Notes: generated from the letters alone by a model not told the origin. A stretch of 64,000 nucleotides of DNA from an uncultured delta proteobacterium (GCA_963804955.1 CAWDSQ010000005.1:160001-224000), one strand, 5' to 3'; counted from the stretch's first letter, positions 1 to 64,000 are shown. A program made the numbers and translations.

Positions 1-1125
1 GTTCTCGACGCTGCATAAAAACGATCCCCAGAAGCTTCTGCACGAGACCGCTGAAAAAGTAAAAAATCATCCGCGCATAACCCTTTTTACCGGCACTGAA
101 ATAAGCAAAATCAAAGGCTATATCGGCAACTTTACCACAACGATCGGATCAAATGGCACAGCGCGCGAGCTTGCCCACGGCATAATTGTCGTGGCAACCG
201 GCGCCGATGAATATCAGCCCGATGAATATCTCTACGGCCGGCATGACGGCGTTGTCACGCAGAAGCAGCTTGGCGCAAAACTTGCCGCCGAATCCTATGC
301 GCTCTCCGATATCAAAGACGTGGTCATGATACAGTGCGTCGGCTCCCGCACGAAGCAGCACCCCTACTGCAGCAAGCTGTGCTGCAACACGGCAATAAAA
401 AATGCCCTGAAGATAAAGGAGCTGAACCCGTCGGCCAATGTGTATATCCTCTATAAAGACATTCGCTCCTACGGGTTCAATGAAGAATTTTACACCGAGG
501 CCCGCAGAAAAGGCGTCATGTTCATACGCTATGATGATGCGGCTAAGCCGGTTGTGCAGGAAGAGGACGGCAGCCTTACCGTATCGGTTCTTGACCCACT
601 GCTGGGTGAGCAGATTATGCTGCGGCCGTCGCTTGTGGCTCTTGCCGCAGCGGTTGTGCCCGCGGCAATGACAAGATATCAAAGCTTTTGAAGGTGCCGC
701 TCAATGCCGAAGGCTTTTTTCAGGAAGCCCATGTGAAGCTGCGGCCCGTTGACTTTGCAACCGACGGCGTATTTGTCTGCGGGCTTGCCCATTCGCCGAA
801 ATCAATGGATGAGGCTATCTCGCAGGCCCAGGCAGCGGCCGCTCGCGCAGCTATTCCGCTTGCTCGCGGCTATGTGCGGGTTGAGCCTGTTGTCAGCTCC
901 GTGAATGAGGATGCGTGTTTCGGCTGCGGCATCTGCGAATACCTGTGCCCGTACGGCTCGATCACGGTACAGGCGACCGAAAGCGGCGACAAGGCCCGAA
1001 CGATTTCCGCCTCCTGCAAAGGCTGCGGCGTCTGCGCTTCAAAATGCCCGCGCAAGGCTATCAGCATGGGCAGGTTCACCGATGAGCAGATTCTTTCGCA
1101 GATCAGCGCGCTGGTGGAGAAATAA
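1..1125 (+). CDS. hdrA: Heterodisulfide reductase subunit A-like flavoprotein, C-terminal part (5' end outside window; frameshift near 670-690)
   Basis: Frame open from base 2 (..HGIIVVATGA). Motifs IQCVGSR, YCSKLCC, YKDIRSYG, FQEAHVKLRPVDFATDGVFVCGLAHSPK, and two C-terminal CxxCxxCxxxCP ferredoxin motifs. Confidence 0.9.
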
Positions 1126-1131
1126 ATTCTA

Positions 1132-1190
1132 GTAGGGGCGCACCTGTGTGTGCGCCCTGGTTATGGGCAGACACACAGGTCTGCCCCTAC
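1132..1190. repeat. GTAG-type REP doublet
   Basis: gtaggggcgcacctgtgtgtgcgccc followed by the inverted copy gggcagacacacaggtctgcccctac. Confidence 0.75.
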
Positions 1191-1242
1191 CGGAACCCCG
1201 GTTTCAACTGGATGATTTATTAATTAGATACAGGGTCACAAC

Positions 1243-2020
1243 ATGAGCTTTGAACCGAAAATCCTTGGCATCCTGTGCAACTGGTGCGCCTACGCAGGAG
1301 GTGATCTGGCCGGTGTATCGCGGCTCCAGTATCCGCCCAATATGCGGGTGGTGCGCGTCATGTGCAGCGGCAGGGTTGAGCCCTCGTTCATAATGCAGGC
1401 GCTCATCGACGGCTGCGACGGCGTCTGGGTGGGTGGCTGACACCCGGGCGAATGTCATTACCAGTCTGGTAATTGCGAAGCAGTCAATATGATAAACGTT
1501 GTTAAAAGGATACTGCGCCATAGTGCAGTAAATCCTGAACGTGTGCTCCTTGAATGGGTGTCGGCTGCCGAGGCAGTGCGCTTTGCCGAGGTGGTCACAT
1601 CCTTTACCGGTAAAATCCGTGAGCTTGGCCCATTGAGTGATGACGCGAAGCAGAACACCGAGGCCCAACAGCTTAAATTGCATGCTGCACTAAATGCCTC
1701 AAACAGCGAAAAGCTTCGCTGGGTTGCTGCCAAGCAGACCGAGTTCATGAAAGACGGCAACAGGTACGGTGAGGTTTTTACAGCTCATGAAACCGGCCGT
1801 TTTCTTGACGGCGTGATCATCGAGGAGATGATCATTCAGCAGATACTGCTGCTTCTGCAGCAGGAAGCCCTGTCAGTGGTGGAGATAGCCAAAAAGCTTG
1901 CGGTGACGCCGCAGTCAATATTTACCTATATAGTGAGTCTGGGGCGGAAAAAAATGGTCGAGGATTGCCCATATTCGCGACCGCGACCCCTTATACACAT
2001 TGAGCAAACAGGCAGCTTAG
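1243..2020 (+). CDS. mvhD: MvhD-type hydrogenase Fe-S delta subunit, selenoprotein (in-frame TGA 1438-1440), with C-terminal HTH-like extension
   Basis: CNWCAY..RVMCSGRV..GG-TGA-HPGECHY; TGA occupies the conserved Cys position and ORF 1489 is in the same frame. A probable +1 error near 1962 would give a stop at 2020 rather than 2118. Confidence 0.88.
1457..1473 (+). promoter_or_regulatory. Candidate bacterial SECIS apical stem-loop
   Basis: attacca-gtc-tggtaat perfect hairpin starting 16 nt after the UGA, with G in the loop. Confidence 0.7.
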
Positions 2021-2035
2021 CAGGATATAAAAATC

Positions 2036-3670
2036 GTGGCAGCAAAGAAAGTATTAGTCATAGGAAGCGACTCCGCAGGCCTTCAGTCCGCCCTGGAGCT
2101 TGCCAATGCCGGCAATGAGGTGTATCTGGTTGACCATTCACCCGGCATCGGCGGTGAAGGGCTCGGCGCAAGTCATGATGCCGGTTTTTCCTCTTCGCGC
2201 TGGCAGGAGGTAAAGAGCCATAAAAATATACGGCTTATCGGCAATGTTGCCTTTGATGATATCAAGAAAGACAATGGCGGCTTCAGGGTTAAGCTCAGAA
2301 AAACAGCCGCGCGCATCATCGAAGAAAAGTGCGACAGCTGCGGCGAGTGCATCAAGGTCTGCCCCGTGCACCTCTGGGACGACTGCAGCGCAGGCCTTGC
2401 CCTGCGCACCGGTATCGATTTTTTCAACACCGAAACAAAAGCATACAATCTCATTAAAGAGCGGCCGATCTGCGAGGAAACCTGCCCGGTGCATCTGGAT
2501 GTGCGCGGCTATGTAGGACTGATTGCCGACGGCAGTTTCAAGGAAGCCTTCGAGCTGATCAGGCAGCGGATTATTTTTCCCGCAACACTGGGAAGGGTCT
2601 GTCCGCATCCATGCGAGGAAAAATGCAACCGGACCTATAAGGACAAGCCCCTGTGCATCAGAGACCTGAAGCGCTTTGCAGCAGACTTCGGTGATGAAGA
2701 CGCCATTCCCAAAATCCATCCTAACGGCAAAAAAGTGGCCGTCATAGGCGCAGGGCCTGCAGGCCTTGCCTGCGCCTATGATCTGGCTTGCGCCGGCTAC
2801 GGGGTCACGATCTTTGAAGCGCTTCCTGTTGCAGGCGGCATGCTTGCAGTTGGTATTCCAAAGTACCGCCTCCCGCGCGATATACTCAACCGGGAAATTG
2901 ATTATGTGAAACAGCTGGGCGTTGAAATAAAAACCGGTGTGCGCATCGGCGCAGACATTGCTTTTGAGGATCTTTTCAAGCAGGGCTATCAGGCGGCCTT
3001 CATTGCCGTAGGGTCCCACAGGGATCAAAAGCTGAAAATCCCCAACGAAGAGGCTGACGGTGTTGTTTCCGGCATAGAATTTCTGCGCGATGCCGCTCTT
3101 GGCAATCCCGTGAAGCTGGGCAAACGCGTCGCCATACTCGGAGGCGGCAATGTTGCCATGGATGCAGCCCGTACATCCCTTCGGCTCGGCGCGCAGGAGG
3201 TAATCATCCTCTACCGCAGAACCCGCGATGAAATGCCTGCCATCCCCGAGGAGATAGAGGCTTCGCTGCATGAAGGCATTAAAATTGAATACCTTGTGGC
3301 GCCGCTGGAGGTTCTGGTTCAAAACGGAAAAGTTGCCGGGCTGAAATGCAACCGCATGGCCCTTGGCGAGCCTGATGCATCGGGCAGGCGCCGGCCCGTG
3401 CCGATTGAGGGTTCGGAATTCGAGCTGGCCCTTGATACGGTAATACCTGCCATCGGCCAGGCCTCGGATATCTCGTTTCTGCCGCAGGACAGCGGCATTG
3501 CCGCAACCACCTGGGGCACTATTATTGCCGATCCGAAAACCTGCGCCACCAGCAGGGCCGGCGTATTTGCCGGCGGAGACTGCGTGACCGGGCCATGGAT
3601 TGCCGTGGGAGCGGTTGCCGCAGGCAAAGACGGAGCAGCAGCAATTCATCAGTATCTTCAAGAGAAATAG
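2036..3670 (+). CDS. HdrL-like protein, part 1: degenerate HdrA N-terminus + ferredoxin + GltD/NfnB-like NAD(P)H oxidoreductase
   Basis: VLVIGSDSAG, CDSCGECIKVCP, CEETCP..LGRVCPHPCEEKC, VIGAGPAG, GGGNVAMDAAR, GVFAGGD. Confidence 0.8.
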   Translation: MAAKKVLVIGSDSAGLQSALELANAGNEVYLVDHSPGIGGEGLGASHDAGFSSSRWQEVKSHKNIRLIGNVAFDDIKKDNGGFRVKLRKTAARIIEEKCDSCGECIKVCPVHLWDDCSAGLALRTGIDFFNTETKAYNLIKERPICEETCPVHLDVRGYVGLIADGSFKEAFELIRQRIIFPATLGRVCPHPCEEKCNRTYKDKPLCIRDLKRFAADFGDEDAIPKIHPNGKKVAVIGAGPAGLACAYDLACAGYGVTIFEALPVAGGMLAVGIPKYRLPRDILNREIDYVKQLGVEIKTGVRIGADIAFEDLFKQGYQAAFIAVGSHRDQKLKIPNEEADGVVSGIEFLRDAALGNPVKLGKRVAILGGGNVAMDAARTSLRLGAQEVIILYRRTRDEMPAIPEEIEASLHEGIKIEYLVAPLEVLVQNGKVAGLKCNRMALGEPDASGRRRPVPIEGSEFELALDTVIPAIGQASDISFLPQDSGIAATTWGTIIADPKTCATSRAGVFAGGDCVTGPWIAVGAVAAGKDGAAAIHQYLQEK

Positions 3671-3678
3671 GAAACAGT

Positions 3679-4460
3679 ATGCCGGAGCAAGCAGGACGCT
3701 ATATAATTAATTATACCGATATCCCGGCAGAGCGGCAGCGCATGCCAGAGCTCGAGGTGGCCGCCCGGATACAGAGCTTTGACGAAGTCGAGGTCGGCTT
3801 CAGCCGGGAGGCTGCCCAGCAGGAAGCCCGCCGCTGCCTCAGCTGCAGAAGGTGCCTCGGGTGCGGGCTTTGCCTTGCCGTATGCAAGCCCAGGGCAATA
3901 GTGTTTGAGCAGCAGGATGACATTATTGACATCACATTTGATGATGTCGTTATCTCCTCTACTGCAGATGAGCAGATGCCAATCAAAAAAGGCGAATTCG
4001 GCTACCGGCAGTATGCCAATGTCGTGAGCGGTCTTGAGTTTGAAAAAATCCTGTCGAGCGACGGCCCCTATGGCGGCATGGTGCTGCGGCCCTTCGACGG
4101 ACGTATTCCTCAAAAAATCGCCTTTATTATTGCCGAGCAGACGCAAGCGGCAGCATGGCCTATAGTATGAATCAGGCAGCTCTGCTGCTTGAGAAAGTGA
4201 AAGACGCCGGAATCTTTGTATTTTGTCCTGAAGGCCAGTGTGCTGCAGAGTCTTCCGGCCCGCATATCACATTAAAAAAAGCGGCCATAGCCGGTGTCAA
4301 AGAAAATGCGGAAAGCGGTAATATCCTCATCGCGTATACGGAAAACGGCGGTGCGCAGGAAGAGGATTTTTGCATGGTGGTAGTTGTGCGCCCGCCTGAA
4401 CCCTCCCGGGCGATACAGGAAATTTGCAGCAAATTCGGCAAGAAGCCCTTAGCCTTATAG
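3679..4460 (+). CDS. HdrL-like protein, part 2 (ferredoxin + reduced HdrA-like segment; frameshift near 4150)
   Basis: EARRCLSCRRCLGCGLCLAVC, then FGYRQYANVVSGLEFEKILSSDGPYGG..RPFDGRIPQKIAFI. Confidence 0.7.
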
Positions 4461-4591
4461 GTTTCTCCGGTTATTGATGCAAGGGGGGGGGCTGGCATCA
4501 GGACGTAATTTTTACCATTGCAGAAAAGCGGGTGCTCTGGTATTTTTTTAAACAATTCGGCAACAAAAACAAAACACGTATTGGAGGAACT

Positions 4592-5360
4592 ATGAAGCAA
4601 AGAGCGGTAGTATTTTTGGCGGCATGCGCCGTACTGTTTTCAGCGGCGCCGGTATGCGCCTTGACCCCGGGAACCTGTGCTGACTGGGAAGGGAAATGGG
4701 TTTTTTCCTATGATAATGAAAGCAACAACGACAATATAACAATAACCTCTGTCTGCTCAAAGCCGACGCCTGTCATCTGCCACTCCTGCCTGCATGCCTA
4801 CAGGGTCCGTGCAGGACTCTTGGCTGTGCGTTGCAAGAGGCTATAAAGGCAATGAATCAGACAATCAAAGCGTTCAGATCCGCCAGATTTCCATGGATAC
4901 CAGCCACTTTGCTTATTATGAGGCAACGGATGCAGAAATTCTTGCCGGTGGCCAAAACACGCCCTATGACCTCATTGCCAACGATAATTATACTAAGTGC
5001 GAGTTTATTACCAACGGAGCCAATTTCGGCCTTCTTTCGGGCGAAAAGGATAATTGCACTGATAATGATACACCCCCCGTGGATAACTGTACGCTGGAGA
5101 GAATCATCCCCGGCAGGATCAGCACGCTGGCGGCCATTATTCAGCCCATTATGCCTTTTGTTATTATCGGCAGCGGAGACCCCGCATTCGAGAGGGGCGA
5201 CAGGGCTGCTTTCGACAGCGATGCGATCAAGCCCCTGATTCAGCTGCGTATCGGCAACAAAATTATCATTGCTATTTGCCTGGTGCGTCCGTTTAAACTA
5301 ACCTCCGGCGAGGTGGAGGTTTCCGTAGGCGACTGCTTTGGATCGATAACGGTCAAGTAA
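4592..5360 (+). CDS. Secreted hypothetical protein with a 90-aa C-terminal domain shared with 39706..40920 (frameshift near 4780)
   Basis: RBS ggagg, signal peptide MKQRAVVFLAACAVLFSAAPVCA; ORFs 4532 and 4794 overlap; terminator follows. Confidence 0.7.
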
Positions 5361-5405
5361 AGGTGCTCATCATCCTGCTCTGATCGTACTGAAACGCTAT
5401 GTTCT

Positions 5406-5439
5406 AAAAGGCCTGATGCCCGGCATCAGGCCTTTTTTT
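5406..5439 (+). terminator. Intrinsic terminator
   Basis: aaaaggcctgatgcc/ggcatcaggccttttttt. Confidence 0.85.
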
Positions 5440-5491
5440 CTTTCAGAAGCCCCCCGATATATGCTATAAAAATGTAGACAAGAAAGGGGGA

Positions 5492-5767
5492 TTGCATATG
5501 GCCATTAGCGGAAGTCCTAAAATGCTTGCAGGGGATATTGCCAAGGGGGTCACCAGCCTCACGGTGTCAAATATCAAGCAGTATACCCCGGCGGATCTCA
5601 AGACGATCATGGTCAATATCGGCATTGTCCAGCGGGAAATACGGGGCGAGCAGGTCCCTATTGACGACGTGATGGCAGTGAAGGCAAAAAACCAGAAGCT
5701 GCAGCGCCTGAATCAGGCCGTTTCCACCATATCGAGCTATGCAAAGCAGCGACGCATACCCTTGTAA
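5492..5767 (+). CDS. Small hypothetical protein
   Basis: Isolated 91-aa ORF with purine-rich RBS and ordinary composition. Confidence 0.6.
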   Translation: MHMAISGSPKMLAGDIAKGVTSLTVSNIKQYTPADLKTIMVNIGIVQREIRGEQVPIDDVMAVKAKNQKLQRLNQAVSTISSYAKQRRIPL

Positions 5768-5886
5768 ATCAAAGCTGTACCCATGGCGTTTTCCTTGACA
5801 ATTTTTCGAAAATCCATGTAGACTATATCGATTACAAATAACTTTAAAAAGCTATAGTGCATGTTTTGCATGAAAGGAGTTACAGC

Positions 5887-7441
5887 ATGGGCTTGATCAC
5901 GGAGAAAATTGATGCATTGGTTGCAGAAAAGAGAAAAAGTACAAAAGATGGGCGGCGCCAAAGGCATTGAAAGCCAGAAGTCGAAAGGCAAAATGACAGC
6001 GCGCGAGCGCCTCAACCACCTGTTTGACCCCGGCACGTTTCAGGAAGTTGACATGTTCGTGCAGCACCGCTGCGGCTATTTCGATATGCCCGAGACCGAC
6101 ATCCCCGCCGATGCCGTCATAACGGGCTACGGCAAAGTGAATGGCCGGACCGTGTATGCCTACGCCCAGGACTTTACTGCCCGAGGCGGCACGCTCGGTG
6201 AAATGCATGCCAAGAAAATCACCAAGGTGATGGATCTTGCCATGAAGGCCGGCGCCCCCTGCGTGGGCCTCAATGACTCGGGCGGCGCCCGCATTCAGGA
6301 GGGCATCGATGCTCTGTTCGGCTTCGGTGAAATATTTTTCCGTAACTCTGCCGCATCAGGTGTTATTCCCCAGATTACCTGCATCATGGGCCCGACGGCA
6401 GGCGGCGCAGTGTACTCCCCTGCCATGACCGACTGGATCTTCATGGTGAAGAATTCCAGCTACATGTACATAACCGGACCCGAAGTCATTAAATCGGTGA
6501 CCGGCGAAGAAACCGACCATGAAGGCCTGGGCGGCGCCATCGTGCATAATACGAAAAGCGGCGTGGCGCAGTTTGCCGCTGAAAGCGATGCTCATGCCCT
6601 TGATATGATCAAGGAGCTGCTTTCCTATCTTCCGTCAAACAATATGGAAGATGCTCCCCGTGTCGATACCGGCGACAGCCCCGACCGGGAATGCGCCGAA
6701 CTCAACACGCTTATTCCCGACAACCAGAATCAGCCCTATGATATCAAGCAGGTTATCGCCAGCATCGTTGACAACGGCGTGTTTTTCGAGCCCCACGAAC
6801 ATTTCGCTCAGAATATTGTCGTCTGCTTCGCCCGCCTCAACGGCGATGTGATCGGCATCATCGCCAACCAGCCCATGGTCATGGGCGGCGCCCTTGATGT
6901 CCATGCATCGGATAAAGCCTCGCGCTTCATTCGCTTCTGCGATGCTTTCAATATCCCGCTGCTCACTCTTGTGGATGTGCCCGGCTACTTGCCCGGCACG
7001 GATCAGGAGTGGAACGGCATCATTCGTCACGGCGCAAAACTCCTGTGGAGCTACTCCGAGGCAACGGTGCCCAAGATGACGCTCATTACCCGCAAGGCCT
7101 ATGGCGGCGCCTATATCGCCATGTGCTCCAAGCACCTGGGCGCAGATTTTGTGTATGCCTGGCCGTCAGCCGAGATCGCGGTCATGGGCGCCGAAGGGGC
7201 TGCAAATATCATTCACCGCGCGCAGATCAAGGCAGCCGAAGATCCCAAGGCAAAGCGCAAGGAAAAGATCGACGAGTATCGCGACCTTTTCAACAATCCC
7301 TATATTGCTGCGGCGCGAGGCTATGTCGATGCGGTGCTGGTGCCGGCTGAAACCCGCAAGGTGCTCATCAGCGCACTGGACGCCATGCGCAACAAGCGCG
7401 AACACCGCCCGGCAAAAAAGCACGGAAATATTCCCGTGTAA
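5887..7441 (+). CDS. Acyl-CoA carboxylase/decarboxylase carboxyltransferase subunit (PccB/MmdA family)
   Basis: GKMTARERL, QDFTARGGTLG, DSGGARIQEG, RKAYGGAY, KKHGNIP. Likely start is ATG 5887 after aaggag, with a frameshift near 5915. Confidence 0.93.
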
Positions 7442-7458
7442 GGCAAACCTGTGCATGC

Positions 7459-7492
7459 AAAAAGCCCCGCGGATTTCCGCGGGGCTTTTTTT
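7459..7492 (+). terminator. Intrinsic terminator
   Basis: aaaagccccgcgga/tccgcggggcttttttt. Confidence 0.88.
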
Positions 7493-7559
7493 ATTGAAAG
7501 AAGCGTTCCTTGTCCTGTCTAGTGTTTTAGATCATTTAACTACATACTCCAGGACATAC

Positions 7560-7829
7560 AGTTCTCTGTCATCTCTCTCAAGAGACTGTTTCGCAATACA
7601 AATAAATGTCATTCTGAGGAGCTGCAGGCGACGAAGAATCTCGTTCTTTTATTAAAACCATGTACTTTTAAAACGGCTGAGATCCTTCGTTTCACTCAGG
7701 ATGACAGCACTATTTAATTGCGACCCAGCCTCCTGGACAGGGGAGGCTGGGTGGGGTGGATAAAAAATAAATTATGACAGAGTACTAGGATATAAAGTTG
7801 TCTGTCATCTCGACCAAAGGGAGAGATCT
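7560..7829. mobile_element. Nested inverted-repeat (MITE-like) element around a TGTCAT..ATGACA palindrome, plus a half copy at 7803-7829
   Basis: Inverted pairs 7560-7572/7774-7786 and 7582-7597/7717-7732; core 7607-7706. Confidence 0.6.
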
Positions 7830-7899
7830 TATAGTCTGCAAGAGGACTCTGCCGGGGTGGACGCTGTTTTTCTGCCGAGGGGAACAGTATAATGCGGTC

Positions 7900-8061
7900 G
7901 ATGGCGCGCATAGATATTCTGTCCATACAAGGGGCGTTTACGATTCTGAAGTGAAAGGTGAACGGCTGCATCGTAGAGTTGTCCGTAAGACTGTTCAACA
8001 CTGATTCGTCTCTATGTATTTCAAGCCTCCAGCGGGTGTACAACCGGCGGGAGGCTTTTTT
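7900..8061 (+). ncRNA. Candidate structured sRNA or terminated leader
   Basis: TATAAT at 7888-7893; stems 7908-7914/8011-8017 and 7937-7944/7970-7977; terminator 8023-8061. Confidence 0.35.
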
Positions 8062-8191
8062 ATAGGAAGGCTGCGCCGGGCGCAGATGCGGGGCATTCAT
8101 TATTTCTTGCTTCTCATCTTTCCGGCATTGTATTACTATTTCCGGAATATTCTGCAGACCCCGAACTGAACCTTAACAGACTGGATGCCCC

Positions 8192-10993
8192 ATGACAGGT
8201 CAAACCGCCAGAAAAATACTGCTTATCGGCTGGGACGCGGCAGACTGGAAGATAATCAATCCGCTGCTGGATGCCGGGAAAATGCCCAACCTGGAGCAGC
8301 TGGTGGAGCGGGGCGTCATGGGCAATCTCAGCACGCTCTACCCGGAGCTGTCGCCCATGCTCTGGACATCGATAGCCACAGGCAAGCGGCCTTTCAATCA
8401 TGGCATTCACGGTTTTACCGAGCCCGACCCCGACGGGCAGGGCGTGCGGCCTGTGACCAATCTGTCGCGCACGACCAAAGCCCTGTGGAATATCCTGTCG
8501 CAAAACGACATCAAGTGCAATGTCATCGGGTGGTGGCCGTCGCATCCGGCAGAGCCGATCAATGGCGTTATGGTTTCAAACCACTATCAGCGCATAGCCG
8601 GTAAAATCGATGAGCCCTGGCCCGTGATGCGCGGCGCCGTGCACCCGGTGCGCATCACCGATAATCTTGCGCGCCTGCGCGTGCACCCGCAGCAACTCGA
8701 CGGCGGGCATATTCAGCCTTTTGTTCCGGACATCAGCGGTATTGATCAGGAGAAGGACCACCGGCTGGAGACGCTTGCAAAAATAATTTGTGAAACGCTC
8801 ACCATTCGCAATGCGGCCCTGGCCATCATGCATCATGAGCCCTGGCGGTTTACGGGCGTGTATTTCGACGGCATCGATCATTTCGGCCATGCCTTCATGC
8901 GCTATAATCCGCCCCGGCAGCCCTGGGTGGATGAAAAGGATTTTGAGACATACTCTCATGTCGTTGAAAGCGGCTATATCCTGCACGATATCATACTGGG
9001 GGCTCTGCTTGAAGAAGCAGGCAGGGATACGACCGTTATCATCGTCTCAGATCACGGTTTTCACTCAGACCATCTGCGGCCCCGCCATATCCCGCATGAG
9101 CCGGCAGGACCTGCTGCTCAGCACCGGCCCTACGGCATTTTCGTGATGGCGGGCCCGGGCATAAAACAAGATGAACTGATTCACGGGGCTTCGCTGCTGG
9201 ACGTCTGCCCCACGGTGCTCACGCTGCTGGGTTTGCCGGTGGGCGAAGACATGGACGGCAAGCCTCTTGTGCAGGCCTTTGAAAATCCGCCTGCGGTGTC
9301 GGCCATACCGAGCTGGGACGCGGTTGCAGGCCCTGCGGGCATGCATTCATCAGAAAAGCGTATTGACCCGGTTGAGGCGCAGGAGGCCATACAGCAGCTC
9401 GTAGCGCTGGGGTATATTGAAAAACCTCCAGAGAACAAACAGCAGGCCATTGACCAGTGCGTTCGTGAGCTCAACTATAACCTGGCCCGCGCTTATATGG
9501 ATGCCTCCCGGCACGCCGAGGCTGCGGCCCTGCTGGAGGCACTGCTTGAAAAATGGCCTCATGAGTACCGCTTCGGCATACATCTGGTGAGCTGCCTGCA
9601 GGCCCTTGACAAAAGGCTCGAAGCCCGGCGCGTGCTGGAGGACCTGTTGTCGCGCAAGCAGAAAAACGCCAGGGAAGCTCTGCCTAAATTGAAGGAGCTG
9701 CGCGAGAAGCTCGGCGACAAAACATTCGAGGATATGACTGAAAAGGAAAAAGAGGACATACAGAAACTGCAGACGGCAGCTTCGCAGAACCCGTATGCCA
9801 TGGAATATCTCATGGGCCGCCTGCTGTTTGGCGAGGGCAGGCTGAAAGAATCACTTGAGCATCTGCTCAATGCTGCTCGGGCCGATACCGGCCAGCCGGG
9901 CCTGTATGCCCAGATCGGTGAAGTATATCTGCGGCAGAGGCGGTTTTTCGACGCCAATGAAAGTTTCGGAAAGGCACTGGAGCTTGACCCCGATCATGCT
10001 CCATCGCATCTGGGGCGCTGCCGCAGCCTGCTGGGGCTTAAAAGCAATTTCGAGGCTGTTGACGAAGCGCTGGAATCCATCGGGCTCAACTATCACAGCC
10101 CGGTGAGCCATTTTCTGCTGGCCGTGGCCCTGCACCGGCTCGGACGGCTTGAGGAAGCCATCAAGGCCCTGCAGGTTGCCGTGCAGCAGAACCCGAATTT
10201 TCCGGCAGCCTACCGGCGCATGGCCTTTATCTACCGCCGCGGTTTGAAAGACCCGGACAAGGCAGCCGAGTGCCGCCGTCTGGCCACCGGGGCGGTGCAG
10301 CGCATACGCGACAGCAAGCATATCCCGGCGGCAGACCTGCGGCCGCATCCGGGTGCAGGCGGTGAAGAGCAGGGCGCAACCGGGGCGGGTATTCCATCGC
10401 CTGTGGAAGGGCCGGTTGATCGCAGGGAGATCATAACCATCGTGTCCGGTCTTCCGCGATCAGGAACATCCATGCTCATGCAGATGCTTGCCGCAGGCGG
10501 GCTTGCGCCTTTTTCCGATGGAGAGCGAACAGCAGACGAGGATAATCCCAAAGGCTATTATGAGCATGAAAAAGTTAAGGCCCTTGCCCGGGACAATACC
10601 TGGCTCGGCGAGGCTAAAGGCGCAAGCATTAAGATCGTGTCGCCGCTTCTGAAATTTCTGCCGCCCGGGCTTGCCTGCCGCATCATATTCATAGACCGTA
10701 ATCTTGACGAGGTTGTCCGTTCGCAGCGTGTCATGATAGAGCGGCAGAGCGGCACAGGGGCCAGGCTCACCGATGAGCGCCTCAAGGAGGCATTTCGCAA
10801 ACAGGTGGAAACGGCAAAAATTCACATGGCGCGCAGCCATATGCAGGTGCTGTATCTCAGCTATGATCTGTGCGTGGAGCATGCTGCTGAAGCAGCCCGG
10901 CAGGTAAACGCTTTTCTCGGCGGCGGTCTGGATGAGGCTGCCATGGCCGCAGCGGTCGATGCGGGCCTCAAGCGCCAGAAGGCAACAGCATAA
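8192..10993 (+). CDS. Alkaline-phosphatase-superfamily (NPP/sulfatase-like) + TPR + sulfotransferase fusion
   Basis: LIGWDAADW..SPMLWTSIATG, IVSDHGF, QLVALGYI, several TPR-like helices, then IVSGLPRSGTSMLMQML..NPKGYYE. Confidence 0.85.
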   Translation: MTGQTARKILLIGWDAADWKIINPLLDAGKMPNLEQLVERGVMGNLSTLYPELSPMLWTSIATGKRPFNHGIHGFTEPDPDGQGVRPVTNLSRTTKALWNILSQNDIKCNVIGWWPSHPAEPINGVMVSNHYQRIAGKIDEPWPVMRGAVHPVRITDNLARLRVHPQQLDGGHIQPFVPDISGIDQEKDHRLETLAKIICETLTIRNAALAIMHHEPWRFTGVYFDGIDHFGHAFMRYNPPRQPWVDEKDFETYSHVVESGYILHDIILGALLEEAGRDTTVIIVSDHGFHSDHLRPRHIPHEPAGPAAQHRPYGIFVMAGPGIKQDELIHGASLLDVCPTVLTLLGLPVGEDMDGKPLVQAFENPPAVSAIPSWDAVAGPAGMHSSEKRIDPVEAQEAIQQLVALGYIEKPPENKQQAIDQCVRELNYNLARAYMDASRHAEAAALLEALLEKWPHEYRFGIHLVSCLQALDKRLEARRVLEDLLSRKQKNAREALPKLKELREKLGDKTFEDMTEKEKEDIQKLQTAASQNPYAMEYLMGRLLFGEGRLKESLEHLLNAARADTGQPGLYAQIGEVYLRQRRFFDANESFGKALELDPDHAPSHLGRCRSLLGLKSNFEAVDEALESIGLNYHSPVSHFLLAVALHRLGRLEEAIKALQVAVQQNPNFPAAYRRMAFIYRRGLKDPDKAAECRRLATGAVQRIRDSKHIPAADLRPHPGAGGEEQGATGAGIPSPVEGPVDRREIITIVSGLPRSGTSMLMQMLAAGGLAPFSDGERTADEDNPKGYYEHEKVKALARDNTWLGEAKGASIKIVSPLLKFLPPGLACRIIFIDRNLDEVVRSQRVMIERQSGTGARLTDERLKEAFRKQVETAKIHMARSHMQVLYLSYDLCVEHAAEAARQVNAFLGGGLDEAAMAAAVDAGLKRQKATA

Positions 10994-11183
10994 AGCTCAG
11001 CCCTGAGAATCCAATGCTTTCGTTGTTGAGGCAGGCCCCGCCTGTCAGGCAAAGGGTCGTTTCTATAGCGGCTTCTGTGACGAGGATGCGCATTGCAGTA
11101 ATTTTCCAACGAGCATATGCGTCAATGCTTGTTTTGTTGAGCCCATGCGGCGCAGCGTTCAGCCTCACCCCGGCCAAGGGATT

Positions 11184-13827
11184 TTACTGGAGCTGCCGGC
11201 CGGCAAGCCGCTTGGTAAGCTTCACCGCTTCAATGATCAGCAGCGGCACGAATGACAGCAGTATGGTGATGCCGAGCTCTGTCCCGGAAAGCCGCTGCGT
11301 TTTAAACACCGGCTGCATGATTGGCACATACACAATCAAAAACTGTAAAGCGCAGGTAAGGATGATCGCACCGAGCAGGGCCATATTGCCGCTCACTCCT
11401 GTGCGAAAAAATGATTCAGATCCCGAGCGCACCCCGAGGGCTACGGCCATGCGCCCCAGCACCAGGCTGGTAAAGAGCATCGTCTGCCAGGGCAGATCAT
11501 GCCGCACGGCAAAAAACAGGAAAGCAAGGGACGCAAGGCCGGACAGCAGGCCGACAACCATCATGAACATGGCCCTGCCGCTGGCGAACACGCCTTCGCC
11601 ATAGGGCCGCGGCGGTCGCTGCATGACACGGGGATCCGCCGGCTCGGCAGTGAGCGCCAGGCCCGGGAAGCTGTCGCACAGCAGGTTCATCCACAGTATC
11701 TGAATGGGCACCAGCGGCAGGGGCAGGCCGAGAAAAGGCGCAAGAAAGATGAGCCAGATGGTGGCAGCATTGGAGGTAAGGGAATACATGATGAACTTGA
11801 TGATATTATCGTAAATGCGGCGGCCTTCCCTGACCGATTTCACAATGGTTGCGAAATTGTCGTCAAGCAGGATCATGTCGGAGGCTTCCTTGGCGACATC
11901 GGTGCCCGTAATGCCCATGGCAATGCCGATATTGGCGCTTTTGAGCGCCGGGGCGTCATTGACGCCGTCGCCGGTCATGGCGGCAAACTGCTGCCTGTCC
12001 TGCAGGGCGCGGACTATTTTGAGCTTCTGCTCGGGCGCCACCCGGGCATACACGCCGATATGGTCGACCTTGCGCTCGAACTCTTCAAGGCTCAGCTGCT
12101 CGAGCTCCCGGCCGGTCAGCACTTCATCATCCCTGTTTATAATGCTCAGCCGCCGTGCAATAGCCCGGGCGGTAACGGGGTGATCGCCGGTTATCATAAT
12201 GGGCCGGATGCCGGCGCTTCGGCACAGCTCGACTGCCTCGCGGGCTTCCTCGCGGGGCGGATCGATAAGGCCCGCAAGCCCGATAAACTCAAGCTGTGTT
12301 TCCACCTGTGAGGTCAGCAGCTCCGCAGGCTCGTGATCCCATCGCCGCAAGGCAAACCCGAGCACCCGCAGGCCCTGCCCGGCAAGCCCGTCGGCTGCCG
12401 CATGCAGAGCGCTGTGATCGGCGGGGCTGCCCTCCAGAGGCTGCGGGCAGTGCGCGAGAACAGATTCCAGCGCGCCCTTGGTGAAGGCAACAATGCTGCC
12501 GTCAGCGCAGCGGTGGAGCGTGGTCATCATTTTGCGCTCAGAGTCAAAGGGCAGCTCGGCAATGCGCGGAAAGGCCTTTTCAAGAGCGGCCTTATCAAAG
12601 CCTTTTTCACGGGCAAACTGCCAGAGAGCTGTTTCCGTCGGGTCGCCGTAGACCGAGCCCCCGGCATCAACATAGGCATCATTGGAGAGCGCCATGGCGC
12701 GCAGCAGCATTTCCTGCTGCGGGCCGTCAGCGGCAAATCCGGGCAGGCGGGGACCGTCGAACAATGCAGCGCCGTCATGCACGGCTTCGACGGTCATTTT
12801 ATTCATGGTGAGCGTGCCGGTTTTATCAGAGCAGATGCAGGTGACCGACCCCAGGGTCTCGACCGCCGGAAGGTGCCTGATCAGCGCGTTCTGCTTCACC
12901 ATTTTTTTTGCGCCGAAAGCAAGGGAGATCGTGATAACGGCAGGCAGGGCCTCGGGTATTGCCGCCACTGCCAGGCTCACGGCGGTCAGGAACATGAGCA
13001 CCAGCGGCTGGCCCTGCACGAGGCCGGTAGCGAAAATGATAGCCACAACAGCCAGAATCACAAGCGCCAGTTTTTTGCTGAACAGGTCGAGCCGGTGCTG
13101 CAGGGGCGTGCGCGACACTTTTTCCTCTTCCAGCATATGGGCGATTCTGCCCAGCTCGGTCTGCATGCCGGTTGCCACAACCAGGCCGCTTCCCCGGCCA
13201 TAGGTTATGGCCGTGCCGCTGTATACCATATTGGCCCTGTCGCCGAGCGGCAGCGATGCGTCCTCAAGCGGCCGAATATGTTTTTCAACAGGTACGGATT
13301 CGCCGGTGAGCGCCGATTCCGCGGCCCGCAGCTGCGCGCTTTCAAGCAGGCGCATATCGGCAGGCACAATATTTCCGGCCTCCAGCAGCACCACATCGCC
13401 CGGCACGATATCGGCAGGCTGCTACGGCTGCCGGCGCGCCGTCGCGCAGCACAGTTGCTGTGGGCGCAGCCATGCCCCGCAGGGCAGCAATTGCCTTTTC
13501 AGCCCGAAATTCCTGAAAAAACCCTATGACGGCATTGAGCATCACAATGGCAAGAATGGCATAGGCCTCGACCGGATCACCGACTACGCCGGCAATGACC
13601 GCCGCGATAAGCAGAATGATTATAAAAAGATCCTTGAACTGATCAACGATCATCATCAACGGTGAGCGCCGAGCCCCTTCCTTCAGCATATTGGGTCCCG
13701 ACTGCTTAAGCCGCTGACCTGCCTCATGAGCGCTCAGGCCTGAGCTGGAGGCGGCCAGCTCAGCCATGTTTTCATCAGTTGTTTTGGTATGCCAGGCACC
13801 AGGGTTTTTTTCTATGGAGTCGCTCAT
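11184..13827 (-). CDS. Cation-transporting P-type ATPase, type IIA (Ca2+-like); frameshift near 13415
   Basis: TGES, IPEALP, DKTGTLT, TGDGVNDAPALK, ILWMNL. Confidence 0.92.
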
Positions 13828-13949
13828 GGGATTGTCTCAAAAGGTGTTGTCTATTTTGCTTGATCAGGCGCGAACAGTACCGGCAGCATGGTGCACGACT
13901 AGCTCATGCTGCGGCTGTACGGGAAAATCGTCCGGATGCAACGCAGCAT

Positions 13950-14255
13950 TTATTGTTTAAAAACTGAAAACAGCTTGTTAAGAACCGGTGTGCCGAGTTT
14001 TGTCACTGCCTCGAGTTCCCCGGCATCAAGCCATACGCCCAGGCATGCCGAACATCTGTCGACTTTGATGCCCCGGTAATCGATTTCAACCAGGTTCATA
14101 CCGCATTTGGGGCAGCACATATAATGCAGTTCCTGCAGCCGCTTTTTTTCTACTGCTGCAAGCTTATTCTGTTTCTCCTGCTCGGCTTTTTGCAGGCGCT
14201 CGAATTCCAAACGGGCAAAATATTCTTCTTCGTGTTCAGTCGGTTTTACGGGCAT
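13950..14255 (-). CDS. Zinc-ribbon (zf-TFIIB-like) protein
   Basis: EEEYF..CPKCG..IKVDRCSACLGVWLDAGELE. Confidence 0.8.
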   Translation of the reverse strand: MPVKPTEHEEEYFARLEFERLQKAEQEKQNKLAAVEKKRLQELHYMCCPKCGMNLVEIDYRGIKVDRCSACLGVWLDAGELEAVTKLGTPVLNKLFSVFKQ

Positions 14256-14579
14256 ATACATTTTCCTTTCCTGATACATTAACAGTTTCGAGTTTACGGG
14301 TTTATTGATAGCAAAAATCACATAACATTTCCATGACAATACCATTAAAAATGTCTAATGTTTGCAGCAGCCCGCAGATAAACAATACTGCCTGAAATGT
14401 TCCTGCCGGTGTGCGCTTCGCTGCCTGTCACTGCTAGCACGTATGATCGGGGGAAATAGACTTTAAAAAAAACCACAATGCAACTTTATTGACTTTTTAT
14501 ACATAAAAAACTATTTTTAACTCAATTGACTCCACAAACTTCAGCTGCAGAATCGCGGTGCGGATACTAGTGGCCAAAG

Positions 14580-15396
14580 ATGATCGAGAGCATTCAAAAC
14601 TACAGCCCCGTCATGCAGGCATTTCTTGCCACTCTTTTCACCTGGGCCGTGACCGCGGCCGGGGCGGCGCTTGTTTTCCTGACTAAAAAGGTCAACCCAC
14701 GGGTCATGGACTCAATGCTCGGGTTTGCCGCCGGCGTTATGATTGCCGCAAGCTTCTGGTCGCTGCTCGCGCCGGGCATAGCAATGGCCCGGGAGATGGG
14801 CTACACGCCATGGCTGACCGCCACGATCGGCTTTATGGCCGGAGGCGCCTGCATGCGGCTGGCCGACTGGCTTCTGCCGCATCTGCATCCGGGCCTGGCG
14901 ATGAAGTCGGCCGAGGGCATCAAGACGTCCTGGCAGCGAAGCACGCTGCTGGTGCTGGCGATCACCCTGCACAATATCCCCGAAGGCCTTGCCGTGGGCG
15001 TTGCTTTCGGCGCTGTGGCCGCAGGCCTTCCCTCTGCCACGATTGGCGGCGCCATAGCTCTGGCAATAGGAATCGGGCTTCAGAATTTTCCGGAAGGAAC
15101 GGCCGTGTCGATGCCGCTGCGGCAGAGAGGGCATGAGCCGGATGAAAAGTTTCATGCTGGGGCAGGCTTCAGGCATGGTCGAACCGGTAGCCGGCGTGCT
15201 CGGGGCTCTGTTTGTGCTGCTCATGCGGCCCGTGCTGCCCTATGCGCTCTGCTTTGCCGCCGGAGCAATGATTTTTGTCGTCGTCGAAGAGCTGATACCG
15301 GAATCCCAGCGCAATGAGGCGCATATCGACCTGGTCACCATGGCAACCATGGCTGGCTTTGCGGTGATGATGATTCTTGATGTGGCCCTGGGCTGA
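14580..15396 (+). CDS. ZIP-family (ZupT/GufA-like) metal transporter; frameshift near 15125
   Basis: [48 protein letters not shown]. Confidence 0.92.
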
Positions 15397-15665
15397 GCAA
15401 ACCGGGCTGGACCTTTCTGCAATAAAATCAGCCTTCAGCTGCGCCCGTTCATTAAACAAAGAAGGTTTGACCGGTGCCCGCCTGCGCACTGGCTGCGGGC
15501 TTGACTGACAGAGGCCCCCCTGTTTCGGCCCCCTCATAGTAGTGTCCGGCGCCGGCAGAGGTAAGCCGGCGCCGGAATGATATTGTTTAATGCAACCGCC
15601 CCGCATGCCATAAGCATTATTGCCCTGTTTGACGGCGCATGTTTTTCCCGGCAGGAGTATATGCG

Positions 15666-18050
15666 TTAATCGGTGTCTTCCGCTTCAGGTAGTTCGGCAT
15701 AATTGCCGACAGTCCGTTTTTCCTTTTTACCGAAAATTTTAATAACAAAGCTGCGCTTTTTTAACGCTGTCGAGACATTGCCGGCGGCATCCTTTGCCCA
15801 GGCGTACAGGGTTTTGCCACCTGGTGTGCTAAAGGTGTAGCTGGCCGGCGGAGTTGATGTCCACCCGCTTGCGTCAGCCTCTGGCGGCATCGGTTCTTCC
15901 GTCGCCATATACCCTGTGACAAGCTCATTGTCCGTGGCGGTAAATATCCGTATTCTGACAGTCAGGGAGAGCGAAATTGGCGGAATCGCAAATCTCTTAA
16001 TCACAGGTGCTGATGTATCAGCCAGCGCGATAGTGAGGGTGTCACTTGACTGCGCGGAGATGTTGCCGGCGGCATCCTTAGCCCAGGCATACAGGGTCTT
16101 GTCACCTGCCGAGCCGAAGGTGTAGCTTGCCGGGGCCGTCGTGCTCCAGCCGGGGTCAGCTGTCGACGGGGCCGCCGACTTTTCCGTTACCAGGAAACCG
16201 GTCACCTCTGTGTCATCGACAGCAGTAAAGACCGTGATTTCGACGGTGAGTGAATGTAAGAGTGTCGTCAAAACAAAGCCGGTGATTTCGGGCGGTTCAG
16301 TGTCCGGAAGCGTGATACTGACGGTGTCGCTTACCGGTTCGGAGATGTTGCCGGCGGCATCCTTAGCCCAGGCATACAGGGTCTTGTCGCCTGCTGTGCT
16401 GAAGGTATAGCTTGCGGGGGCAGTTGCTGTCCAGCCTGCAGCGTCGATCGATGGTGTCGCTGAAGTTTCTGTTACCAGGTAGCCGGTCACATCTGTGTCA
16501 TCTGCAGCCGTGAATGTTGTAATAACTACAATCAGCGAGCTGGAATTTGCAGGTAGCGCAAACCCTGTGACCACGGGCGGTGTTGTGTCGGGAAGCGTGA
16601 TAGTCACCGTTTCGCTGAGGGGCGCTGATATATTGCCGGCGGCATCCTTAGCCCAGGCATACAGGGTCTTTGAGCCTGCTGAGCTGAAGGTATAGCTTGC
16701 CGGGGCAGTTGCTGTCCAGCCTGCAGCTGCGGCCGATGGTGTCGCTGAAGTTTCTGTTACCAGGTAGCCGGTCACATCTGTATCATCTGCAGCCGTGAAT
16801 GTTGTAATAGCTACAGTCAGCGAGCTGGAGTTTGCAGGGATGACAAAGCCGGTGACCACGGGCGGTGTTGTGTCGGGAAGCGTTATAGTCACCGTATCGC
16901 TGAGGGGCGCTGATATATTGCCGGCAGCATCCTTAGCCCAGGCATACAGGGTCTTTGCGCCTGCTGTGCCGAAGGTATAGCTTGCGGGAGCAGTTGCGCT
17001 CCAGCCTGCAGCTGCGGCCGATGGTGTCGCTGAGCTTTCTGTTGCCAGATAGCCGGCCACATCTGTGTCATCTGCAGCCGTGAATGTTGTAATAACTACA
17101 ATCAGCGAGCCGGAATTTGCAGGTAGCGCAAACCCTGTGACCACGGGCGGTGCCGTATCGGTCAGAGTTATAGTCACCGTGTCGCTGAGGGGCGCTGATA
17201 TATTGCCGGCAGCATCCTTAGCCCAGGCATACAGGGTCTTTGAGCCTGCTGAGCTGAAGGTATAGCTTGCCGGGGCAGTTGCGCTCCAGCCTGCAGCTGC
17301 GGCCGATGGTGTAGCTGAAGTTTCTGTTGCCAGATAGCCGGTCACGCCGGAAGCATCGGTTGCTGTAAAAGCCGTAATAGTTACCGTCAACGAACTGGAG
17401 TTTGCAGGTAGCGCAAAGCCTGTGACCACGGGCGGTGTTGTGTCGGGAAGCGTGATGCTGACGGTGTCGCTGAGGGGCGCTGATATATTGCCGGCGGCAT
17501 CCTTAGCCCAGGCATACAGGGTCTTTGCGCCTGCTGAGCTGAAGGTATAGCTTGCCGGGGCAGTTGCGCTCCAGCCTGCAGCTGCGGCTGATGGTGTCGC
17601 TGAAGTTTCTGTTGCCAGATAGCCGGTCACGCCGGAAGCATCGGTTGCTGTAAAAGCCGTAATGGCTACAGTCAGCGAGCTGGAGTTTGCAGGTAGCGCA
17701 AACCCTGTGACCACGGGCGGTGTTGTGTCTGAAGGAGCAGGATGGCTGGTCGCGTCGCCGGGAAATGTTCGGGCATTGATCTCTGTAATATTTGTAAAGC
17801 CATCGCCGTCTGAATCGATATTTGCTATCGCAGGGTAACTGTGATTGTTGTTTTTATAGCTTGTCGCATACGAGTTCAGCACGGAAGTTTTTCCGCCCGG
17901 ATGGCACAGAACGCAGGTGTTGAGGACAGTTCCCGATGTTCCATAGGCAGAGTTGAAAGATGTGAGGTATGTGCTTTTCCCATACGCCACGCCAATGCCC
18001 ACTGAAACCGCCAACAGGGTTGTAATTGCTACCATGACTTTGTGTTTCAT
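15666..18050 (-). CDS. Secreted mono-heme cytochrome c domain followed by seven ~95-aa beta-rich (Ig-like) repeats
   Basis: Signal peptide, CVLCH, DSDGDGFTN loop, 7x DTTPP..LYAWAKDAAGN. Confidence 0.8.
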   Translation of the reverse strand: MKHKVMVAITTLLAVSVGIGVAYGKSTYLTSFNSAYGTSGTVLNTCVLCHPGGKTSVLNSYATSYKNNNHSYPAIANIDSDGDGFTNITEINARTFPGDATSHPAPSDTTPPVVTGFALPANSSSLTVAITAFTATDASGVTGYLATETSATPSAAAAGWSATAPASYTFSSAGAKTLYAWAKDAAGNISAPLSDTVSITLPDTTPPVVTGFALPANSSSLTVTITAFTATDASGVTGYLATETSATPSAAAAGWSATAPASYTFSSAGSKTLYAWAKDAAGNISAPLSDTVTITLTDTAPPVVTGFALPANSGSLIVVITTFTAADDTDVAGYLATESSATPSAAAAGWSATAPASYTFGTAGAKTLYAWAKDAAGNISAPLSDTVTITLPDTTPPVVTGFVIPANSSSLTVAITTFTAADDTDVTGYLVTETSATPSAAAAGWTATAPASYTFSSAGSKTLYAWAKDAAGNISAPLSETVTITLPDTTPPVVTGFALPANSSSLIVVITTFTAADDTDVTGYLVTETSATPSIDAAGWTATAPASYTFSTAGDKTLYAWAKDAAGNISEPVSDTVSITLPDTEPPEITGFVLTTLLHSLTVEITVFTAVDDTEVTGFLVTEKSAAPSTADPGWSTTAPASYTFGSAGDKTLYAWAKDAAGNISAQSSDTLTIALADTSAPVIKRFAIPPISLSLTVRIRIFTATDNELVTGYMATEEPMPPEADASGWTSTPPASYTFSTPGGKTLYAWAKDAAGNVSTALKKRSFVIKIFGKKEKRTVGNYAELPEAEDTD
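15770..17730 (-). repeat. Seven intragenic 285-bp tandem repeats
   Basis: The AWAKDAAGN-coding segment recurs every 285 bp. Confidence 0.95.
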
Positions 18051-18239
18051 AAAACGCTCCTTGCTGTTTTGTATGTACTACGCCATAAAATAAGTCTTTT
18101 TAATATTCAGGGGGCTGCCTCCGGTGTTCATCGGGCCTGGCCGGTCAACCGGTATATATGCGGCAGGAGGAACACACCTCCGGTCATAGAGTGCTGATAC
18201 GTATATACCCGATGATAATTACTGGATAATGGCGTGAAA

Positions 18240-18255
18240 ATTACGATTTGGTAAT
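18240..18255. promoter_or_regulatory. CusR/CopR/CzcR-type operator candidate
   Basis: ATTAC-N6-GTAAT palindrome just upstream of a minus-strand promoter-like sequence leading to 18050. Confidence 0.6.
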
Positions 18256-18263
18256 GCTTGGAG

Positions 18264-19712
18264 TCAGGCAATGGGAGGAAATGTGAGGGTTACTGTGGTA
18301 CCCTGAGCAATCTGGCTTGTTATATCAATTGTACCATCGTGCATATCTATGATCGATTTGACAATTGCAAGGCCTAACCCGGTACCCTCGGCATCAAAGG
18401 CTTTTGCATTGCCGCCTCTATGGAAGCGGTTAAATATTTTCGGGATATCCTCCGGAGCTATGCCGATACCCGTATCGCGTATGGCGATGGCAACAGAATC
18501 ATCGGGCTGCGTGCTGACCGAAATCTGTATTTCGCCTCCCGGAGGCGTGTAACGCAGTGCGTTTGAAAGGATATTGGTTATGGCGCGCCTGAAAAGCAGG
18601 CGGTCCGCATGCAGCGCGGCTGAGCCCCTGCAGCCTACCGTAATATTGCGCTCTTCCCGAAAAGCATCGGCATAATCAAGAACCTGCTCTATTTCTTTAC
18701 AGGGCTCTAGGAGTTCCGGGGCAATCCTTATATTCGTGCTTTCCGTTTTCGCAATAAAAAGGAGATTTTCAATAATATGGGCAAGCTTCTGAAGCTCCTC
18801 AAGGCTTGACCCGATATGCTGCTGATACTCGGCCTCTGTACGGGGCCGGGAAAGGGCGACTTCAGCCTCGCCGATAAGGTTGCTGATGGGCGTGCGCAGC
18901 TCATGGGCAAGATCCGAAGAAAAATCCGACAGCCTGAGGAAGGAATCTTCGAGGCGATCAAGCATTTCATCAAAAGAGGTCGCAAGCTCCCTGAGCTCTT
19001 TGGGCCATTGCGCAGGGTTGACCCGCCGGGCAAGCTTTGTCGCCCGGATTCTCTGTATAACCCGCGTTATTTTTACCAGCGGCATCAGCGACCGCCGGCT
19101 GATAAAAGCCACAGCAGCTCCGGAAACCAGCATGCCGACGATGAGTGCCGCTGCAGCCATGAGCCGGTAGCTGCGCAGTATGCCGGCTTCATGGGAAATA
19201 TCAACCGCCGCCTGAATAAGATAGTTTTTTTTCGCTGGACCCGGTCCCTGCGCCCATGCCGCCATCATCATCAGCATGCCCGCTTCATTGAACGGCTTTT
19301 TTTTGATTATTGCCGGCTGGCTGCTGACGCCGACGGGCGGGGGGAAATCCGCACCGGAAAGATTTAAGTTTTTGTCAAAGTTATCAGCAAGGATAGCATT
19401 CTGCTCATCGGAGATTCGGGCATAATATTTGAGGTGCTGCCGCTCTATTTTCCCGATAAGCGCCTGCTTGAGCGCCTGCCGGTCATCCGGCCCCTCCCGG
19501 ATAAGAAATCGCAGGCTCTGTATTTTATCGATGAGAATATTTCTGTTTTCGTGTTCAAGGCTGCTGACCAGCGCGTAGTAGAGAAAGCTCTCAATTGTAA
19601 TAAGAATACAGAATGCCGAGAGTGTTGAGATGCTTATGAGGCGCTGAGCAATAGACAGCGACCTTCGGGAGGCAAAGCCAGAGCCTTTACCGTGAACGCC
19701 GTTCAAAGACAT
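18264..19712 (-). CDS. Heavy-metal sensor histidine kinase (CusS/CzcS family)
   Basis: Two TM segments, HAMP, FSSDLAHELRTP, NILSNA, GTGLGL. Confidence 0.92.
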   Translation of the reverse strand: MSLNGVHGKGSGFASRRSLSIAQRLISISTLSAFCILITIESFLYYALVSSLEHENRNILIDKIQSLRFLIREGPDDRQALKQALIGKIERQHLKYYARISDEQNAILADNFDKNLNLSGADFPPPVGVSSQPAIIKKKPFNEAGMLMMMAAWAQGPGPAKKNYLIQAAVDISHEAGILRSYRLMAAAALIVGMLVSGAAVAFISRRSLMPLVKITRVIQRIRATKLARRVNPAQWPKELRELATSFDEMLDRLEDSFLRLSDFSSDLAHELRTPISNLIGEAEVALSRPRTEAEYQQHIGSSLEELQKLAHIIENLLFIAKTESTNIRIAPELLEPCKEIEQVLDYADAFREERNITVGCRGSAALHADRLLFRRAITNILSNALRYTPPGGEIQISVSTQPDDSVAIAIRDTGIGIAPEDIPKIFNRFHRGGNAKAFDAEGTGLGLAIVKSIIDMHDGTIDITSQIAQGTTVTLTFPPIA

Positions 19713-20364
19713 AGCCTACCCCCCGAACAGAACGAATAAGCTTCTGCGGAAACGGATCGTCCAGTTTCGACCGAAGCCGCCTGATTGCCACATCGACAAA
19801 ATTCGTATCGCTGTCAAAATTTATGCCCCACACATGCTCCGCTATCGCCGTGCGCGATAATATTTGCCCTATCCTCTGAACCATAAAGCTCAAGAGCATG
19901 AATTCCTTTTGCGTCAGGTCGATAGCCGTTCCGCTTCGACTCACTTTATGCGTCAGCATATCGATCTGGAGATCGCCGGCTGAATACTTTTTGGGCTCCC
20001 ACACCTGGCCTCGCCGCTGAAGAGCCTGTATGCGGGCAACAAGCTCTGAAAATGAAAAAGGCTTGATCAGATAATCATCTGCGCCAAGGTTTAACCCTTT
20101 TACTCTTTCCTCAACATTGTCCCGGGCGGTAAGAAAAATGACCCTGGTTTGATGTCCCTGCCGCCTGATTTCATGTAAAATCGACCAGCCGTCCCTGTCA
20201 GGAAGCATGACATCGAGAATGATCAGGTCATAGTCGAAGGTAATCGCCATGCGCAGCCCTTCTTCACCCCTCTGAGCAGTGTCAACGACAAAACCCTCCT
20301 CCGAGAGGCCCTTTTTAAGGTATGCCGCCATCTTAACTTCATCTTCTATAATTAAAATACGCAT
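19687..20364 (-). CDS. Heavy-metal response regulator (CusR/CzcR family)
   Basis: Receiver domain + wHTH; NFDSDTNFVDVAIRRLRSKLDDPF. Confidence 0.93.
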   Translation of the reverse strand: MRILIIEDEVKMAAYLKKGLSEEGFVVDTAQRGEEGLRMAITFDYDLIILDVMLPDRDGWSILHEIRRQGHQTRVIFLTARDNVEERVKGLNLGADDYLIKPFSFSELVARIQALQRRGQVWEPKKYSAGDLQIDMLTHKVSRSGTAIDLTQKEFMLLSFMVQRIGQILSRTAIAEHVWGINFDSDTNFVDVAIRRLRSKLDDPFPQKLIRSVRGVGYVFERRSR

Positions 20365-20395
20365 TACCAATTCTCCCCCGAAAAAAAACTACCTA

Positions 20396-20536
20396 GTGGC
20401 TGAACGAAAACCCTGTTTTTACGTCTTTGTCATTTCGACCGAAGGGAGAAATCTTTGCATTTGTTAGAGATTTCTCAGTCGCTCCGCTCCTTCGAAATGA
20501 CAGTTTTCGCGGATAGCGGGGTTTTCGTTCAGACAT
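20396..20536. mobile_element. 141-bp MITE-like element with 18-bp TIRs and 6-bp flanking direct repeat TACCTA
   Basis: gtggctgaacgaaaaccc / gggttttcgttcagacat; TACCTA at 20390-20395 and 20537-20542; inner palindrome 20428-20502. Confidence 0.7.
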
Positions 20537-20933
20537 TACCTATAGAAAACGGCATGTATATTAATTGCACAAGCAGCCTCATCTTTATGCTCTCCCCTCA
20601 TCTGCAGGGCAACGGCATCTTCCAGCAGGTTTTTATAAAGTCCCTCGCACCCATACAAAAAAATTATGGCCGTATGAGTTTCATACAAGCTCCTGCATGT
20701 GATATAGGTTCGTTTTCAGATAAAATCAAGAGTCACAAATAAGGGGGGGCTGGAGCCGCTATTCCCGCGGTGCTCATTGCTGGTGCAGTATCGTGCATCG
20801 GAAGCACTTTGATAGCCCCCTTACACGTAGACGAGGGAGCGGAGCGCGGCCTGCTGCCGGAACCGGCAGCAGGGCCTTGACAAGCTATTATTTTTATAGG
20901 ATAATAAACAAAAATAACTACATTATTTCCTCT

Positions 20934-21350
20934 ATGAACATATCGGCGTGCAGATCGCGTTTTAAAAGAATTGTCATTGCAGTTCTCCTGCTGACTTTTG
21001 CTTCATGGTCACATGAGGGGTTTGTTATATGCTATGGCGCTGATGGCCATGTTGAAATTGAACGGCCTTCCGACAAAGACTGCTGCAAAACAACGGTAAA
21101 GTCTGCACCAGTAACGCTTTTAGAGCAATTTGAAGTTATTCATTGTTTTGATGTTCCCATCGGGGCTGCAAAATATATCGCTTCGACCAGCCATACTGCT
21201 TCGTTTCAACAGTATGTTATACCCCTGAGTGTTGTTTCGCCGTTGCTTTTTTCCATAAACCAGCCCTGCCCGTTAGTCTATAACCATGATATGCCACCCC
21301 CTCACAACCCGCTGCTTGCAGTTTTAAAAACAGTAGTTCTTCTTATTTGA
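20934..21350 (+). CDS. Small Cys/His-rich protein preceding the czc operon
   Basis: Hydrophobic N-terminus, ICYGADGHVEIE, DCC, HCFD, C-terminal LKTVVLLI. Confidence 0.65.
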   Translation: MNISACRSRFKRIVIAVLLLTFASWSHEGFVICYGADGHVEIERPSDKDCCKTTVKSAPVTLLEQFEVIHCFDVPIGAAKYIASTSHTASFQQYVIPLSVVSPLLFSINQPCPLVYNHDMPPPHNPLLAVLKTVVLLI

Positions 21351-21481
21351 AAATCCCCTGTTTCTTTCACATTTCCGCGCTTCTGTAACTGTTAATTATA
21401 TAAGCAAAAGAATTCTTGCGTGAACATCATCATGCCGTGCATGATCGATGCTCCGATACTGTGCATCTAAGGAGGATTTTT

Positions 21482-22839
21482 ATGCATATTCGCTATTATT
21501 ATCTCATGGCTGTTATGTATTGCGCCGTTTTTTCGGGTTGCGCGGCACAAAACCAGGATGTCTTTCTGTCGGATCAGCGCAAGCTGGGCAGGGAGTTTGC
21601 AACCTTTGTTCCCCCGAAGAAGTTTTCCGACAATCAAACGTCGCCAGTCAATTGCTCCACAGCCCGCAGGCAGCGCTGACCCTGCAGCAGGCCCTTGCCA
21701 CCGGGCTCATGCACAGTCCCGAGCTCGCCTCTTTTGCCTGGGATGTGCGCGCTGCCGAGGCGCGGGAGCTTCAGGCAGGGCTTCTGCCGAATCCCGAAAT
21801 ATCAACGGAAGTTGAAAATTTCGGCGGCAACAATGAAATGCAGGGATTCAAAAGCGCAGAAACCACGGTTCAGATCAGCCAGCTGTTTGAGCTTGGCGGC
21901 AAGCGCGGCTACCGCAAGCGGACTGCCGAGCTTGAAAAAAATCTTGCGGGCTGGGAGTATGAAATAAAGCGGCTTGATGTGTTTGAAAAAATCTCTACGG
22001 CCTTCTGGGAGGTTCTGGCAGCCCAGGAGCGCGCAGCCATCGCTGAGTCCCTCTTGAAGCTTGCAGAACAGTCCTGTTCGTCCGTTGCGGAACAGGTTGC
22101 CGTCGGCAAGGCCCCGCCGGTTGAAGAGGTACAGGCAAAAATCGCCCTCACAACAACCGAGCTGCAATGCAAAAAAATAAAAAGCGATCTTCAATCAGCC
22201 CGCAGCAGGCTTGCTCAGGCGGTCGGCACTTCCGGCCCGGCTTTTGAAAAAACCGAAGGCCGGTTTGATGCTGTCGCCCCCCTGCCCGAACTTGACAAGC
22301 TGCAGGCAGCCCTTGCTGAAAGCCCTGATATGCTGCGGTGGAAATCCGAGCTTGAGAAACGCCAGGCCGAGGTGAAGCTGAAAGACGCCGGCGCTCTGCC
22401 CGATATTACCGTCAGCGCAGGTCCCCGTTACTTTAACGACACGAATGACAAAGCACTGGTCATGGGGTTTTCCGTGCCCATTCCGCTGTTTAACCGAAAC
22501 CAGGGAGAGCGGCAGGAAGCGCGCTGCAATGCTGCAAAGGCAGAAGAGGAGCAAAAAGCCGGTTTTATAAAAACACGAAGCGACCTGACCCAAACCTATC
22601 AAAGCTGTTCATCGGCCTTTGCGCTGGCTGCCGCTCTTCGCGACAGGTCGATTCCCGGCGCAGTTCAGGCTTTTGAAGCTGCGCAGGAAGGCTACCGGCA
22701 GGGAAAATTCAGCTACCTTATGGTGCTTGACGCACAGCGTACCCTTTTTGAACTGAAGCAGCAGTATGTTGATACACTTGCAGATTACCATGCAAACAGG
22801 GCAGCCCTGGAACGTCTGGTGGGGCAATCCATACAATAA
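21482..22839 (+). CDS. czcC: TolC-family outer membrane efflux protein (CzcC-like); frameshift near 21660
   Basis: Lipoprotein signal FSGC, QAGLLPNP, ELGGKR, PIPLFNRNQG, VLDAQRTL. Confidence 0.85.
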
Positions 22840-22863
22840 ATAAAATTTAACAAGGTAACTATC

Positions 22864-24402
22864 ATGAAAAGAAGAAAATATTTTACCGTATGTCTTGCCT
22901 GTTGCGCTTGTATGTTTGCCGCAGGTCTGTTTCTACAATCATGCTCAGATGCTGAAAAGGCCTCTCCTGCGGCACAGAAAGCCGCAGAGGCCGATATCGC
23001 CGTCGCTGCAAACGCAGATAAAGACAGAGTCCTGCGCGGCGCACCGGAAAAAGAGCATGCAGAACCTGCCGATGAGCATGAGGGCCATAACCACGGGCCG
23101 GTTGATGCTGTGCAGGATGAGAAAAAACAGGCAGAAAATGAAGACGGACATGTCGCGGCGAAGGACGAACATCCGGAACATGCGGATGAACATGAGGGCC
23201 ATAACCATGCAGCCGAAGCATCTGACCTTGACCGGCCGATTGATGAAATGTGGGCCGCGAAGTGCGAGCACGACATCCTGCATTATACCTGCGATGAATG
23301 CCGCTATGAGCTGGGAGTCGTGAAGCTCTCGCCGGGCGTTTTCGGCACTGAGTCTGAGCCCGGGGTTGTTGCCGCGACAAAAGTCGGCAGACAGCAGATG
23401 CCACAGTCGGTTCCCCTTACCGGCGAGGTCAAAGCCCATGAAAACAGGACCGTCAATATTTCAAGCGCCGTCAGCGGCATTGTGAGTAAAGCAGCGGTGG
23501 CGAGCGGTCAGCAGGTAGCCAGTGGTGACCTGCTGCTGCTGATTGACAGCCCTGATATTGCAGGGGCAAAAGGAGATTATAGAAGGCTGCTTGCATCGCT
23601 TGAGCTGGCAAAGAAAGCGGTGCAGCGCGAGGAGCGCCTTTTCTCAAAAATGGTCTCCTCCCAGGTTGACGTTGAAACGGCAAAGGCGCAGCTTTCGCAG
23701 GCGGTTATTGAACGGGCAAATGCCCGAACAAAACTGCTGAATATCGGCCTTTCCGATGAAGATATCTCCACACTTGAGCGGGCGCCCCTGGAGACAATTA
23801 CCGGCCTGCTCGCGGTTCGTGCACCGCATGCCGGTATCGTGCTTGAAAGAGCTGTCAGCAACGGTGAACGGGTAGAGCCGGGAAAAAACCTGCTGCTGCT
23901 GTCGGACCTTTCGCAAATATGCGTCTGGGCGGACCTGAAAGAAGATGATTTGATCCGGCTCAACGGCAGCAGGCACAACGCTGCAGTTGAGGTCGAGTCA
24001 ATGGCCAGCCCGGGTAAAGTGTACAAGGGCACAATAGATGGTATCTCCGGCATCATGAATGAACAGACCAGAACGGCGCAGGCGCGCATCACGCTGGATA
24101 ATCCCGAAGGACTTCTCAAGCCCGGCATGTTTGTCACTATACGGCTCATGCTTCCCGGCGGCGGCGATGCTCTGGCGGTTCCCAAAGTGGCGGTTCTTGC
24201 CGATGCCGGGCGGACCTTTGTTTTTGTTCACAAGGAGGGCGACTACTGGATTCGCCGCCCCGTGTCCCTGGGGGCAACGTTTAATGGCTTTGTCGAAATT
24301 AAAGACGGGCTGTCAGCCGGTCAGAAAATTATTGCTGACGGCTCGTTTCTGCTGAAGTCTGATGTTCTGCGCTCGAAAATGGGCGCAGGCTGTGCTGACT
24401 GA
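22864..24402 (+). CDS. czcB: RND periplasmic adaptor (CzcB-like) with His-rich N-terminus
   Basis: VRAPHAGIV, NPEGLLKPGMF, 2x ADEHEGHNH. Confidence 0.88.
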   Translation: MKRRKYFTVCLACCACMFAAGLFLQSCSDAEKASPAAQKAAEADIAVAANADKDRVLRGAPEKEHAEPADEHEGHNHGPVDAVQDEKKQAENEDGHVAAKDEHPEHADEHEGHNHAAEASDLDRPIDEMWAAKCEHDILHYTCDECRYELGVVKLSPGVFGTESEPGVVAATKVGRQQMPQSVPLTGEVKAHENRTVNISSAVSGIVSKAAVASGQQVASGDLLLLIDSPDIAGAKGDYRRLLASLELAKKAVQREERLFSKMVSSQVDVETAKAQLSQAVIERANARTKLLNIGLSDEDISTLERAPLETITGLLAVRAPHAGIVLERAVSNGERVEPGKNLLLLSDLSQICVWADLKEDDLIRLNGSRHNAAVEVESMASPGKVYKGTIDGISGIMNEQTRTAQARITLDNPEGLLKPGMFVTIRLMLPGGGDALAVPKVAVLADAGRTFVFVHKEGDYWIRRPVSLGATFNGFVEIKDGLSAGQKIIADGSFLLKSDVLRSKMGAGCAD

Positions 24403-24414
24403 GAGGAGGCCACC

Positions 24415-27400
24415 ATGCATAAAACCATAGAACTGCTTCTGCGCTCCCGATTTCTGGTGCTGGCGCTCACCATGGTGACTATTCTGGGCGGCATCATAGC
24501 CTGGATGAGGCTTCCAATCGACGCTTTTCCCGATGTGAGCAATGTGCAGGTTATGGTGCTTACCGAAGCGCCGGGCCTTTCCGCCGTTGACATAGAGCAG
24601 CAGGTTACCTATCCGATCGAGATGCAGATGGGCGGCGTGCCAAAGGTACTGCAGGTGCGCTCCCTGTCTAAATCAGGGCTTTCACAGGTTGTTATCGTTT
24701 TTGAAGACAATGTTAACATCTATTTTGCCCGGCAGCAGATATTTGAGCGTCTTCAGGCTGCAAAGGAGAGCCTGCCGCCGTCGGTCGAGCCCGAGCTTGG
24801 CCCCATCAGCACGGGCCTTGGCGAAATTTTTCAATATACCCTGGAAAGCGAAACGATGTCCCCCATGGAGCTGCGGACCCTTCAGGACTTTCTGATCGCC
24901 CCGCAGCTGAAATCCATCCCCGGAGTCAATGAGGTCAACAGCTTCGGCGGATTTGTGAAGCAGTATCAGGTTCTGGTGCGCCCTGAAGGGCTCCTGAAAT
25001 ACGGCCTGATACTTCGTGATGTGGTGGAAGCCGTTGAAAAGAACAATGCCAATGCCGCAGGCGGATTCATCGTGCGCGGGTGGGAGCAGACCTATATCCG
25101 GGGGCTGGGGCTTTTAACCGGCATTGAGGATATCAACCGGATTGTAGTGAAGGTTGATGACGGCACGCCTGTTTACGTAGATGATATAGCCGATGTTGTT
25201 GTCGGCCCGCAGCCGCGGCAGGGCGCTGTCACCCGTGACGGCAAGGGTGAGGCTGTGGCCGGCATGGTCATCATGCTGCGGGATGAAAATTCGAAAGATG
25301 TCGTATCGCATGTAAAAGACCTGCTCCCCAAAATACAGAACAGCCTGCCGAAAGAAGCGCGCATCAATGTGTTTTATGACCGCACGTCTCTGATACAGGC
25401 CTGCATCAATACCGTGCTGAATGCTTTGCTTGAAGGCGGTATTTTTGTCATTCTGGTATTGTTTCTCTTTGTAGCAGAATTTAGAACCGCCCTGACGGTT
25501 CTTGCCTCGCTGCCGATCACCTTTCTTGCCACCTTTCTTGTCATGGGCTGGACCGGCCTCACGTCCAACCTTATGAGCCTCGGGGGCCTTGCCTTCTCCG
25601 TGGGTATGATTGTCGATGCCTCAATCGTTATCGTTGAAAATATCCGGCGCCATTTCGCCGAGCACCGCGATCCGGCGCTGCGCCGCCAGATAACCGTGCA
25701 GGCTGTCTGGGAAGTTGCGCGTCCCGTGGCGTTTTCAGTCATGATCATCATTATTGTCCTGGTGCCGCTGTTCACCCTGCAGGGGATCGAGGGAAAAATG
25801 TTCATGCCCCTGGCGCTGACAATGATCTATGCCCTGCTGGTTTCGCTGATTGTCGCCCTGACGATTGTGCCGGTGCTTTCTGAAATGTTTCTGAGGCAGA
25901 TTGCAGAGAAGGAGTTCGGCTTTGTGCGGCGGTTCCATCACGGGTATCTCAACCTGCTGGCCGCTGCGCGCAGGAAGATAAAAACGACGGTCTGCATATC
26001 CCTGCTTTCACTTATTGCCGCGGGCCTGCTCGCTCTGACAATCGGCACTGAGTTTATGCCGACCCTTGACGAAGGCGCTATCGCCATCAATGTTGTGCGG
26101 TTGCCCAATGCCTCGCTGGACGGGTCAAAGGATGTTTCCACGTTCATGGAAAAGCGGATTCTGGCATCATTTTCCGAGGTCAGCGCCGTGGTGAGCAAAA
26201 CAGGCCGGGCTGAAATTTCAGAAGACCCCATGGGCCCCGAGCAGACGGATATTTTTATAATGCTCAAGCCGTATAAAGAGTGGACAACAGGACGCAACAA
26301 GGCAAAGCTTATAGAAGCGCTTCAGAGAGAGCTTTCAGCCATACCCGGCATACGGCTTTCGTTTTCCCAGCCGATTGCACTGCGTGTCAATGAATTGATA
26401 TCCGGTGTAAAAAGCGATCTTGCGGTAAAAGTGTACGGCAGCGATCTTGAGAAGCTGAAGGACTATGCAGACAAAGTCGCCGGGAAGCTTTCAACTATTA
26501 AAGGAGCTCATGATGTCCGGGTAGAGCAGGTGTCGGGCATGGAGCAGATTGAAATAGAGCTTAATCGCGCGGAGATGGCCAGGTTCGGAATAAATATCGC
26601 TGATGTGAATGAGGTGATCGAGACAGCCATTGCAGGAAAAGAAGCGACCCGGGTTGTTGACGGCCAAATGCGCATTGCCACGGTTGTGCGCTTCCCGGCA
26701 TCCGCCCGCTCCGACATGACCGTTATTGAACGCCTGATTCTGAGGGGTCCCGCCGGCGAGCAGATACCCCTTGGCCGGATCGCAAAAATATCTACTGTCG
26801 AGGGGCCGGCGCAGATTACCCGCGAAAAAAGCATGCGCCGCGTTGCCGCAGAGGTAAATATCCGGGGCAGGGACCTTGGCAGCTTTGTCGCCGAGGCTCA
26901 GCAGTCGCTTTCAGATATTGAAAAAGAACTGCCCACCGGCTATTTTCTTGAATATGGCGGGCAGTTTGAAAATCAGCAGCGGGCCATGCGGCAATTATCA
27001 ATCGTTGTTCCTATAGCGCTTCTGATTATTATGCTGCTGCTCTATCTGGCGCTCGGGTCGCTGCGAGACTCCCTTCTTGTTGTGCTGAACCTGCCTTTTG
27101 CCCTTGTCGGCGGCATTGTCGCCATTAAAATCTTCGGCATGCCCCTTTCGGTATCGGCATCGGTTGCCTTTATCATACTGCTGGGCATTGCCGTACAAAA
27201 CGGCGTGGTGCTGATAGCATTCTTCCGCCAGCTCAGAGAAGAGGGAAAAAGCGTTGACGAGACAGTCCACATGGGCTGCAATCTGCGCTTTCGGCCGCTG
27301 CTCATGACGGCGCTGACCTCATTTATCGGACATTTGCCCATGCTCTATGCCACCGGCTCAGGCGCCGACATTCAAAAGCCCCTTGCCGTCGTTGTTATGG

Positions 27401-27492
27401 GAGGGCTTATAACATCAACGCTGCTGACCCTGCTTGTGCTGCCGACAATTTACGGCTGGCTTGAACAAAGAGCGGAGGGTCGAAACAGCTAA
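24415..27492 (+). CDS. czcA: Heavy-metal efflux RND permease (CzcA/CusA family)
   Basis: LPIDAFPDVSNVQV, GPISTGLGEIFQY, NLMSLGG, RFRPLLMTA. Confidence 0.95.
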   Translation: MHKTIELLLRSRFLVLALTMVTILGGIIAWMRLPIDAFPDVSNVQVMVLTEAPGLSAVDIEQQVTYPIEMQMGGVPKVLQVRSLSKSGLSQVVIVFEDNVNIYFARQQIFERLQAAKESLPPSVEPELGPISTGLGEIFQYTLESETMSPMELRTLQDFLIAPQLKSIPGVNEVNSFGGFVKQYQVLVRPEGLLKYGLILRDVVEAVEKNNANAAGGFIVRGWEQTYIRGLGLLTGIEDINRIVVKVDDGTPVYVDDIADVVVGPQPRQGAVTRDGKGEAVAGMVIMLRDENSKDVVSHVKDLLPKIQNSLPKEARINVFYDRTSLIQACINTVLNALLEGGIFVILVLFLFVAEFRTALTVLASLPITFLATFLVMGWTGLTSNLMSLGGLAFSVGMIVDASIVIVENIRRHFAEHRDPALRRQITVQAVWEVARPVAFSVMIIIIVLVPLFTLQGIEGKMFMPLALTMIYALLVSLIVALTIVPVLSEMFLRQIAEKEFGFVRRFHHGYLNLLAAARRKIKTTVCISLLSLIAAGLLALTIGTEFMPTLDEGAIAINVVRLPNASLDGSKDVSTFMEKRILASFSEVSAVVSKTGRAEISEDPMGPEQTDIFIMLKPYKEWTTGRNKAKLIEALQRELSAIPGIRLSFSQPIALRVNELISGVKSDLAVKVYGSDLEKLKDYADKVAGKLSTIKGAHDVRVEQVSGMEQIEIELNRAEMARFGINIADVNEVIETAIAGKEATRVVDGQMRIATVVRFPASARSDMTVIERLILRGPAGEQIPLGRIAKISTVEGPAQITREKSMRRVAAEVNIRGRDLGSFVAEAQQSLSDIEKELPTGYFLEYGGQFENQQRAMRQLSIVVPIALLIIMLLLYLALGSLRDSLLVVLNLPFALVGGIVAIKIFGMPLSVSASVAFIILLGIAVQNGVVLIAFFRQLREEGKSVDETVHMGCNLRFRPLLMTALTSFIGHLPMLYATGSGADIQKPLAVVVMGGLITSTLLTLLVLPTIYGWLEQRAEGRNS

Positions 27493-27537
27493 ACAACGGC
27501 GTTCAAATATGATGTGCTGCCTGCAAAGGAGAAGAGC

Positions 27538-27879
27538 ATGAAAGAAATTAAAGCCTTTATTAAACCCCATATGCTGTCACATGTCGTTATGGCTTTGAGC
27601 AGCCTTGAAGGGCTCTCAGGCCTGAGTGTAACAAAAGTCCAGGGCTTTGGGCGCAGCAGGGCAAAGGGCGCCCGGCACCGGATCGTTGAAGACCTGATCG
27701 ATTATGTGCCCCATGTCAAGCTTGAGATAGTGTGCAGGGATTCCCTCGTCGAGGAGATTGTCGCAATTATTGAAAAGACAGCCCATACAGGGCTGTCCGG
27801 CGACGGAAAAATTTTCGTTTCCGCCATTGAAACCGCGGTCAGGATCAGCACGGGCGACCGTGATGAGGCAGCCGTGTAA
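27538..27879 (+). CDS. P-II family protein
   Basis: MKEIKAFIKP..VQGFGR..AHTGLSGDGKIFVS. Confidence 0.92.
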   Translation: MKEIKAFIKPHMLSHVVMALSSLEGLSGLSVTKVQGFGRSRAKGARHRIVEDLIDYVPHVKLEIVCRDSLVEEIVAIIEKTAHTGLSGDGKIFVSAIETAVRISTGDRDEAAV

Positions 27880-27923
27880 CAAGCCCTGGTCTGAGCAAGC
27901 AATCATCAGAAGGAGCATAAAAT

Positions 27924-29312
27924 ATGAAAAAATACAGGTACCGCCTTATCGGATTGTGCATAGGATTGTGTGCTCTATGTGTGTCGTGCACGCCATCGCA
28001 GGATACGGCCAACTATAAAAAATATTTGACGCAGGACACAGCTATTAAGGGCAAAGCGGGAGTTCTTGTCACTGCTCTGGGGCAGCCGGAGCAGTATGAT
28101 TTTACGTTTTCCAACAACTACCTGAAGCAGATATTCAATGCCGCTTTCCCGTGGTATCTCAAGCCCGTCATCCTGCGCGACAGCGGCACCGTGCTGCTTG
28201 ACCCGGCAAGCCCTGTTGCTGAAACCGAGTTCAAGCCCGCAACCCTTATGGACTGCTACGGCAGCACCAAAGATGCCGCCGGCAAGCCCTATATGCAGAT
28301 GGAGTATGCCTGGGTAAAGCCGCGCGAGGAGGGCAAGCCGGGGCATTTTCTCCTGGACAAAAAGAACGGCCTTATCGATATCGTCGAGAAGTCAGCCATC
28401 AAGGTCTGCGCGCATTACTACGGCCGCATGCCCGGCAATAAGGTTCCCTACATGGCACAGCATCAGGCCCTGTTCGCCGATGTGCAGCAACTGCTCCAGA
28501 CGGAGTTTCCGGGTGTTCCGTTGCGTACGGGCTGGGCCATGTATCCCGAGACGGTCAAAAAAGCCATTGATGAGCTGATTGCGCAAAAGGTCGAAACCAT
28601 CGTCGTGTGCGACCTGTTTGCCGTGTATTCAAATCTCGAACAGTTCAGCGCCCTCTTCCCTGAAATCGAGCATATGGTCGCGGGCAGGGCTAAAATAATT
28701 TACGCGCCCCAGACAGGCGCTTTTGCCTCCTACCGCGCCGCCTTCGTGCAGATGGCAAAAGATGAAATCGCCAAGCTGCCGCCGCAGGCAAAGAAGCTGC
28801 TGGTGCTGACACGCCATGGTTTTCCCGAGATGCCCGGGGAGCCCTACCATGAGCTTGCCCCTTCGTTTTACGGCAGCCTGCTGAAGGAGGTCGAGGCTGG
28901 CCTGGCCGGCACCGGCACCCGGATACTGTTTGCCGACACGGAATTCGCCGACGGTAAGGATGACCCGAAAAACACGCGCCTGGCAAGCGCCGAGGCCCTT
29001 GAGCAGGGCCTGGCTGAGAAGTATGACGTCGTGGTATATGTTCTGGTCGACTTTGTGAGCGAGAACACCGACACGGTCTTCTGCGCCCGCGACGAAGCCC
29101 TGGAGCCAATCGGCTTCAGCTATGGCGGCCAGGTGCCCTATGCCGATTTCAGCATGCCCTTTAGAACAGAGCTGGTTCATGAGAAAACGCGCATCATTGT
29201 TGCAGGCACGCCCGTGGGGCCGCTCTACCGGCCGCTGGTTGCCCGCGGCATCATGGATGCCGTGGCCACGATTCTGGGAGGCAAACCGTGGCCGCAGCTT
29301 TCAGGAAAATAA
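27924..29312 (+). CDS. Class II chelatase (ferrochelatase-like) lipoprotein
   Basis: Lipobox-like CVSC; GVLVTALGQPE, LVLTRHGFP and FVSENTDT resemble HemH motifs. Confidence 0.55.
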   Translation: MKKYRYRLIGLCIGLCALCVSCTPSQDTANYKKYLTQDTAIKGKAGVLVTALGQPEQYDFTFSNNYLKQIFNAAFPWYLKPVILRDSGTVLLDPASPVAETEFKPATLMDCYGSTKDAAGKPYMQMEYAWVKPREEGKPGHFLLDKKNGLIDIVEKSAIKVCAHYYGRMPGNKVPYMAQHQALFADVQQLLQTEFPGVPLRTGWAMYPETVKKAIDELIAQKVETIVVCDLFAVYSNLEQFSALFPEIEHMVAGRAKIIYAPQTGAFASYRAAFVQMAKDEIAKLPPQAKKLLVLTRHGFPEMPGEPYHELAPSFYGSLLKEVEAGLAGTGTRILFADTEFADGKDDPKNTRLASAEALEQGLAEKYDVVVYVLVDFVSENTDTVFCARDEALEPIGFSYGGQVPYADFSMPFRTELVHEKTRIIVAGTPVGPLYRPLVARGIMDAVATILGGKPWPQLSGK

Positions 29313-29383
29313 TTCAAACGCAAGCACCGTTAAACCGGCACGGGGCTTGTGTTTAAATCTGCTGACCCGGCCTGCATCAGAAC

Positions 29384-29424
29384 AAAAAAGCCCTGCGCGG
29401 CAGCTTCCGTGCAGGGCTTTTTTT
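29384..29424. terminator. Bidirectional intrinsic terminator
   Basis: aaaaaagccctgcgcgg/ccgtgcagggcttttttt between convergent genes. Confidence 0.85.
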
Positions 29425-29438
29425 AACAGCTCTCAAAC

Positions 29439-30835
29439 TCAGAGCGCCCGCATAAAAACCACAAGGTCCTTCTTTTCCTGATCGGAAAGTTTCAGCCCCT
29501 GAATGATATTGAAAAACTCAACCACATCGTCAAGCGTGAGCAGCCGGCCATCGTGCAGATAGGGCGGCGACTCCTTGATGCCCCGCAGGGGGAAGGTCTT
29601 GATCGGGCCGTCGGCTGAGGCCATCCGGCCATTGATCATCTGCGGCTTGAAGAACCGCTCGGCCTTCAAGTCATGCATGGTATTGTCGGTATAGTAGGGC
29701 GCGGGGTGGCACACAGCGCATTTGGCTTTGCCCATGAACAGTTCCTGTCCGCGCATTTCCTGCTCGGTTGCTTTGGCCTGATCGAGCATGCCGTAGATGT
29801 CAAGCTTGTCCGCGGGCGGAAATCCCAGTATCGACATGAATTCAGACATGAAATGCACCTGGCTGCCCCGGTCCAGAATATTGACGCCTTTTTTCGTGGC
29901 GATGACGGGGTCGCCGTCGAAATAGGCTGCGCGCTGCTCAAACTCGGTAAAATCCTCGATGGATCTTCAAGGCCCGCTGCGAGCCGAACAGCCGCTGGAA
30001 GGCGACGCCCCGCAGGGTGGGGGTGTCGAGGCGGTGGCGAAATTCCTGCGGCCGGATATCGCCTACAAGGTGCGTGGTGCCGTTGGTGTGGCCGTTCACA
30101 TGGCAGTCGAAACAGGTGACACCGAGGCTGGGCTTTTCCGAGCGCCGGTCATCGGTGGCATTGAACTGCTGCTGGGGAAAGGGCGTGACCAGCAGCCGCA
30201 GGCCCTCGAGCTGCTTGGGGTTCAGGATGCCGTCGAAAATTGCAAAATAATTGTCCGTTGTCACCACTTTGCCCTTTGACACATCGCCCGAGGTCCGGCC
30301 GCGTGTTCAGGAATATGGCAGGCGGAAATTCCGCAAGGAAATGATCGGGCAGGTCAAAGTCAAGGTCAAAGCGCGTCAGGTCGCGGTCGGTCTGCTTCTT
30401 TATCTCGTCGATATGAAATTTCGGGAACACCATGCCGCCTTCCGGGTGATTGGGATGCGGCAGGGGCAGAAAGCCTTTGGGAAACACGCCCTGTTCCTTA
30501 ATCTCGGCCGGGCTCATGGCGGCAAGCTTCTCCCAGGTCATGCCCTGCGGCAGCTTCGCCCGTGCGCCATCCTGCACGGCCTTGCCGCGCGTCATGGTCA
30601 CCCCCTGCGCGGGGGCGTTTTTCAGATCATAGCGCTCCTGCAGCAGCGCTTCATGTTTCTGCATAATGGCCGCTTTGTCGGCTTTCATCTTTGCCATGGT
30701 GTCGGCAAAGGGCCTGGTGATGTCGACGGGCGAGTAGCTGGTAGCTTTTTTCTCCGCTGCCCCGCATATGCCGGCAATGCTGCTTAAGGCAAAGGCTGCC
30801 AGCACAATAAAGGCCAGACGTGTTGTAGTTTTCAT
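29439..30835 (-). CDS. Di-heme cytochrome c peroxidase/MauG-like periplasmic protein (frameshifts near 30285 and 29965)
   Basis: Signal peptide, CFDCH, DTPTLRG, CAVCH, SPPYLHDGRLLTL across three consecutive ORFs. Confidence 0.85.
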
Positions 30836-31104
30836 TGCAAGTCTCCTTTTTGTTAGCGGTTTTTATTGTCTTCAGAAAACCAGCTACTATGGCGATGGTT
30901 CCTGAAGAAGGCAACTCAAACACGCAGTGCGGGTAGTTGTTGACTGCCTGCATACTCTGCGTTTCCAGCCCTTCAGTTCATAGATGCTCACCTCCTTTGC
31001 CTGCTGAAAATAGTGCAGTGACTCCGCCATGGCGGAGTCACTGCAGCTGTATAAAAAAACGAAAAATCGGAACTCCTTTTGTATAAAGAGCACTCTACAA
31101 GGCC

Positions 31105-31357
31105 CTAGAAGCAGCCTGCCCATTTCGGAATCTCGCCGAAGGCTATGCCCAGCGCGTCCGCCACGCCCTTGCCATAGGCAGGGTCTGCCTTGAAGCAGTT
31201 GCCGATATGGCGGAACTGAATATCCCTGGGCGCAGTGCCGATGGACCTGGCCGTATTTTCAAAAAGAGCTTTCTGCTGCCGGCCCTGCGGTCATGACATT
31301 CTGGTTATCTGCTGCCGGTGCTCCGGTATTGTGGGTGAGCTTTTTTGTGTCAGCCAT
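31105..31357 (-). pseudogene. katA: Monofunctional catalase remnant with large internal deletion
   Basis: [26 protein letters not shown] joined out of frame near 31280 to [35 protein letters not shown]; not in the ORF track. Confidence 0.85.
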
Positions 31358-31582
31358 GGAGGCTCTCCCTGTTTAATGGTTTGGATACAGTGTTTTACAA
31401 TGATTACGGATGCTTTTGTCTGGTGGAGGTAAGCTCCTTTCAAATGTAGTGTAGACTTTTTCTTTTTCAAGCGTTTTTATACTAAAGAAGCTTTAGTGGC
31501 AGGAGTGTTGATTTTTAAATAATGAACACTTAAAGACTTTTATTATTTTATAAGAATGGTTTTCCAAATAGGGCAAAAAAAT

Positions 31583-32041
31583 TTAGGCCCGCTTTTGGCA
31601 TGCAGGGCACATGCCGAAAAAATCAAGCCTGTGCGATATGATTCTATAGCCTGTCTTTCGGCTCATTTCCGCGCTCAGGCTGTCAAGGCCCGCAAGTTCC
31701 GGATCCATAATTTTTCTGCACTGCATGCAAATGACATGCGGATGCGGAAACGGCCGGGTGCCGTCATAGCGGTTATTGCCATCATGAAAGCCCAGTTCCA
31801 GCACTTCGCCAATTTCCTTGAGCAGCGATACTGTTTTATAGACCGTTGCAAGGCTTGTAGTGGGAAATTCCACCCGCACCGCCTTATATATATCAGAGAC
31901 GCTCGGGTGCTCCTGGCTTGCCGCCAGTATGCGCAACACCGCATATCTCTGCGGCGTAATGCGAAAATCGCAGCTTTTCAGCTTTCCGATCATCGCTTCT
32001 ATGCGTTTCTGAGCTTCCGGTGTTATTTTGCGAGAGTTCAC
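31583..32041 (-). CDS. perR: Fur-family peroxide regulator (PerR-like)
   Basis: RITPQR, HPS, SLATVYKT, HPHVICMQC, CPAC; adjacent to catalase and peroxidase genes. Confidence 0.85.
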   Translation of the reverse strand: MNSRKITPEAQKRIEAMIGKLKSCDFRITPQRYAVLRILAASQEHPSVSDIYKAVRVEFPTTSLATVYKTVSLLKEIGEVLELGFHDGNNRYDGTRPFPHPHVICMQCRKIMDPELAGLDSLSAEMSRKTGYRIISHRLDFFGMCPACQKRA

Positions 32042-32160
32042 GATTTTTTAGGATAATGGATATTTGAAAATAGCTATTATTAAATATGTAGCCTGCCCCG
32101 GCACTTTTTTCAAGCTGTTTTGTGCTTTTTTTGGGCGGGGATCACGCGCTGTGAACAGGC

Positions 32161-33292
32161 TCAGCGGTTCGTATCTTCTGCGTGAAATACAGGGAGATGA
32201 ATGGTCAGGCAGGCGCCAATTATAAACGGCAGCCGCCAGTTCACCAGCCACAGCGCGCCGCCAAACAGCGGTATCACCACGGCTGAGATATGGTTTATCG
32301 TAAAGCCCACAGCCGTGCTCTGTGCCAGGTCTTTCGGGTCGGCTATTTTCTGCAGATAGGTGTTCAGGCCGATGGCGAAGTTGAAGAATATGCTGTCAAG
32401 CACGTACAGCGCAACCGCGACCCAGACATTTTCAATGAACGCATACCCGAGAAACAGTATCACCAGGCTTGCGCTTTCAAGACTGAGCACGACCTTTTCG
32501 CCATAGGTATTGATCGCCCGTGAAATATAGGGATTGGTAAGCCAGGTCAGGGCGTAATTCACCACATAAATACCGGCGATGGTCGTCACGCTGAGCCGGT
32601 ACTTTTCGACCAGCAGAAAAATAGCAAAGACGATGAAAATCTGCCGCCGCGCGCCGCTCAGAAAATTCAGGACATAATAGAGCCAGTACCTGCGCCGCAG
32701 CACAAGGCTGTTCTGCACATGGGCCGGGGCTGTCATGGGCCGGATTGAGCCACAGCATATAGCCGCCCGCGCAGCAGATAAAAATCCCCAGCAGCAGAAA
32801 ATTGATTTTATAGGGCAGCATAAAGGCAAGCAGCCAGATGATGCTCCCGACCGCAATATTTGCAAGTGCCCCGTAGCCGCGCAGCCGGGCAAACACAACA
32901 GGGGCCTCCTGCCGGGTGAAATACTGCACGGTGAGGGATTTGTTGATGGTTTCAAAATAGTGAAACCCGATGGACATGATGGTCGTTGAGAGCAGCAGGC
33001 CCGGAAATGTGGTGAGATAGCCGGTCGCGCCGATGCCGATGCCCATGAGGATTACCGACAGCGATGCCAGCCGGTATTCGCTGACAAGCAGCACGATATA
33101 CATGACCAGAAAGGTGAGAAAGCCGGGTATTTCCCGCACGCACTGGGCAGCACCTATCTGAAAGCCGTCGACGCCGATCACCTCTTTGGCAAAGTTTGTG
33201 AACAGCGCCATCCAGCCCTGCAGCCCCGCGCTGGCGCAGACCACAAGTATAAGTAGATAGCGATACATCGGGTTATGTTTAAGCTGCTGCAT
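32161..33292 (-). CDS. MFS transporter (frameshifted near 32720)
   Basis: VREIPG, IGFHYFET, FLSGARRQIF, GFTINHI; many TM segments. Confidence 0.85.
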
Positions 33293-33995
33293 GAAATCAT
33301 TTCTGCCGTAAGTTTTGAGCGGAAAAGTCTGTAGCGGGCGCCAACCCGCAGCAGGCAAACAATACCACACTACAGACCGGCAGGGCATGATATTTTCATT
33401 GTGCCTCTACCCCACTCAGCGGGTAGAATGCGCAGAGCGCACCGAATATTATAAGAAATGATGCGCAGCGCATACCTTGCCAGCCGTGTCGCAGGTGCAT
33501 ATTTTTTTTATCCCGGGTCCGCTGCTGCGGACTGCACCTGCACTCCAGCCTATTGTCTACAGCCTGTCTGGTCCGCATCAATGACTTTGCAGCTTTCCTG
33601 CCGAAAACAAACTCCTCGACACTTTTATTGAAATTTGCAATAAGCATTTAAGCTAAGGGCTGAAAGTTCCGGACGCCGCATCACTACTGGAAGTTTCTAA
33701 AGGGTAGGGGGGCCGGCGCAGTCACCTGCGGGGTTTTGCCGGTCTGTGTAAAACTCTGATGAAATTATATAATCATGGAAAGGCTGAACCGCTCTTTTAC
33801 CAATGCCCTTTCGGGAAATATTTTTATTGACGCCTGCACTATTCAGAATAATATCGGAGGCACCTGGTACCCTGTGTATCCGGGTATATCAATGCATGCT
33901 GAAACGCACATTGAGGTAGTTGATTCAGTGATAACGGAATAGCGATGCATTAACAAACGCGCACCTTTTCATGCAGGCTGTCCGAAAGTAATCGT

Positions 33996-34154
33996 ATGGC
34001 GCACGATTTAAAAAACTTTTTTAAATCGATCAACGAGATAAGCAGCCACGGCTTGTTATTATTTGTATCGCTGCTTGCAGCAGTGGTTTTATTCTGCCTG
34101 CTCCCGGCCCTCCTGCACCTGGCTATTATTCTTCTTGCCGTATTCTCCAAGTGA
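33996..34154 (+). CDS. Putative 52-aa membrane peptide
   Basis: MAHDLKNFFKSINEISSHGLLLFVSLLAAVVLFCLLPALLHLAIILLAVFSK; below the ORF-track cutoff. Confidence 0.45.
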   Translation: MAHDLKNFFKSINEISSHGLLLFVSLLAAVVLFCLLPALLHLAIILLAVFSK

Positions 34155-34261
34155 TTCAGCAGTTTTAAAAGCATCTGTTTCCCGGTATGACCCCGGCTTA
34201 AAAATTTTAAGCTGCAGTTCCGCCTTCTGTCCGCTCCGCAGTTTTGAATCTTGAATCATTC

Positions 34262-34390
34262 TCCCCGAACTCCCAACTCCACCAACCATCTGATGCTCCC
34301 AACTCAATCCGAACTCCAACCCTGAACTCCAACCCGAACTCCGAACCATCTGATGCTCCCAACTCCGAACTCCCAACTCCGAACTTCACA
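34262..34390. repeat. Degenerate heptamer tandem repeats (CCGAACT/CCCAACT) with two 22-bp copies
   Basis: Read directly; aaccatctgatgctcccaactc at about 34284 and 34344. Confidence 0.85.
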
Positions 34391-34750
34391 TCTCCGCCCC
34401 TGACCCTTAACCAATGCTAAGCTTTTTTAATAAAATAAAAAATCCCATTGAATAAAACACAAAATAATGGTTTGATGTTCAAACATTTTAAACTTACCCT
34501 GGGGGCTTCGTGAAAAGTAAGTTTATCATCTCCACCGCTGCTGCCACTAACGTACCACTGACACCTGATCCCCGAACCCTGACACCTAAAACAAGCGCTG
34601 CGCGGCGCGTATTCGCATGCCGGTCTATTAAAGCAAAACAGTCGGGAAAAACGAAATGGGGAAGTGTCTAAGTAGCGTGGTTCTTCATTGCGCTATACAG
34701 GCAAAAAAGTGGTGGCTGTTGTCTTTAATTATTTTCCAGGAGGAGCAGGC

Positions 34751-35557
34751 ATGCTGAAAAAAATACTTTTACGGACGGTAATCGTGCTTGCAGCACCACT
34801 GCTGCTTGCCGGCTGCACGATGTATGACAAAGATGCTATCATCGACGGCATCGAATTCGTGTACTGCCCGCCGGGGTCTTTTCTCATGGGCTGCCTGCCC
34901 GGTGAAGAAGGCTGCTCCACATCGGAGCAGCCGCAGCATACGGTGACATTCTCCAGCGGGTTTTATATTTCAAAATACGAGATCACGCAGAGGCAGTGGT
35001 TGGCGGTCATGGGAACGCGGCCATCACGCAATCGCCGGTTGCTGCTGTGCGCCACCGCCGATTCTCCCGTTGACAGCGTAACCTGGCCGGAAACCCAGGA
35101 GTTTATGACCGCTCTTAACGAGGCCCGGCCCGGCAGGCAGTATCGCCTGCCGTCCGAGGCCCAATGGGAATACGCCTGCAGGGCCGGAACGACAACCCGG
35201 TATTACTGGGGCGATGATCCTGATACTGCGCTCATGCCCGACTACGCCTGGGTGCCGGAGAACAGCCTCAGAAGGACGCATCCCGTGGGGCTGCTGGAGC
35301 CCAATGCCTGGGGCATTCACGACATGGGCGGCAATGTATGGGAATGGGTGCAGGATTACTGGTACAATGGGTATAACGGCGCGCCCGCCGACGGAACCGC
35401 CTGGGAGGCGGCCCCCTCGGAATTGCGCGTGGTGCGGGGCGGCAGCTACACGAATAACCGGGGCTGCCGTTCGGCTTTTCACGGCGGCTACAACCCGGAA
35501 ATACGCAACAGGGATTACGGTTTTCGCATCGTCTATAGCGGCACGGGCGCGCCCTGA
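34751..35557 (+). CDS. FGE-sulfatase (SUMF1) domain lipoprotein
   Basis: LLAGC lipobox, FYISKYEITQ, RLPSEAQWEYACRAG, DMGGNVWEW, RGGS, GFR. Confidence 0.92.
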   Translation: MLKKILLRTVIVLAAPLLLAGCTMYDKDAIIDGIEFVYCPPGSFLMGCLPGEEGCSTSEQPQHTVTFSSGFYISKYEITQRQWLAVMGTRPSRNRRLLLCATADSPVDSVTWPETQEFMTALNEARPGRQYRLPSEAQWEYACRAGTTTRYYWGDDPDTALMPDYAWVPENSLRRTHPVGLLEPNAWGIHDMGGNVWEWVQDYWYNGYNGAPADGTAWEAAPSELRVVRGGSYTNNRGCRSAFHGGYNPEIRNRDYGFRIVYSGTGAP

Positions 35558-35577
35558 AAAACCGGCAGCCGGAAGAA

Positions 35578-35645
35578 GGGTGGGTAAAACCCACCATCAA
35601 TGATTGAAATAACAGATGGGTTCCGCGACGCTGCACCCGCTACAG
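35578..35645. repeat. Degenerate REP-like doublet; relatives near 37358-37430, 39324-39441, 41317-41390, 44680, 48014
   Basis: gggtgggtaaaacccacca..cgctgcacccgctac; shares accatcaatgattgaaa with the 37375 copy. Confidence 0.6.
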
Positions 35646-35716
35646 ACTTATTTAAAAAACAACCGGGGCAAACGGAACAGTGAAGTGTCCCTGATTTTCG
35701 AAAGAGAAGGATACGC

Positions 35717-36000
35717 ATGCTGAAACTTGTGCCGGAAAATAAGCTGCTGCGCTTCGCGCTGGGCCTGTTCACGCTGCTGGTGCTGCCGGGCTGCGCGACC
35801 AGCCAATGGTGAGAATACAATCCGGCGCCAAACCGCCGGCAGATGCCTTCGTTGCGGTGAATTACAGTGATCACTGGTTCTGGATCGATAACAGCGACTA
35901 CCATTCCAAGGCTGTTTTCAGCTTTCTGATGCTGCTGACCTCGCTGGCCCAGACCGGCGTGGCGCCGCAAACACCCGTAATTACCGTTCCGGCTTCCTGA
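35717..36000 (+). pseudogene. Lipoprotein remnant: signal peptide fused out of frame to a C-terminal fragment
   Basis: MLKLVPENKLLRFALGLFTLLVLPGCATSQW* overlapping VRIQSGAKPPADAFVAVNYSDHWFWID..ITVPAS*. Confidence 0.6.
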
Positions 36001-36053
36001 AAAAAAACAGGCGGGTGAATTTGCGTGCGATAATTCCTTAAAACCTGTTGATT

Positions 36054-36074
36054 TGTAACAATTTTTTGGTTACA
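36054..36074. promoter_or_regulatory. Toxin-antitoxin operator palindrome
   Basis: TGTAAC-N9-GTTACA immediately before the toxin ATG. Confidence 0.6.
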
Positions 36075-36077
36075 TAT

Positions 36078-36344
36078 ATGGTATATGAAATTCTGGTCAG
36101 CAAAAAGGTTTTAAAGAATATTGAAAAAATGCCGGCGCCCGTTCAAAAGAAGCTGGTAAACCTTATTGACGACCTTCGTGACAGAGGGCCTCTGCGCAGT
36201 GAGTGGCCGAATTACAGCAAACTTGGAGCAGACAGCTATCATTGCCATCTTGCCCATAAGTGGGTTGCATGCTGGCAGTGGAGGAAACAGTCAATCATTA
36301 TAGAGGTGTATTATGCAGGCAGTCGTGAAAACGCCCCATATTGA
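36078..36344 (+). CDS. RelE/HigB-like toxin
   Basis: 88 aa, basic; YHCHL..WVACW..IEVYYAGSRENAPY; overlaps an HTH gene. Confidence 0.75.
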   Translation: MVYEILVSKKVLKNIEKMPAPVQKKLVNLIDDLRDRGPLRSEWPNYSKLGADSYHCHLAHKWVACWQWRKQSIIIEVYYAGSRENAPY

Positions 36345-36681
36345 CATTACGATACGCGGCAATATTCCGGAAAAACTTCTTTTGGCGCTGAAAAAAGAAT
36401 ATGGCCGGAAAGTCCGTATTGTTGATGACTCCGAGAATACCCTGCTGCGAGCTGTTGATACCGACTGGTATAAAAAAACAAAGGCCTCGATTCAGCCCGG
36501 TGACAATATGAAGCTCTACCGGGACCTGCATAAAATGACACAGGCTGAACTCGGCGAAAAACTCGGCGGCCTTCCCCGGCAGCATATTTCAAACATGGAA
36601 CGAGGCATGCGGGCCATCAGCCTTGCTACGGCAAAAAAACTGTCCGCTTTGTTTAAAGTCTCTGTTGAGCGGTTCATTTGA
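36313..36681 (+). CDS. XRE-family HTH antitoxin (HigA-like)
   Basis: MTQAELGEKLG..HISNMERG..AKKLSALF. Confidence 0.85.
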   Translation: MQAVVKTPHIDITIRGNIPEKLLLALKKEYGRKVRIVDDSENTLLRAVDTDWYKKTKASIQPGDNMKLYRDLHKMTQAELGEKLGGLPRQHISNMERGMRAISLATAKKLSALFKVSVERFI

Positions 36682-36746
36682 GGCCCAGTTAACGCAATAC
36701 CTGCAGCGTGTGTGCACCGCACACCATGGTGACGGAATAACCAATT

Positions 36747-37256
36747 ATGCAACTCATTTGTTGTACTAAAAAGCTGCAAAAAGAAATGGGCATCACCAAA
36801 TCCGCGCTCGCGGCAGCCTGGCCCTTGCATACCCGCCTCGGCCCATGGCACGCAAATCTTATTTTTATTGATCGGCGCAAATGCGCTCTGTTTACCAATG
36901 ATAAAACCCTTTTCAATTTCATCGCAGCTGATGTCTCTCGTGCTCAGATACGAAATCTTTCCGAATTGTTCAGGGGTTTTCTAACATGCGTGCTGGCTGA
37001 TGAGGGTTTCCCCCGGCCGGTCATAGAAGCCGTTATGGCCGAGCATGCTGATATCGCGTATGCCAATACCACTAGCAAAAGCGTGCTCGGCTCCATGAAT
37101 GATATAGCCAAAATGTATCACTATCATATTCTGTCCGAAGGCGGGGTACACAGCCCGGCGGTTCCGGCTATCATACGCCAGCTAAACCGAATGCCCTTGA
37201 GCGCTATCGGCTATGGCTACGCAATAGAGAAATTGAGAGCGCTGCTTTACAATTGA
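36747..37256 (+). CDS. Conserved hypothetical protein (DUF6933-like)
   Basis: CTKKL, LGPWHAN, SVLGSMND, LNRMP. Confidence 0.7.
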   Translation: MQLICCTKKLQKEMGITKSALAAAWPLHTRLGPWHANLIFIDRRKCALFTNDKTLFNFIAADVSRAQIRNLSELFRGFLTCVLADEGFPRPVIEAVMAEHADIAYANTTSKSVLGSMNDIAKMYHYHILSEGGVHSPAVPAIIRQLNRMPLSAIGYGYAIEKLRALLYN

Positions 37257-37577
37257 GCTGGCAGAGTGCTTGATGGGCAGGTTAGGGGACGTTGTTTACT
37301 TTGTTGAATTGCTTGCATGCGGGAGAGGAAAAGGGGAAAGCGCCCTTTAGTAAGAAGGCGGGGTTGGGGATACTACCATCAATGATTGAAAAAAAATCGG
37401 TTGGTTACGCTACGCTGCACTACCCTGCAGACTAGCCCTTTACGTGCCCATCCCGGCAGTCGTTCAAATTTTATTGACACCCGTTACCTCCTGGCGCATA
37501 CAATACAGAGAATGCCCCCCTCAAAGAGAAGACCGGCGCGCGCGTCGAACCAGGTAAACCAATCCGGAGGTGAAAAA

Positions 37578-38165
37578 ATGAAAGTATTGGGTTTTATGGC
37601 AAGTCCGAGAAAGGGCGGAAACTCAGACATGCTGCTTGAACGCTTTCTGGAAGGCGCGAGCTCTTCGGGTGCTGCAACGGAAAAGATCAGCCTCTATGAT
37701 TGCACCATTGAATACTGCCAGGGCTGCCACCTCAAATGCTGGGTTAACGATGACTGCTGCCCCCGGTGGCAGGATGACATGGACATGCTCCATGACAAGA
37801 TGGGCGCAAGCGATCTTCTCGTTTTTTCCTCGCCGGTGTATATGGGCGCGCCCCCGGCAAAGCTCATGGCGTTTTTTGAGCGGAGCATTGACCAGAAGAA
37901 AGTCAATCTTGAAACGCTGAAAGTGGAAAACAACAAGCTCCTCGGCAAAAAAGCGGTAGTGCTGCAGGTTAATTTTTTCAATGATACGGCGTACCAGAAG
38001 CTGCCCATGCTGGTGTATGCAAGGATACTCTCCGAAGTGTTCAAAATGAACATCGTCGGCAGCCTGGGCGTAGCGGATGTGAGAGAGCCCGGGGATATTG
38101 CTCGAAAGAAAGACTCCCTGCAGGAGGCCTATAACCTTGGCGCACAACTGTGCGCCCTGTCGTAA
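37578..38165 (+). CDS. Iron-sulfur flavoprotein (flavodoxin family)
   Basis: SPRKGGNS, CQGCHLKC..C, SPVY. Confidence 0.88.
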   Translation: MKVLGFMASPRKGGNSDMLLERFLEGASSSGAATEKISLYDCTIEYCQGCHLKCWVNDDCCPRWQDDMDMLHDKMGASDLLVFSSPVYMGAPPAKLMAFFERSIDQKKVNLETLKVENNKLLGKKAVVLQVNFFNDTAYQKLPMLVYARILSEVFKMNIVGSLGVADVREPGDIARKKDSLQEAYNLGAQLCALS

Positions 38166-38303
38166 TTGGCTGTATAATTATAAATTATAAGTAAAGGTTG
38201 CTTATTGACTCTTCTAAAATGCTTCAACCGGACTGCAAACTCCTGCTTTACTACTCTAAAGCACAGCCAGAATCAAAAACCCAACCGGCAAAAGGAAAAG
38301 CTC

Positions 38304-39320
38304 ATGAATACAGTTCTGATTAAAGTACCGCCCCTGGCTCTCATCCTCTTAACCGCTTTCGGCCTGTATTCCTGCGGCATGAAAGACAACAACCACTTTG
38401 ACGGCACCTGCACCGAGTTCAGCATGGATGGAAGCGGAGAGGATATACAGATCGACCGGGACCGGGGGCTGGCCTATATCTCTCTGTATGACAGGCAGGG
38501 CCTTGCAAACGATATACCTGTGCCGCCCGGTGACATCCTGGCGCTTGACCTGACAAAAACCCCTTTGGCAGGCACATCTGCACTTCTTGACGGGCCTGAA
38601 CTGCGGCCCCACGGCATAAGCCTGTTCATTGACCAGATCGGACAGCGTCATCTGTTTGTCATCAACCATCCGGAGGACCGCTCAACCGGTGCTGAAAAAA
38701 TTGAGCGCTACCGTGAAGAAACCCCCGGTGCATTCCGTCACGTCGAAACTTTTACAAGCCCCCTGATTACCCGTGCCAATGACCTGGTCGCTGTAGGCGA
38801 CCGCCAGTTTTATGTAGCCCAGGATGTTGACCGCTCAAGCGACGAAACACTGACCAGCCTTGTTTATTTTGACGGGGAAGACTACGCTGTGGCTGCAGAC
38901 GACATCCAGTCCGGCGGCGGCATCAATACGTCTGCTGACTACACGACCCTGTATATCTCCGAAACCAATGGAAAAACTATACGGGTTGTGTCCCGCGATG
39001 TATCTGATGGAAGCATTACTACTCTGCAGAATATAAACCTGGGCACCTCTCCTGACAATATCGATGTTGCCTCAGACGGTTCACTCTGGGTCGGCGCACA
39101 CTCCAAGGTTCTGGCACTGGTACTGCATTTCATCACCGGCAGCAAGTCTCCAACGCAGATACTGCGAATTGACCTCAGCGAATCAGAACCGCAGATTACA
39201 GAAATTTACCTGAATGACGGTGAAGAAATATCTGCCGGCAGCTGCGGCGCCACATACGGCAACACACTTCTGATCGGGTCCATCACTGCTAAAAAGCTGC
39301 TTATCTGTGAAATGGACTAG
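38304..39320 (+). CDS. Paraoxonase/arylesterase-like beta-propeller lipoprotein
   Basis: LYSC lipobox, GEDI, PHGISL, FVINH, NDL, PDNI, LWVGAH. Confidence 0.8.
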   Translation: MNTVLIKVPPLALILLTAFGLYSCGMKDNNHFDGTCTEFSMDGSGEDIQIDRDRGLAYISLYDRQGLANDIPVPPGDILALDLTKTPLAGTSALLDGPELRPHGISLFIDQIGQRHLFVINHPEDRSTGAEKIERYREETPGAFRHVETFTSPLITRANDLVAVGDRQFYVAQDVDRSSDETLTSLVYFDGEDYAVAADDIQSGGGINTSADYTTLYISETNGKTIRVVSRDVSDGSITTLQNINLGTSPDNIDVASDGSLWVGAHSKVLALVLHFITGSKSPTQILRIDLSESEPQITEIYLNDGEEISAGSCGATYGNTLLIGSITAKKLLICEMD

Positions 39321-39705
39321 CCCGCAGGTCGGGGTGAGGAACGAAACCCGACATCTTCATGCGGGAGCCATTGCGATTGAGCCCGGGGGCTGGTTTGATA
39401 GCTTTGATGTGTCGGGTTCGCTGCACTCAACCCAACCTGCGAACTAACCATTTTTCCGCATGGTACATTTATCCATCTGATGCCAACAGACATTTAATTT
39501 AAATAACCGGCGTTTGTTATTCTTTCTTCAAATGTCAAAGTTACCCCTCCTGCGAAAGCGTGAGAACAAAAAAACACCCTTTCCTTTACGATACTCCATT
39601 TAAGTGTTATTGAAATAACTGTAAGAACCGGAAACAGAGACCCAACGGGCACTGTATGTGTGCACCTGATGATTGTAAACACTTCATATGAAAAAGGGGA
39701 GAAGC

Positions 39706-40920
39706 ATGAAAAGAAACGCAGTATTGTTTTTGGTTGTTGTGGCAGTGATGTGCTTTACACGGCCCGCCGGGGCCGCCTTTACCAACCTCCTGCAGGACCC
39801 CGGTTTTGAAGCAAATACGCCCAATCCCTATTGGGATGAAGCCTCGACAAACTTCGGGACACCATTGTGCACGGGCGGGGCTTGCGGCACTGGCGCTGGA
39901 ACCGCAGGGCCGCGAACGGGTGCGGTCTGGGCCTGGTTCGGCGGCACAGCATCCTATGAGGCCGGGTCGCTGTCGCAAACCGTCACTATCCCCACCGGCG
40001 CTGCCAAGCTCGAATTTTATTTATGGTTCGGTTTAGCTGAACCAGGCAGCGATGCAACAGACCTGTTCAATGCCGAAATCGACAATGCCACCCTGTTTAC
40101 CACGAATGCGACTGAAATAGCCCTGTACCCGTCGTATACGCTGGTGAGCCTTGATGTCAGCGCTTATGCCGATAATGCTTCGCATACGGTGGTGTTTTCA
40201 TCGATAACCAGTGGCGAGACTGTAAATATCAACCTGGACGATGTGGCCCTGCTCAGTGAACCACCGGTTACTTTGAATATTGTAAAGTCCGGCGCCGGAG
40301 CCGGCACGGTTGCCAGCGCCGACGGCAAAATCAACTGCGGCAGCGACTGCACCGAAGAATATATACAAGGCACGGAGGTGAAGCTTACCGCAGCGGCTGC
40401 TCCCGGCTCAATCTTTACCGGCTGGAGCGGCGAGGGATGTTCGGGGCTGGATAACTGCACGCTGACTATGACTGATAATATGACCGACAATGGTACCGTG
40501 ACGGCGAATTTCGATGTGGCTGCAACGACAACAACCACGACTGCCTCGGCCTGTATTGACAATGACGGCGACGGTTATGGCGAGGGCTGCACCGCAGGCG
40601 ACGACTGCGACGATGACGATGCCTTTTATAGTGAAGTCTGCCCGGACTGCGAGGTGAAAATCATACCCAGGGCCCTGGGCTGGTTTCTGGGTGAAAAAGA
40701 AAAAACCCGGCGCCTGCTCGTCATCGGCAAGAGGAGTACGGAGTTTGACGACACAACGCCGGTTCGGTGGGAGTCCGGTGATATAACCGTGTTGAGCCAA
40801 CGCGTATTGTTTAAGCGGTTCATGTTTATGAAGGTGAGTGTTGACGGCGCAGCACTTGATAAGGGAGCGTACCGGGCACTGATAGGAACATGCTCGGCAA
40901 CACTGAACCTGGTGAGGTGA
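39706..40920 (+). CDS. Secreted modular protein (beta domain, InlB-B-like repeat, Thr linker, DxDGDG/Cys motif, 90-aa C-terminal domain)
   Basis: Signal peptide; GAGTV..INCGSDC..FTGWSG; CIDNDGDGYG..DCDD. Confidence 0.8.
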   Translation: MKRNAVLFLVVVAVMCFTRPAGAAFTNLLQDPGFEANTPNPYWDEASTNFGTPLCTGGACGTGAGTAGPRTGAVWAWFGGTASYEAGSLSQTVTIPTGAAKLEFYLWFGLAEPGSDATDLFNAEIDNATLFTTNATEIALYPSYTLVSLDVSAYADNASHTVVFSSITSGETVNINLDDVALLSEPPVTLNIVKSGAGAGTVASADGKINCGSDCTEEYIQGTEVKLTAAAAPGSIFTGWSGEGCSGLDNCTLTMTDNMTDNGTVTANFDVAATTTTTTASACIDNDGDGYGEGCTAGDDCDDDDAFYSEVCPDCEVKIIPRALGWFLGEKEKTRRLLVIGKRSTEFDDTTPVRWESGDITVLSQRVLFKRFMFMKVSVDGAALDKGAYRALIGTCSATLNLVR

Positions 40921-41443
40921 TCCCTTAAAAACGGCACAACTGGTAACAAGAAAGAGGGGTCAGACGGCTGCCCCCTCTTCATTAAAAAGGGGACAACAGC
41001 GCCCTTTAGGGAAAGCGAATAATCGGCCAGCAGGTGCAGGTTTGCATCCCGCTCTTCGATAAGCCCGCCGATGCGCCGGGGGAACACCAGCACCGAGCAC
41101 TCGGTACAGTTGTCATGCCCAGAAGTCCGCAGGGTGCGCCGTGCGCACCAATGACGGCTGTGGCGTGGATTATTGTGTTGCTATGTCAACGGTACACAAA
41201 ATCCGGTTGCCGGGGTGATTGTGTATTTTGATTGAGATTATTGGTGCTCACTGCGCACACTGCGGACTAAAACATAAAACCTGCCGCCTATCTCTTCATC
41301 ATCGGCGCAAGCTGGCAGGGTGGGTGCAACCCGCCATTAATGAATACATCAAATGAACCGGTGGTTTCGCTGCGCTGCACCCACAATACGGCTGTCAAAC
41401 TCTGCGAGCCCCCCGGCAGAGCCGGGGGGCTCGCTTTGATTAA

Positions 41444-41950
41444 TTACTCGTCCCGATCAACCAGAAACTCTCCGGCCCCTCCAAAATTGCCTATAAATGC
41501 AAAACCGATGGCAAAGCCCCATTTGCCCGAATACGAGACCATTACTTTATTTTCGCTCACACCCGGGCCGTCGAGAAGAAGAATAGCGCAGGTGCCCGGG
41601 CCGCAGCCGCCGGATGCAAGCGTCAGCTTGCCTTGAGCATCCATGAGCCCCGAGACAAGCACCTCCGAAGCCGCAGGAGCCGGAATTCCTGAAGGCCAGC
41701 CTGATGTTTCGGTCAGGCACTGGTAATCAACCTGCACGGTGCCCCTGACTGTCATGTTATCGGAAGGATACTGCGTAAGTGTCATGGTCAGCGGGCACTC
41801 GATAGTCTCTTTCGTCACATTGTCCAGAAATGACCATTGACCGGTGTAGGAGCCTGTGGCATCGTATGGAGCCGTGCATGAAGAACACAAGCCCGATGCA
41901 ATGAGTGCGAGCAGCGTGAGGCAGCATAGATAAGAAGATTTACTTTTCAT
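41444..41950 (-). CDS. Hypothetical lipoprotein
   Basis: Hydrophobic leader ending CSSC; paired Cys; RBS upstream. Confidence 0.65.
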   Translation of the reverse strand: MKSKSSYLCCLTLLALIASGLCSSCTAPYDATGSYTGQWSFLDNVTKETIECPLTMTLTQYPSDNMTVRGTVQVDYQCLTETSGWPSGIPAPAASEVLVSGLMDAQGKLTLASGGCGPGTCAILLLDGPGVSENKVMVSYSGKWGFAIGFAFIGNFGGAGEFLVDRDE

Positions 41951-42687
41951 ACATATCCCCTTTCCTGGTTGAAAATATTTAATCACTGCTGCTTAAAACA
42001 ATCTGAATGAAACTGTTTTAAACAGCCGGTTGCACTACGTTGTTGTGATGGATCTATATGCTAAAGAACATATAAAATCCGGAATCGTTTCTGTTTTTTG
42101 TGTGGCACGCACAACAGCCAGTAATTATTTTACAATTAAAACAGCCCGCATCCCTGCAAACCGTACCAGCTCTGCTAGCACTACGACTAGAGAACCCTTT
42201 TTGCCTCTCATGACTCCTTTTCGTGGTTCTTTTTATCGGTTTTTTAAAATAATGTACTGTTTCAAAAAAAGCGCATGCTCTGATGCAGAGCAGTCCGCGG
42301 CTCTCCGCATGCAGCCATACTCGCTTATACAATTACATTATTGAGCGAATTACTTTGATTGAAAGTACGCCCTGCCCGCCGGTATAGTCACCCCTGCCGG
42401 ACAGGCAAAACTGAGTTAATTAAAGATGCAATACATGTGCCTAAAAAAGGTGACCTGCGGTCGAAAAAAAATAGGGGCTTATAAAATAAAGATAATACAA
42501 ATGGTTGAAAAATAATAAAAACATATGCCGATGGTGAGGCCTCCCGGGCCAAAAAAACAATTGGCTGATTGCAGCCAAAGAATTGCAGTTTCACGCCTCA
42601 TATTGGCTGAAATCAGCCAATTGCGGACATGGTAAAATTAATCGGGGACACTAAGGGGCGTCCCATAAATAAATTAATAACTTATTA

Positions 42688-42913
42688 TGGTTATCTCCAA
42701 AGCTGAACCTGTGTATGGTCGTTAATTTCATCGCACAATTTTGTCATTTCGACCGCAGGGAGAAATCTTAGACTGAAGTGAAATTATGGCGTTAGGATTT
42801 CTCATCCCGCTTTCAGCGGGATTCGAAATGACAGCAAGAGCAATTACAACAAAACAAAGGGTACATAAGCTGGTGTCCAGAATAAGGGGTTAGTTCAGCT
42901 TCGGAGATAACCA
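42688..42913. mobile_element. 226-bp MITE-like element with 21-bp TIRs around a TGTCAT..ATGACA palindrome
   Basis: tggttatctccaaagctgaac / gttcagcttcggagataacca (20/21); core 42742-42833. Confidence 0.7.
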
Positions 42914-43109
42914 AAAACCATATAACAACAAAAAGCACTGAAAAAATCGGGGGCTTTTTTTTGATGTTTCCTGCTTGCACCCTTTTTTGAGACAGCTAAA
43001 TCATTATTCCCGTCATTGCAGATTGAAATGTAAAACGCCTTTTGCTAAGCTCCGAAAAAGTATTGAAGTACTGAGCGTGTACCCTTTTCCCTAATCAATC
43101 AGAGGGTCT

Positions 43110-43631
43110 ATGAATAAAACCCGTTTTGTCATTTTCCTGATATTCTTCTTTTTTTTCTCCACCGCACTATCCTCTGCAGAACTGCGCCAAGCCGCGGGTA
43201 ATTCTGGTGGTATTACCGGTATGGTCATGCATACTGACATATCAGCGGGGAAAGTGGATACAGCCGCACTGCAGGTTCCCGGAAAAAGCACAGCACGGGC
43301 AGGCGGCCTTTCGCAGATTGTATATGAGGGGAATACATATACCGTGCTTACGTGCCGTGATCTCACACAGAGTGCAAAAAATTTTGACAATGAATCTATC
43401 GCGATACAGGCCGCGCATATCCGGAAAACAGATTTCTATGATGCCTATCGCAGACAAATTTTTGTCAGCGACCGCACCGGCAGGTATGAGCGCATATTTG
43501 TTGAACTGTATTCGCCCTTGTCTGCAGTGTTGGAGAACATGGAAGGCAAGACCGGTACCTTGTATGGCTCTCTTCAGTGCAAGCCGTCATGTGGTTCCTT
43601 TATTGTTACCCGATGGGAGATCAAGGAGTAA
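43110..43631 (+). CDS. Hypothetical exported protein
   Basis: Signal peptide; 173 aa. Confidence 0.6.
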   Translation: MNKTRFVIFLIFFFFFSTALSSAELRQAAGNSGGITGMVMHTDISAGKVDTAALQVPGKSTARAGGLSQIVYEGNTYTVLTCRDLTQSAKNFDNESIAIQAAHIRKTDFYDAYRRQIFVSDRTGRYERIFVELYSPLSAVLENMEGKTGTLYGSLQCKPSCGSFIVTRWEIKE

Positions 43632-43766
43632 AAAAACAGGCATTGGGAACCCACAACGCGTCACATCTTAGATTAATCAGGGACTAAAAAGTTTGGCATA
43701 AACATAAGGCACATATACTGGCGAATAATTAATATTTAAGACCCTGAATTTTCCTGAATTGATAAC

Positions 43767-44450
43767 GTGATATTCGAGAATTTGATAAAATCGTGCAGAA
43801 CCAGCGTGCCGGGATTTGTCATCAGCGCGGCCCTTGCCGTCTATGAGCAGTGGAACCTGCAGGAGTTCTGCTGGAGCTTCTGGATTTGCGGGCTGCTGTA
43901 CTGCTGGTGTTGCGTGGCCGCCGGCTGTATCCGCATTATGCTTCCGTCGGGCCGCGAGATCCTTGTTCGCATGATAGCGGAAAAAGAGCCTCTGCGCTTT
44001 ATGCAGTCAATGCCGCAATCGGCCGTTTTGCCTGCCATGGCCTGCCTGTCATGCATCATCGGCTGGCTGGCCTTCTATGCCTATTCTTACCTATTTTCTT
44101 TTTACGGCCTTTTCCTGTCCGTATTTGCGGAGATGGAACCATCCAGTCTGTTCGGCAGAAACGGGTTTATCAATTCCGATTTTTTCACGCCGGTAACCTA
44201 TCTTGTGGAGCGGTGCTGGCCCATGGCGCTGGGGTCGGTTATCGCCGACCGCGCATACCTCTTTCGCAGCAGCCCCTGGAAGCTGCTGCTGAAGCCCTTT
44301 TCACGGCAGATCGTTGTCATTCATATCGCGGTCCTTATGATGCCCTTTGTCACCCTGCTGAGCTGGATGCTGTTCAAAGAGGCCTATCAACCCCTCACCA
44401 TGATATTTCTGCTTGCAGTATTTTATTTTTTTCCCCGGAAGGAGAACTGA
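43767..44450 (+). CDS. Hypothetical multi-pass membrane protein
   Basis: Several hydrophobic segments. Confidence 0.7.
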   Translation: MIFENLIKSCRTSVPGFVISAALAVYEQWNLQEFCWSFWICGLLYCWCCVAAGCIRIMLPSGREILVRMIAEKEPLRFMQSMPQSAVLPAMACLSCIIGWLAFYAYSYLFSFYGLFLSVFAEMEPSSLFGRNGFINSDFFTPVTYLVERCWPMALGSVIADRAYLFRSSPWKLLLKPFSRQIVVIHIAVLMMPFVTLLSWMLFKEAYQPLTMIFLLAVFYFFPRKEN

Positions 44451-44490
44451 ATAACGATATCTTTGCAGGGACACGAGGAAAGGGAAAAGG

Positions 44491-44730
44491 GGACAACAAC
44501 GCCCTTTAAGGGAAAGCCAATAATCGGCGAGCAGGCAGTAATGTGGCTTTGTTGAATTGGTTATGTCATTATCATTCCGAGGGACAAGAGGGGGAGGAAA
44601 TTAAGGACACTTTCCTGTTTAGCCCGGCCATAAAATGAAGCGGGAGCAGAATTGAAACTGCCCCCGCTTTTTATTCGGTGGGCATAGCCCACCCTGCATC
44701 TATATCTTACCGCACCATGTGAACGGTGCC
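44491..44730 (+). repeat. ~240-bp non-coding direct repeat, copy 1
   Basis: Colinear with 47828-48065; partial copies at about 40991-41034 and 37326-37350. Confidence 0.92.
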
Positions 44731-44855
44731 TGGGACCTTCAAACTAGGGGCCGTTGTTGAATTGGTTAAATTGCTTACGTTACAGTCAACTCTTTACGGG
44801 AGCTGAAAACATCCCTTGTTTAGGGTCTGCACATTCACATGTGAAGCCAATACTT

Positions 44856-45413
44856 CTACGGCTGCGGGGTTAATTCAATCTTATCGGGATTAAACCCGCG
44901 ATCTGCCAGCTGTTGAACAAGTTCGGTATAAAACTGATCGTCCATGGCCGGTGTTCTGCTCAGGATGTACAAGACACTCTTCCCGGGATTTGAAACCACA
45001 GCATAATCATAGTTTTCCCCCAGATCAATAATCCAGTAGGGAAACTCAAATTTCTCAATGCTGGCTCGATCAAAGCGCACCGCAAGTTTGGCGTTGGTTC
45101 TTTGGTCTACTACGCGGGCAACGCCCTGGATGCTGGTAGGCGCCCCGTCAAGTGACCCCACCCGGCCCTGGTTAAGGACACTGACGGTTCCATTATCATT
45201 GAGCGTGTAGAGAGCGGTAACCGCCACGGCATTTTCATCAAACGATGTTGGATAGCGGGCTATTTCATACCAGAGCCCGGCATAGCGCTCAAGATCAACA
45301 TAATCTACTGTTTTCGGCGGCAGCAGCTTGCACCCTGCAACAAAAACAATACAAAACAGCATGCTGAGCATTACCTGAAAACTTTTTGATACATGCTTTT
45401 TGTGGCCCATCAT
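44856..45413 (-). CDS. blc: Lipocalin lipoprotein (Blc family)
   Basis: VAGC, VDLERYAGLWYEIAR, YWII, YILSRTP. Confidence 0.92.
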   Translation of the reverse strand: MMGHKKHVSKSFQVMLSMLFCIVFVAGCKLLPPKTVDYVDLERYAGLWYEIARYPTSFDENAVAVTALYTLNDNGTVSVLNQGRVGSLDGAPTSIQGVARVVDQRTNAKLAVRFDRASIEKFEFPYWIIDLGENYDYAVVSNPGKSVLYILSRTPAMDDQFYTELVQQLADRGFNPDKIELTPQP

Positions 45414-45441
45414 AAACCCTTCCTCTATTGTTTGTTGCCGG

Positions 45442-45732
45442 TTAATGTGATGCCGGTATGTCTTCCATGGGCATGGGATTACAGAGGCTGGCTCGGTTGT
45501 CGGCCATCCTGCCGCAGTTCATGCACATGCAGTCGGGCTTTTTAGCAAGCTCCTTGATGAGGTCGAACCGCTCATTGCCGGCGATTTCGCAAAGGTGCTG
45601 CGTATGGTCGCCGGAGCATTTTTCGCAGATGCAGGGGCAGTTCTCTATCAACACGAAAATAGACCGGAAATTTGACAAGCCTGCCCGCGTCCGGATGCAC
45701 GCATTGGTCGGTGATCTTGCGGATTTCTTCAA
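45442..45732 (-). CDS. Small Cys/His-rich putative metal-binding protein (start uncertain)
   Basis: CEKCSGDHTQHLC..CMNCGR..LCNP. Confidence 0.55.
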   Translation of the reverse strand: MKKSARSPTNACIRTRAGLSNFRSIFVLIENCPCICEKCSGDHTQHLCEIAGNERFDLIKELAKKPDCMCMNCGRMADNRASLCNPMPMEDIPASH

Positions 45733-45825
45733 GTAATGGCCCTGATGTCTCCTGCTTTGTTTTGTGGAGATAGAACCGCCTGCCGCCCGCGCTCTTCTGC
45801 AAAAGCATATACCTTCAAAGATGCA

Positions 45826-46323
45826 TTATTTAGGCAGCAGTACTGTATCAATAACATGAATCACTCCATTGCTGCACATAATATCTGTTTTCGTTACCTT
45901 GGCATTATCAACCATAACAGTTCCGTCCATAACGGTTATCTTCAGCTCCTGACCATTGACAGTTTTCGCGGTTTTCAGTTTGGTAACATCTGTAGCCGTC
46001 ACTTTACCCGAGACCACATGATACGTCAGGATGCCCTTCAGCTTTTCTTTGTTTTCCGGTTTAAGTAAATCATCAAGAGTTCCTGCCGGTAATTTAGCAA
46101 AAGCCTCATCAGTGGGGGCAAAAACTGTGAATGGTCCCTTACCCTTCAATGTCTCCACTAATCCAGCAGCTGTTAATGCTTTGGCCAGGGTATTAAATGA
46201 TCCTGCGGCAACAGCTGTATCAACTATATCTTTTTTATCATGGCTTTTTGCCCACCCATTTGTGGTAATTGTAAATATGAATAAAAATGCAACTAATGAA
46301 TAATTAAAAAATAATCTTTTCAT
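45826..46323 (-). CDS. Fasciclin (FAS1) domain protein
   Basis: [33 protein letters not shown]; visibly AT-richer than its neighbours. Confidence 0.95.
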
Positions 46324-46746
46324 AAAATTGCTCCTTTTAAATAAAATAAATTAATTAATAAAGTTTAGTCTTAACTCTTTAATGCAACTTCCGTTAATAA
46401 TTTAAAACTATTGCGCAATAACCTCCTTCCCTTTGTCATATATTAGTATAAAAGAAAAACAGCACTCTGAATCATTATTGTTCAGTGTGCGTCTTTAAGG
46501 TTTTAGATACAGGGGGTATGACTGTGGTATATAGATTAATAAATTCGTATGCGCAAGTCGCAAAACGCAGAATATGTGGTAGCGGGAATAGGCTGGGGGA
46601 ACGTTGATGGCTTTGTTGAATTGCTCAGCAAGAAAAAAGCTGCACCGGCTTGGACCAACCAGGTGACGGTGTGGACACATTGTACAGGCTAAATCGGCCC
46701 CGTACCCTGCAGTCTACTACATGATTCCGGGCAAGCCGGAGTAGAA

Positions 46747-47673
46747 TCATAGAAGGTCTGGTCTGACGCTTTGCACAGGATCAGCATCCGCCGGCAGTGC
46801 TGCCGGGCTCAAAGCAGCCCTTCGGAATACCGGCTCGGCAGGAAAGAGATCGTCTCGATTGGCCATCAACTCCTCGCAGGTGTCAAGGTCGTCGGCAACG
46901 GGGACAAGTAGTATGGGGCTCAGGCCCGGGTCCTCATATTGCGGTGGGCTGCTTGGCATATTCAGGATGTTCAGGGTTGCGCCGATAACGAGTTGCTCTG
47001 ATGTGTCGACAACATGGCCGTAGAGACTGCCGTCAGAGTAAAGGGTGAGAAAGTTCTGAAAAATCTCGCGGCGCGCAATGTAGAGTTCGGCTTTGATGAG
47101 GCCGTAGAGCGTGAGGTGCACGGTGACGCCGGGCTTGCCGTCTCCGTCGTCATCGTTTATGTTCGGATCGTCGGGATTCAGGGAGAGTGGCTGCCAGGGA
47201 TCGCCGTCTATCCCGATGAGGGTTGGCGTGGCCGGGCGCACTATTTTCCAGGCCCCGCCGTCCTGAGACACCTCCACTGTTGCCGTGCGCGGCTTAATAG
47301 CCTGTGTGGCCGCATCGTTGAGGTTCGCGGTAAAGGGCTGATTGTTTTTGTTCACGGAAAAACAGAAACGGTCGGTTTCGACGAGATCATTTCCCTCCAC
47401 AGTAAAGTCGGTGAAGCCGTAAGAAATGATAAAGGTCCGCATCGGCCCGGCAGGCGTCTGGCCAATGTAGGCAACTATGTCGTAGTGGGCGTAATGGCCC
47501 TGAATGGCTGCCTCGGCCTCTGCAGCGGTGGCCGGAGGCACCCAGTCAGGGTCGTTATCCGGCGGCTCATAGAGGGGGCTGTCAGGCCACGGCTTTTGCG
47601 TGCACCCTGTTGTAAAAGACCAGCAGAAAATCAAACTGCTGAAAATCAGCATGCGCAGAAATGTTTTGTGCAT
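46747..47673 (-). CDS. Hypothetical lipoprotein with DxDGDG motif
   Basis: Leader ending TTGC; DDDGDGKPGVT. Confidence 0.7.
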   Translation of the reverse strand: MHKTFLRMLIFSSLIFCWSFTTGCTQKPWPDSPLYEPPDNDPDWVPPATAAEAEAAIQGHYAHYDIVAYIGQTPAGPMRTFIISYGFTDFTVEGNDLVETDRFCFSVNKNNQPFTANLNDAATQAIKPRTATVEVSQDGGAWKIVRPATPTLIGIDGDPWQPLSLNPDDPNINDDDGDGKPGVTVHLTLYGLIKAELYIARREIFQNFLTLYSDGSLYGHVVDTSEQLVIGATLNILNMPSSPPQYEDPGLSPILLVPVADDLDTCEELMANRDDLFPAEPVFRRAALSPAALPADADPVQSVRPDLL

Positions 47674-47827
47674 TGGAAAAACCCTTTTTTCCTGCTGATG
47701 CAGTGCGGCAGGCATTTGCTGTATCCGGCCGGCCCCAAAACCCCGCGTATATTCATTTAGTAGCAGGAAAATTGATATAAAGCAATCCACGGGAAACCGG
47801 AGCAGGGCCATTAGGGGGAATAATTAT

Positions 47828-48065
47828 GGACAACGCCCTTTAATGGAAAGCCAATAATCGGCGAGCAGGCAGTAATGGGGCTTTGTTGAATTGGTTATGT
47901 CATTATCGTTCCGAGGGACAAGAGGGGGAGGGAATTAAGGACACTTTCCCTATTTAGTCCGGCCATACAATGATGCGGGCGCAGCACTGAAACTGCTCCC
48001 GCTTTTTATTCAACGGGCATAGCCCACCCTGCATCTATATCTTACCGCACCATGTGCAGGGTGCC
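47828..48065 (+). repeat. ~240-bp non-coding direct repeat, copy 2
   Basis: Colinear with 44491-44730. Confidence 0.92.
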
Positions 48066-48126
48066 GGTGCAATTATCAACCGTTACCGTATAATCTCCCT
48101 TTTCAACCAGCGTGCCGCCGCCCGTT

Positions 48127-48185
48127 CAGGAGCAATTTCTTTGACACCGCAGCCCGGTATATCTTATACTGCAAAAAATTAACCG
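48127..48185 (+). promoter_or_regulatory. Sigma70 promoter, duplicated at 50977-51034
   Basis: TTGACA-N18-TATACT in both copies, with shared flanks. Confidence 0.75.
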
Positions 48186-48307
48186 CCAATCTGAAGGGTA
48201 GGCTGCGCCCGCCATTTTTATCTATTTCAAATGAACCGAAGACAATATAAATCTTGCAGGAACTGCGCGACAGCGCCAATATAAATCTACAAACCAGGGA
48301 GTGCCCG

Positions 48308-49972
48308 ATGCTATCAGGAGATTTTAGAAAAGCGGTTTTTTGTGTTTTTATTACTGTCTGGCCAGCGCTGCTCTTGCCGGCACTTCCCCTGCATGCCGCA
48401 GCTCCTCCGGGGACCAATACAAATCCGTTTACTGCCTTCAATCATGACTATGTGCTTATAGCTCTGGGCGACAGCCTGACCCAGGGCGCAATGGATGGCA
48501 TTATTAACTTCAAAACGATCCCCCACGCGTATCTGCAAAGAGTTCATGAATCGCTTGCGCAGGTGCAGGATATCGAACTTGTGCAGCCGCTGCTCGACAT
48601 GGCCGGAAAGCGTATGGCGCCCTTCGCCATCCCGACAAATCTTGCCGTCGGCGGCGCAGGCATCCTCAACATGGATGGTTTCAGCTACGGCAAGCGTGAG
48701 ACCACCGGGCACAAGATCCGCAGCAAAAGGTTTCTCTGCAACAGCCTGCTGCCCGCGAACTTTGAGGATCTCTATGATATAACGCTCTATCCCTACAATC
48801 TCCTGCAGGGCGGGCCAGCGTCACAGATCGACAGCGCTGTCTGGCTGCTCAATTACATACATCGCCACCAGACTGCCCGCGCCGTATGTATTTTGTGGAT
48901 CGGGGCTATTGACGTCGGCTATGCCGCTATGGGTTATGGCTATGGCCATCCTGTTTATGCATTGCTGCCGCTTACCTTCATAGAAAACGTATTGTCGCCC
49001 GGTGCGGCAACATTGCTGCGCCTGGGACAGGCCATCGGCGCGGTCTCCTTTGAGCCCTATACGATGGAGGCCATCGAGCACAACCTCACGGACCCGGCCG
49101 AATTTGCAGCGCAGTATGAGCAAACCCTTGCCAGGCTTGAACAGGGCGTACCCGGTTTTTATGAAACCACCGATCTGTTTGTCTGCACCCTGTATGACAT
49201 CTGGGCCTCGTATCTGTTTGATTCCAATGACCTTGAATTTTATCTGCGCAAGCTTGATAAGCAGTACACGGTGCCGGCAACCTTCGCCCGCGCTCCAGCC
49301 ACGGGGGCATGGGACACCGCTGCACCCCGCGGCGACCGCATAGGGCTCCTCACCTTTTTGTGCATGTACGCGCTGTTCAGCACGGGCGCTGATGCGCAAA
49401 CCGTGAACCAGATACTTGAGGTCGATGGCGTGCAGAATGACGGCCTGGTATTATCGGAAGACGAGCAGGCGCTTCTCCACGAACGCACTGCTGCGTATAA
49501 TGACGCCATCAGGAAGGCTGTGCAGAAACGGGCGGGCAAGGTCCATCTGATTGATATCGGACCCTGGCTTACTGATATATTAACCGACAACGAATCTTAT
49601 AAAGCAGGGGAAAAGAGCATCACCAGCAAATGGGGCCGCGGCGGCTGGTTTACCCTTGACGGCGTGCATCCCGGCCATACCGGTCAGGCGCTTATTGCCA
49701 ACAAAATTATTGAGAACATAAACGGGGCCCTGGGCTGGCATGCGCCCCCTGGCGATATGAGTGCCGTTGCTGCAGATGATCCCTATATTGATAATGACGG
49801 TGACGGCTGGCCAGCCGGTCCGGATTATGATTCTATCGGTCCCACCGGCATGTTTTTCCTCTTCAAAGATCCCGATGACACTGACCCTTTAGTGCTGCCC
49901 GAGCTTACCGCTGATTTCTGGAGCAGGCTTTCCGACGTCATCAAGCTGATCGCTTTTAAGCAATATCCGTAA
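48308..49972 (+). CDS. Secreted SGNH/GDSL hydrolase
   Basis: ALGDSLT, NLAVGGA, DGVHP. Confidence 0.85.
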   Translation: MLSGDFRKAVFCVFITVWPALLLPALPLHAAAPPGTNTNPFTAFNHDYVLIALGDSLTQGAMDGIINFKTIPHAYLQRVHESLAQVQDIELVQPLLDMAGKRMAPFAIPTNLAVGGAGILNMDGFSYGKRETTGHKIRSKRFLCNSLLPANFEDLYDITLYPYNLLQGGPASQIDSAVWLLNYIHRHQTARAVCILWIGAIDVGYAAMGYGYGHPVYALLPLTFIENVLSPGAATLLRLGQAIGAVSFEPYTMEAIEHNLTDPAEFAAQYEQTLARLEQGVPGFYETTDLFVCTLYDIWASYLFDSNDLEFYLRKLDKQYTVPATFARAPATGAWDTAAPRGDRIGLLTFLCMYALFSTGADAQTVNQILEVDGVQNDGLVLSEDEQALLHERTAAYNDAIRKAVQKRAGKVHLIDIGPWLTDILTDNESYKAGEKSITSKWGRGGWFTLDGVHPGHTGQALIANKIIENINGALGWHAPPGDMSAVAADDPYIDNDGDGWPAGPDYDSIGPTGMFFLFKDPDDTDPLVLPELTADFWSRLSDVIKLIAFKQYP

Positions 49973-50161
49973 GAGCTCCACAGAGGGCAACAATGGGTAT
50001 GCTGTTGCATTTGTTGAATTAAGCAACTGAATTAATCAGGGACAACAGCCACTGCTTAATTTGCAACAATAAAACGGTACCAATACTGTTGGAGAGGGAA
50101 GGGCGCTGCAGAGCAGGTCCTCAGAGCCTGACGTATCAAGGCCGGGCTGCGGCAGCGAGCT

Positions 50162-50761
50162 TTATTTATGCCGCCGGGATTGCTGTAATAAATAAAACAG
50201 GAGCATCTTGCGGTCTATAGCGTTTTGGTCGAGATTGCCATCGCTGTAATCAAGCAGGTGGTCATGCTTTGGTGTGTCAGCCCCCGGCGCCTGCGTGTCC
50301 GTGCAGGCAGGGTCAAAAATTTCAGAAGGGTAGCCCTGCCAGGCTGGGCTTGTGAACCCGCTGCTGCCGGCAGTGTAATAAACGGTAAAGTCCGCTGCGC
50401 AGTTGGTAAAAACATCAGCCCCCATCAGTGGCGCATTCCCGCTGAAAAATGCGCTTGTGAGGTTGGCGCAATCAGAAAATGCCGCATCCTCAATGCTGGT
50501 AACGCTGTTCAGGATAAGTATGCTCTCCAGGCTCAACTGCCCGGCAAAAGCACAATTCCCAATGGTGGCAACCGGCTTATTGTCAATGGTATCCGGGATT
50601 ACAACAGACCCGCCAGAACCGGTATAGCCGGTGATTATGATTGCGGCAGTGCCGCTCGATACCGTATATGTAAAATCAACCAGCTGCGCTGCAAAGGCCG
50701 ACGGCAACAGAAACACACAACCGGTTAAGGTTACAATGAATGCCGTTTTTCTGAAGTGCAT
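50162..50761 (-). CDS. BspA-like leucine-rich-repeat exported protein (short, possibly truncated)
   Basis: ITGYTGSGGSVVIPDTI, SVTSIEDAAFSDC, FSGNAP. Confidence 0.75.
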   Translation of the reverse strand: MHFRKTAFIVTLTGCVFLLPSAFAAQLVDFTYTVSSGTAAIIITGYTGSGGSVVIPDTIDNKPVATIGNCAFAGQLSLESILILNSVTSIEDAAFSDCANLTSAFFSGNAPLMGADVFTNCAADFTVYYTAGSSGFTSPAWQGYPSEIFDPACTDTQAPGADTPKHDHLLDYSDGNLDQNAIDRKMLLFYLLQQSRRHK

Positions 50762-51115
50762 AGGGCCCTCTTTGGAATCTGTTTATTCCCGTTCACTAAC
50801 AAGCCATAAACCAATGAGCTTGTCGGTCAACGCCACACTCTTTACTATCAGTATAGCATGGAATAAAGAAGGCGGAATTAACCGGGAGAAAGCATACTGA
50901 CTCTTCACCCTCATCCCCGTAAGTGGCGCAGAGGGAATGTCTCTGCAGAGCAGATCTTAAGAGCCTGCCGCCCGCACAGGAGCAATTTCTTTGACACAGC
51001 AGGCGGGCATAGCCTATACTGAATAAATTAACCGTTGATTTGCATGGCTGGCGCAGCCCACTCTACGGTCTTTGTTTCTTTGAATTATGTAACCCCACGT
51101 GTAAGGAGTAAGGTA

Positions 51116-51481
51116 ATGAAGGTGGTCCATAGTTTTATATTTATAAGTGCTGTACTGTTTGCCTGTACCGTCGCGCCTGTTCTGGCCCAGCAGGCAGAGA
51201 AGCCAACTACATCGGCTCTATTTGAGAAGGCTAAAAAACCTGCCAAGCCTCCAGTAACAGGCAAAATCAATATAAATACCGCAACGGCAGAGCAGCTTGC
51301 AATGCTGCCCGGCGTCAGCATGAGAAAGGCCCAGGGGCTTATTGACTACCGCACCAAAAACGGTACGTTCAAAGATATAGAAGACCTCCGAAAAATGCCG
51401 GGCATCAAGCAGAAAAGAATTGATAAGGTTAAAGAGTATTTAATATTTGACGGCGAGACAACACTGAAAGCCGTACAATAA
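51116..51481 (+). CDS. ComEA-family helix-hairpin-helix DNA-binding protein
   Basis: ININTATAEQLAMLPGV..F..IEDL..PGI. Confidence 0.9.
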   Translation: MKVVHSFIFISAVLFACTVAPVLAQQAEKPTTSALFEKAKKPAKPPVTGKININTATAEQLAMLPGVSMRKAQGLIDYRTKNGTFKDIEDLRKMPGIKQKRIDKVKEYLIFDGETTLKAVQ

Positions 51482-51723
51482 GAGCTGCTGTAAAAACAAA
51501 AAAGGCGGAGTCGTAGTCGGCTCCGCCTTTTTCCTGGCCCCCCTTTTTTTATCGCCGCCGGCCATAAGCACGGCAGCCTGCGAATGAACCTCGTTATGCG
51601 CATGTTTATATTTAACTTGACGCACAATCGCCCCCAATTTATAGTCTGTCCGTATCAATGAAAGTTCCCGGTAGCCATTCCTGGCAGTCTCCCGCACTTC
51701 ATAGCATAAGGAGGGACCCTTCC

Positions 51724-52509
51724 ATGACAGGAGTAAAAGCTTTTTTTACCGTACTGCTCATAATGCCGTTAGGGCATGCACTGACGGTTCTTGCCTTAAA
51801 AGCACCCCCACAGGGGCAAATTTTTATTGCATGTGCCGGCATACTTGCAGCAACCATCCTTATTTATCTGACAAAATATATTGCATCTCCTGCCTGGGAA
51901 ACTTTTGCCGGTATGGTTAGCGGCGTTATTTTATGGGCGAGTCTGGTGGAGATCGGGGTAAAATTAGGGGCGCAAGCAATTTTTGTTGAAGAAAAAAAAG
52001 TGGTTGAATTGTCTCTGGCAATCATTATACCACTGCTGCTGTACCTGGCTTTTAACGAACAGATACGGTGCAATTTTTTCATTTCCTTGAGGAAGGCTTT
52101 GCATCTTACCCGGGGGGAACTGCCGGAGATAGCAATAGATAATTGGGGGCCTCGAGCAGCTTTTAAAATGTTTGCCATTATCTGGATAGGGCATGTGGCG
52201 CTTTTTTTTGCCTATGACAATGATTTTTTCGGGCCGCAGGGGCTGTTTTGCAAACTGTTTTTTCTGTTCTGCCTTGTGTCCGGGATATACCTTTTTTACA
52301 GATTAACCAGGGCGCAGGAGATGGGTTTTGCTTTTCGCTATGCAATGCCCACCGTGATTGTTCTATGGAGCTGCATTGAAACTCTGGTAAAATGGAAAAT
52401 CTTTTCTGAGCCATGGATAACTTTAAACCCCGTTTTTTTGACACTGGTGGTCCTGACATTTGCAGGGGTTCTTGTTGTTATAAAATACACGGCATCAGAA
52501 AAGAAATAG
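51724..52509 (+). CDS. Hypothetical integral membrane protein
   Basis: About 8 hydrophobic segments. Confidence 0.75.
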   Translation: MTGVKAFFTVLLIMPLGHALTVLALKAPPQGQIFIACAGILAATILIYLTKYIASPAWETFAGMVSGVILWASLVEIGVKLGAQAIFVEEKKVVELSLAIIIPLLLYLAFNEQIRCNFFISLRKALHLTRGELPEIAIDNWGPRAAFKMFAIIWIGHVALFFAYDNDFFGPQGLFCKLFFLFCLVSGIYLFYRLTRAQEMGFAFRYAMPTVIVLWSCIETLVKWKIFSEPWITLNPVFLTLVVLTFAGVLVVIKYTASEKK

Positions 52510-52580
52510 GGCTGCTCTCCCGGACTGTATCGGGGGAATATTTGGGGCAACCAGGTACATGCCTGAAATAGTAACGTACG

Positions 52581-52618
52581 AAAGCGGTTGCGGCAATGTG
52601 CTGCAACCGCTTTTTTTT
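52581..52618. terminator. Intrinsic terminator
   Basis: aaagcggttgcggca/tgctgcaaccgctttttttt. Confidence 0.8.
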
Positions 52619-52643
52619 CAAATGAAAAGGGGGTTGTGGTTTT

Positions 52644-52991
52644 CTAGTACTTCACCCCGAGAACATCGAAGACTTTCAAAATTTCCGGCAGGTGTGCGAA
52701 TGCCGGGCCGCCGGCCATGAGCACGGCAACGCCTGCTGCCTCAAGAATCTCTTTGGGCATGGCGCCCTCCTGCACGGCAGCCTGCGTGTGCTGATACATG
52801 CAGGGCTTGCAGTGGCTGGCAACGGCAATCCCCAGAGCGATCAGCTCCTTCTGCTTTTTGTCAAGAGCGCCGGGCTCCATGACTTTTTCGTGCAAAGCAT
52901 AAAATCCCCGGTAGGTTTCGGGAATATGTTTTGACATTTTCTGTTTGGTTTTTGCAACATCCCTGAAAAAATCCTGCACATCATTTGTCAT
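52644..52991 (-). CDS. CMD/AhpD-family protein
   Basis: GALDKKQKELIALGIAV..CKPC..H. Confidence 0.9.
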   Translation of the reverse strand: MTNDVQDFFRDVAKTKQKMSKHIPETYRGFYALHEKVMEPGALDKKQKELIALGIAVASHCKPCMYQHTQAAVQEGAMPKEILEAAGVAVLMAGGPAFAHLPEILKVFDVLGVKY

Positions 52992-53598
52992 CGTCTGTAT
53001 TTCCTTTCCCTGCAAGAGGATTTTCCTTTATAAGGCGCATCCAGTACGAGGAGTACAGCGCTCCTGCCGGGTTATTGACAAGCACGCGGTCCTTGACGAT
53101 CACCGTACTGACAGGCGCTGCCGAATGTTTATTAAAAAGCATGTCATGGCCCAGGCACAGGCCCACTAGAAGATTTAGCTCTGTACCGGCACGGTTTAAA
53201 ATATCAGCCTGCCCCACGGGGTTGCATATGACCTCGGCAGCATTTTCCCGCACTTTGGGCAGGTTGAAATCATCCTTTGCTATGCCGCAGAGCTTGCAGC
53301 AGGCAGAGGTTATCTCGAAGTGGGGGGCAAGCAGCTCCTCCAGCAGCCGCGCCTCGCGGTGCAGCCCTGCGCAAAAGGCCATGCCCAGATGCCGGTAGCC
53401 CATCTTTTTTCCAAAGACTATCACCTCCTGCACGCGCGGCAGCATCATATAGCCCTCGGCCTCCAGCGCTGCCGCGGCTCCCATGATCGCAAGCGCCTGC
53501 GGATCATTTTTGTACAGGTCTGCAATCCCGCCCTTGTCGCCGGTGCAGTCCTTGCCTTTGGTATAGCAATCAAGCGTTTTACAGCGTGCGCAATCCAT
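52981..53598 (-). CDS. DUF1847-family metal-binding protein
   Basis: AFCAGL, CCK, CNPVGQA, GLCLGHD, VKDRVL. Confidence 0.9.
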   Translation of the reverse strand: MDCARCKTLDCYTKGKDCTGDKGGIADLYKNDPQALAIMGAAAALEAEGYMMLPRVQEVIVFGKKMGYRHLGMAFCAGLHREARLLEELLAPHFEITSACCKLCGIAKDDFNLPKVRENAAEVICNPVGQADILNRAGTELNLLVGLCLGHDMLFNKHSAAPVSTVIVKDRVLVNNPAGALYSSYWMRLIKENPLAGKGNTDDDK

Positions 53599-53652
53599 AG
53601 TTCTCCTTATCGCAGCTTAATTTATTCTCGGAGCTTAAAGTACAGTTGGCAG

Positions 53653-53724
53653 GTCATTCTGAGCGCAGCGAAAAATCTCGCGGTTTATTGAACTCAGAGA
53701 TCCTTCGCTGCGCTCAGGATGACA
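53653..53724. repeat. GTCAT..ATGAC palindromic element (family of 7607, 20428, 42742)
   Basis: gtcattctgagcgcagcgaaaaatctc..gagatccttcgctgcgctcaggatgac. Confidence 0.85.
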
Positions 53725-53771
53725 TTTGAAAGCTTTTCGTACAGGCTCTTCGGCCTTGAGTTCAAGTTGCA

Positions 53772-55094
53772 TTATGCATGTTCATCCGGTTTGATTTTTA
53801 CCGCAACCCCTGTTTTTTGCTTTTCCTTCCAGGCTTCATCTGTTGTTTGCTGCTGTATGGCGGCAATCTTTTGAACAAGTGCCGGGTTTTTGCTCTGAAT
53901 CTCAGGCAGCAGCTTCTGAAAAAAAGCGCCCAGAAGCTGCTGGGCTTTTCTGGGCTCCATGGAAGCGATGATTTCACCGGGCATATACGAAAAAAATTCG
54001 TCAAGTTCATCAGCGGTCAGGAGTTCGAACATATTGGCGCCGCCGGGCACTTTTATATAATTGACGAAATTCTCTGTCCACCAGCTGCGGTAGGGCAGAT
54101 ACACCTCATCGCCCCGGAGCCTGTTGTGCAGGGCGGTATGGATGCACGCTGCCGCCTTTGCGCCGGTAAGGGCGGCATGAGTATTGCTGGTCTGGCCGAA
54201 CCATGCGCCATCGCCTGCAATAAACACATTGTCCCGGCAGGGGTTTTTAAGCGGCTCCAAAAGAGTAAGAATGCAGGCAGACCGCCGGAGCACTGTAACA
54301 GTATTGAAATACCGTGAAAGGGCTGAGCTGTTTTGCACCTGTTCAAATCGTTTCTGATACGCGGGCTTGCGGGCAAAGCCGCTGATTATCACGCTCCACT
54401 CCCCCGGTTCAACACTCGGGCATATGCAGAAGACCGAAGGGTCATCGCTTCCCTCCAGCAGATGGATATGGGCGGCCTCTTCCGGCTCAAATCCCGTGAT
54501 ATGCCAGCAGGCCGCGGTTAGCGTGCCGTAAAATTTCCGTTCACGGTTAAAGCCGGCAAAGCGTGCGCACAGAGAATTGTGACCGTCGGCGGCTATAAGA
54601 AACCGTGCCCGGAAGCTGTCTTTGCTGGTATGAACAGTCACACCCTCCGGCGAGGTATCAACGCCGGTAACATTCCGGTCCGGAAAGAAAGAAACGCCCG
54701 CTGCACGTGCGCGGTCCAGGTTTTCCTCAAGGTAGCGGCCCTTGTCAAAGACAAGATGCACCGGAAGATTGTTTTCCCTGACCAGCTTCATGCGGTTGCC
54801 GCTGCGTGAAATATTTATGAAGCTGGGAACGTCGCGGGTTTTTCCGGAGTAGGAAAGGGAAAAATTATTATGTTTAAAGTCGATGGCGCCTTTTTCCTTA
54901 TTAATGGTGATGCTGTCTCCAAAGTAAAACTCATCATACAGAAGCCCTTCCGAGCAGGCACGGGTAAGAGGGGCAAGCCTGCTGCGGCGCTCAATCAGGG
55001 CTGTTTTCAGCCCGAGAGATGAAGCCTTCAAAGCCGCGCCAAGCCCTGCCGGGCCTGCGCCGGCAATAATGAGATCATAGTTTTTCATGCGCAT
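53772..55094 (-). CDS. FAD-dependent oxidoreductase (geranylgeranyl-reductase-like)
   Basis: GAGPAG, LIAADG, IAGDGA. Confidence 0.85.
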   Translation of the reverse strand: MRMKNYDLIIAGAGPAGLGAALKASSLGLKTALIERRSRLAPLTRACSEGLLYDEFYFGDSITINKEKGAIDFKHNNFSLSYSGKTRDVPSFINISRSGNRMKLVRENNLPVHLVFDKGRYLEENLDRARAAGVSFFPDRNVTGVDTSPEGVTVHTSKDSFRARFLIAADGHNSLCARFAGFNRERKFYGTLTAACWHITGFEPEEAAHIHLLEGSDDPSVFCICPSVEPGEWSVIISGFARKPAYQKRFEQVQNSSALSRYFNTVTVLRRSACILTLLEPLKNPCRDNVFIAGDGAWFGQTSNTHAALTGAKAAACIHTALHNRLRGDEVYLPYRSWWTENFVNYIKVPGGANMFELLTADELDEFFSYMPGEIIASMEPRKAQQLLGAFFQKLLPEIQSKNPALVQKIAAIQQQTTDEAWKEKQKTGVAVKIKPDEHA

Positions 55095-55127
55095 ATCCCT
55101 TTCATACTAGAGGGCCGTCAACCGGCA

Positions 55128-55431
55128 TTATTTCTTTGTATACCGCTCATAGGAGAGTTTGGTCGGAGGCAGAGGCATTTTGTGCAGCTTCTTTAAATGA
55201 AAATGACTGTTGAGCGCTATGATTCTGGCAGCCACTAGTATCGTTACCGTAACAAACATGAGCAGTATCGGATTATTTTGAAACAGCTGCAACCTGAAAA
55301 TAAAAAAATAAACTGCCGCGCCCAGTATGCTGGCAGTAGCGTAAAATCCGGATTTCAGTACCTCGGACACCTCTGAGACCAGAAGGCCCGGGATAGGGGG
55401 AATGAATTATGCCTATCGGCGTCAGCTGCAT
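55128..55431 (-). pseudogene. Deletion fusion: TrmO/TsaA-like N-terminus + TRIC (UPF0126)-like C-terminus
   Basis: MQLTPIGIIHSPY ends near 55390; another frame then reads LLVSEVSEVLKSGFYATASILGA. Confidence 0.65.
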
Positions 55432-55433
55432 GT

Positions 55434-56054
55434 TCAGGCCGCGGCCTTTTTCCATATGTTTTTTTGCGCACCTTCGGTGGGGTGAATCCACAGGTACGTG
55501 ATTTCCCCGGGCTCGATTTTTATCAGGTTAAAGCGTTTCAGGGCCTTGATGATTCCCTCATCAAAACTGTCGGCCGCCTGCCCCGGGGCAGCAAGCCTTT
55601 CGGTCATGATTTTCGCCGCCGCAGCATAGACGCCCATGATTTTGAGCCGCTCGATAAATTCCTGTTCATGTCCGGCATAGGGTATGAGACTGGCCGTGCC
55701 GCTTATCTGCAGGCTGCGGTTAAGCACGCTGTGGTCAACGGGATGGTATATGCCGACGGCCACCTTCGGGTTTGAGCGGATATTGCGGATTTTGAGGCCC
55801 GGCTCGCCGGCCAGCCAGAGGGTCAGGCCGTCGACGAAAAAGTCGATGGGTGTAGCGCGCGGCATGCCGTCATGCACGGTGCACAGCACGCAGGCAAGGC
55901 CGTGCTTGAGCGGGCAGCCCGGCTTGTCGGTGGCGCCGGGCTTCGAGCTTGCATCATCAAGAAACGCGCGTATTTCCTTTTCCAGCTCCTGGCGGGTCAT
56001 GGTGTTTTTGTGGATATGGTCCGCCAGGGTTGATTTTTTCTGGGCATCGCTCAT
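55434..56054 (-). CDS. Pyridoxamine-5'-phosphate oxidase-like FMN-binding protein
   Basis: LCTVHDGMPRATP, KIRNIRSNPKVAV, LQISGTA. Confidence 0.8.
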   Translation of the reverse strand: MSDAQKKSTLADHIHKNTMTRQELEKEIRAFLDDASSKPGATDKPGCPLKHGLACVLCTVHDGMPRATPIDFFVDGLTLWLAGEPGLKIRNIRSNPKVAVGIYHPVDHSVLNRSLQISGTASLIPYAGHEQEFIERLKIMGVYAAAAKIMTERLAAPGQAADSFDEGIIKALKRFNLIKIEPGEITYLWIHPTEGAQKNIWKKAAA

Positions 56055-56241
56055 GATGAAATCTCCTTACAAGGTACTGCTGATTAGGGTCTCACCGGTC
56101 TTCATATTTAAAATTATGAGCAGGGGGCCCGGTGGGTCGGGCAGGCCCGAGGCTGCCGCAAGCACCGCGAGTATCTTTTTTTTAACGAAAGCCCTTGAAG
56201 CCTTTCGGTTCCGCCCACGCCGCACTCCTATTTGAATGCTG

Positions 56242-57159
56242 CTAGCTGAATATTTTCTGAAAGAATGATTTTTCAGGCCCCTTTGAAAGGAGAGCTTCCC
56301 AGGCGTCGGCAATGCCCGCAAACGCCGCCGTTGCAGGTGATGCGGGATGATTTGTTACAAAGGGCTTTCCCTCATCGCCGCACACAACCATGGCCGGATC
56401 AAGGGGCACGCGGCCCAGAAAGGGTACCTTCATTGTTTTGGCGATGTTTTCTCCTCCCCCGACCTTGAACAGATCAATCTCTTTGCCGCAATGCGGGCAC
56501 AGCATGCCGCTCATGTTCTCCACGACCCCGATCAGGGGGATTTTGAGCTCCTTGCAAAAAGAGATGCTTTTTTTCGAGTCAAGCAGGGCCACATCCTGAG
56601 GCGTGGTGACGATCACCGCGCCGTCGATAGTCCCTATGGTATGCGCGATGCTCAGAGCCTCATCCCCCGTGCCCGGCGGCAGATCGATAATCAGATAATC
56701 AAGTGCGCCCCAGCGCACATCGCCAAGAAACTGTTTGATCACTCCATGCTTCATGGGGCCGCGCCATACAACGGCATGCTCTTCACTTTTGAGAAAGAAC
56801 CCGACTGACATGACATGCAGATTATCCGCAGCGCAGACAGGCAGCATGCCCGCTCCGGGTGATGCTTCGGGCCGATCCTGATCAAGGCCGAACATTTTAG
56901 GGATATTGGGCCCATGCATGTCGGCATCAAGAATGCCGACCTTTTTGCCCCGGCCGGCGAGAGTTGCCGCGAGATTCACCGCGACCGAGCTCTTGCCCAC
57001 TCCGCCCTTGCCGGAGAGGACCATGAATTTTTTTCCGATAGCGCCCATTGCACGGGCAATGCGCTCCTGCTCCTGCCGCTGTTTCTCTTCCTGCGAGCAG
57101 GCTGATGCGCTGCCGCAGCTCTGGCAGCTTGAGCCGCCGTCGCATGTACTGTCTGACAT
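56242..57159 (-). CDS. Mrp/ApbC/NBP35 Fe-S carrier ATPase
   Basis: SGKGGVGKS, WRGP, DLPPGTGD, ENMS..CPHC. Confidence 0.95.
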   Translation of the reverse strand: MSDSTCDGGSSCQSCGSASACSQEEKQRQEQERIARAMGAIGKKFMVLSGKGGVGKSSVAVNLAATLAGRGKKVGILDADMHGPNIPKMFGLDQDRPEASPGAGMLPVCAADNLHVMSVGFFLKSEEHAVVWRGPMKHGVIKQFLGDVRWGALDYLIIDLPPGTGDEALSIAHTIGTIDGAVIVTTPQDVALLDSKKSISFCKELKIPLIGVVENMSGMLCPHCGKEIDLFKVGGGENIAKTMKVPFLGRVPLDPAMVVCGDEGKPFVTNHPASPATAAFAGIADAWEALLSKGPEKSFFQKIFS

Positions 57160-57275
57160 ATACATTTTCTCCGTCAACAAATTTTTGAGCGTATCTTCTT
57201 AGCAAAGGTCCTTTCCGCCGCGGCGGATGAGGTATCTTTGGTTTTAGCCGTCTGTGCAAACAATTATTTGCTCTA

Positions 57276-57707
57276 TCACTGCAGCCGGTGCTGCATGCGG
57301 CCCCTGCCCAAACCGCGGCCCTCGCCGCCGCCTTCGCGGACCTCGGGCTGCACGGCAAAAGCAAACAGCGCGAACAAAAGGCACACTAGCATAAAAACAG
57401 CCGCAAGCACTTTTGCGGATAGCCGCCCCGAAATCATGGCGCGGGCCGTGCCGGCTATCCAGCTGATGTGCAGAATTATATGGGCTGCCAGCAGGCCTGC
57501 CAGGCAGAGGCCGAGCCACAGATGCAGCGTACCCCATTCGTGCCGGTCAAGGCCAAGAAAAAAAAGATCGACATTGCGGCCATACACGACAAACCGCTCT
57601 TTGCCCGGTATGAGCACGAATTTCATGAGAAAACCGATTCCCGCCAGCGCGGCTCCGCACAGGAGCATGGCGGCATCAATAATGAAATATACCCGTGATT
57701 TGCTCAT
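57276..57707 (-). CDS. DUF4405-like heme-b membrane protein
   Basis: GLDRHEWGTLHLW..HIILH..WI. Confidence 0.8.
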   Translation of the reverse strand: MSKSRVYFIIDAAMLLCGAALAGIGFLMKFVLIPGKERFVVYGRNVDLFFLGLDRHEWGTLHLWLGLCLAGLLAAHIILHISWIAGTARAMISGRLSAKVLAAVFMLVCLLFALFAFAVQPEVREGGGEGRGLGRGRMQHRLQ

Positions 57708-57751
57708 AACCCCCTCCTTCCAAGGTTGCAAAAACGGAAGCGCAGGGGCTC

Positions 57752-57815
57752 AAAATTTGAGCCCCTAAGCCAATTTGAGCCCTTACAGCCAAATTCAGCC
57801 CACAGCCAATTTCAG
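57752..57815. repeat. Three to four imperfect 16-19-bp tandem units
   Basis: aatttgagcccctaagcc / aatttgagcccttacagcc / aaattcagcccacagcc. Confidence 0.7.
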
Positions 57816-58177
57816 TGGCAGCTGTGGGACGCGCAGGCATTGTTCACAGTCAGCTCTTCCAGATCCTCTGCGTTGAAGGTTCCGATAATAGTATCCACCG
57901 TGCCGGGCACGGCCCTGAACACCTTGATGCCCTGAGCATTGAGCATCATGACAGCCCGTGCGCCCATGCCGCCGGTCACCACAACATCCACAGATCTTCC
58001 CTGCAGCGCGGCCACAGGATTGCAGGTGCCGTGCTCATGATGGCTGTTGGCGTTATCGATAATTTCAAGGGCCAGGGAATCGGTGTCGTAAATGGTAAAA
58101 TACGGCGCGCTGCCGAAGTGGCCGTACACCTGGGCTGTTTTTCCTTCTCCTGTTTCCGTGGGAATGCAAATTTTCAT
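57812..58177 (-). CDS. NifB/NifX-family protein
   Basis: HFGSAPYF, HEHGTC, GGMGARA. Confidence 0.9.
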   Translation of the reverse strand: MKICIPTETGEGKTAQVYGHFGSAPYFTIYDTDSLALEIIDNANSHHEHGTCNPVAALQGRSVDVVVTGGMGARAVMMLNAQGIKVFRAVPGTVDTIIGTFNAEDLEELTVNNACASHSCH

Positions 58178-58205
58178 TCTGGTATCCTCTCCTGCTGTTT
58201 TTTTG

Positions 58206-58505
58206 TTATGCGGTTTGTTTACCGGGGGCGCTCCCCGAAATTTTCAAAGCCTTGCCGTTGACAAGGGCATCGGCAACTTTACTGCGGGCTTTATGTACAA
58301 TAGTGGCAAAAGTCTGACGCGAAATTTTCATGCGCCGTGCGGCATCTGCCTGATACAGGCCCTCAAGGTCGGCAAGCCGCAGGGCTTCAAATTCATCAAG
58401 GCTGAGCTCTGTTTCCTCAAGCTCGCACAGGGGCACCGCCCGAGGTTTGAAATAGATGGCCCCCGGCTCACCTTCAATATGTCTGCACTTACAGGGCCTG
58501 GGCAT
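58206..58505 (-). CDS. DUF134 DNA-binding protein
   Basis: MPRP, DEFEALRLAD..Q..AA..M.ISRQTF. Confidence 0.92.
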   Translation of the reverse strand: MPRPCKCRHIEGEPGAIYFKPRAVPLCELEETELSLDEFEALRLADLEGLYQADAARRMKISRQTFATIVHKARSKVADALVNGKALKISGSAPGKQTA

Positions 58506-58527
58506 GAAATTGTCTCCTTGGAATTAT

Positions 58528-58539
58528 TAGCATATGCTA
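58528..58539. promoter_or_regulatory. Palindromic operator candidate
   Basis: Perfect TAGCATATGCTA about 22 nt upstream of the DUF134 start. Confidence 0.5.
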
Positions 58540-58696
58540 CAAACATACGACGTGTTGCGCCTTATGTCAAGGACTGCAGCAAAAATTTGTGTTATACTGT
58601 TTGTCTTGACAGGTATAATTTTTTATGAGATATTTAAAAGTATAAAGATCTAAAGCAATACAGTTTAATTTAAAATCCAGTAAGACCGACGAATAG

Positions 58697-58737
58697 AAAG
58701 CCCATGGGATTTAGATTAATCTCACGGGCTTTTTTTT
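58697..58737 (+). terminator. Terminator-like hairpin in the RRM gene leader
   Basis: aaagcccatgggatt/aatctcacgggctttttttt with no plus-strand gene upstream. Confidence 0.65.
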
Positions 58738-58800
58738 GACCGGAAACTTTAGATGAATAGTTTGCAGGCAAACGCAGTTAACCTACAGGGAGCTCGTAGT

Positions 58801-59100
58801 ATGAATAATAAAATATATGTCGGCAACCTGACGGAACTCATAACTTCTGAGGATCTTAAGGATAACTTCAATGACCTTGGCAAATGTATTTCAGCAAAAG
58901 TCATCAAAGACAGGCTGACGGGAAAATCAAAAGGATTTGCCTTTGTCGAAATGGCCACGGAGCAGGATGCGCAGGAAGTTGTGCGGAAATGCAAGGGCGT
59001 CGAGCTTGACGGAAATAAGCTGACCGTGAGTCTTGCGCGGCCCAAGACCGAGTCGAAAAACGCTGCCGGACCGGGTTTTAAGAAGCGCCGCGCTTTATAA
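58801..59100 (+). CDS. RRM RNA-binding protein
   Basis: RNP2 IYVGNL; RNP1 KGFAFVEM. Confidence 0.95.
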   Translation: MNNKIYVGNLTELITSEDLKDNFNDLGKCISAKVIKDRLTGKSKGFAFVEMATEQDAQEVVRKCKGVELDGNKLTVSLARPKTESKNAAGPGFKKRRAL

Positions 59101-59296
59101 TTTATATACATGGAGATGAAATATGTGTAAAATGCACTGAGAATCACCTGTCGTGACTTCTCGTGCTTTTTCGGGCAAGCCGGACTGGTTTTTGGAGTCC
59201 TTTGTAATCGGCCATAGTGTGGATGCAACAGGAATAAAACAAGATTACCAAAATCCACTCTCGCAAGTACTATTAATAAGAAAGGAGGAAAAAAGT

Positions 59297-59497
59297 ATGG
59301 CTGAAGGTAAAGTAAAATGGTTCAATGAGAAAAAAGGTTTCGGTTTTATTGAGTCTGCTGAACATGGGGACGTGTTTGTGCATTATTCTGCAATTGCACA
59401 ATCAGGTTTCCGTTCACTGGCCGAAGGCGATAATGTTACCTTTGATGTTGAAAAGGGCAACAAGGGTCTTCAGGCGGTTAATGTCAGAACAAAGTAA
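59297..59497 (+). CDS. Cold-shock protein
   Basis: [24 protein letters not shown]. Confidence 0.97.
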
Positions 59498-59554
59498 GTA
59501 CGCCAACCTGAGCAGGTGCTCCCCGTAACCGGGGGGGCCTGCTTCCAGATCCTG

Positions 59555-59600
59555 AAAGCGGATGAATGTAGGCACCTTTCTACCTTCATCCGCTTTTTTT
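59555..59600 (+). terminator. Intrinsic terminator
   Basis: aaagcggatgaa/ttcatccgcttttttt. Confidence 0.8.
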
Positions 59601-59765
59601 ATGCGCTCTGCCGCGTCCCGTGCAGCGGTGGAAATGTTTTTGTGCGCCCGGGATCCCGCTGTGTTCCGAGTCGTAACATTCTTTAATCTGCTGCACGCCG
59701 AAGCAGGCTCCTGTGCCTGTGAAAATAAGCATGCGTCATTGCCGCCCTGTGATATACTTATTTCC

Positions 59766-60663
59766 ATGAAACGGCTGTTTGTTCTGGTACTTATTATGTG
59801 CTGGCTGGCGCCGGCTCTCGCATTCGCCCCGCTGCGGACGCAGCACTTTGTTTTTTATGCCGGGGCCGAGGGGCAGAAGGCGGCAGCATATCTGGCTCAG
59901 AGCGCCGACGCAATCCTGCAGCAACATGGCGGCAAGCCTGGGCATGCAGGCAGGCGCTGTGATTGATGTGTATGTGGTGCAGGAGTTTGAGGAATTGTAT
60001 CGGGCGCGGCCCGATGCCGGCCGCCTGCCATCATGGGCAGCGGGTGCGGCATATCCTGAAAAAAATCTTATCGTGCTTCTGCTCAACCGCAGCGCCGACC
60101 TTGATAAAACCTTTCTGCATGAGACGCACCACATGCTGCTGGGGCAGGCTTTCAGGGGAAGCGAGCGGGTGCCGCGCTGGCTTGATGAAGGGCTTGCCAT
60201 GATCTGGGCCGATGAATGGAGCCTGTCGCGCCTGAACACCATGACCATGGCCGTTCTTTCCGGTAAACTTCTGCCCATGGATGAGCTTGCCGGGCATTTT
60301 CCCGCTGATCTGCGCAGCGCAGAAATCGCCTATTGCCAGAGCTTTTATTTTATTGCGTTTCTCAAAGGGGAATTCGGCAATGAAGCGTTCCGGCGGTTTT
60401 TTCTTGAATATATCAAGCATAAGGACTTTACGGGCGCGCTGCGCCTGGCCTACCGGATGGACTGGCCCGAGCTTGAAAAGCTCTGGCTGAAACACACCAC
60501 CCTGCGCTTCAGCTGGATACCGCTTATCACCAGCACGTCGACCCTGTGGTTCGCGGCAGCGCTTCTGTTCATAGCCGGCTATATTCGCAAGAAGCGCAAG
60601 GCGCGGCAGATTTTGCTTGCCTGGCAGCAGGAGGAGTCATGCTCGCCCGATACGCGGCATTAA
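59766..60663 (+). CDS. Peptidase MA-like zinc metallopeptidase with C-terminal anchor (frameshift near 59915)
   Basis: Signal peptide; HETHH..PRWLDEGLA. Confidence 0.85.
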
Positions 60664-60706
60664 AAATTAAACACACGGGCGGGCAGGGCTGCGCGCTTCC
60701 TTAGCG

Positions 60707-62057
60707 TTACGTTCGTTCATCATAACAAAAGGTTTTGAGCGCATCGTAGAGCACCTTGATGCCGAAGGTCAGCTGCCTGATGCTGGTGCGCTCATTGTGG
60801 CCGTGAATGCGGTCGATGGCGTCAATGGAGGGCTCCATCTGGACGCCGTAGCAGGGAATGCCCAGCTGCCGGAAAAACCGGGAATCGGTTGCGCCCGGAG
60901 ACATATAGGGGAGCATGCACGCTTTGGGGTCAGTGCGGATAAAGCTTTGCTCCAGTACGCGGTAAAAATCGGTGTCGCAGGATGATTCTGATGAAAGAGA
61001 TCCCGACATTTCAATGGAGTAGTCGCCGCAGTCGTGAGCATCGAGAATGTGAGCAAGCGTTTTTTTAAACTCCTCAGGCGTTTCGCCGGGGAGAATCCGG
61101 CAGTCGACCTCGCAGGAGCACTCTCCGGGAATGACATTGGTTTTGCTGCCGCCGGCTATCAGCGTGGGCACGGCCGTATTTTTTACCAGCGCTGCAATAA
61201 TGCGCCGCAGCACAGGGTCTGCAATGCGCTCGAGCACGGCAGTGCACCGTGATGCATCAAGAAGCCCTGCACAGTCAGCCTCCGGCATGAATCTGCTGCA
61301 CTGCTGCAAAGCCGCGAAGAAATTTTTCAACAGGCGGAGTTATTTTTACCGGGAAACCGTGACCGGCCAGGGCCAGCACAGCCCGCGCCATAGTAACCAC
61401 GCAATTATCATCATGGGGCACGGAAGCATGGCCGGGCCTGCCCCTGAAGGTGATGCGCGTCCAGCAGGCAGCCTTTTCCGCAACCTGGCACAGGTAGATG
61501 GTGCTGGTGTCGCTTGAAAAGCCGAGCCCCACGCCTTCATTGATCACATAGCGCGTGCGCAGCTTCCCGGGATGATGCTGCAGGAGCCACTGCACGCCCC
61601 GGGCGCCGCCGATTTCCTCATCGGCAGTGGCGGCATATATGATTTTCTTTTCCGGCTCAAGCCCCTGCCGTTTCAATAGAGCCATGGCCATGAGCTCCAT
61701 GATCCCCAGCGACTTGCAGTCAACAGCTCCGCGGCCCCAGATCTCGCCGTCGAGAACGGCGCCGGAGAAGGGCGGATGCAGCCATTTGTCGGCCTCTGCA
61801 GGAACTACATCGATATGGTGCAGCAGCAGCACATCGGCTGCAGCTTCGGAGCCGGTAAAACGCGAAATGAGATTGCCTCGCCCGGGAGCTGATTCAATGA
61901 TCTCACAGGCAATATCCTCACGCTCAAGCGCTTTTTTGAGAAAAACAGCTCCGGCTGTTTCATTGCCGGGAGGATTGGTCGTATTGACTTGCAGATAGCG
62001 CACCAAAAGGTCGGACGCTTCTTTTTCTATGCTGTCCCAGTCGATTGAACCTGTCAT
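60707..62057 (-). CDS. M20/M25/M40 metallopeptidase (frameshift near 61325)
   Basis: HHIDVV, WGRGAVDCK, ADEEIGG, GATDSRF, IHGHNE. Confidence 0.92.
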
Positions 62058-62281
62058 ACCAACTCCATGATTGTACCCGGGCATATGCGGTATACGCCCA
62101 AGATAAAACATTATTGATCTTACCGATAGTAGTACAACTCCCCATAAACAAGGGGGTAAAATGCCGGACACGAACCTGAAGGAATCAGTCAATTGTAGGC
62201 CGGACAAAGCATAGCGTGTCCGGCTATCGAAAAGGCCTTGAGCTATAATTTGTCCAGCCGCGCTCCCCACAAACTATTTAA

Positions 62282-62480
62282 TCCCCCTTTGAAAAGGGGG
62301 AATACAGGGGGATTATGTGGCAGCCTACAAATCCCCCTAACCCCCTTTGCTAAAGAGGGAATTTTTTTGCCCCATCTTTCCTGCGGACCCCAGAAATTAG
62401 CTCCCCTTTGAACAAGGGGGGGATACAGAATGATTGCAGCGGACAAATAAGCCGGCATGATCCCTTTAACATAGGGGAAT
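62282..62480. repeat. Four CCCCTTT-N-AAGGGG palindromes
   Basis: Copies near 62282, 62341, 62401 and 62461. Confidence 0.75.
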
Positions 62481-62688
62481 TTTTGACAGAAATTGTTTTG
62501 ATTACGGGAGATGTAATCGTTACGGGTCAATGCCCCGCAGCTTGCTGCGCATGATTTATACAACTAAAATATCTTTGATATCCCGTCCGCTTGCGGCATG
62601 GTAGTTCATTTTCATCCTGCACAATCAAATTTGAAGGACTGTCCGGGGCAAGTTAGGTAGAGCCCATTATGCAGAATAGTGATTCTGC

Positions 62689-63301
62689 CTATATCGACGC
62701 GCCCTCAAGCCGCAGCAGCGATTTTTTGAGCTCGATTCCCTGGACAGCGGAAAAACCGCCCAGGCCCCCGTCTTCCCTGATTACCCGGTGGCAGGGAATG
62801 ATGATGGGAAAAGGGTTGCGTCCAAGGGCAGACCCCGACTGCGCGCATGGCCCGGGGGCTCCCGATTGCCTGAGCAAGCCAGCCATAGGTTCTCACCTGA
62901 CCGTAGGCAATGGCGGATGCCGCCTGCCAGACCTTTCTTTGAAACGCAGTTGCCGGGGCAAGATCAAGGGGGCAGTCAAAACAGGGCCCTTCCCCATTAA
63001 AATATTTTTGCAATTCCAGAACCGTTTCTTGGAAGCCGGTTTCCCCGCAGCTCATGCCGGGAAATTGTGCTGCCATGCGGTCAAGCAGGCCGTCACGGTC
63101 CGGCTCGGGCAGATAGATTCTTTGCAGGCCCGCAGCTCCCCCGACAATGCCGCCCCAGCCAAAGGGGGTCAAAAAGCAGCATGCTGTAGAGTTAGTTATA
63201 GCGGGCAGAATGTTGTATACTGATCTTTGTCTGTGTTGCCGGTTTTCAGCATAGGTGTGCCTGAAAAAGAACCAATTGCTGCGATAATAAACTATTGACA
63301 A
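62689..63301 (-). CDS. ogt: Methylated-DNA-protein-cysteine methyltransferase (frameshift near 62835; start uncertain)
   Basis: TAFQRKVW, YGQVRTY, RAVG, NPFPIIIPCHRV. Confidence 0.9.
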
Positions 63302-63378
63302 CAGGCTTAATTTTCACTATTATGTTCAATTCTCAAATATAAAAAAGGTAATTACTATTTTACAAAAGGAGTCTTTCA

Positions 63379-63651
63379 TTGGCAAATCACAAATCAGCTC
63401 TCAAGCGTCATCGTCAGAGTCTTGAAAACCGGGAGCGTAACCGTGCGACACGATCACGCATGAAAACCGCTGTCAAGGCCGTCACCCAGGCCGTTGAAAC
63501 CAAGGATGCCAATGCCGCAGCCGTTCTGAGCAGCGCTGTTTCCGTTGTGGCAAAGTCGGCATCCAAAGGGCTTATTCATAAAAACACCGCAGCCCGCAAA
63601 ATTTCCCGACTCACGAAACGCACCAACGCCGCGCTTCAGGCAAAAGCCTAA
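63379..63651 (+). CDS. rpsT: 30S ribosomal protein S20
   Basis: MANHKSALKR..IHKNTAARKISRL. Confidence 0.97.
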   Translation: MANHKSALKRHRQSLENRERNRATRSRMKTAVKAVTQAVETKDANAAAVLSSAVSVVAKSASKGLIHKNTAARKISRLTKRTNAALQAKA

Positions 63652-64000
63652 GCACGCAATTCCGTCAGCCGCAGCAGCAGCCGCTCAAGCACAATGCGGG
63701 CATCGGCCCTGCTTGACTTGGTCAGGCTGCTTGCCTCGAAAATTTCTTCAAAGATTCTACCCAGACGTTCAGCAGGCCAGCCTCTGGCCTGCTGCAGCAC
63801 TCCTTTTACAACGAATTCCGGCAGCCGCAGCCGCTGGCCGATACGGGACGAGGATTCATTCTGATTGAGCATCAGCCGGGCGGTGCCGATCAGCCTGAAC
63901 TGCCGGGCGATCATTTTCAGTACAACCAGCGGATGCACCCCTGAACCCAGAATGCCTCCGAGCAGCTCCAGGGACTGCTCAAGCCGGCCCTGCCCCACGG
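63648..64000 (-). CDS. holA: DNA polymerase III delta subunit, C-terminal part
   Basis: PLVVLKMIARQFRL..LERLLL; adjacency to rpsT. Confidence 0.8.
   Translation of the reverse strand, partial: VGQGRLEQSLELLGGILGSGVHPLVVLKMIARQFRLIGTARLMLNQNESSSRIGQRLRLPEFVVKGVLQQARGWPAERLGRIFEEIFEASSLTKSSRADARIVLERLLLRLTELRA

Follow-up and report, generated by a model that had tools for sequence, protein, structure and literature searches.

Probable orphan TIRtron end-repeats in an accessory island of an uncultured delta proteobacterium

Genes and repeat units of the island

The window, the whole 64,000-nt stretch of DNA analysed here, contains a region whose GC content per kb ranges from 0.41 to 0.60. Pfam profiles identify HTH_3 antitoxin-like, DUF6933, FMN_red, SGL/arylesterase, lipocalin, fasciclin, GDSL and LRR_5 genes in this region, upholding the unrelated identities assigned to them in a first-pass annotation of the sequence. 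The same annotation described six intergenic copies of the 10-mer TTGTTGAATT on one strand, and these are borne out: exact copies occur at 37301, 44549, 44754, 46613, 47883 and 50011, all on the + strand, compared with an expectation of 0.25 per window, and none of 100 shuffles reached six. All six are intergenic with respect to the long ORFs of the window; two 61-aa ORFs alone, both on the − strand (46495–46680 and 49825–50010), overlap copies.

The GGGG(A/C)..CGTTG leaders reported at 37285, 44747 and 46596 are present. The repeat is real, but its unit is larger than the 10-mer: it has a true length of ~30–45 nt and is composed of a GGGGAC box followed by two 9-bp direct repeats (GTTGTTGAATTnGTTGAATTGC). 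The outer GGGGAC tip is often preceded by a partial duplicate of itself. Of the six 10-mers, three (37301, 46613 and 50011) sit in the second 9-bp repeat and one (44754) in the first; the copies at 44549 and 47883 lie within a 235-nt duplicated element, in which the first half-site is degenerate. The stretch TTGTTGAATTGGTTATGTCATTATC of the first copy of this element follows a complete unit in the congener G003 (L009 6096). Another G003 copy (L009 10006–9961) is 89% identical to window positions 37274–37319, with unrelated flanks on both sides. The units are denoted TIR (end-repeat) in Table 1, in keeping with the interpretation developed below.

Table 1. Repeat units and gene modules of the island; TIR units are putative orphan copies
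Feature	Position	Strand	Description
TIR unit 1	37269..37313	+	Degenerate tip copy, GGGGAC box (37285–37290), two 9-bp repeats (37291–37312)
TIR unit 2	44731..44775	+	GGGGCC box (44747–44752), then doublet; between two convergent genes
TIR unit 3	46582..46625	+	GGGGGAAC box, then doublet
TIR unit 4	49980..50023	+	Degenerate box GGGTAT; doublet with 4 mismatches
235-nt repeat, copy 1	44496..44730	+	Second-motif element, half-degenerate TIR (10-mer 44549), terminator-like hairpin followed by T run
235-nt repeat, copy 2	47830..48065	+	92% identical to copy 1; 10-mer 47883
Second-motif element (AAAAGGGGACAACAGCGCCCTTTAGGG...)	40985..41034	+	GGGGAC tip of a different repeat type
Module A, 227-aa gene	43755..44478	+	95% identical to G003; other place and order there
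Module B, lipocalin + 380-bp piece + fasciclin	44816..46581	−	94% identical to G003
Module C, 354-aa gene	46658..47793	−	93% identical to G003
Module D, SGL/arylesterase-like gene	38170..39320	+	95% identical to G003; between two direct TIR copies there

A second motif proposed earlier (GGGGA..CGCCCTTTA) holds in part. It belongs to a repeat of ~50 nt (families D5, D17 and D18), with relatives of the tabulated element at 44485–44535 and 47837–47869; the copy placed at 37333 (37330–37352) is on weaker ground, a loose regular expression giving 7 matches versus 9 for the reversed control.

A genome-wide scan of the assembly (G000) yielded 22 exact 10-mers and ~20 full GGGGAC-led units, which are clustered in accessory islands, with the window not their sole place. 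Clusters are uniformly oriented (7 + copies on contig C5, 6 − copies on C7), and in the window the boxes share one orientation over 13 kb irrespective of the orientation of the genes. Orientation agrees with GC skew for 16 copies and disagrees for 5; counted by clusters the figures are 7 versus 4, giving no clear bias. Simple REP-like scatter does not account for the uniform orientation within clusters.

Among 21 copies in the genome, the upstream ORF ends before the copy in 14, and in 14 the downstream ORF is on the opposite strand; 12 lie between convergent ORFs and 5 between divergent ones. With 12 of 21 convergent and ORFs ending upstream, this is not a promoter layout, and no conserved −10 element was found after the orphan copies. 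The sites form no hairpin (z-scores of −1.8 to +1.5 versus shuffles, 10 folds), and the GTAG/CGTC tag is absent from the unit.

Y1/HUH transposase genes bounded by the same sequence

The suggested link to a Y1/HUH (RAYT-like) transposase is supported: Y1 genes of relatives carry the same sequence as their inverted terminal repeat. In G012 (contig C139), a 322-aa ORF (P0001) matching Pfam Y1_Tnp (E = 1.2e-10, 42.1 bits versus a cut-off of 23) is preceded by two + copies of GGGGACGTTGTTGAATAAGTTGAAT and followed by one − copy, the 18-mers compared at the two ends having 0 mismatches. The left copy provides a TTGAAT −35 element 17 nt ahead of TATAAT; at the other end, the stop codon and the right copy overlap. 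The C-terminal part of the protein (residues 258–322) gives sub-threshold Pfam matches to Sigma70_r4_2 (E = 0.0013), Bac_DnaA_C (E = 0.011) and HTH_23 (E = 0.011), and the NCBIfam REP_Tyr_transpos match, at 57.5 bits, is under the 80-bit cut-off.

Homologues of this gene are found in 27 of 31 relatives. At the 25 loci examined, inverted repeats starting with GGG(G)AC flank 21, none are seen in 3, and 1 is at a contig end; an alignment of 24 proteins retains the HUH motif (NHxH) and RYKSI with its tyrosine. The congener G001 carries a 67%-identical gene with TIRs GGGGACGTTCTTGACTTTGTT.. and GGGAACGTTGTTGACTACGTT.., similar to G000 orphan copies such as C5:61291, and the TIR of the TIRYT gene (defined below) of G021 is GCGGGACGCCCTTAAG, which may be compared with the second-motif element. 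A 22-mer of the unit, allowing at most three mismatches, occurs in 16 of the 31 relatives, spanning several genera, compared with 0 of 31 for the reversed control.

TIR copies also occur away from complete genes. They form a tandem pair in relatives and, in G011 and G005, facing pairs 100–1000 bp apart, one of which holds just a transposase C-terminal remnant (65% identical to residues 263–319). Inverted TIRs enclose a vapBC pair in G005, and the G003 array in which module D is bounded by direct TIRs also holds a Y1_Tnp gene. In G000 itself, Y1_Tnp matches (Pfam) are confined to C30 and C20, consistent with the earlier statement that the window encodes no such enzyme; the C20 gene is split and has the TIR type GGGGACGTCCATGAAT.., and the C30 gene has the ends AAAGGGGACGGTTCT. 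The cognate gene was not found in the G000 assembly, which is 87% complete, and activity in G000 is thus unproven.

Gene order and module ends

The island is made up, mosaic-like, of single-gene modules, and each population compared has them in a different order: G003 and contigs from four metagenomes (X1–X4) share the modules but not their arrangement. The predicted differences in gene content and order between relatives are seen, with some breakpoints at the motif and others at no TIR. Comparison with G003 covered nine module ends, four of which lie 0–20 nt outside a box unit and two 33–41 nt inside, whereas three (38170, 39320 and 43755) have no TIR within 100 nt; module D accordingly has a TIR at neither end in the window. 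Homology of module B to G003 stops at the outer edge of TIR unit 3 (46581), and that of the GDSL gene to G003:C28 stops at the outer edge of TIR unit 4 (49979), where X2 also has a joint. The boundary of module A at 44478 is seen again in X2 and X3, and that of module D at 39320 in X1 and X4.

In a 2801-nt X2 contig, position 40996 of the window is joined to 44752 with 1 ambiguous base and hardly any homology, and 3755 bp are gone. The joint runs from just behind one GGGGAC box, that of the second-motif element, into the next, that of TIR unit 2, fusing the two boxes; it is the only joint with both ends in boxes. These joints come from contigs of mixed communities matched at ≥90% likeness, and the joined X2 sequence is absent from the 31 relatives.

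The corresponding ends of modules B and C in G003 lack a TIR, and among the modules compared there is no case of one keeping its flanking TIR copy at another location. Other junctions are occupied by other repeat families (D4/D7 units, a piece at 41124–41270, and D6/D10), and the motif does not occupy orthologous positions in congeners.

Origin of the copies

The 10-mer is probably part of the end-repeat of a TIRtron, and the window copies are probably transposase-less orphan TIRs in a fast-shuffling accessory island. TIRtrons, with their TIR-associated tyrosine transposases (TIRYT), were described by Di Nocera, De Gregorio and Rocco (2013, PMC3733652) and correspond to subclass 2.1 of TnpA-Y1 in Quentin et al. 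(2018, PMC6006769). In the passages of these papers drawn on here, the TIR tip has the consensus GGGGWSAS, the enzymes have Bac_DnaA_C-like tails, TIR families occur as singles, dimers and clusters, and neither TIRYT biochemistry nor one-orientation arrays of orphan TIRs at module junctions are reported.

The relatives show the same plan, a RAYT-like Y1/HUH gene between non-palindromic TIRs whose tip begins with GGGG; for a tail of HTH or DnaA_C type at the C terminus, the Pfam hits here are all sub-threshold, and TIRs without a gene recur as singles, dimers and clusters, ~20 of them in G000. The case differs in its tip, GGGGACGT, which matches 6 of the 8 published consensus positions, and in its body of two 9-bp direct repeats. 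In addition, this subtype is seen in G000 as orphan copies alone; each cluster keeps to one orientation, and the copies sit where shuffled modules meet.

A TIRtron is a ~1.1-kb unit encoding a single protein, the TIRYT, a RAYT-like Y1/HUH transposase of single-strand DNA that ends in a helix-turn-helix. In the proposed scheme, the HTH tail of this enzyme would bind the 9-mers and its HUH/Tyr centre would cut and rejoin one strand at or beside the GGGGAC tip. TIR copies may be spread in trans, in a REP-like manner, by a cognate enzyme whose gene is present in a congener, and would become established or be retained in dispensable spacers, mostly after gene stop codons. Shuffling of the island may be mostly ordinary repeat-mediated and illegitimate recombination, with TIR tips serving as occasional junctions, perhaps made by the enzyme.

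REP and REPIN sequences, the repeats associated with RAYT (TnpA_REP), fold into hairpins that bear a GTAG or CGTC tag and number in the hundreds. The units resemble them as short intergenic repeats lying mostly after genes, putatively spread in trans by a Y1 enzyme from a single-copy gene that they flank in inverted orientation; they differ in being unfolded, without the tag, and in numbering ~20 rather than hundreds.

A more active role is unlikely, though it ranks next. Under this alternative, direct arrays of GGGGAC-tipped orphan TIRs would be working Y1/HUH substrates: a TIRYT would cut one strand just 3′ of the boxes, and the DNA between direct boxes would leave as a single-stranded circle to be pasted behind another box, giving Desulfobacterota-type anaerobes an integron-like platform without attC hairpins or a tyrosine integrase. 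The model comes from IS200/IS605 elements (IS608, ISDra2), which lack TIRs, carry subterminal hairpins and insert 3′ of a fixed sequence of four or five nucleotides. In it, two direct recognition elements on one strand delimit mobile DNA; the alternative borrows this model along with the Y1/HUH chemistry, but here TIRs are present and subterminal hairpins absent.

The uniform box orientation, the reordered modules, the X2 box-to-box joint, the module ends at unit edges (46581 and 49979), the recurrence of 49979 and 44478 in independent assemblies, and the TIR-bounded module D and vapBC pair all favour active shuffling. Against it stand the single joint of its kind, from mixed-community contigs and matched in 0 of 31 relatives, the three ends lacking a TIR, the separate travel of gene and site (modules B and C), the further repeat families at other junctions, and the cognate enzyme missing from the incomplete assembly. 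The first-pass claim that the sites delimit cassettes of a gene-capture system is not supported: three of the nine ends have no copy within 100 nt, modules found elsewhere do not keep their flanking copy, the junctions also hold other repeat families, and a published class of repeats, the orphan TIRs of TIRtrons, already accounts for the sites. Gene capture is not demonstrated.

It is improbable that the unit is an operator or promoter whose two 9-bp repeats are recognised by a host regulator of the neighbouring accessory genes, the transposase link then reflecting autoregulation. The direct repeats do look like a tandem-binding operator, the first serves as the −35 element in the G012 TIRtron, the motif is kept across several genera, and a similar 9-mer (TTGGTTCAA / GTTGAATTA) forms long tandem arrays right upstream of start codons at ~25 G000 loci. 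However, the predominance of convergent over divergent settings, the missing −10 element, the non-orthologous positions, and the inverted copies that bracket Y1 genes as well as deleted remnants argue against such a role.

Integrons share with the island polar sites among unrelated, often single genes and toxin–antitoxin cargo, but here the sites lack an attC fold, as first annotated, no tyrosine integrase is nearby, genes lie in both orientations and the site is not tied to the gene. A CALIN, an atypical attC cluster served by an integron integrase from elsewhere, is highly improbable: the array of mostly single genes includes a toxin–antitoxin-like pair, and C32 carries an interrupted IntI-like gene (matching TIGR02249 as two segments, at 183 and 132 bits, both under the 265-bit cut-off) followed by eight same-strand small ORFs, but the sites have no R″/R′ inverted cores, a crude RYYYAAC...GTTRRRY and folding scan gave 0 candidates at 33–53 kb of the window (and none on C32, hence no positive control), and this sequence demonstrably terminates Y1 elements. 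PF00589 and TIGR02249 profiles match in G000 only on C8, C20, C22, C32 and C35, with no integrase on the contig of the window.

TIRYT/TIRtron elements are common in anaerobe genomes, and the family is little studied. Read as orphan TIRs, the copies give it a defined TIR anatomy (a GGGGAC tip, duplications of that tip, and two 9-bp boxes as long as a DnaA box), candidates for the cognate enzyme in the G001 and G012 genes, and a natural setting in which orphan ends occupy the joins of a hypervariable island. Such ends, if inactive, would be REP-like litter, mainly marking flexible regions; if they were active cut-and-join sites, they would allow gene order to change by a route other than integrons. 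The coincidence of breakpoints with TIR tips and the fused boxes in X2 could mean a more active part for the TIRs than the orphan-TIR explanation grants.

The repeat unit and its association with Y1 transposase genes

Six copies of the 10-mer TTGTTGAATT stand in the window (37301, 44549, 44754, 46613, 47883 and 50011), all of them on the plus strand; 0.25 copies are expected from 100 shuffles, none of which attained six. Gene maps are our own longest-ORF picks, on which all six copies lie between long ORFs, as the first-pass annotation had placed them. The mixed character that it ascribed to the surrounding genes is borne out by Pfam (FGE-sulfatase, HTH_3, DUF6933, FMN_red, SGL/arylesterase, Flg_new_2, lipocalin, fasciclin, GDSL, LRR_5 and HHH_3). 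GC content ranges from 0.41 to 0.60 per kb across the region. Alignment of the six sites leaves a common core of only ~30 nt, recovered in the repeat search as GGGGACGTTGTTTACTTTGTTGAATTGCT and relatives (family D3). In this unit a GGGGAC box precedes two direct repeats of 9 bp, either of which may be occupied by the 10-mer. A permissive pattern search for the second motif, a separate GGGGA-led repeat, gave 7 matches against 9 for the reversed control, and hence no enrichment.

The copies at 44549 and 47883 are parts of a 235-nt duplicated element in which the first half-site is degenerate. The end of this element (44590–44675 and 47925–48010) is a G+C-rich hairpin followed by TTTTTAT, which could be a small transcript or a mere terminator carried along; it has no match in Rfam. 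Across 30–55 kb of the window, Rfam gave only a sub-threshold STnc40 match (51498–51574), and no tRNA genes were found.

At up to three mismatches, the 22-mer of the repeat turns up in 16 of 31 relatives, spanning several genera (reversed control, 0 of 31), and forms facing pairs at some of the loci examined. In the relative G012 (contig C139), two tandem plus copies and one minus copy bracket a 322-aa ORF, P0001, in inverted arrangement. P0001 is a Y1_Tnp protein by Pfam (E 1.2e-10), with weak HTH and Bac_DnaA_C matches at its C terminus and a match to NCBIfam REP_Tyr_transpos below cut-off; phmmer against PDB sequences returned no match. The link to an HUH/Y1 (RAYT-like) transposase, which had been a guess from the window, is thereby upheld. 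Read from the sequence, the first 9-mer at the left end provides TTGAAT, 17 nt ahead of TATAAT; the stop codon of the transposase ORF and the right copy overlap.

Homologues of P0001 were found in 27 of the 31 relatives. Inverted repeats starting with GGG(G)AC surround the homologue at 21 of 25 loci (three have none and one is cut by a contig end), and small duplications occur at the outer tip of these terminal inverted repeats (TIRs) at many of the 25. Beyond GGG(G)AC, the TIRs diverge by subfamily (GTTGTTGA.., GTCCATGAATAAATGAAT, GTAGGTGAATAGGTGCAT, GTTGTTACTTACGTTGCA, GCCCTTAAG..). Across 24 aligned proteins, both the HUH motif and the tyrosine of RYKSI are conserved. This layout of gene plus TIRs is exactly the one named by Di Nocera et al. 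2013 (PMC3733652), where TIR-associated Y1 transposase (TIRYT) genes stand in 'TIRtrons', the TIR tip has the consensus GGGGWSAS, and TIR families occur as singles, dimers or clusters. Quentin et al. 2018 (PMC6006769) assign TIRYT, with tails of the Bac_DnaA_C or HTH kind, to TnpA-Y1 subclass 2.1.

At one locus of the relative G005 (C138, 2370–4590 of fetched locus L018), inverted TIR copies stand on either side of a vapBC pair. A second TIR pair encloses just the last ~57 codons of a TIRYT gene, and a duplicated 3' fragment of vapC directly outside it shows an element end joined to a truncated gene.

Copies and candidate enzymes in the source genome

The assembly of the source genome, G000 (4.26 Mb, 36 contigs, 87% complete), contains 22 exact 10-mers and, at up to five mismatches, 66 matches to the 22-mer. 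GGGGAC-led units, with flanking sequence that is not conserved, account for about 20 of these; the others are chance matches or belong to long arrays in which a similar 9-mer is repeated in tandem ahead of genes. The GGGGAC-led clusters outside the window likewise are accessory islands, carrying HigB/HTH pairs and ParE, Fic, MqsA-like, SocA-like, nucleotidyltransferase, WYL, HNH and LRR genes. On a crude longest-ORF map, an ORF ends just upstream of the copy in 14 of 21 cases, the downstream ORF is antisense in 14 of 21, and ORFs converge from both sides in 12 of 21, a gene-relative position typical of REP-like elements and not of promoters. Sixteen copies are co-oriented with respect to GC skew and five are not (7 against 4 by cluster), which gives no clear replication polarity.

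Tandem arrays of 3–10 copies of a 9-mer of the TTGGTTCAA / GTTGAATTA type, a unit similar to the TIR 9-mer, occupy ~25 G000 loci, often as inverted pairs ~100 nt apart, and end within ~10–20 nt of start codons.

Y1_Tnp matches in G000 lie on contigs C30 and C20 only, in agreement with the earlier statement that the window encodes no such enzyme. The split TIRYT gene on C20 has TIRs of the type GGGGACGTCCATGAAT.. and the 233-aa gene on C30 is flanked by AAAGGGGACGGTTCT; the ends of neither match the doublet TIR. In the congener G001, a 67%-identical gene has TIRs similar to the orphan copies of G000, that is, those lacking a transposase gene. Given the incompleteness of the assembly, either the present copies are orphans or a gene that escaped assembly serves them.

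As single-stranded DNA, the window copies do not fold on either strand (z-scores −1.8 to +1.5, 10 folds) and are therefore neither REP hairpins nor attC-like, which sustains their original description as non-attC. No serine recombinase was found in G000, and tyrosine recombinase matches are confined to C8, C20, C22, C32 and C35, the best integron-integrase-like gene being an interrupted one on C32. Our own crude scan for an attC array gave no candidates in the window and the C7 island, and, being blank also beside the C32 gene, is not a validated negative. The C32 gene matches TIGR02249 in two pieces (183 and 132 bits) split by ~0.7 kb with two small ORFs, and on its other side lie eight small same-strand ORFs. 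This locus, at which the crude scan found no attC array, may be a decayed chromosomal integron.

Features of the window, the source genome and one congener
Feature	Contig	Position
Module A	window	43755–44478
Module B (lipocalin, 380-bp piece, fasciclin)	window	44816–46581
Module C	window	46658–47793
Module D (SGL/arylesterase-like)	window	38170–39320
Second motif, example	window	40985–41034
GGGGAC-led cluster	C5	61 kb
GGGGAC-led cluster (in the window)	C5	197–210 kb
GGGGAC-led cluster	C7	258–270 kb
GGGGAC-led cluster	C7	442–450 kb
GGGGAC-led cluster	C11	103–114 kb
GGGGAC-led single copies	C8, C21, C29, C30	
Split TIRYT gene	C20	65011–66109
Integron-integrase-like gene	C32	99791–101287
Eight small ORFs	C32	101469–107435
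9-mer arrays, examples	C7	534497–534680, 492405–492466
9-mer arrays, examples	C19	49363–49554
9-mer arrays, examples	C20	96715–96784
9-mer arrays, examples	C22	29369–29432
9-mer arrays, examples	C17	6197–6319
380-bp piece	window	45437–45813
380-bp piece, 87% identical copy	C11	101714–102094
MITE-like element	window	42665–42916
Structured core of MITE-like element (92 nt)	window	42742–42833
Candidate REP-type family	window	35577–35650, 37375–37433, 41315–41384, 48195–48238
Outer direct-repeat pair (84%)	window	48117–48177 / 50967–51027
Inner direct-repeat pair (83% identical)	window	50093–50133 / 50930–50970
Short repeats with 250–310-nt element	window	34219–34665
Same, upstream of Y1 gene	C30	144.9–145.2 kb
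Same, upstream of Y1 gene	G003, locus L009	14350–14450
Same	C5	53.1–53.5 kb, 60.7–61.0 kb
Same	C1	128.0–128.3 kb

Module ends and the origin of the arrangement

In the congener G003 (93–95% identity), modules A–D lie together on one contig in a different order. This array is inverted. The TIR copies that it carries all point the same way, and among its genes is a frameshifted Y1_Tnp gene whose ends are of another kind. The flank of the array corresponds to C24 of G000 and not to C5, and a clean comparison of filled and empty sites is therefore precluded.

Nine module ends were compared at base level with G003, all genomes in this analysis being draft or metagenome assemblies. The proposed coincidence of breakpoints with the motif holds at 46581 and 49979, which match the outer edge of a TIR unit to the base, 15–16 nt short of the box and at the start of a partial tip duplicate; it fails at 38170, 39320 and 43755 (three of the nine ends), which have no TIR within 100 nt. 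Ends 44478 and 47793 stop 11–20 nt before a second-motif box, and ends 44816 and 46658 lie past a TIR, by 41 and 33 nt. In G003, modules B and C lack a doublet TIR at the corresponding ends, and the left end of B has instead an inverted pair of C30-type tips (GGGGACGGTT...AACCGTCCCC). Judged from these sequences, junctions attract TIR elements of several subfamilies. The C7 island is as mosaic among G001–G004 as that of the window; an isolated TIR segment of 80 nt is conserved there, the sequences on both sides of it being unrelated.

Contigs from four metagenome runs of mixed communities, aligned at a likeness of at least 90%, display further module orders and recurrent boundaries at 39320, 44478, 49979, 41124 and 45437/45813; the best run had 0.20 of the sampled words, and gaps in the coverage of such contigs carry no meaning. 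One 2801-nt contig of run X2 joins 40996 to 44752, skipping 3755 bp, from just behind the second-motif GGGGAC into the GGGGCC box of TIR 2. It is the sole event resembling box-to-box joining, and the inferred junction sequence is present in none of the 31 relatives.

The best-supported reading of these comparisons is that the repeats represent orphan TIRs of a TIRtron family in the spacers of a reshuffled accessory island. A Y1 enzyme working in trans would have spread these TIRs or left them behind, and repeats of several kinds, along with illegitimate recombination, would have reordered the island. That the enzyme acts at the GGGGAC tip is suggested by the HUH chemistry of the family, the tip duplications and the single box-to-box joint. 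The uniform orientation of the copies, for which the orphan-TIR reading does not account, would follow from a platform on which a Y1 enzyme shuffles gene modules, but such a platform is improbable, since only that one joint is of the box-to-box kind and genes are not accompanied by their TIRs when they move. Nor do the data support the captured cassettes of the first-pass annotation: modules B and C are parted from their TIRs in G003, and three ends have no TIR close by. A promoter (sigma-70, sigma-54 or ECF) was rejected, the orphan copies having, by eye, no conserved −10 or −12 element at proper spacing.

Other repeats of the region

The sequence GGGGCGTCCCATAAATAAATTAAT at 42656–42679 resembles a decayed orphan TIR of a second TIRYT subfamily (GGGGACGTCCATGAATAAATGAAT), that of the split C20 gene. 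Short repeats of the CCGAACTCC type, together with a 250–310-nt element, precede Y1 transposase genes on C30 and in G003; in the window no transposase gene follows them.

The 380-bp piece within module B has sharp, recurrent boundaries, with loose contig ends at both edges in metagenome run X1. Copies occur in G001, G004 and G016, and contig C48 of G003 has 3.3 kb inserted at 45812. The MITE-like element, with 24-bp terminal inverted repeats (92% complementary), has five near-full copies in G000, and its structured core is found at ~25 further places, one adjoining the C32 integrase-like gene.

A further intergenic family reads GGGTGGGT..ACCCACC-ATCAATGA..., then GGTTNCGC..CGCTGCACCC..CTACAGAC; with GTAG on its reverse strand, it may be a REP-type unit of the classical kind, and metagenome contigs join its copies (35609 to 41363). 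Two direct-repeat pairs are nested around the GDSL and LRR genes, the outer containing a TTGACA-N17-TATACT promoter-like site. The arrangement looks as though insertions had occurred there through recombination between short repeats.
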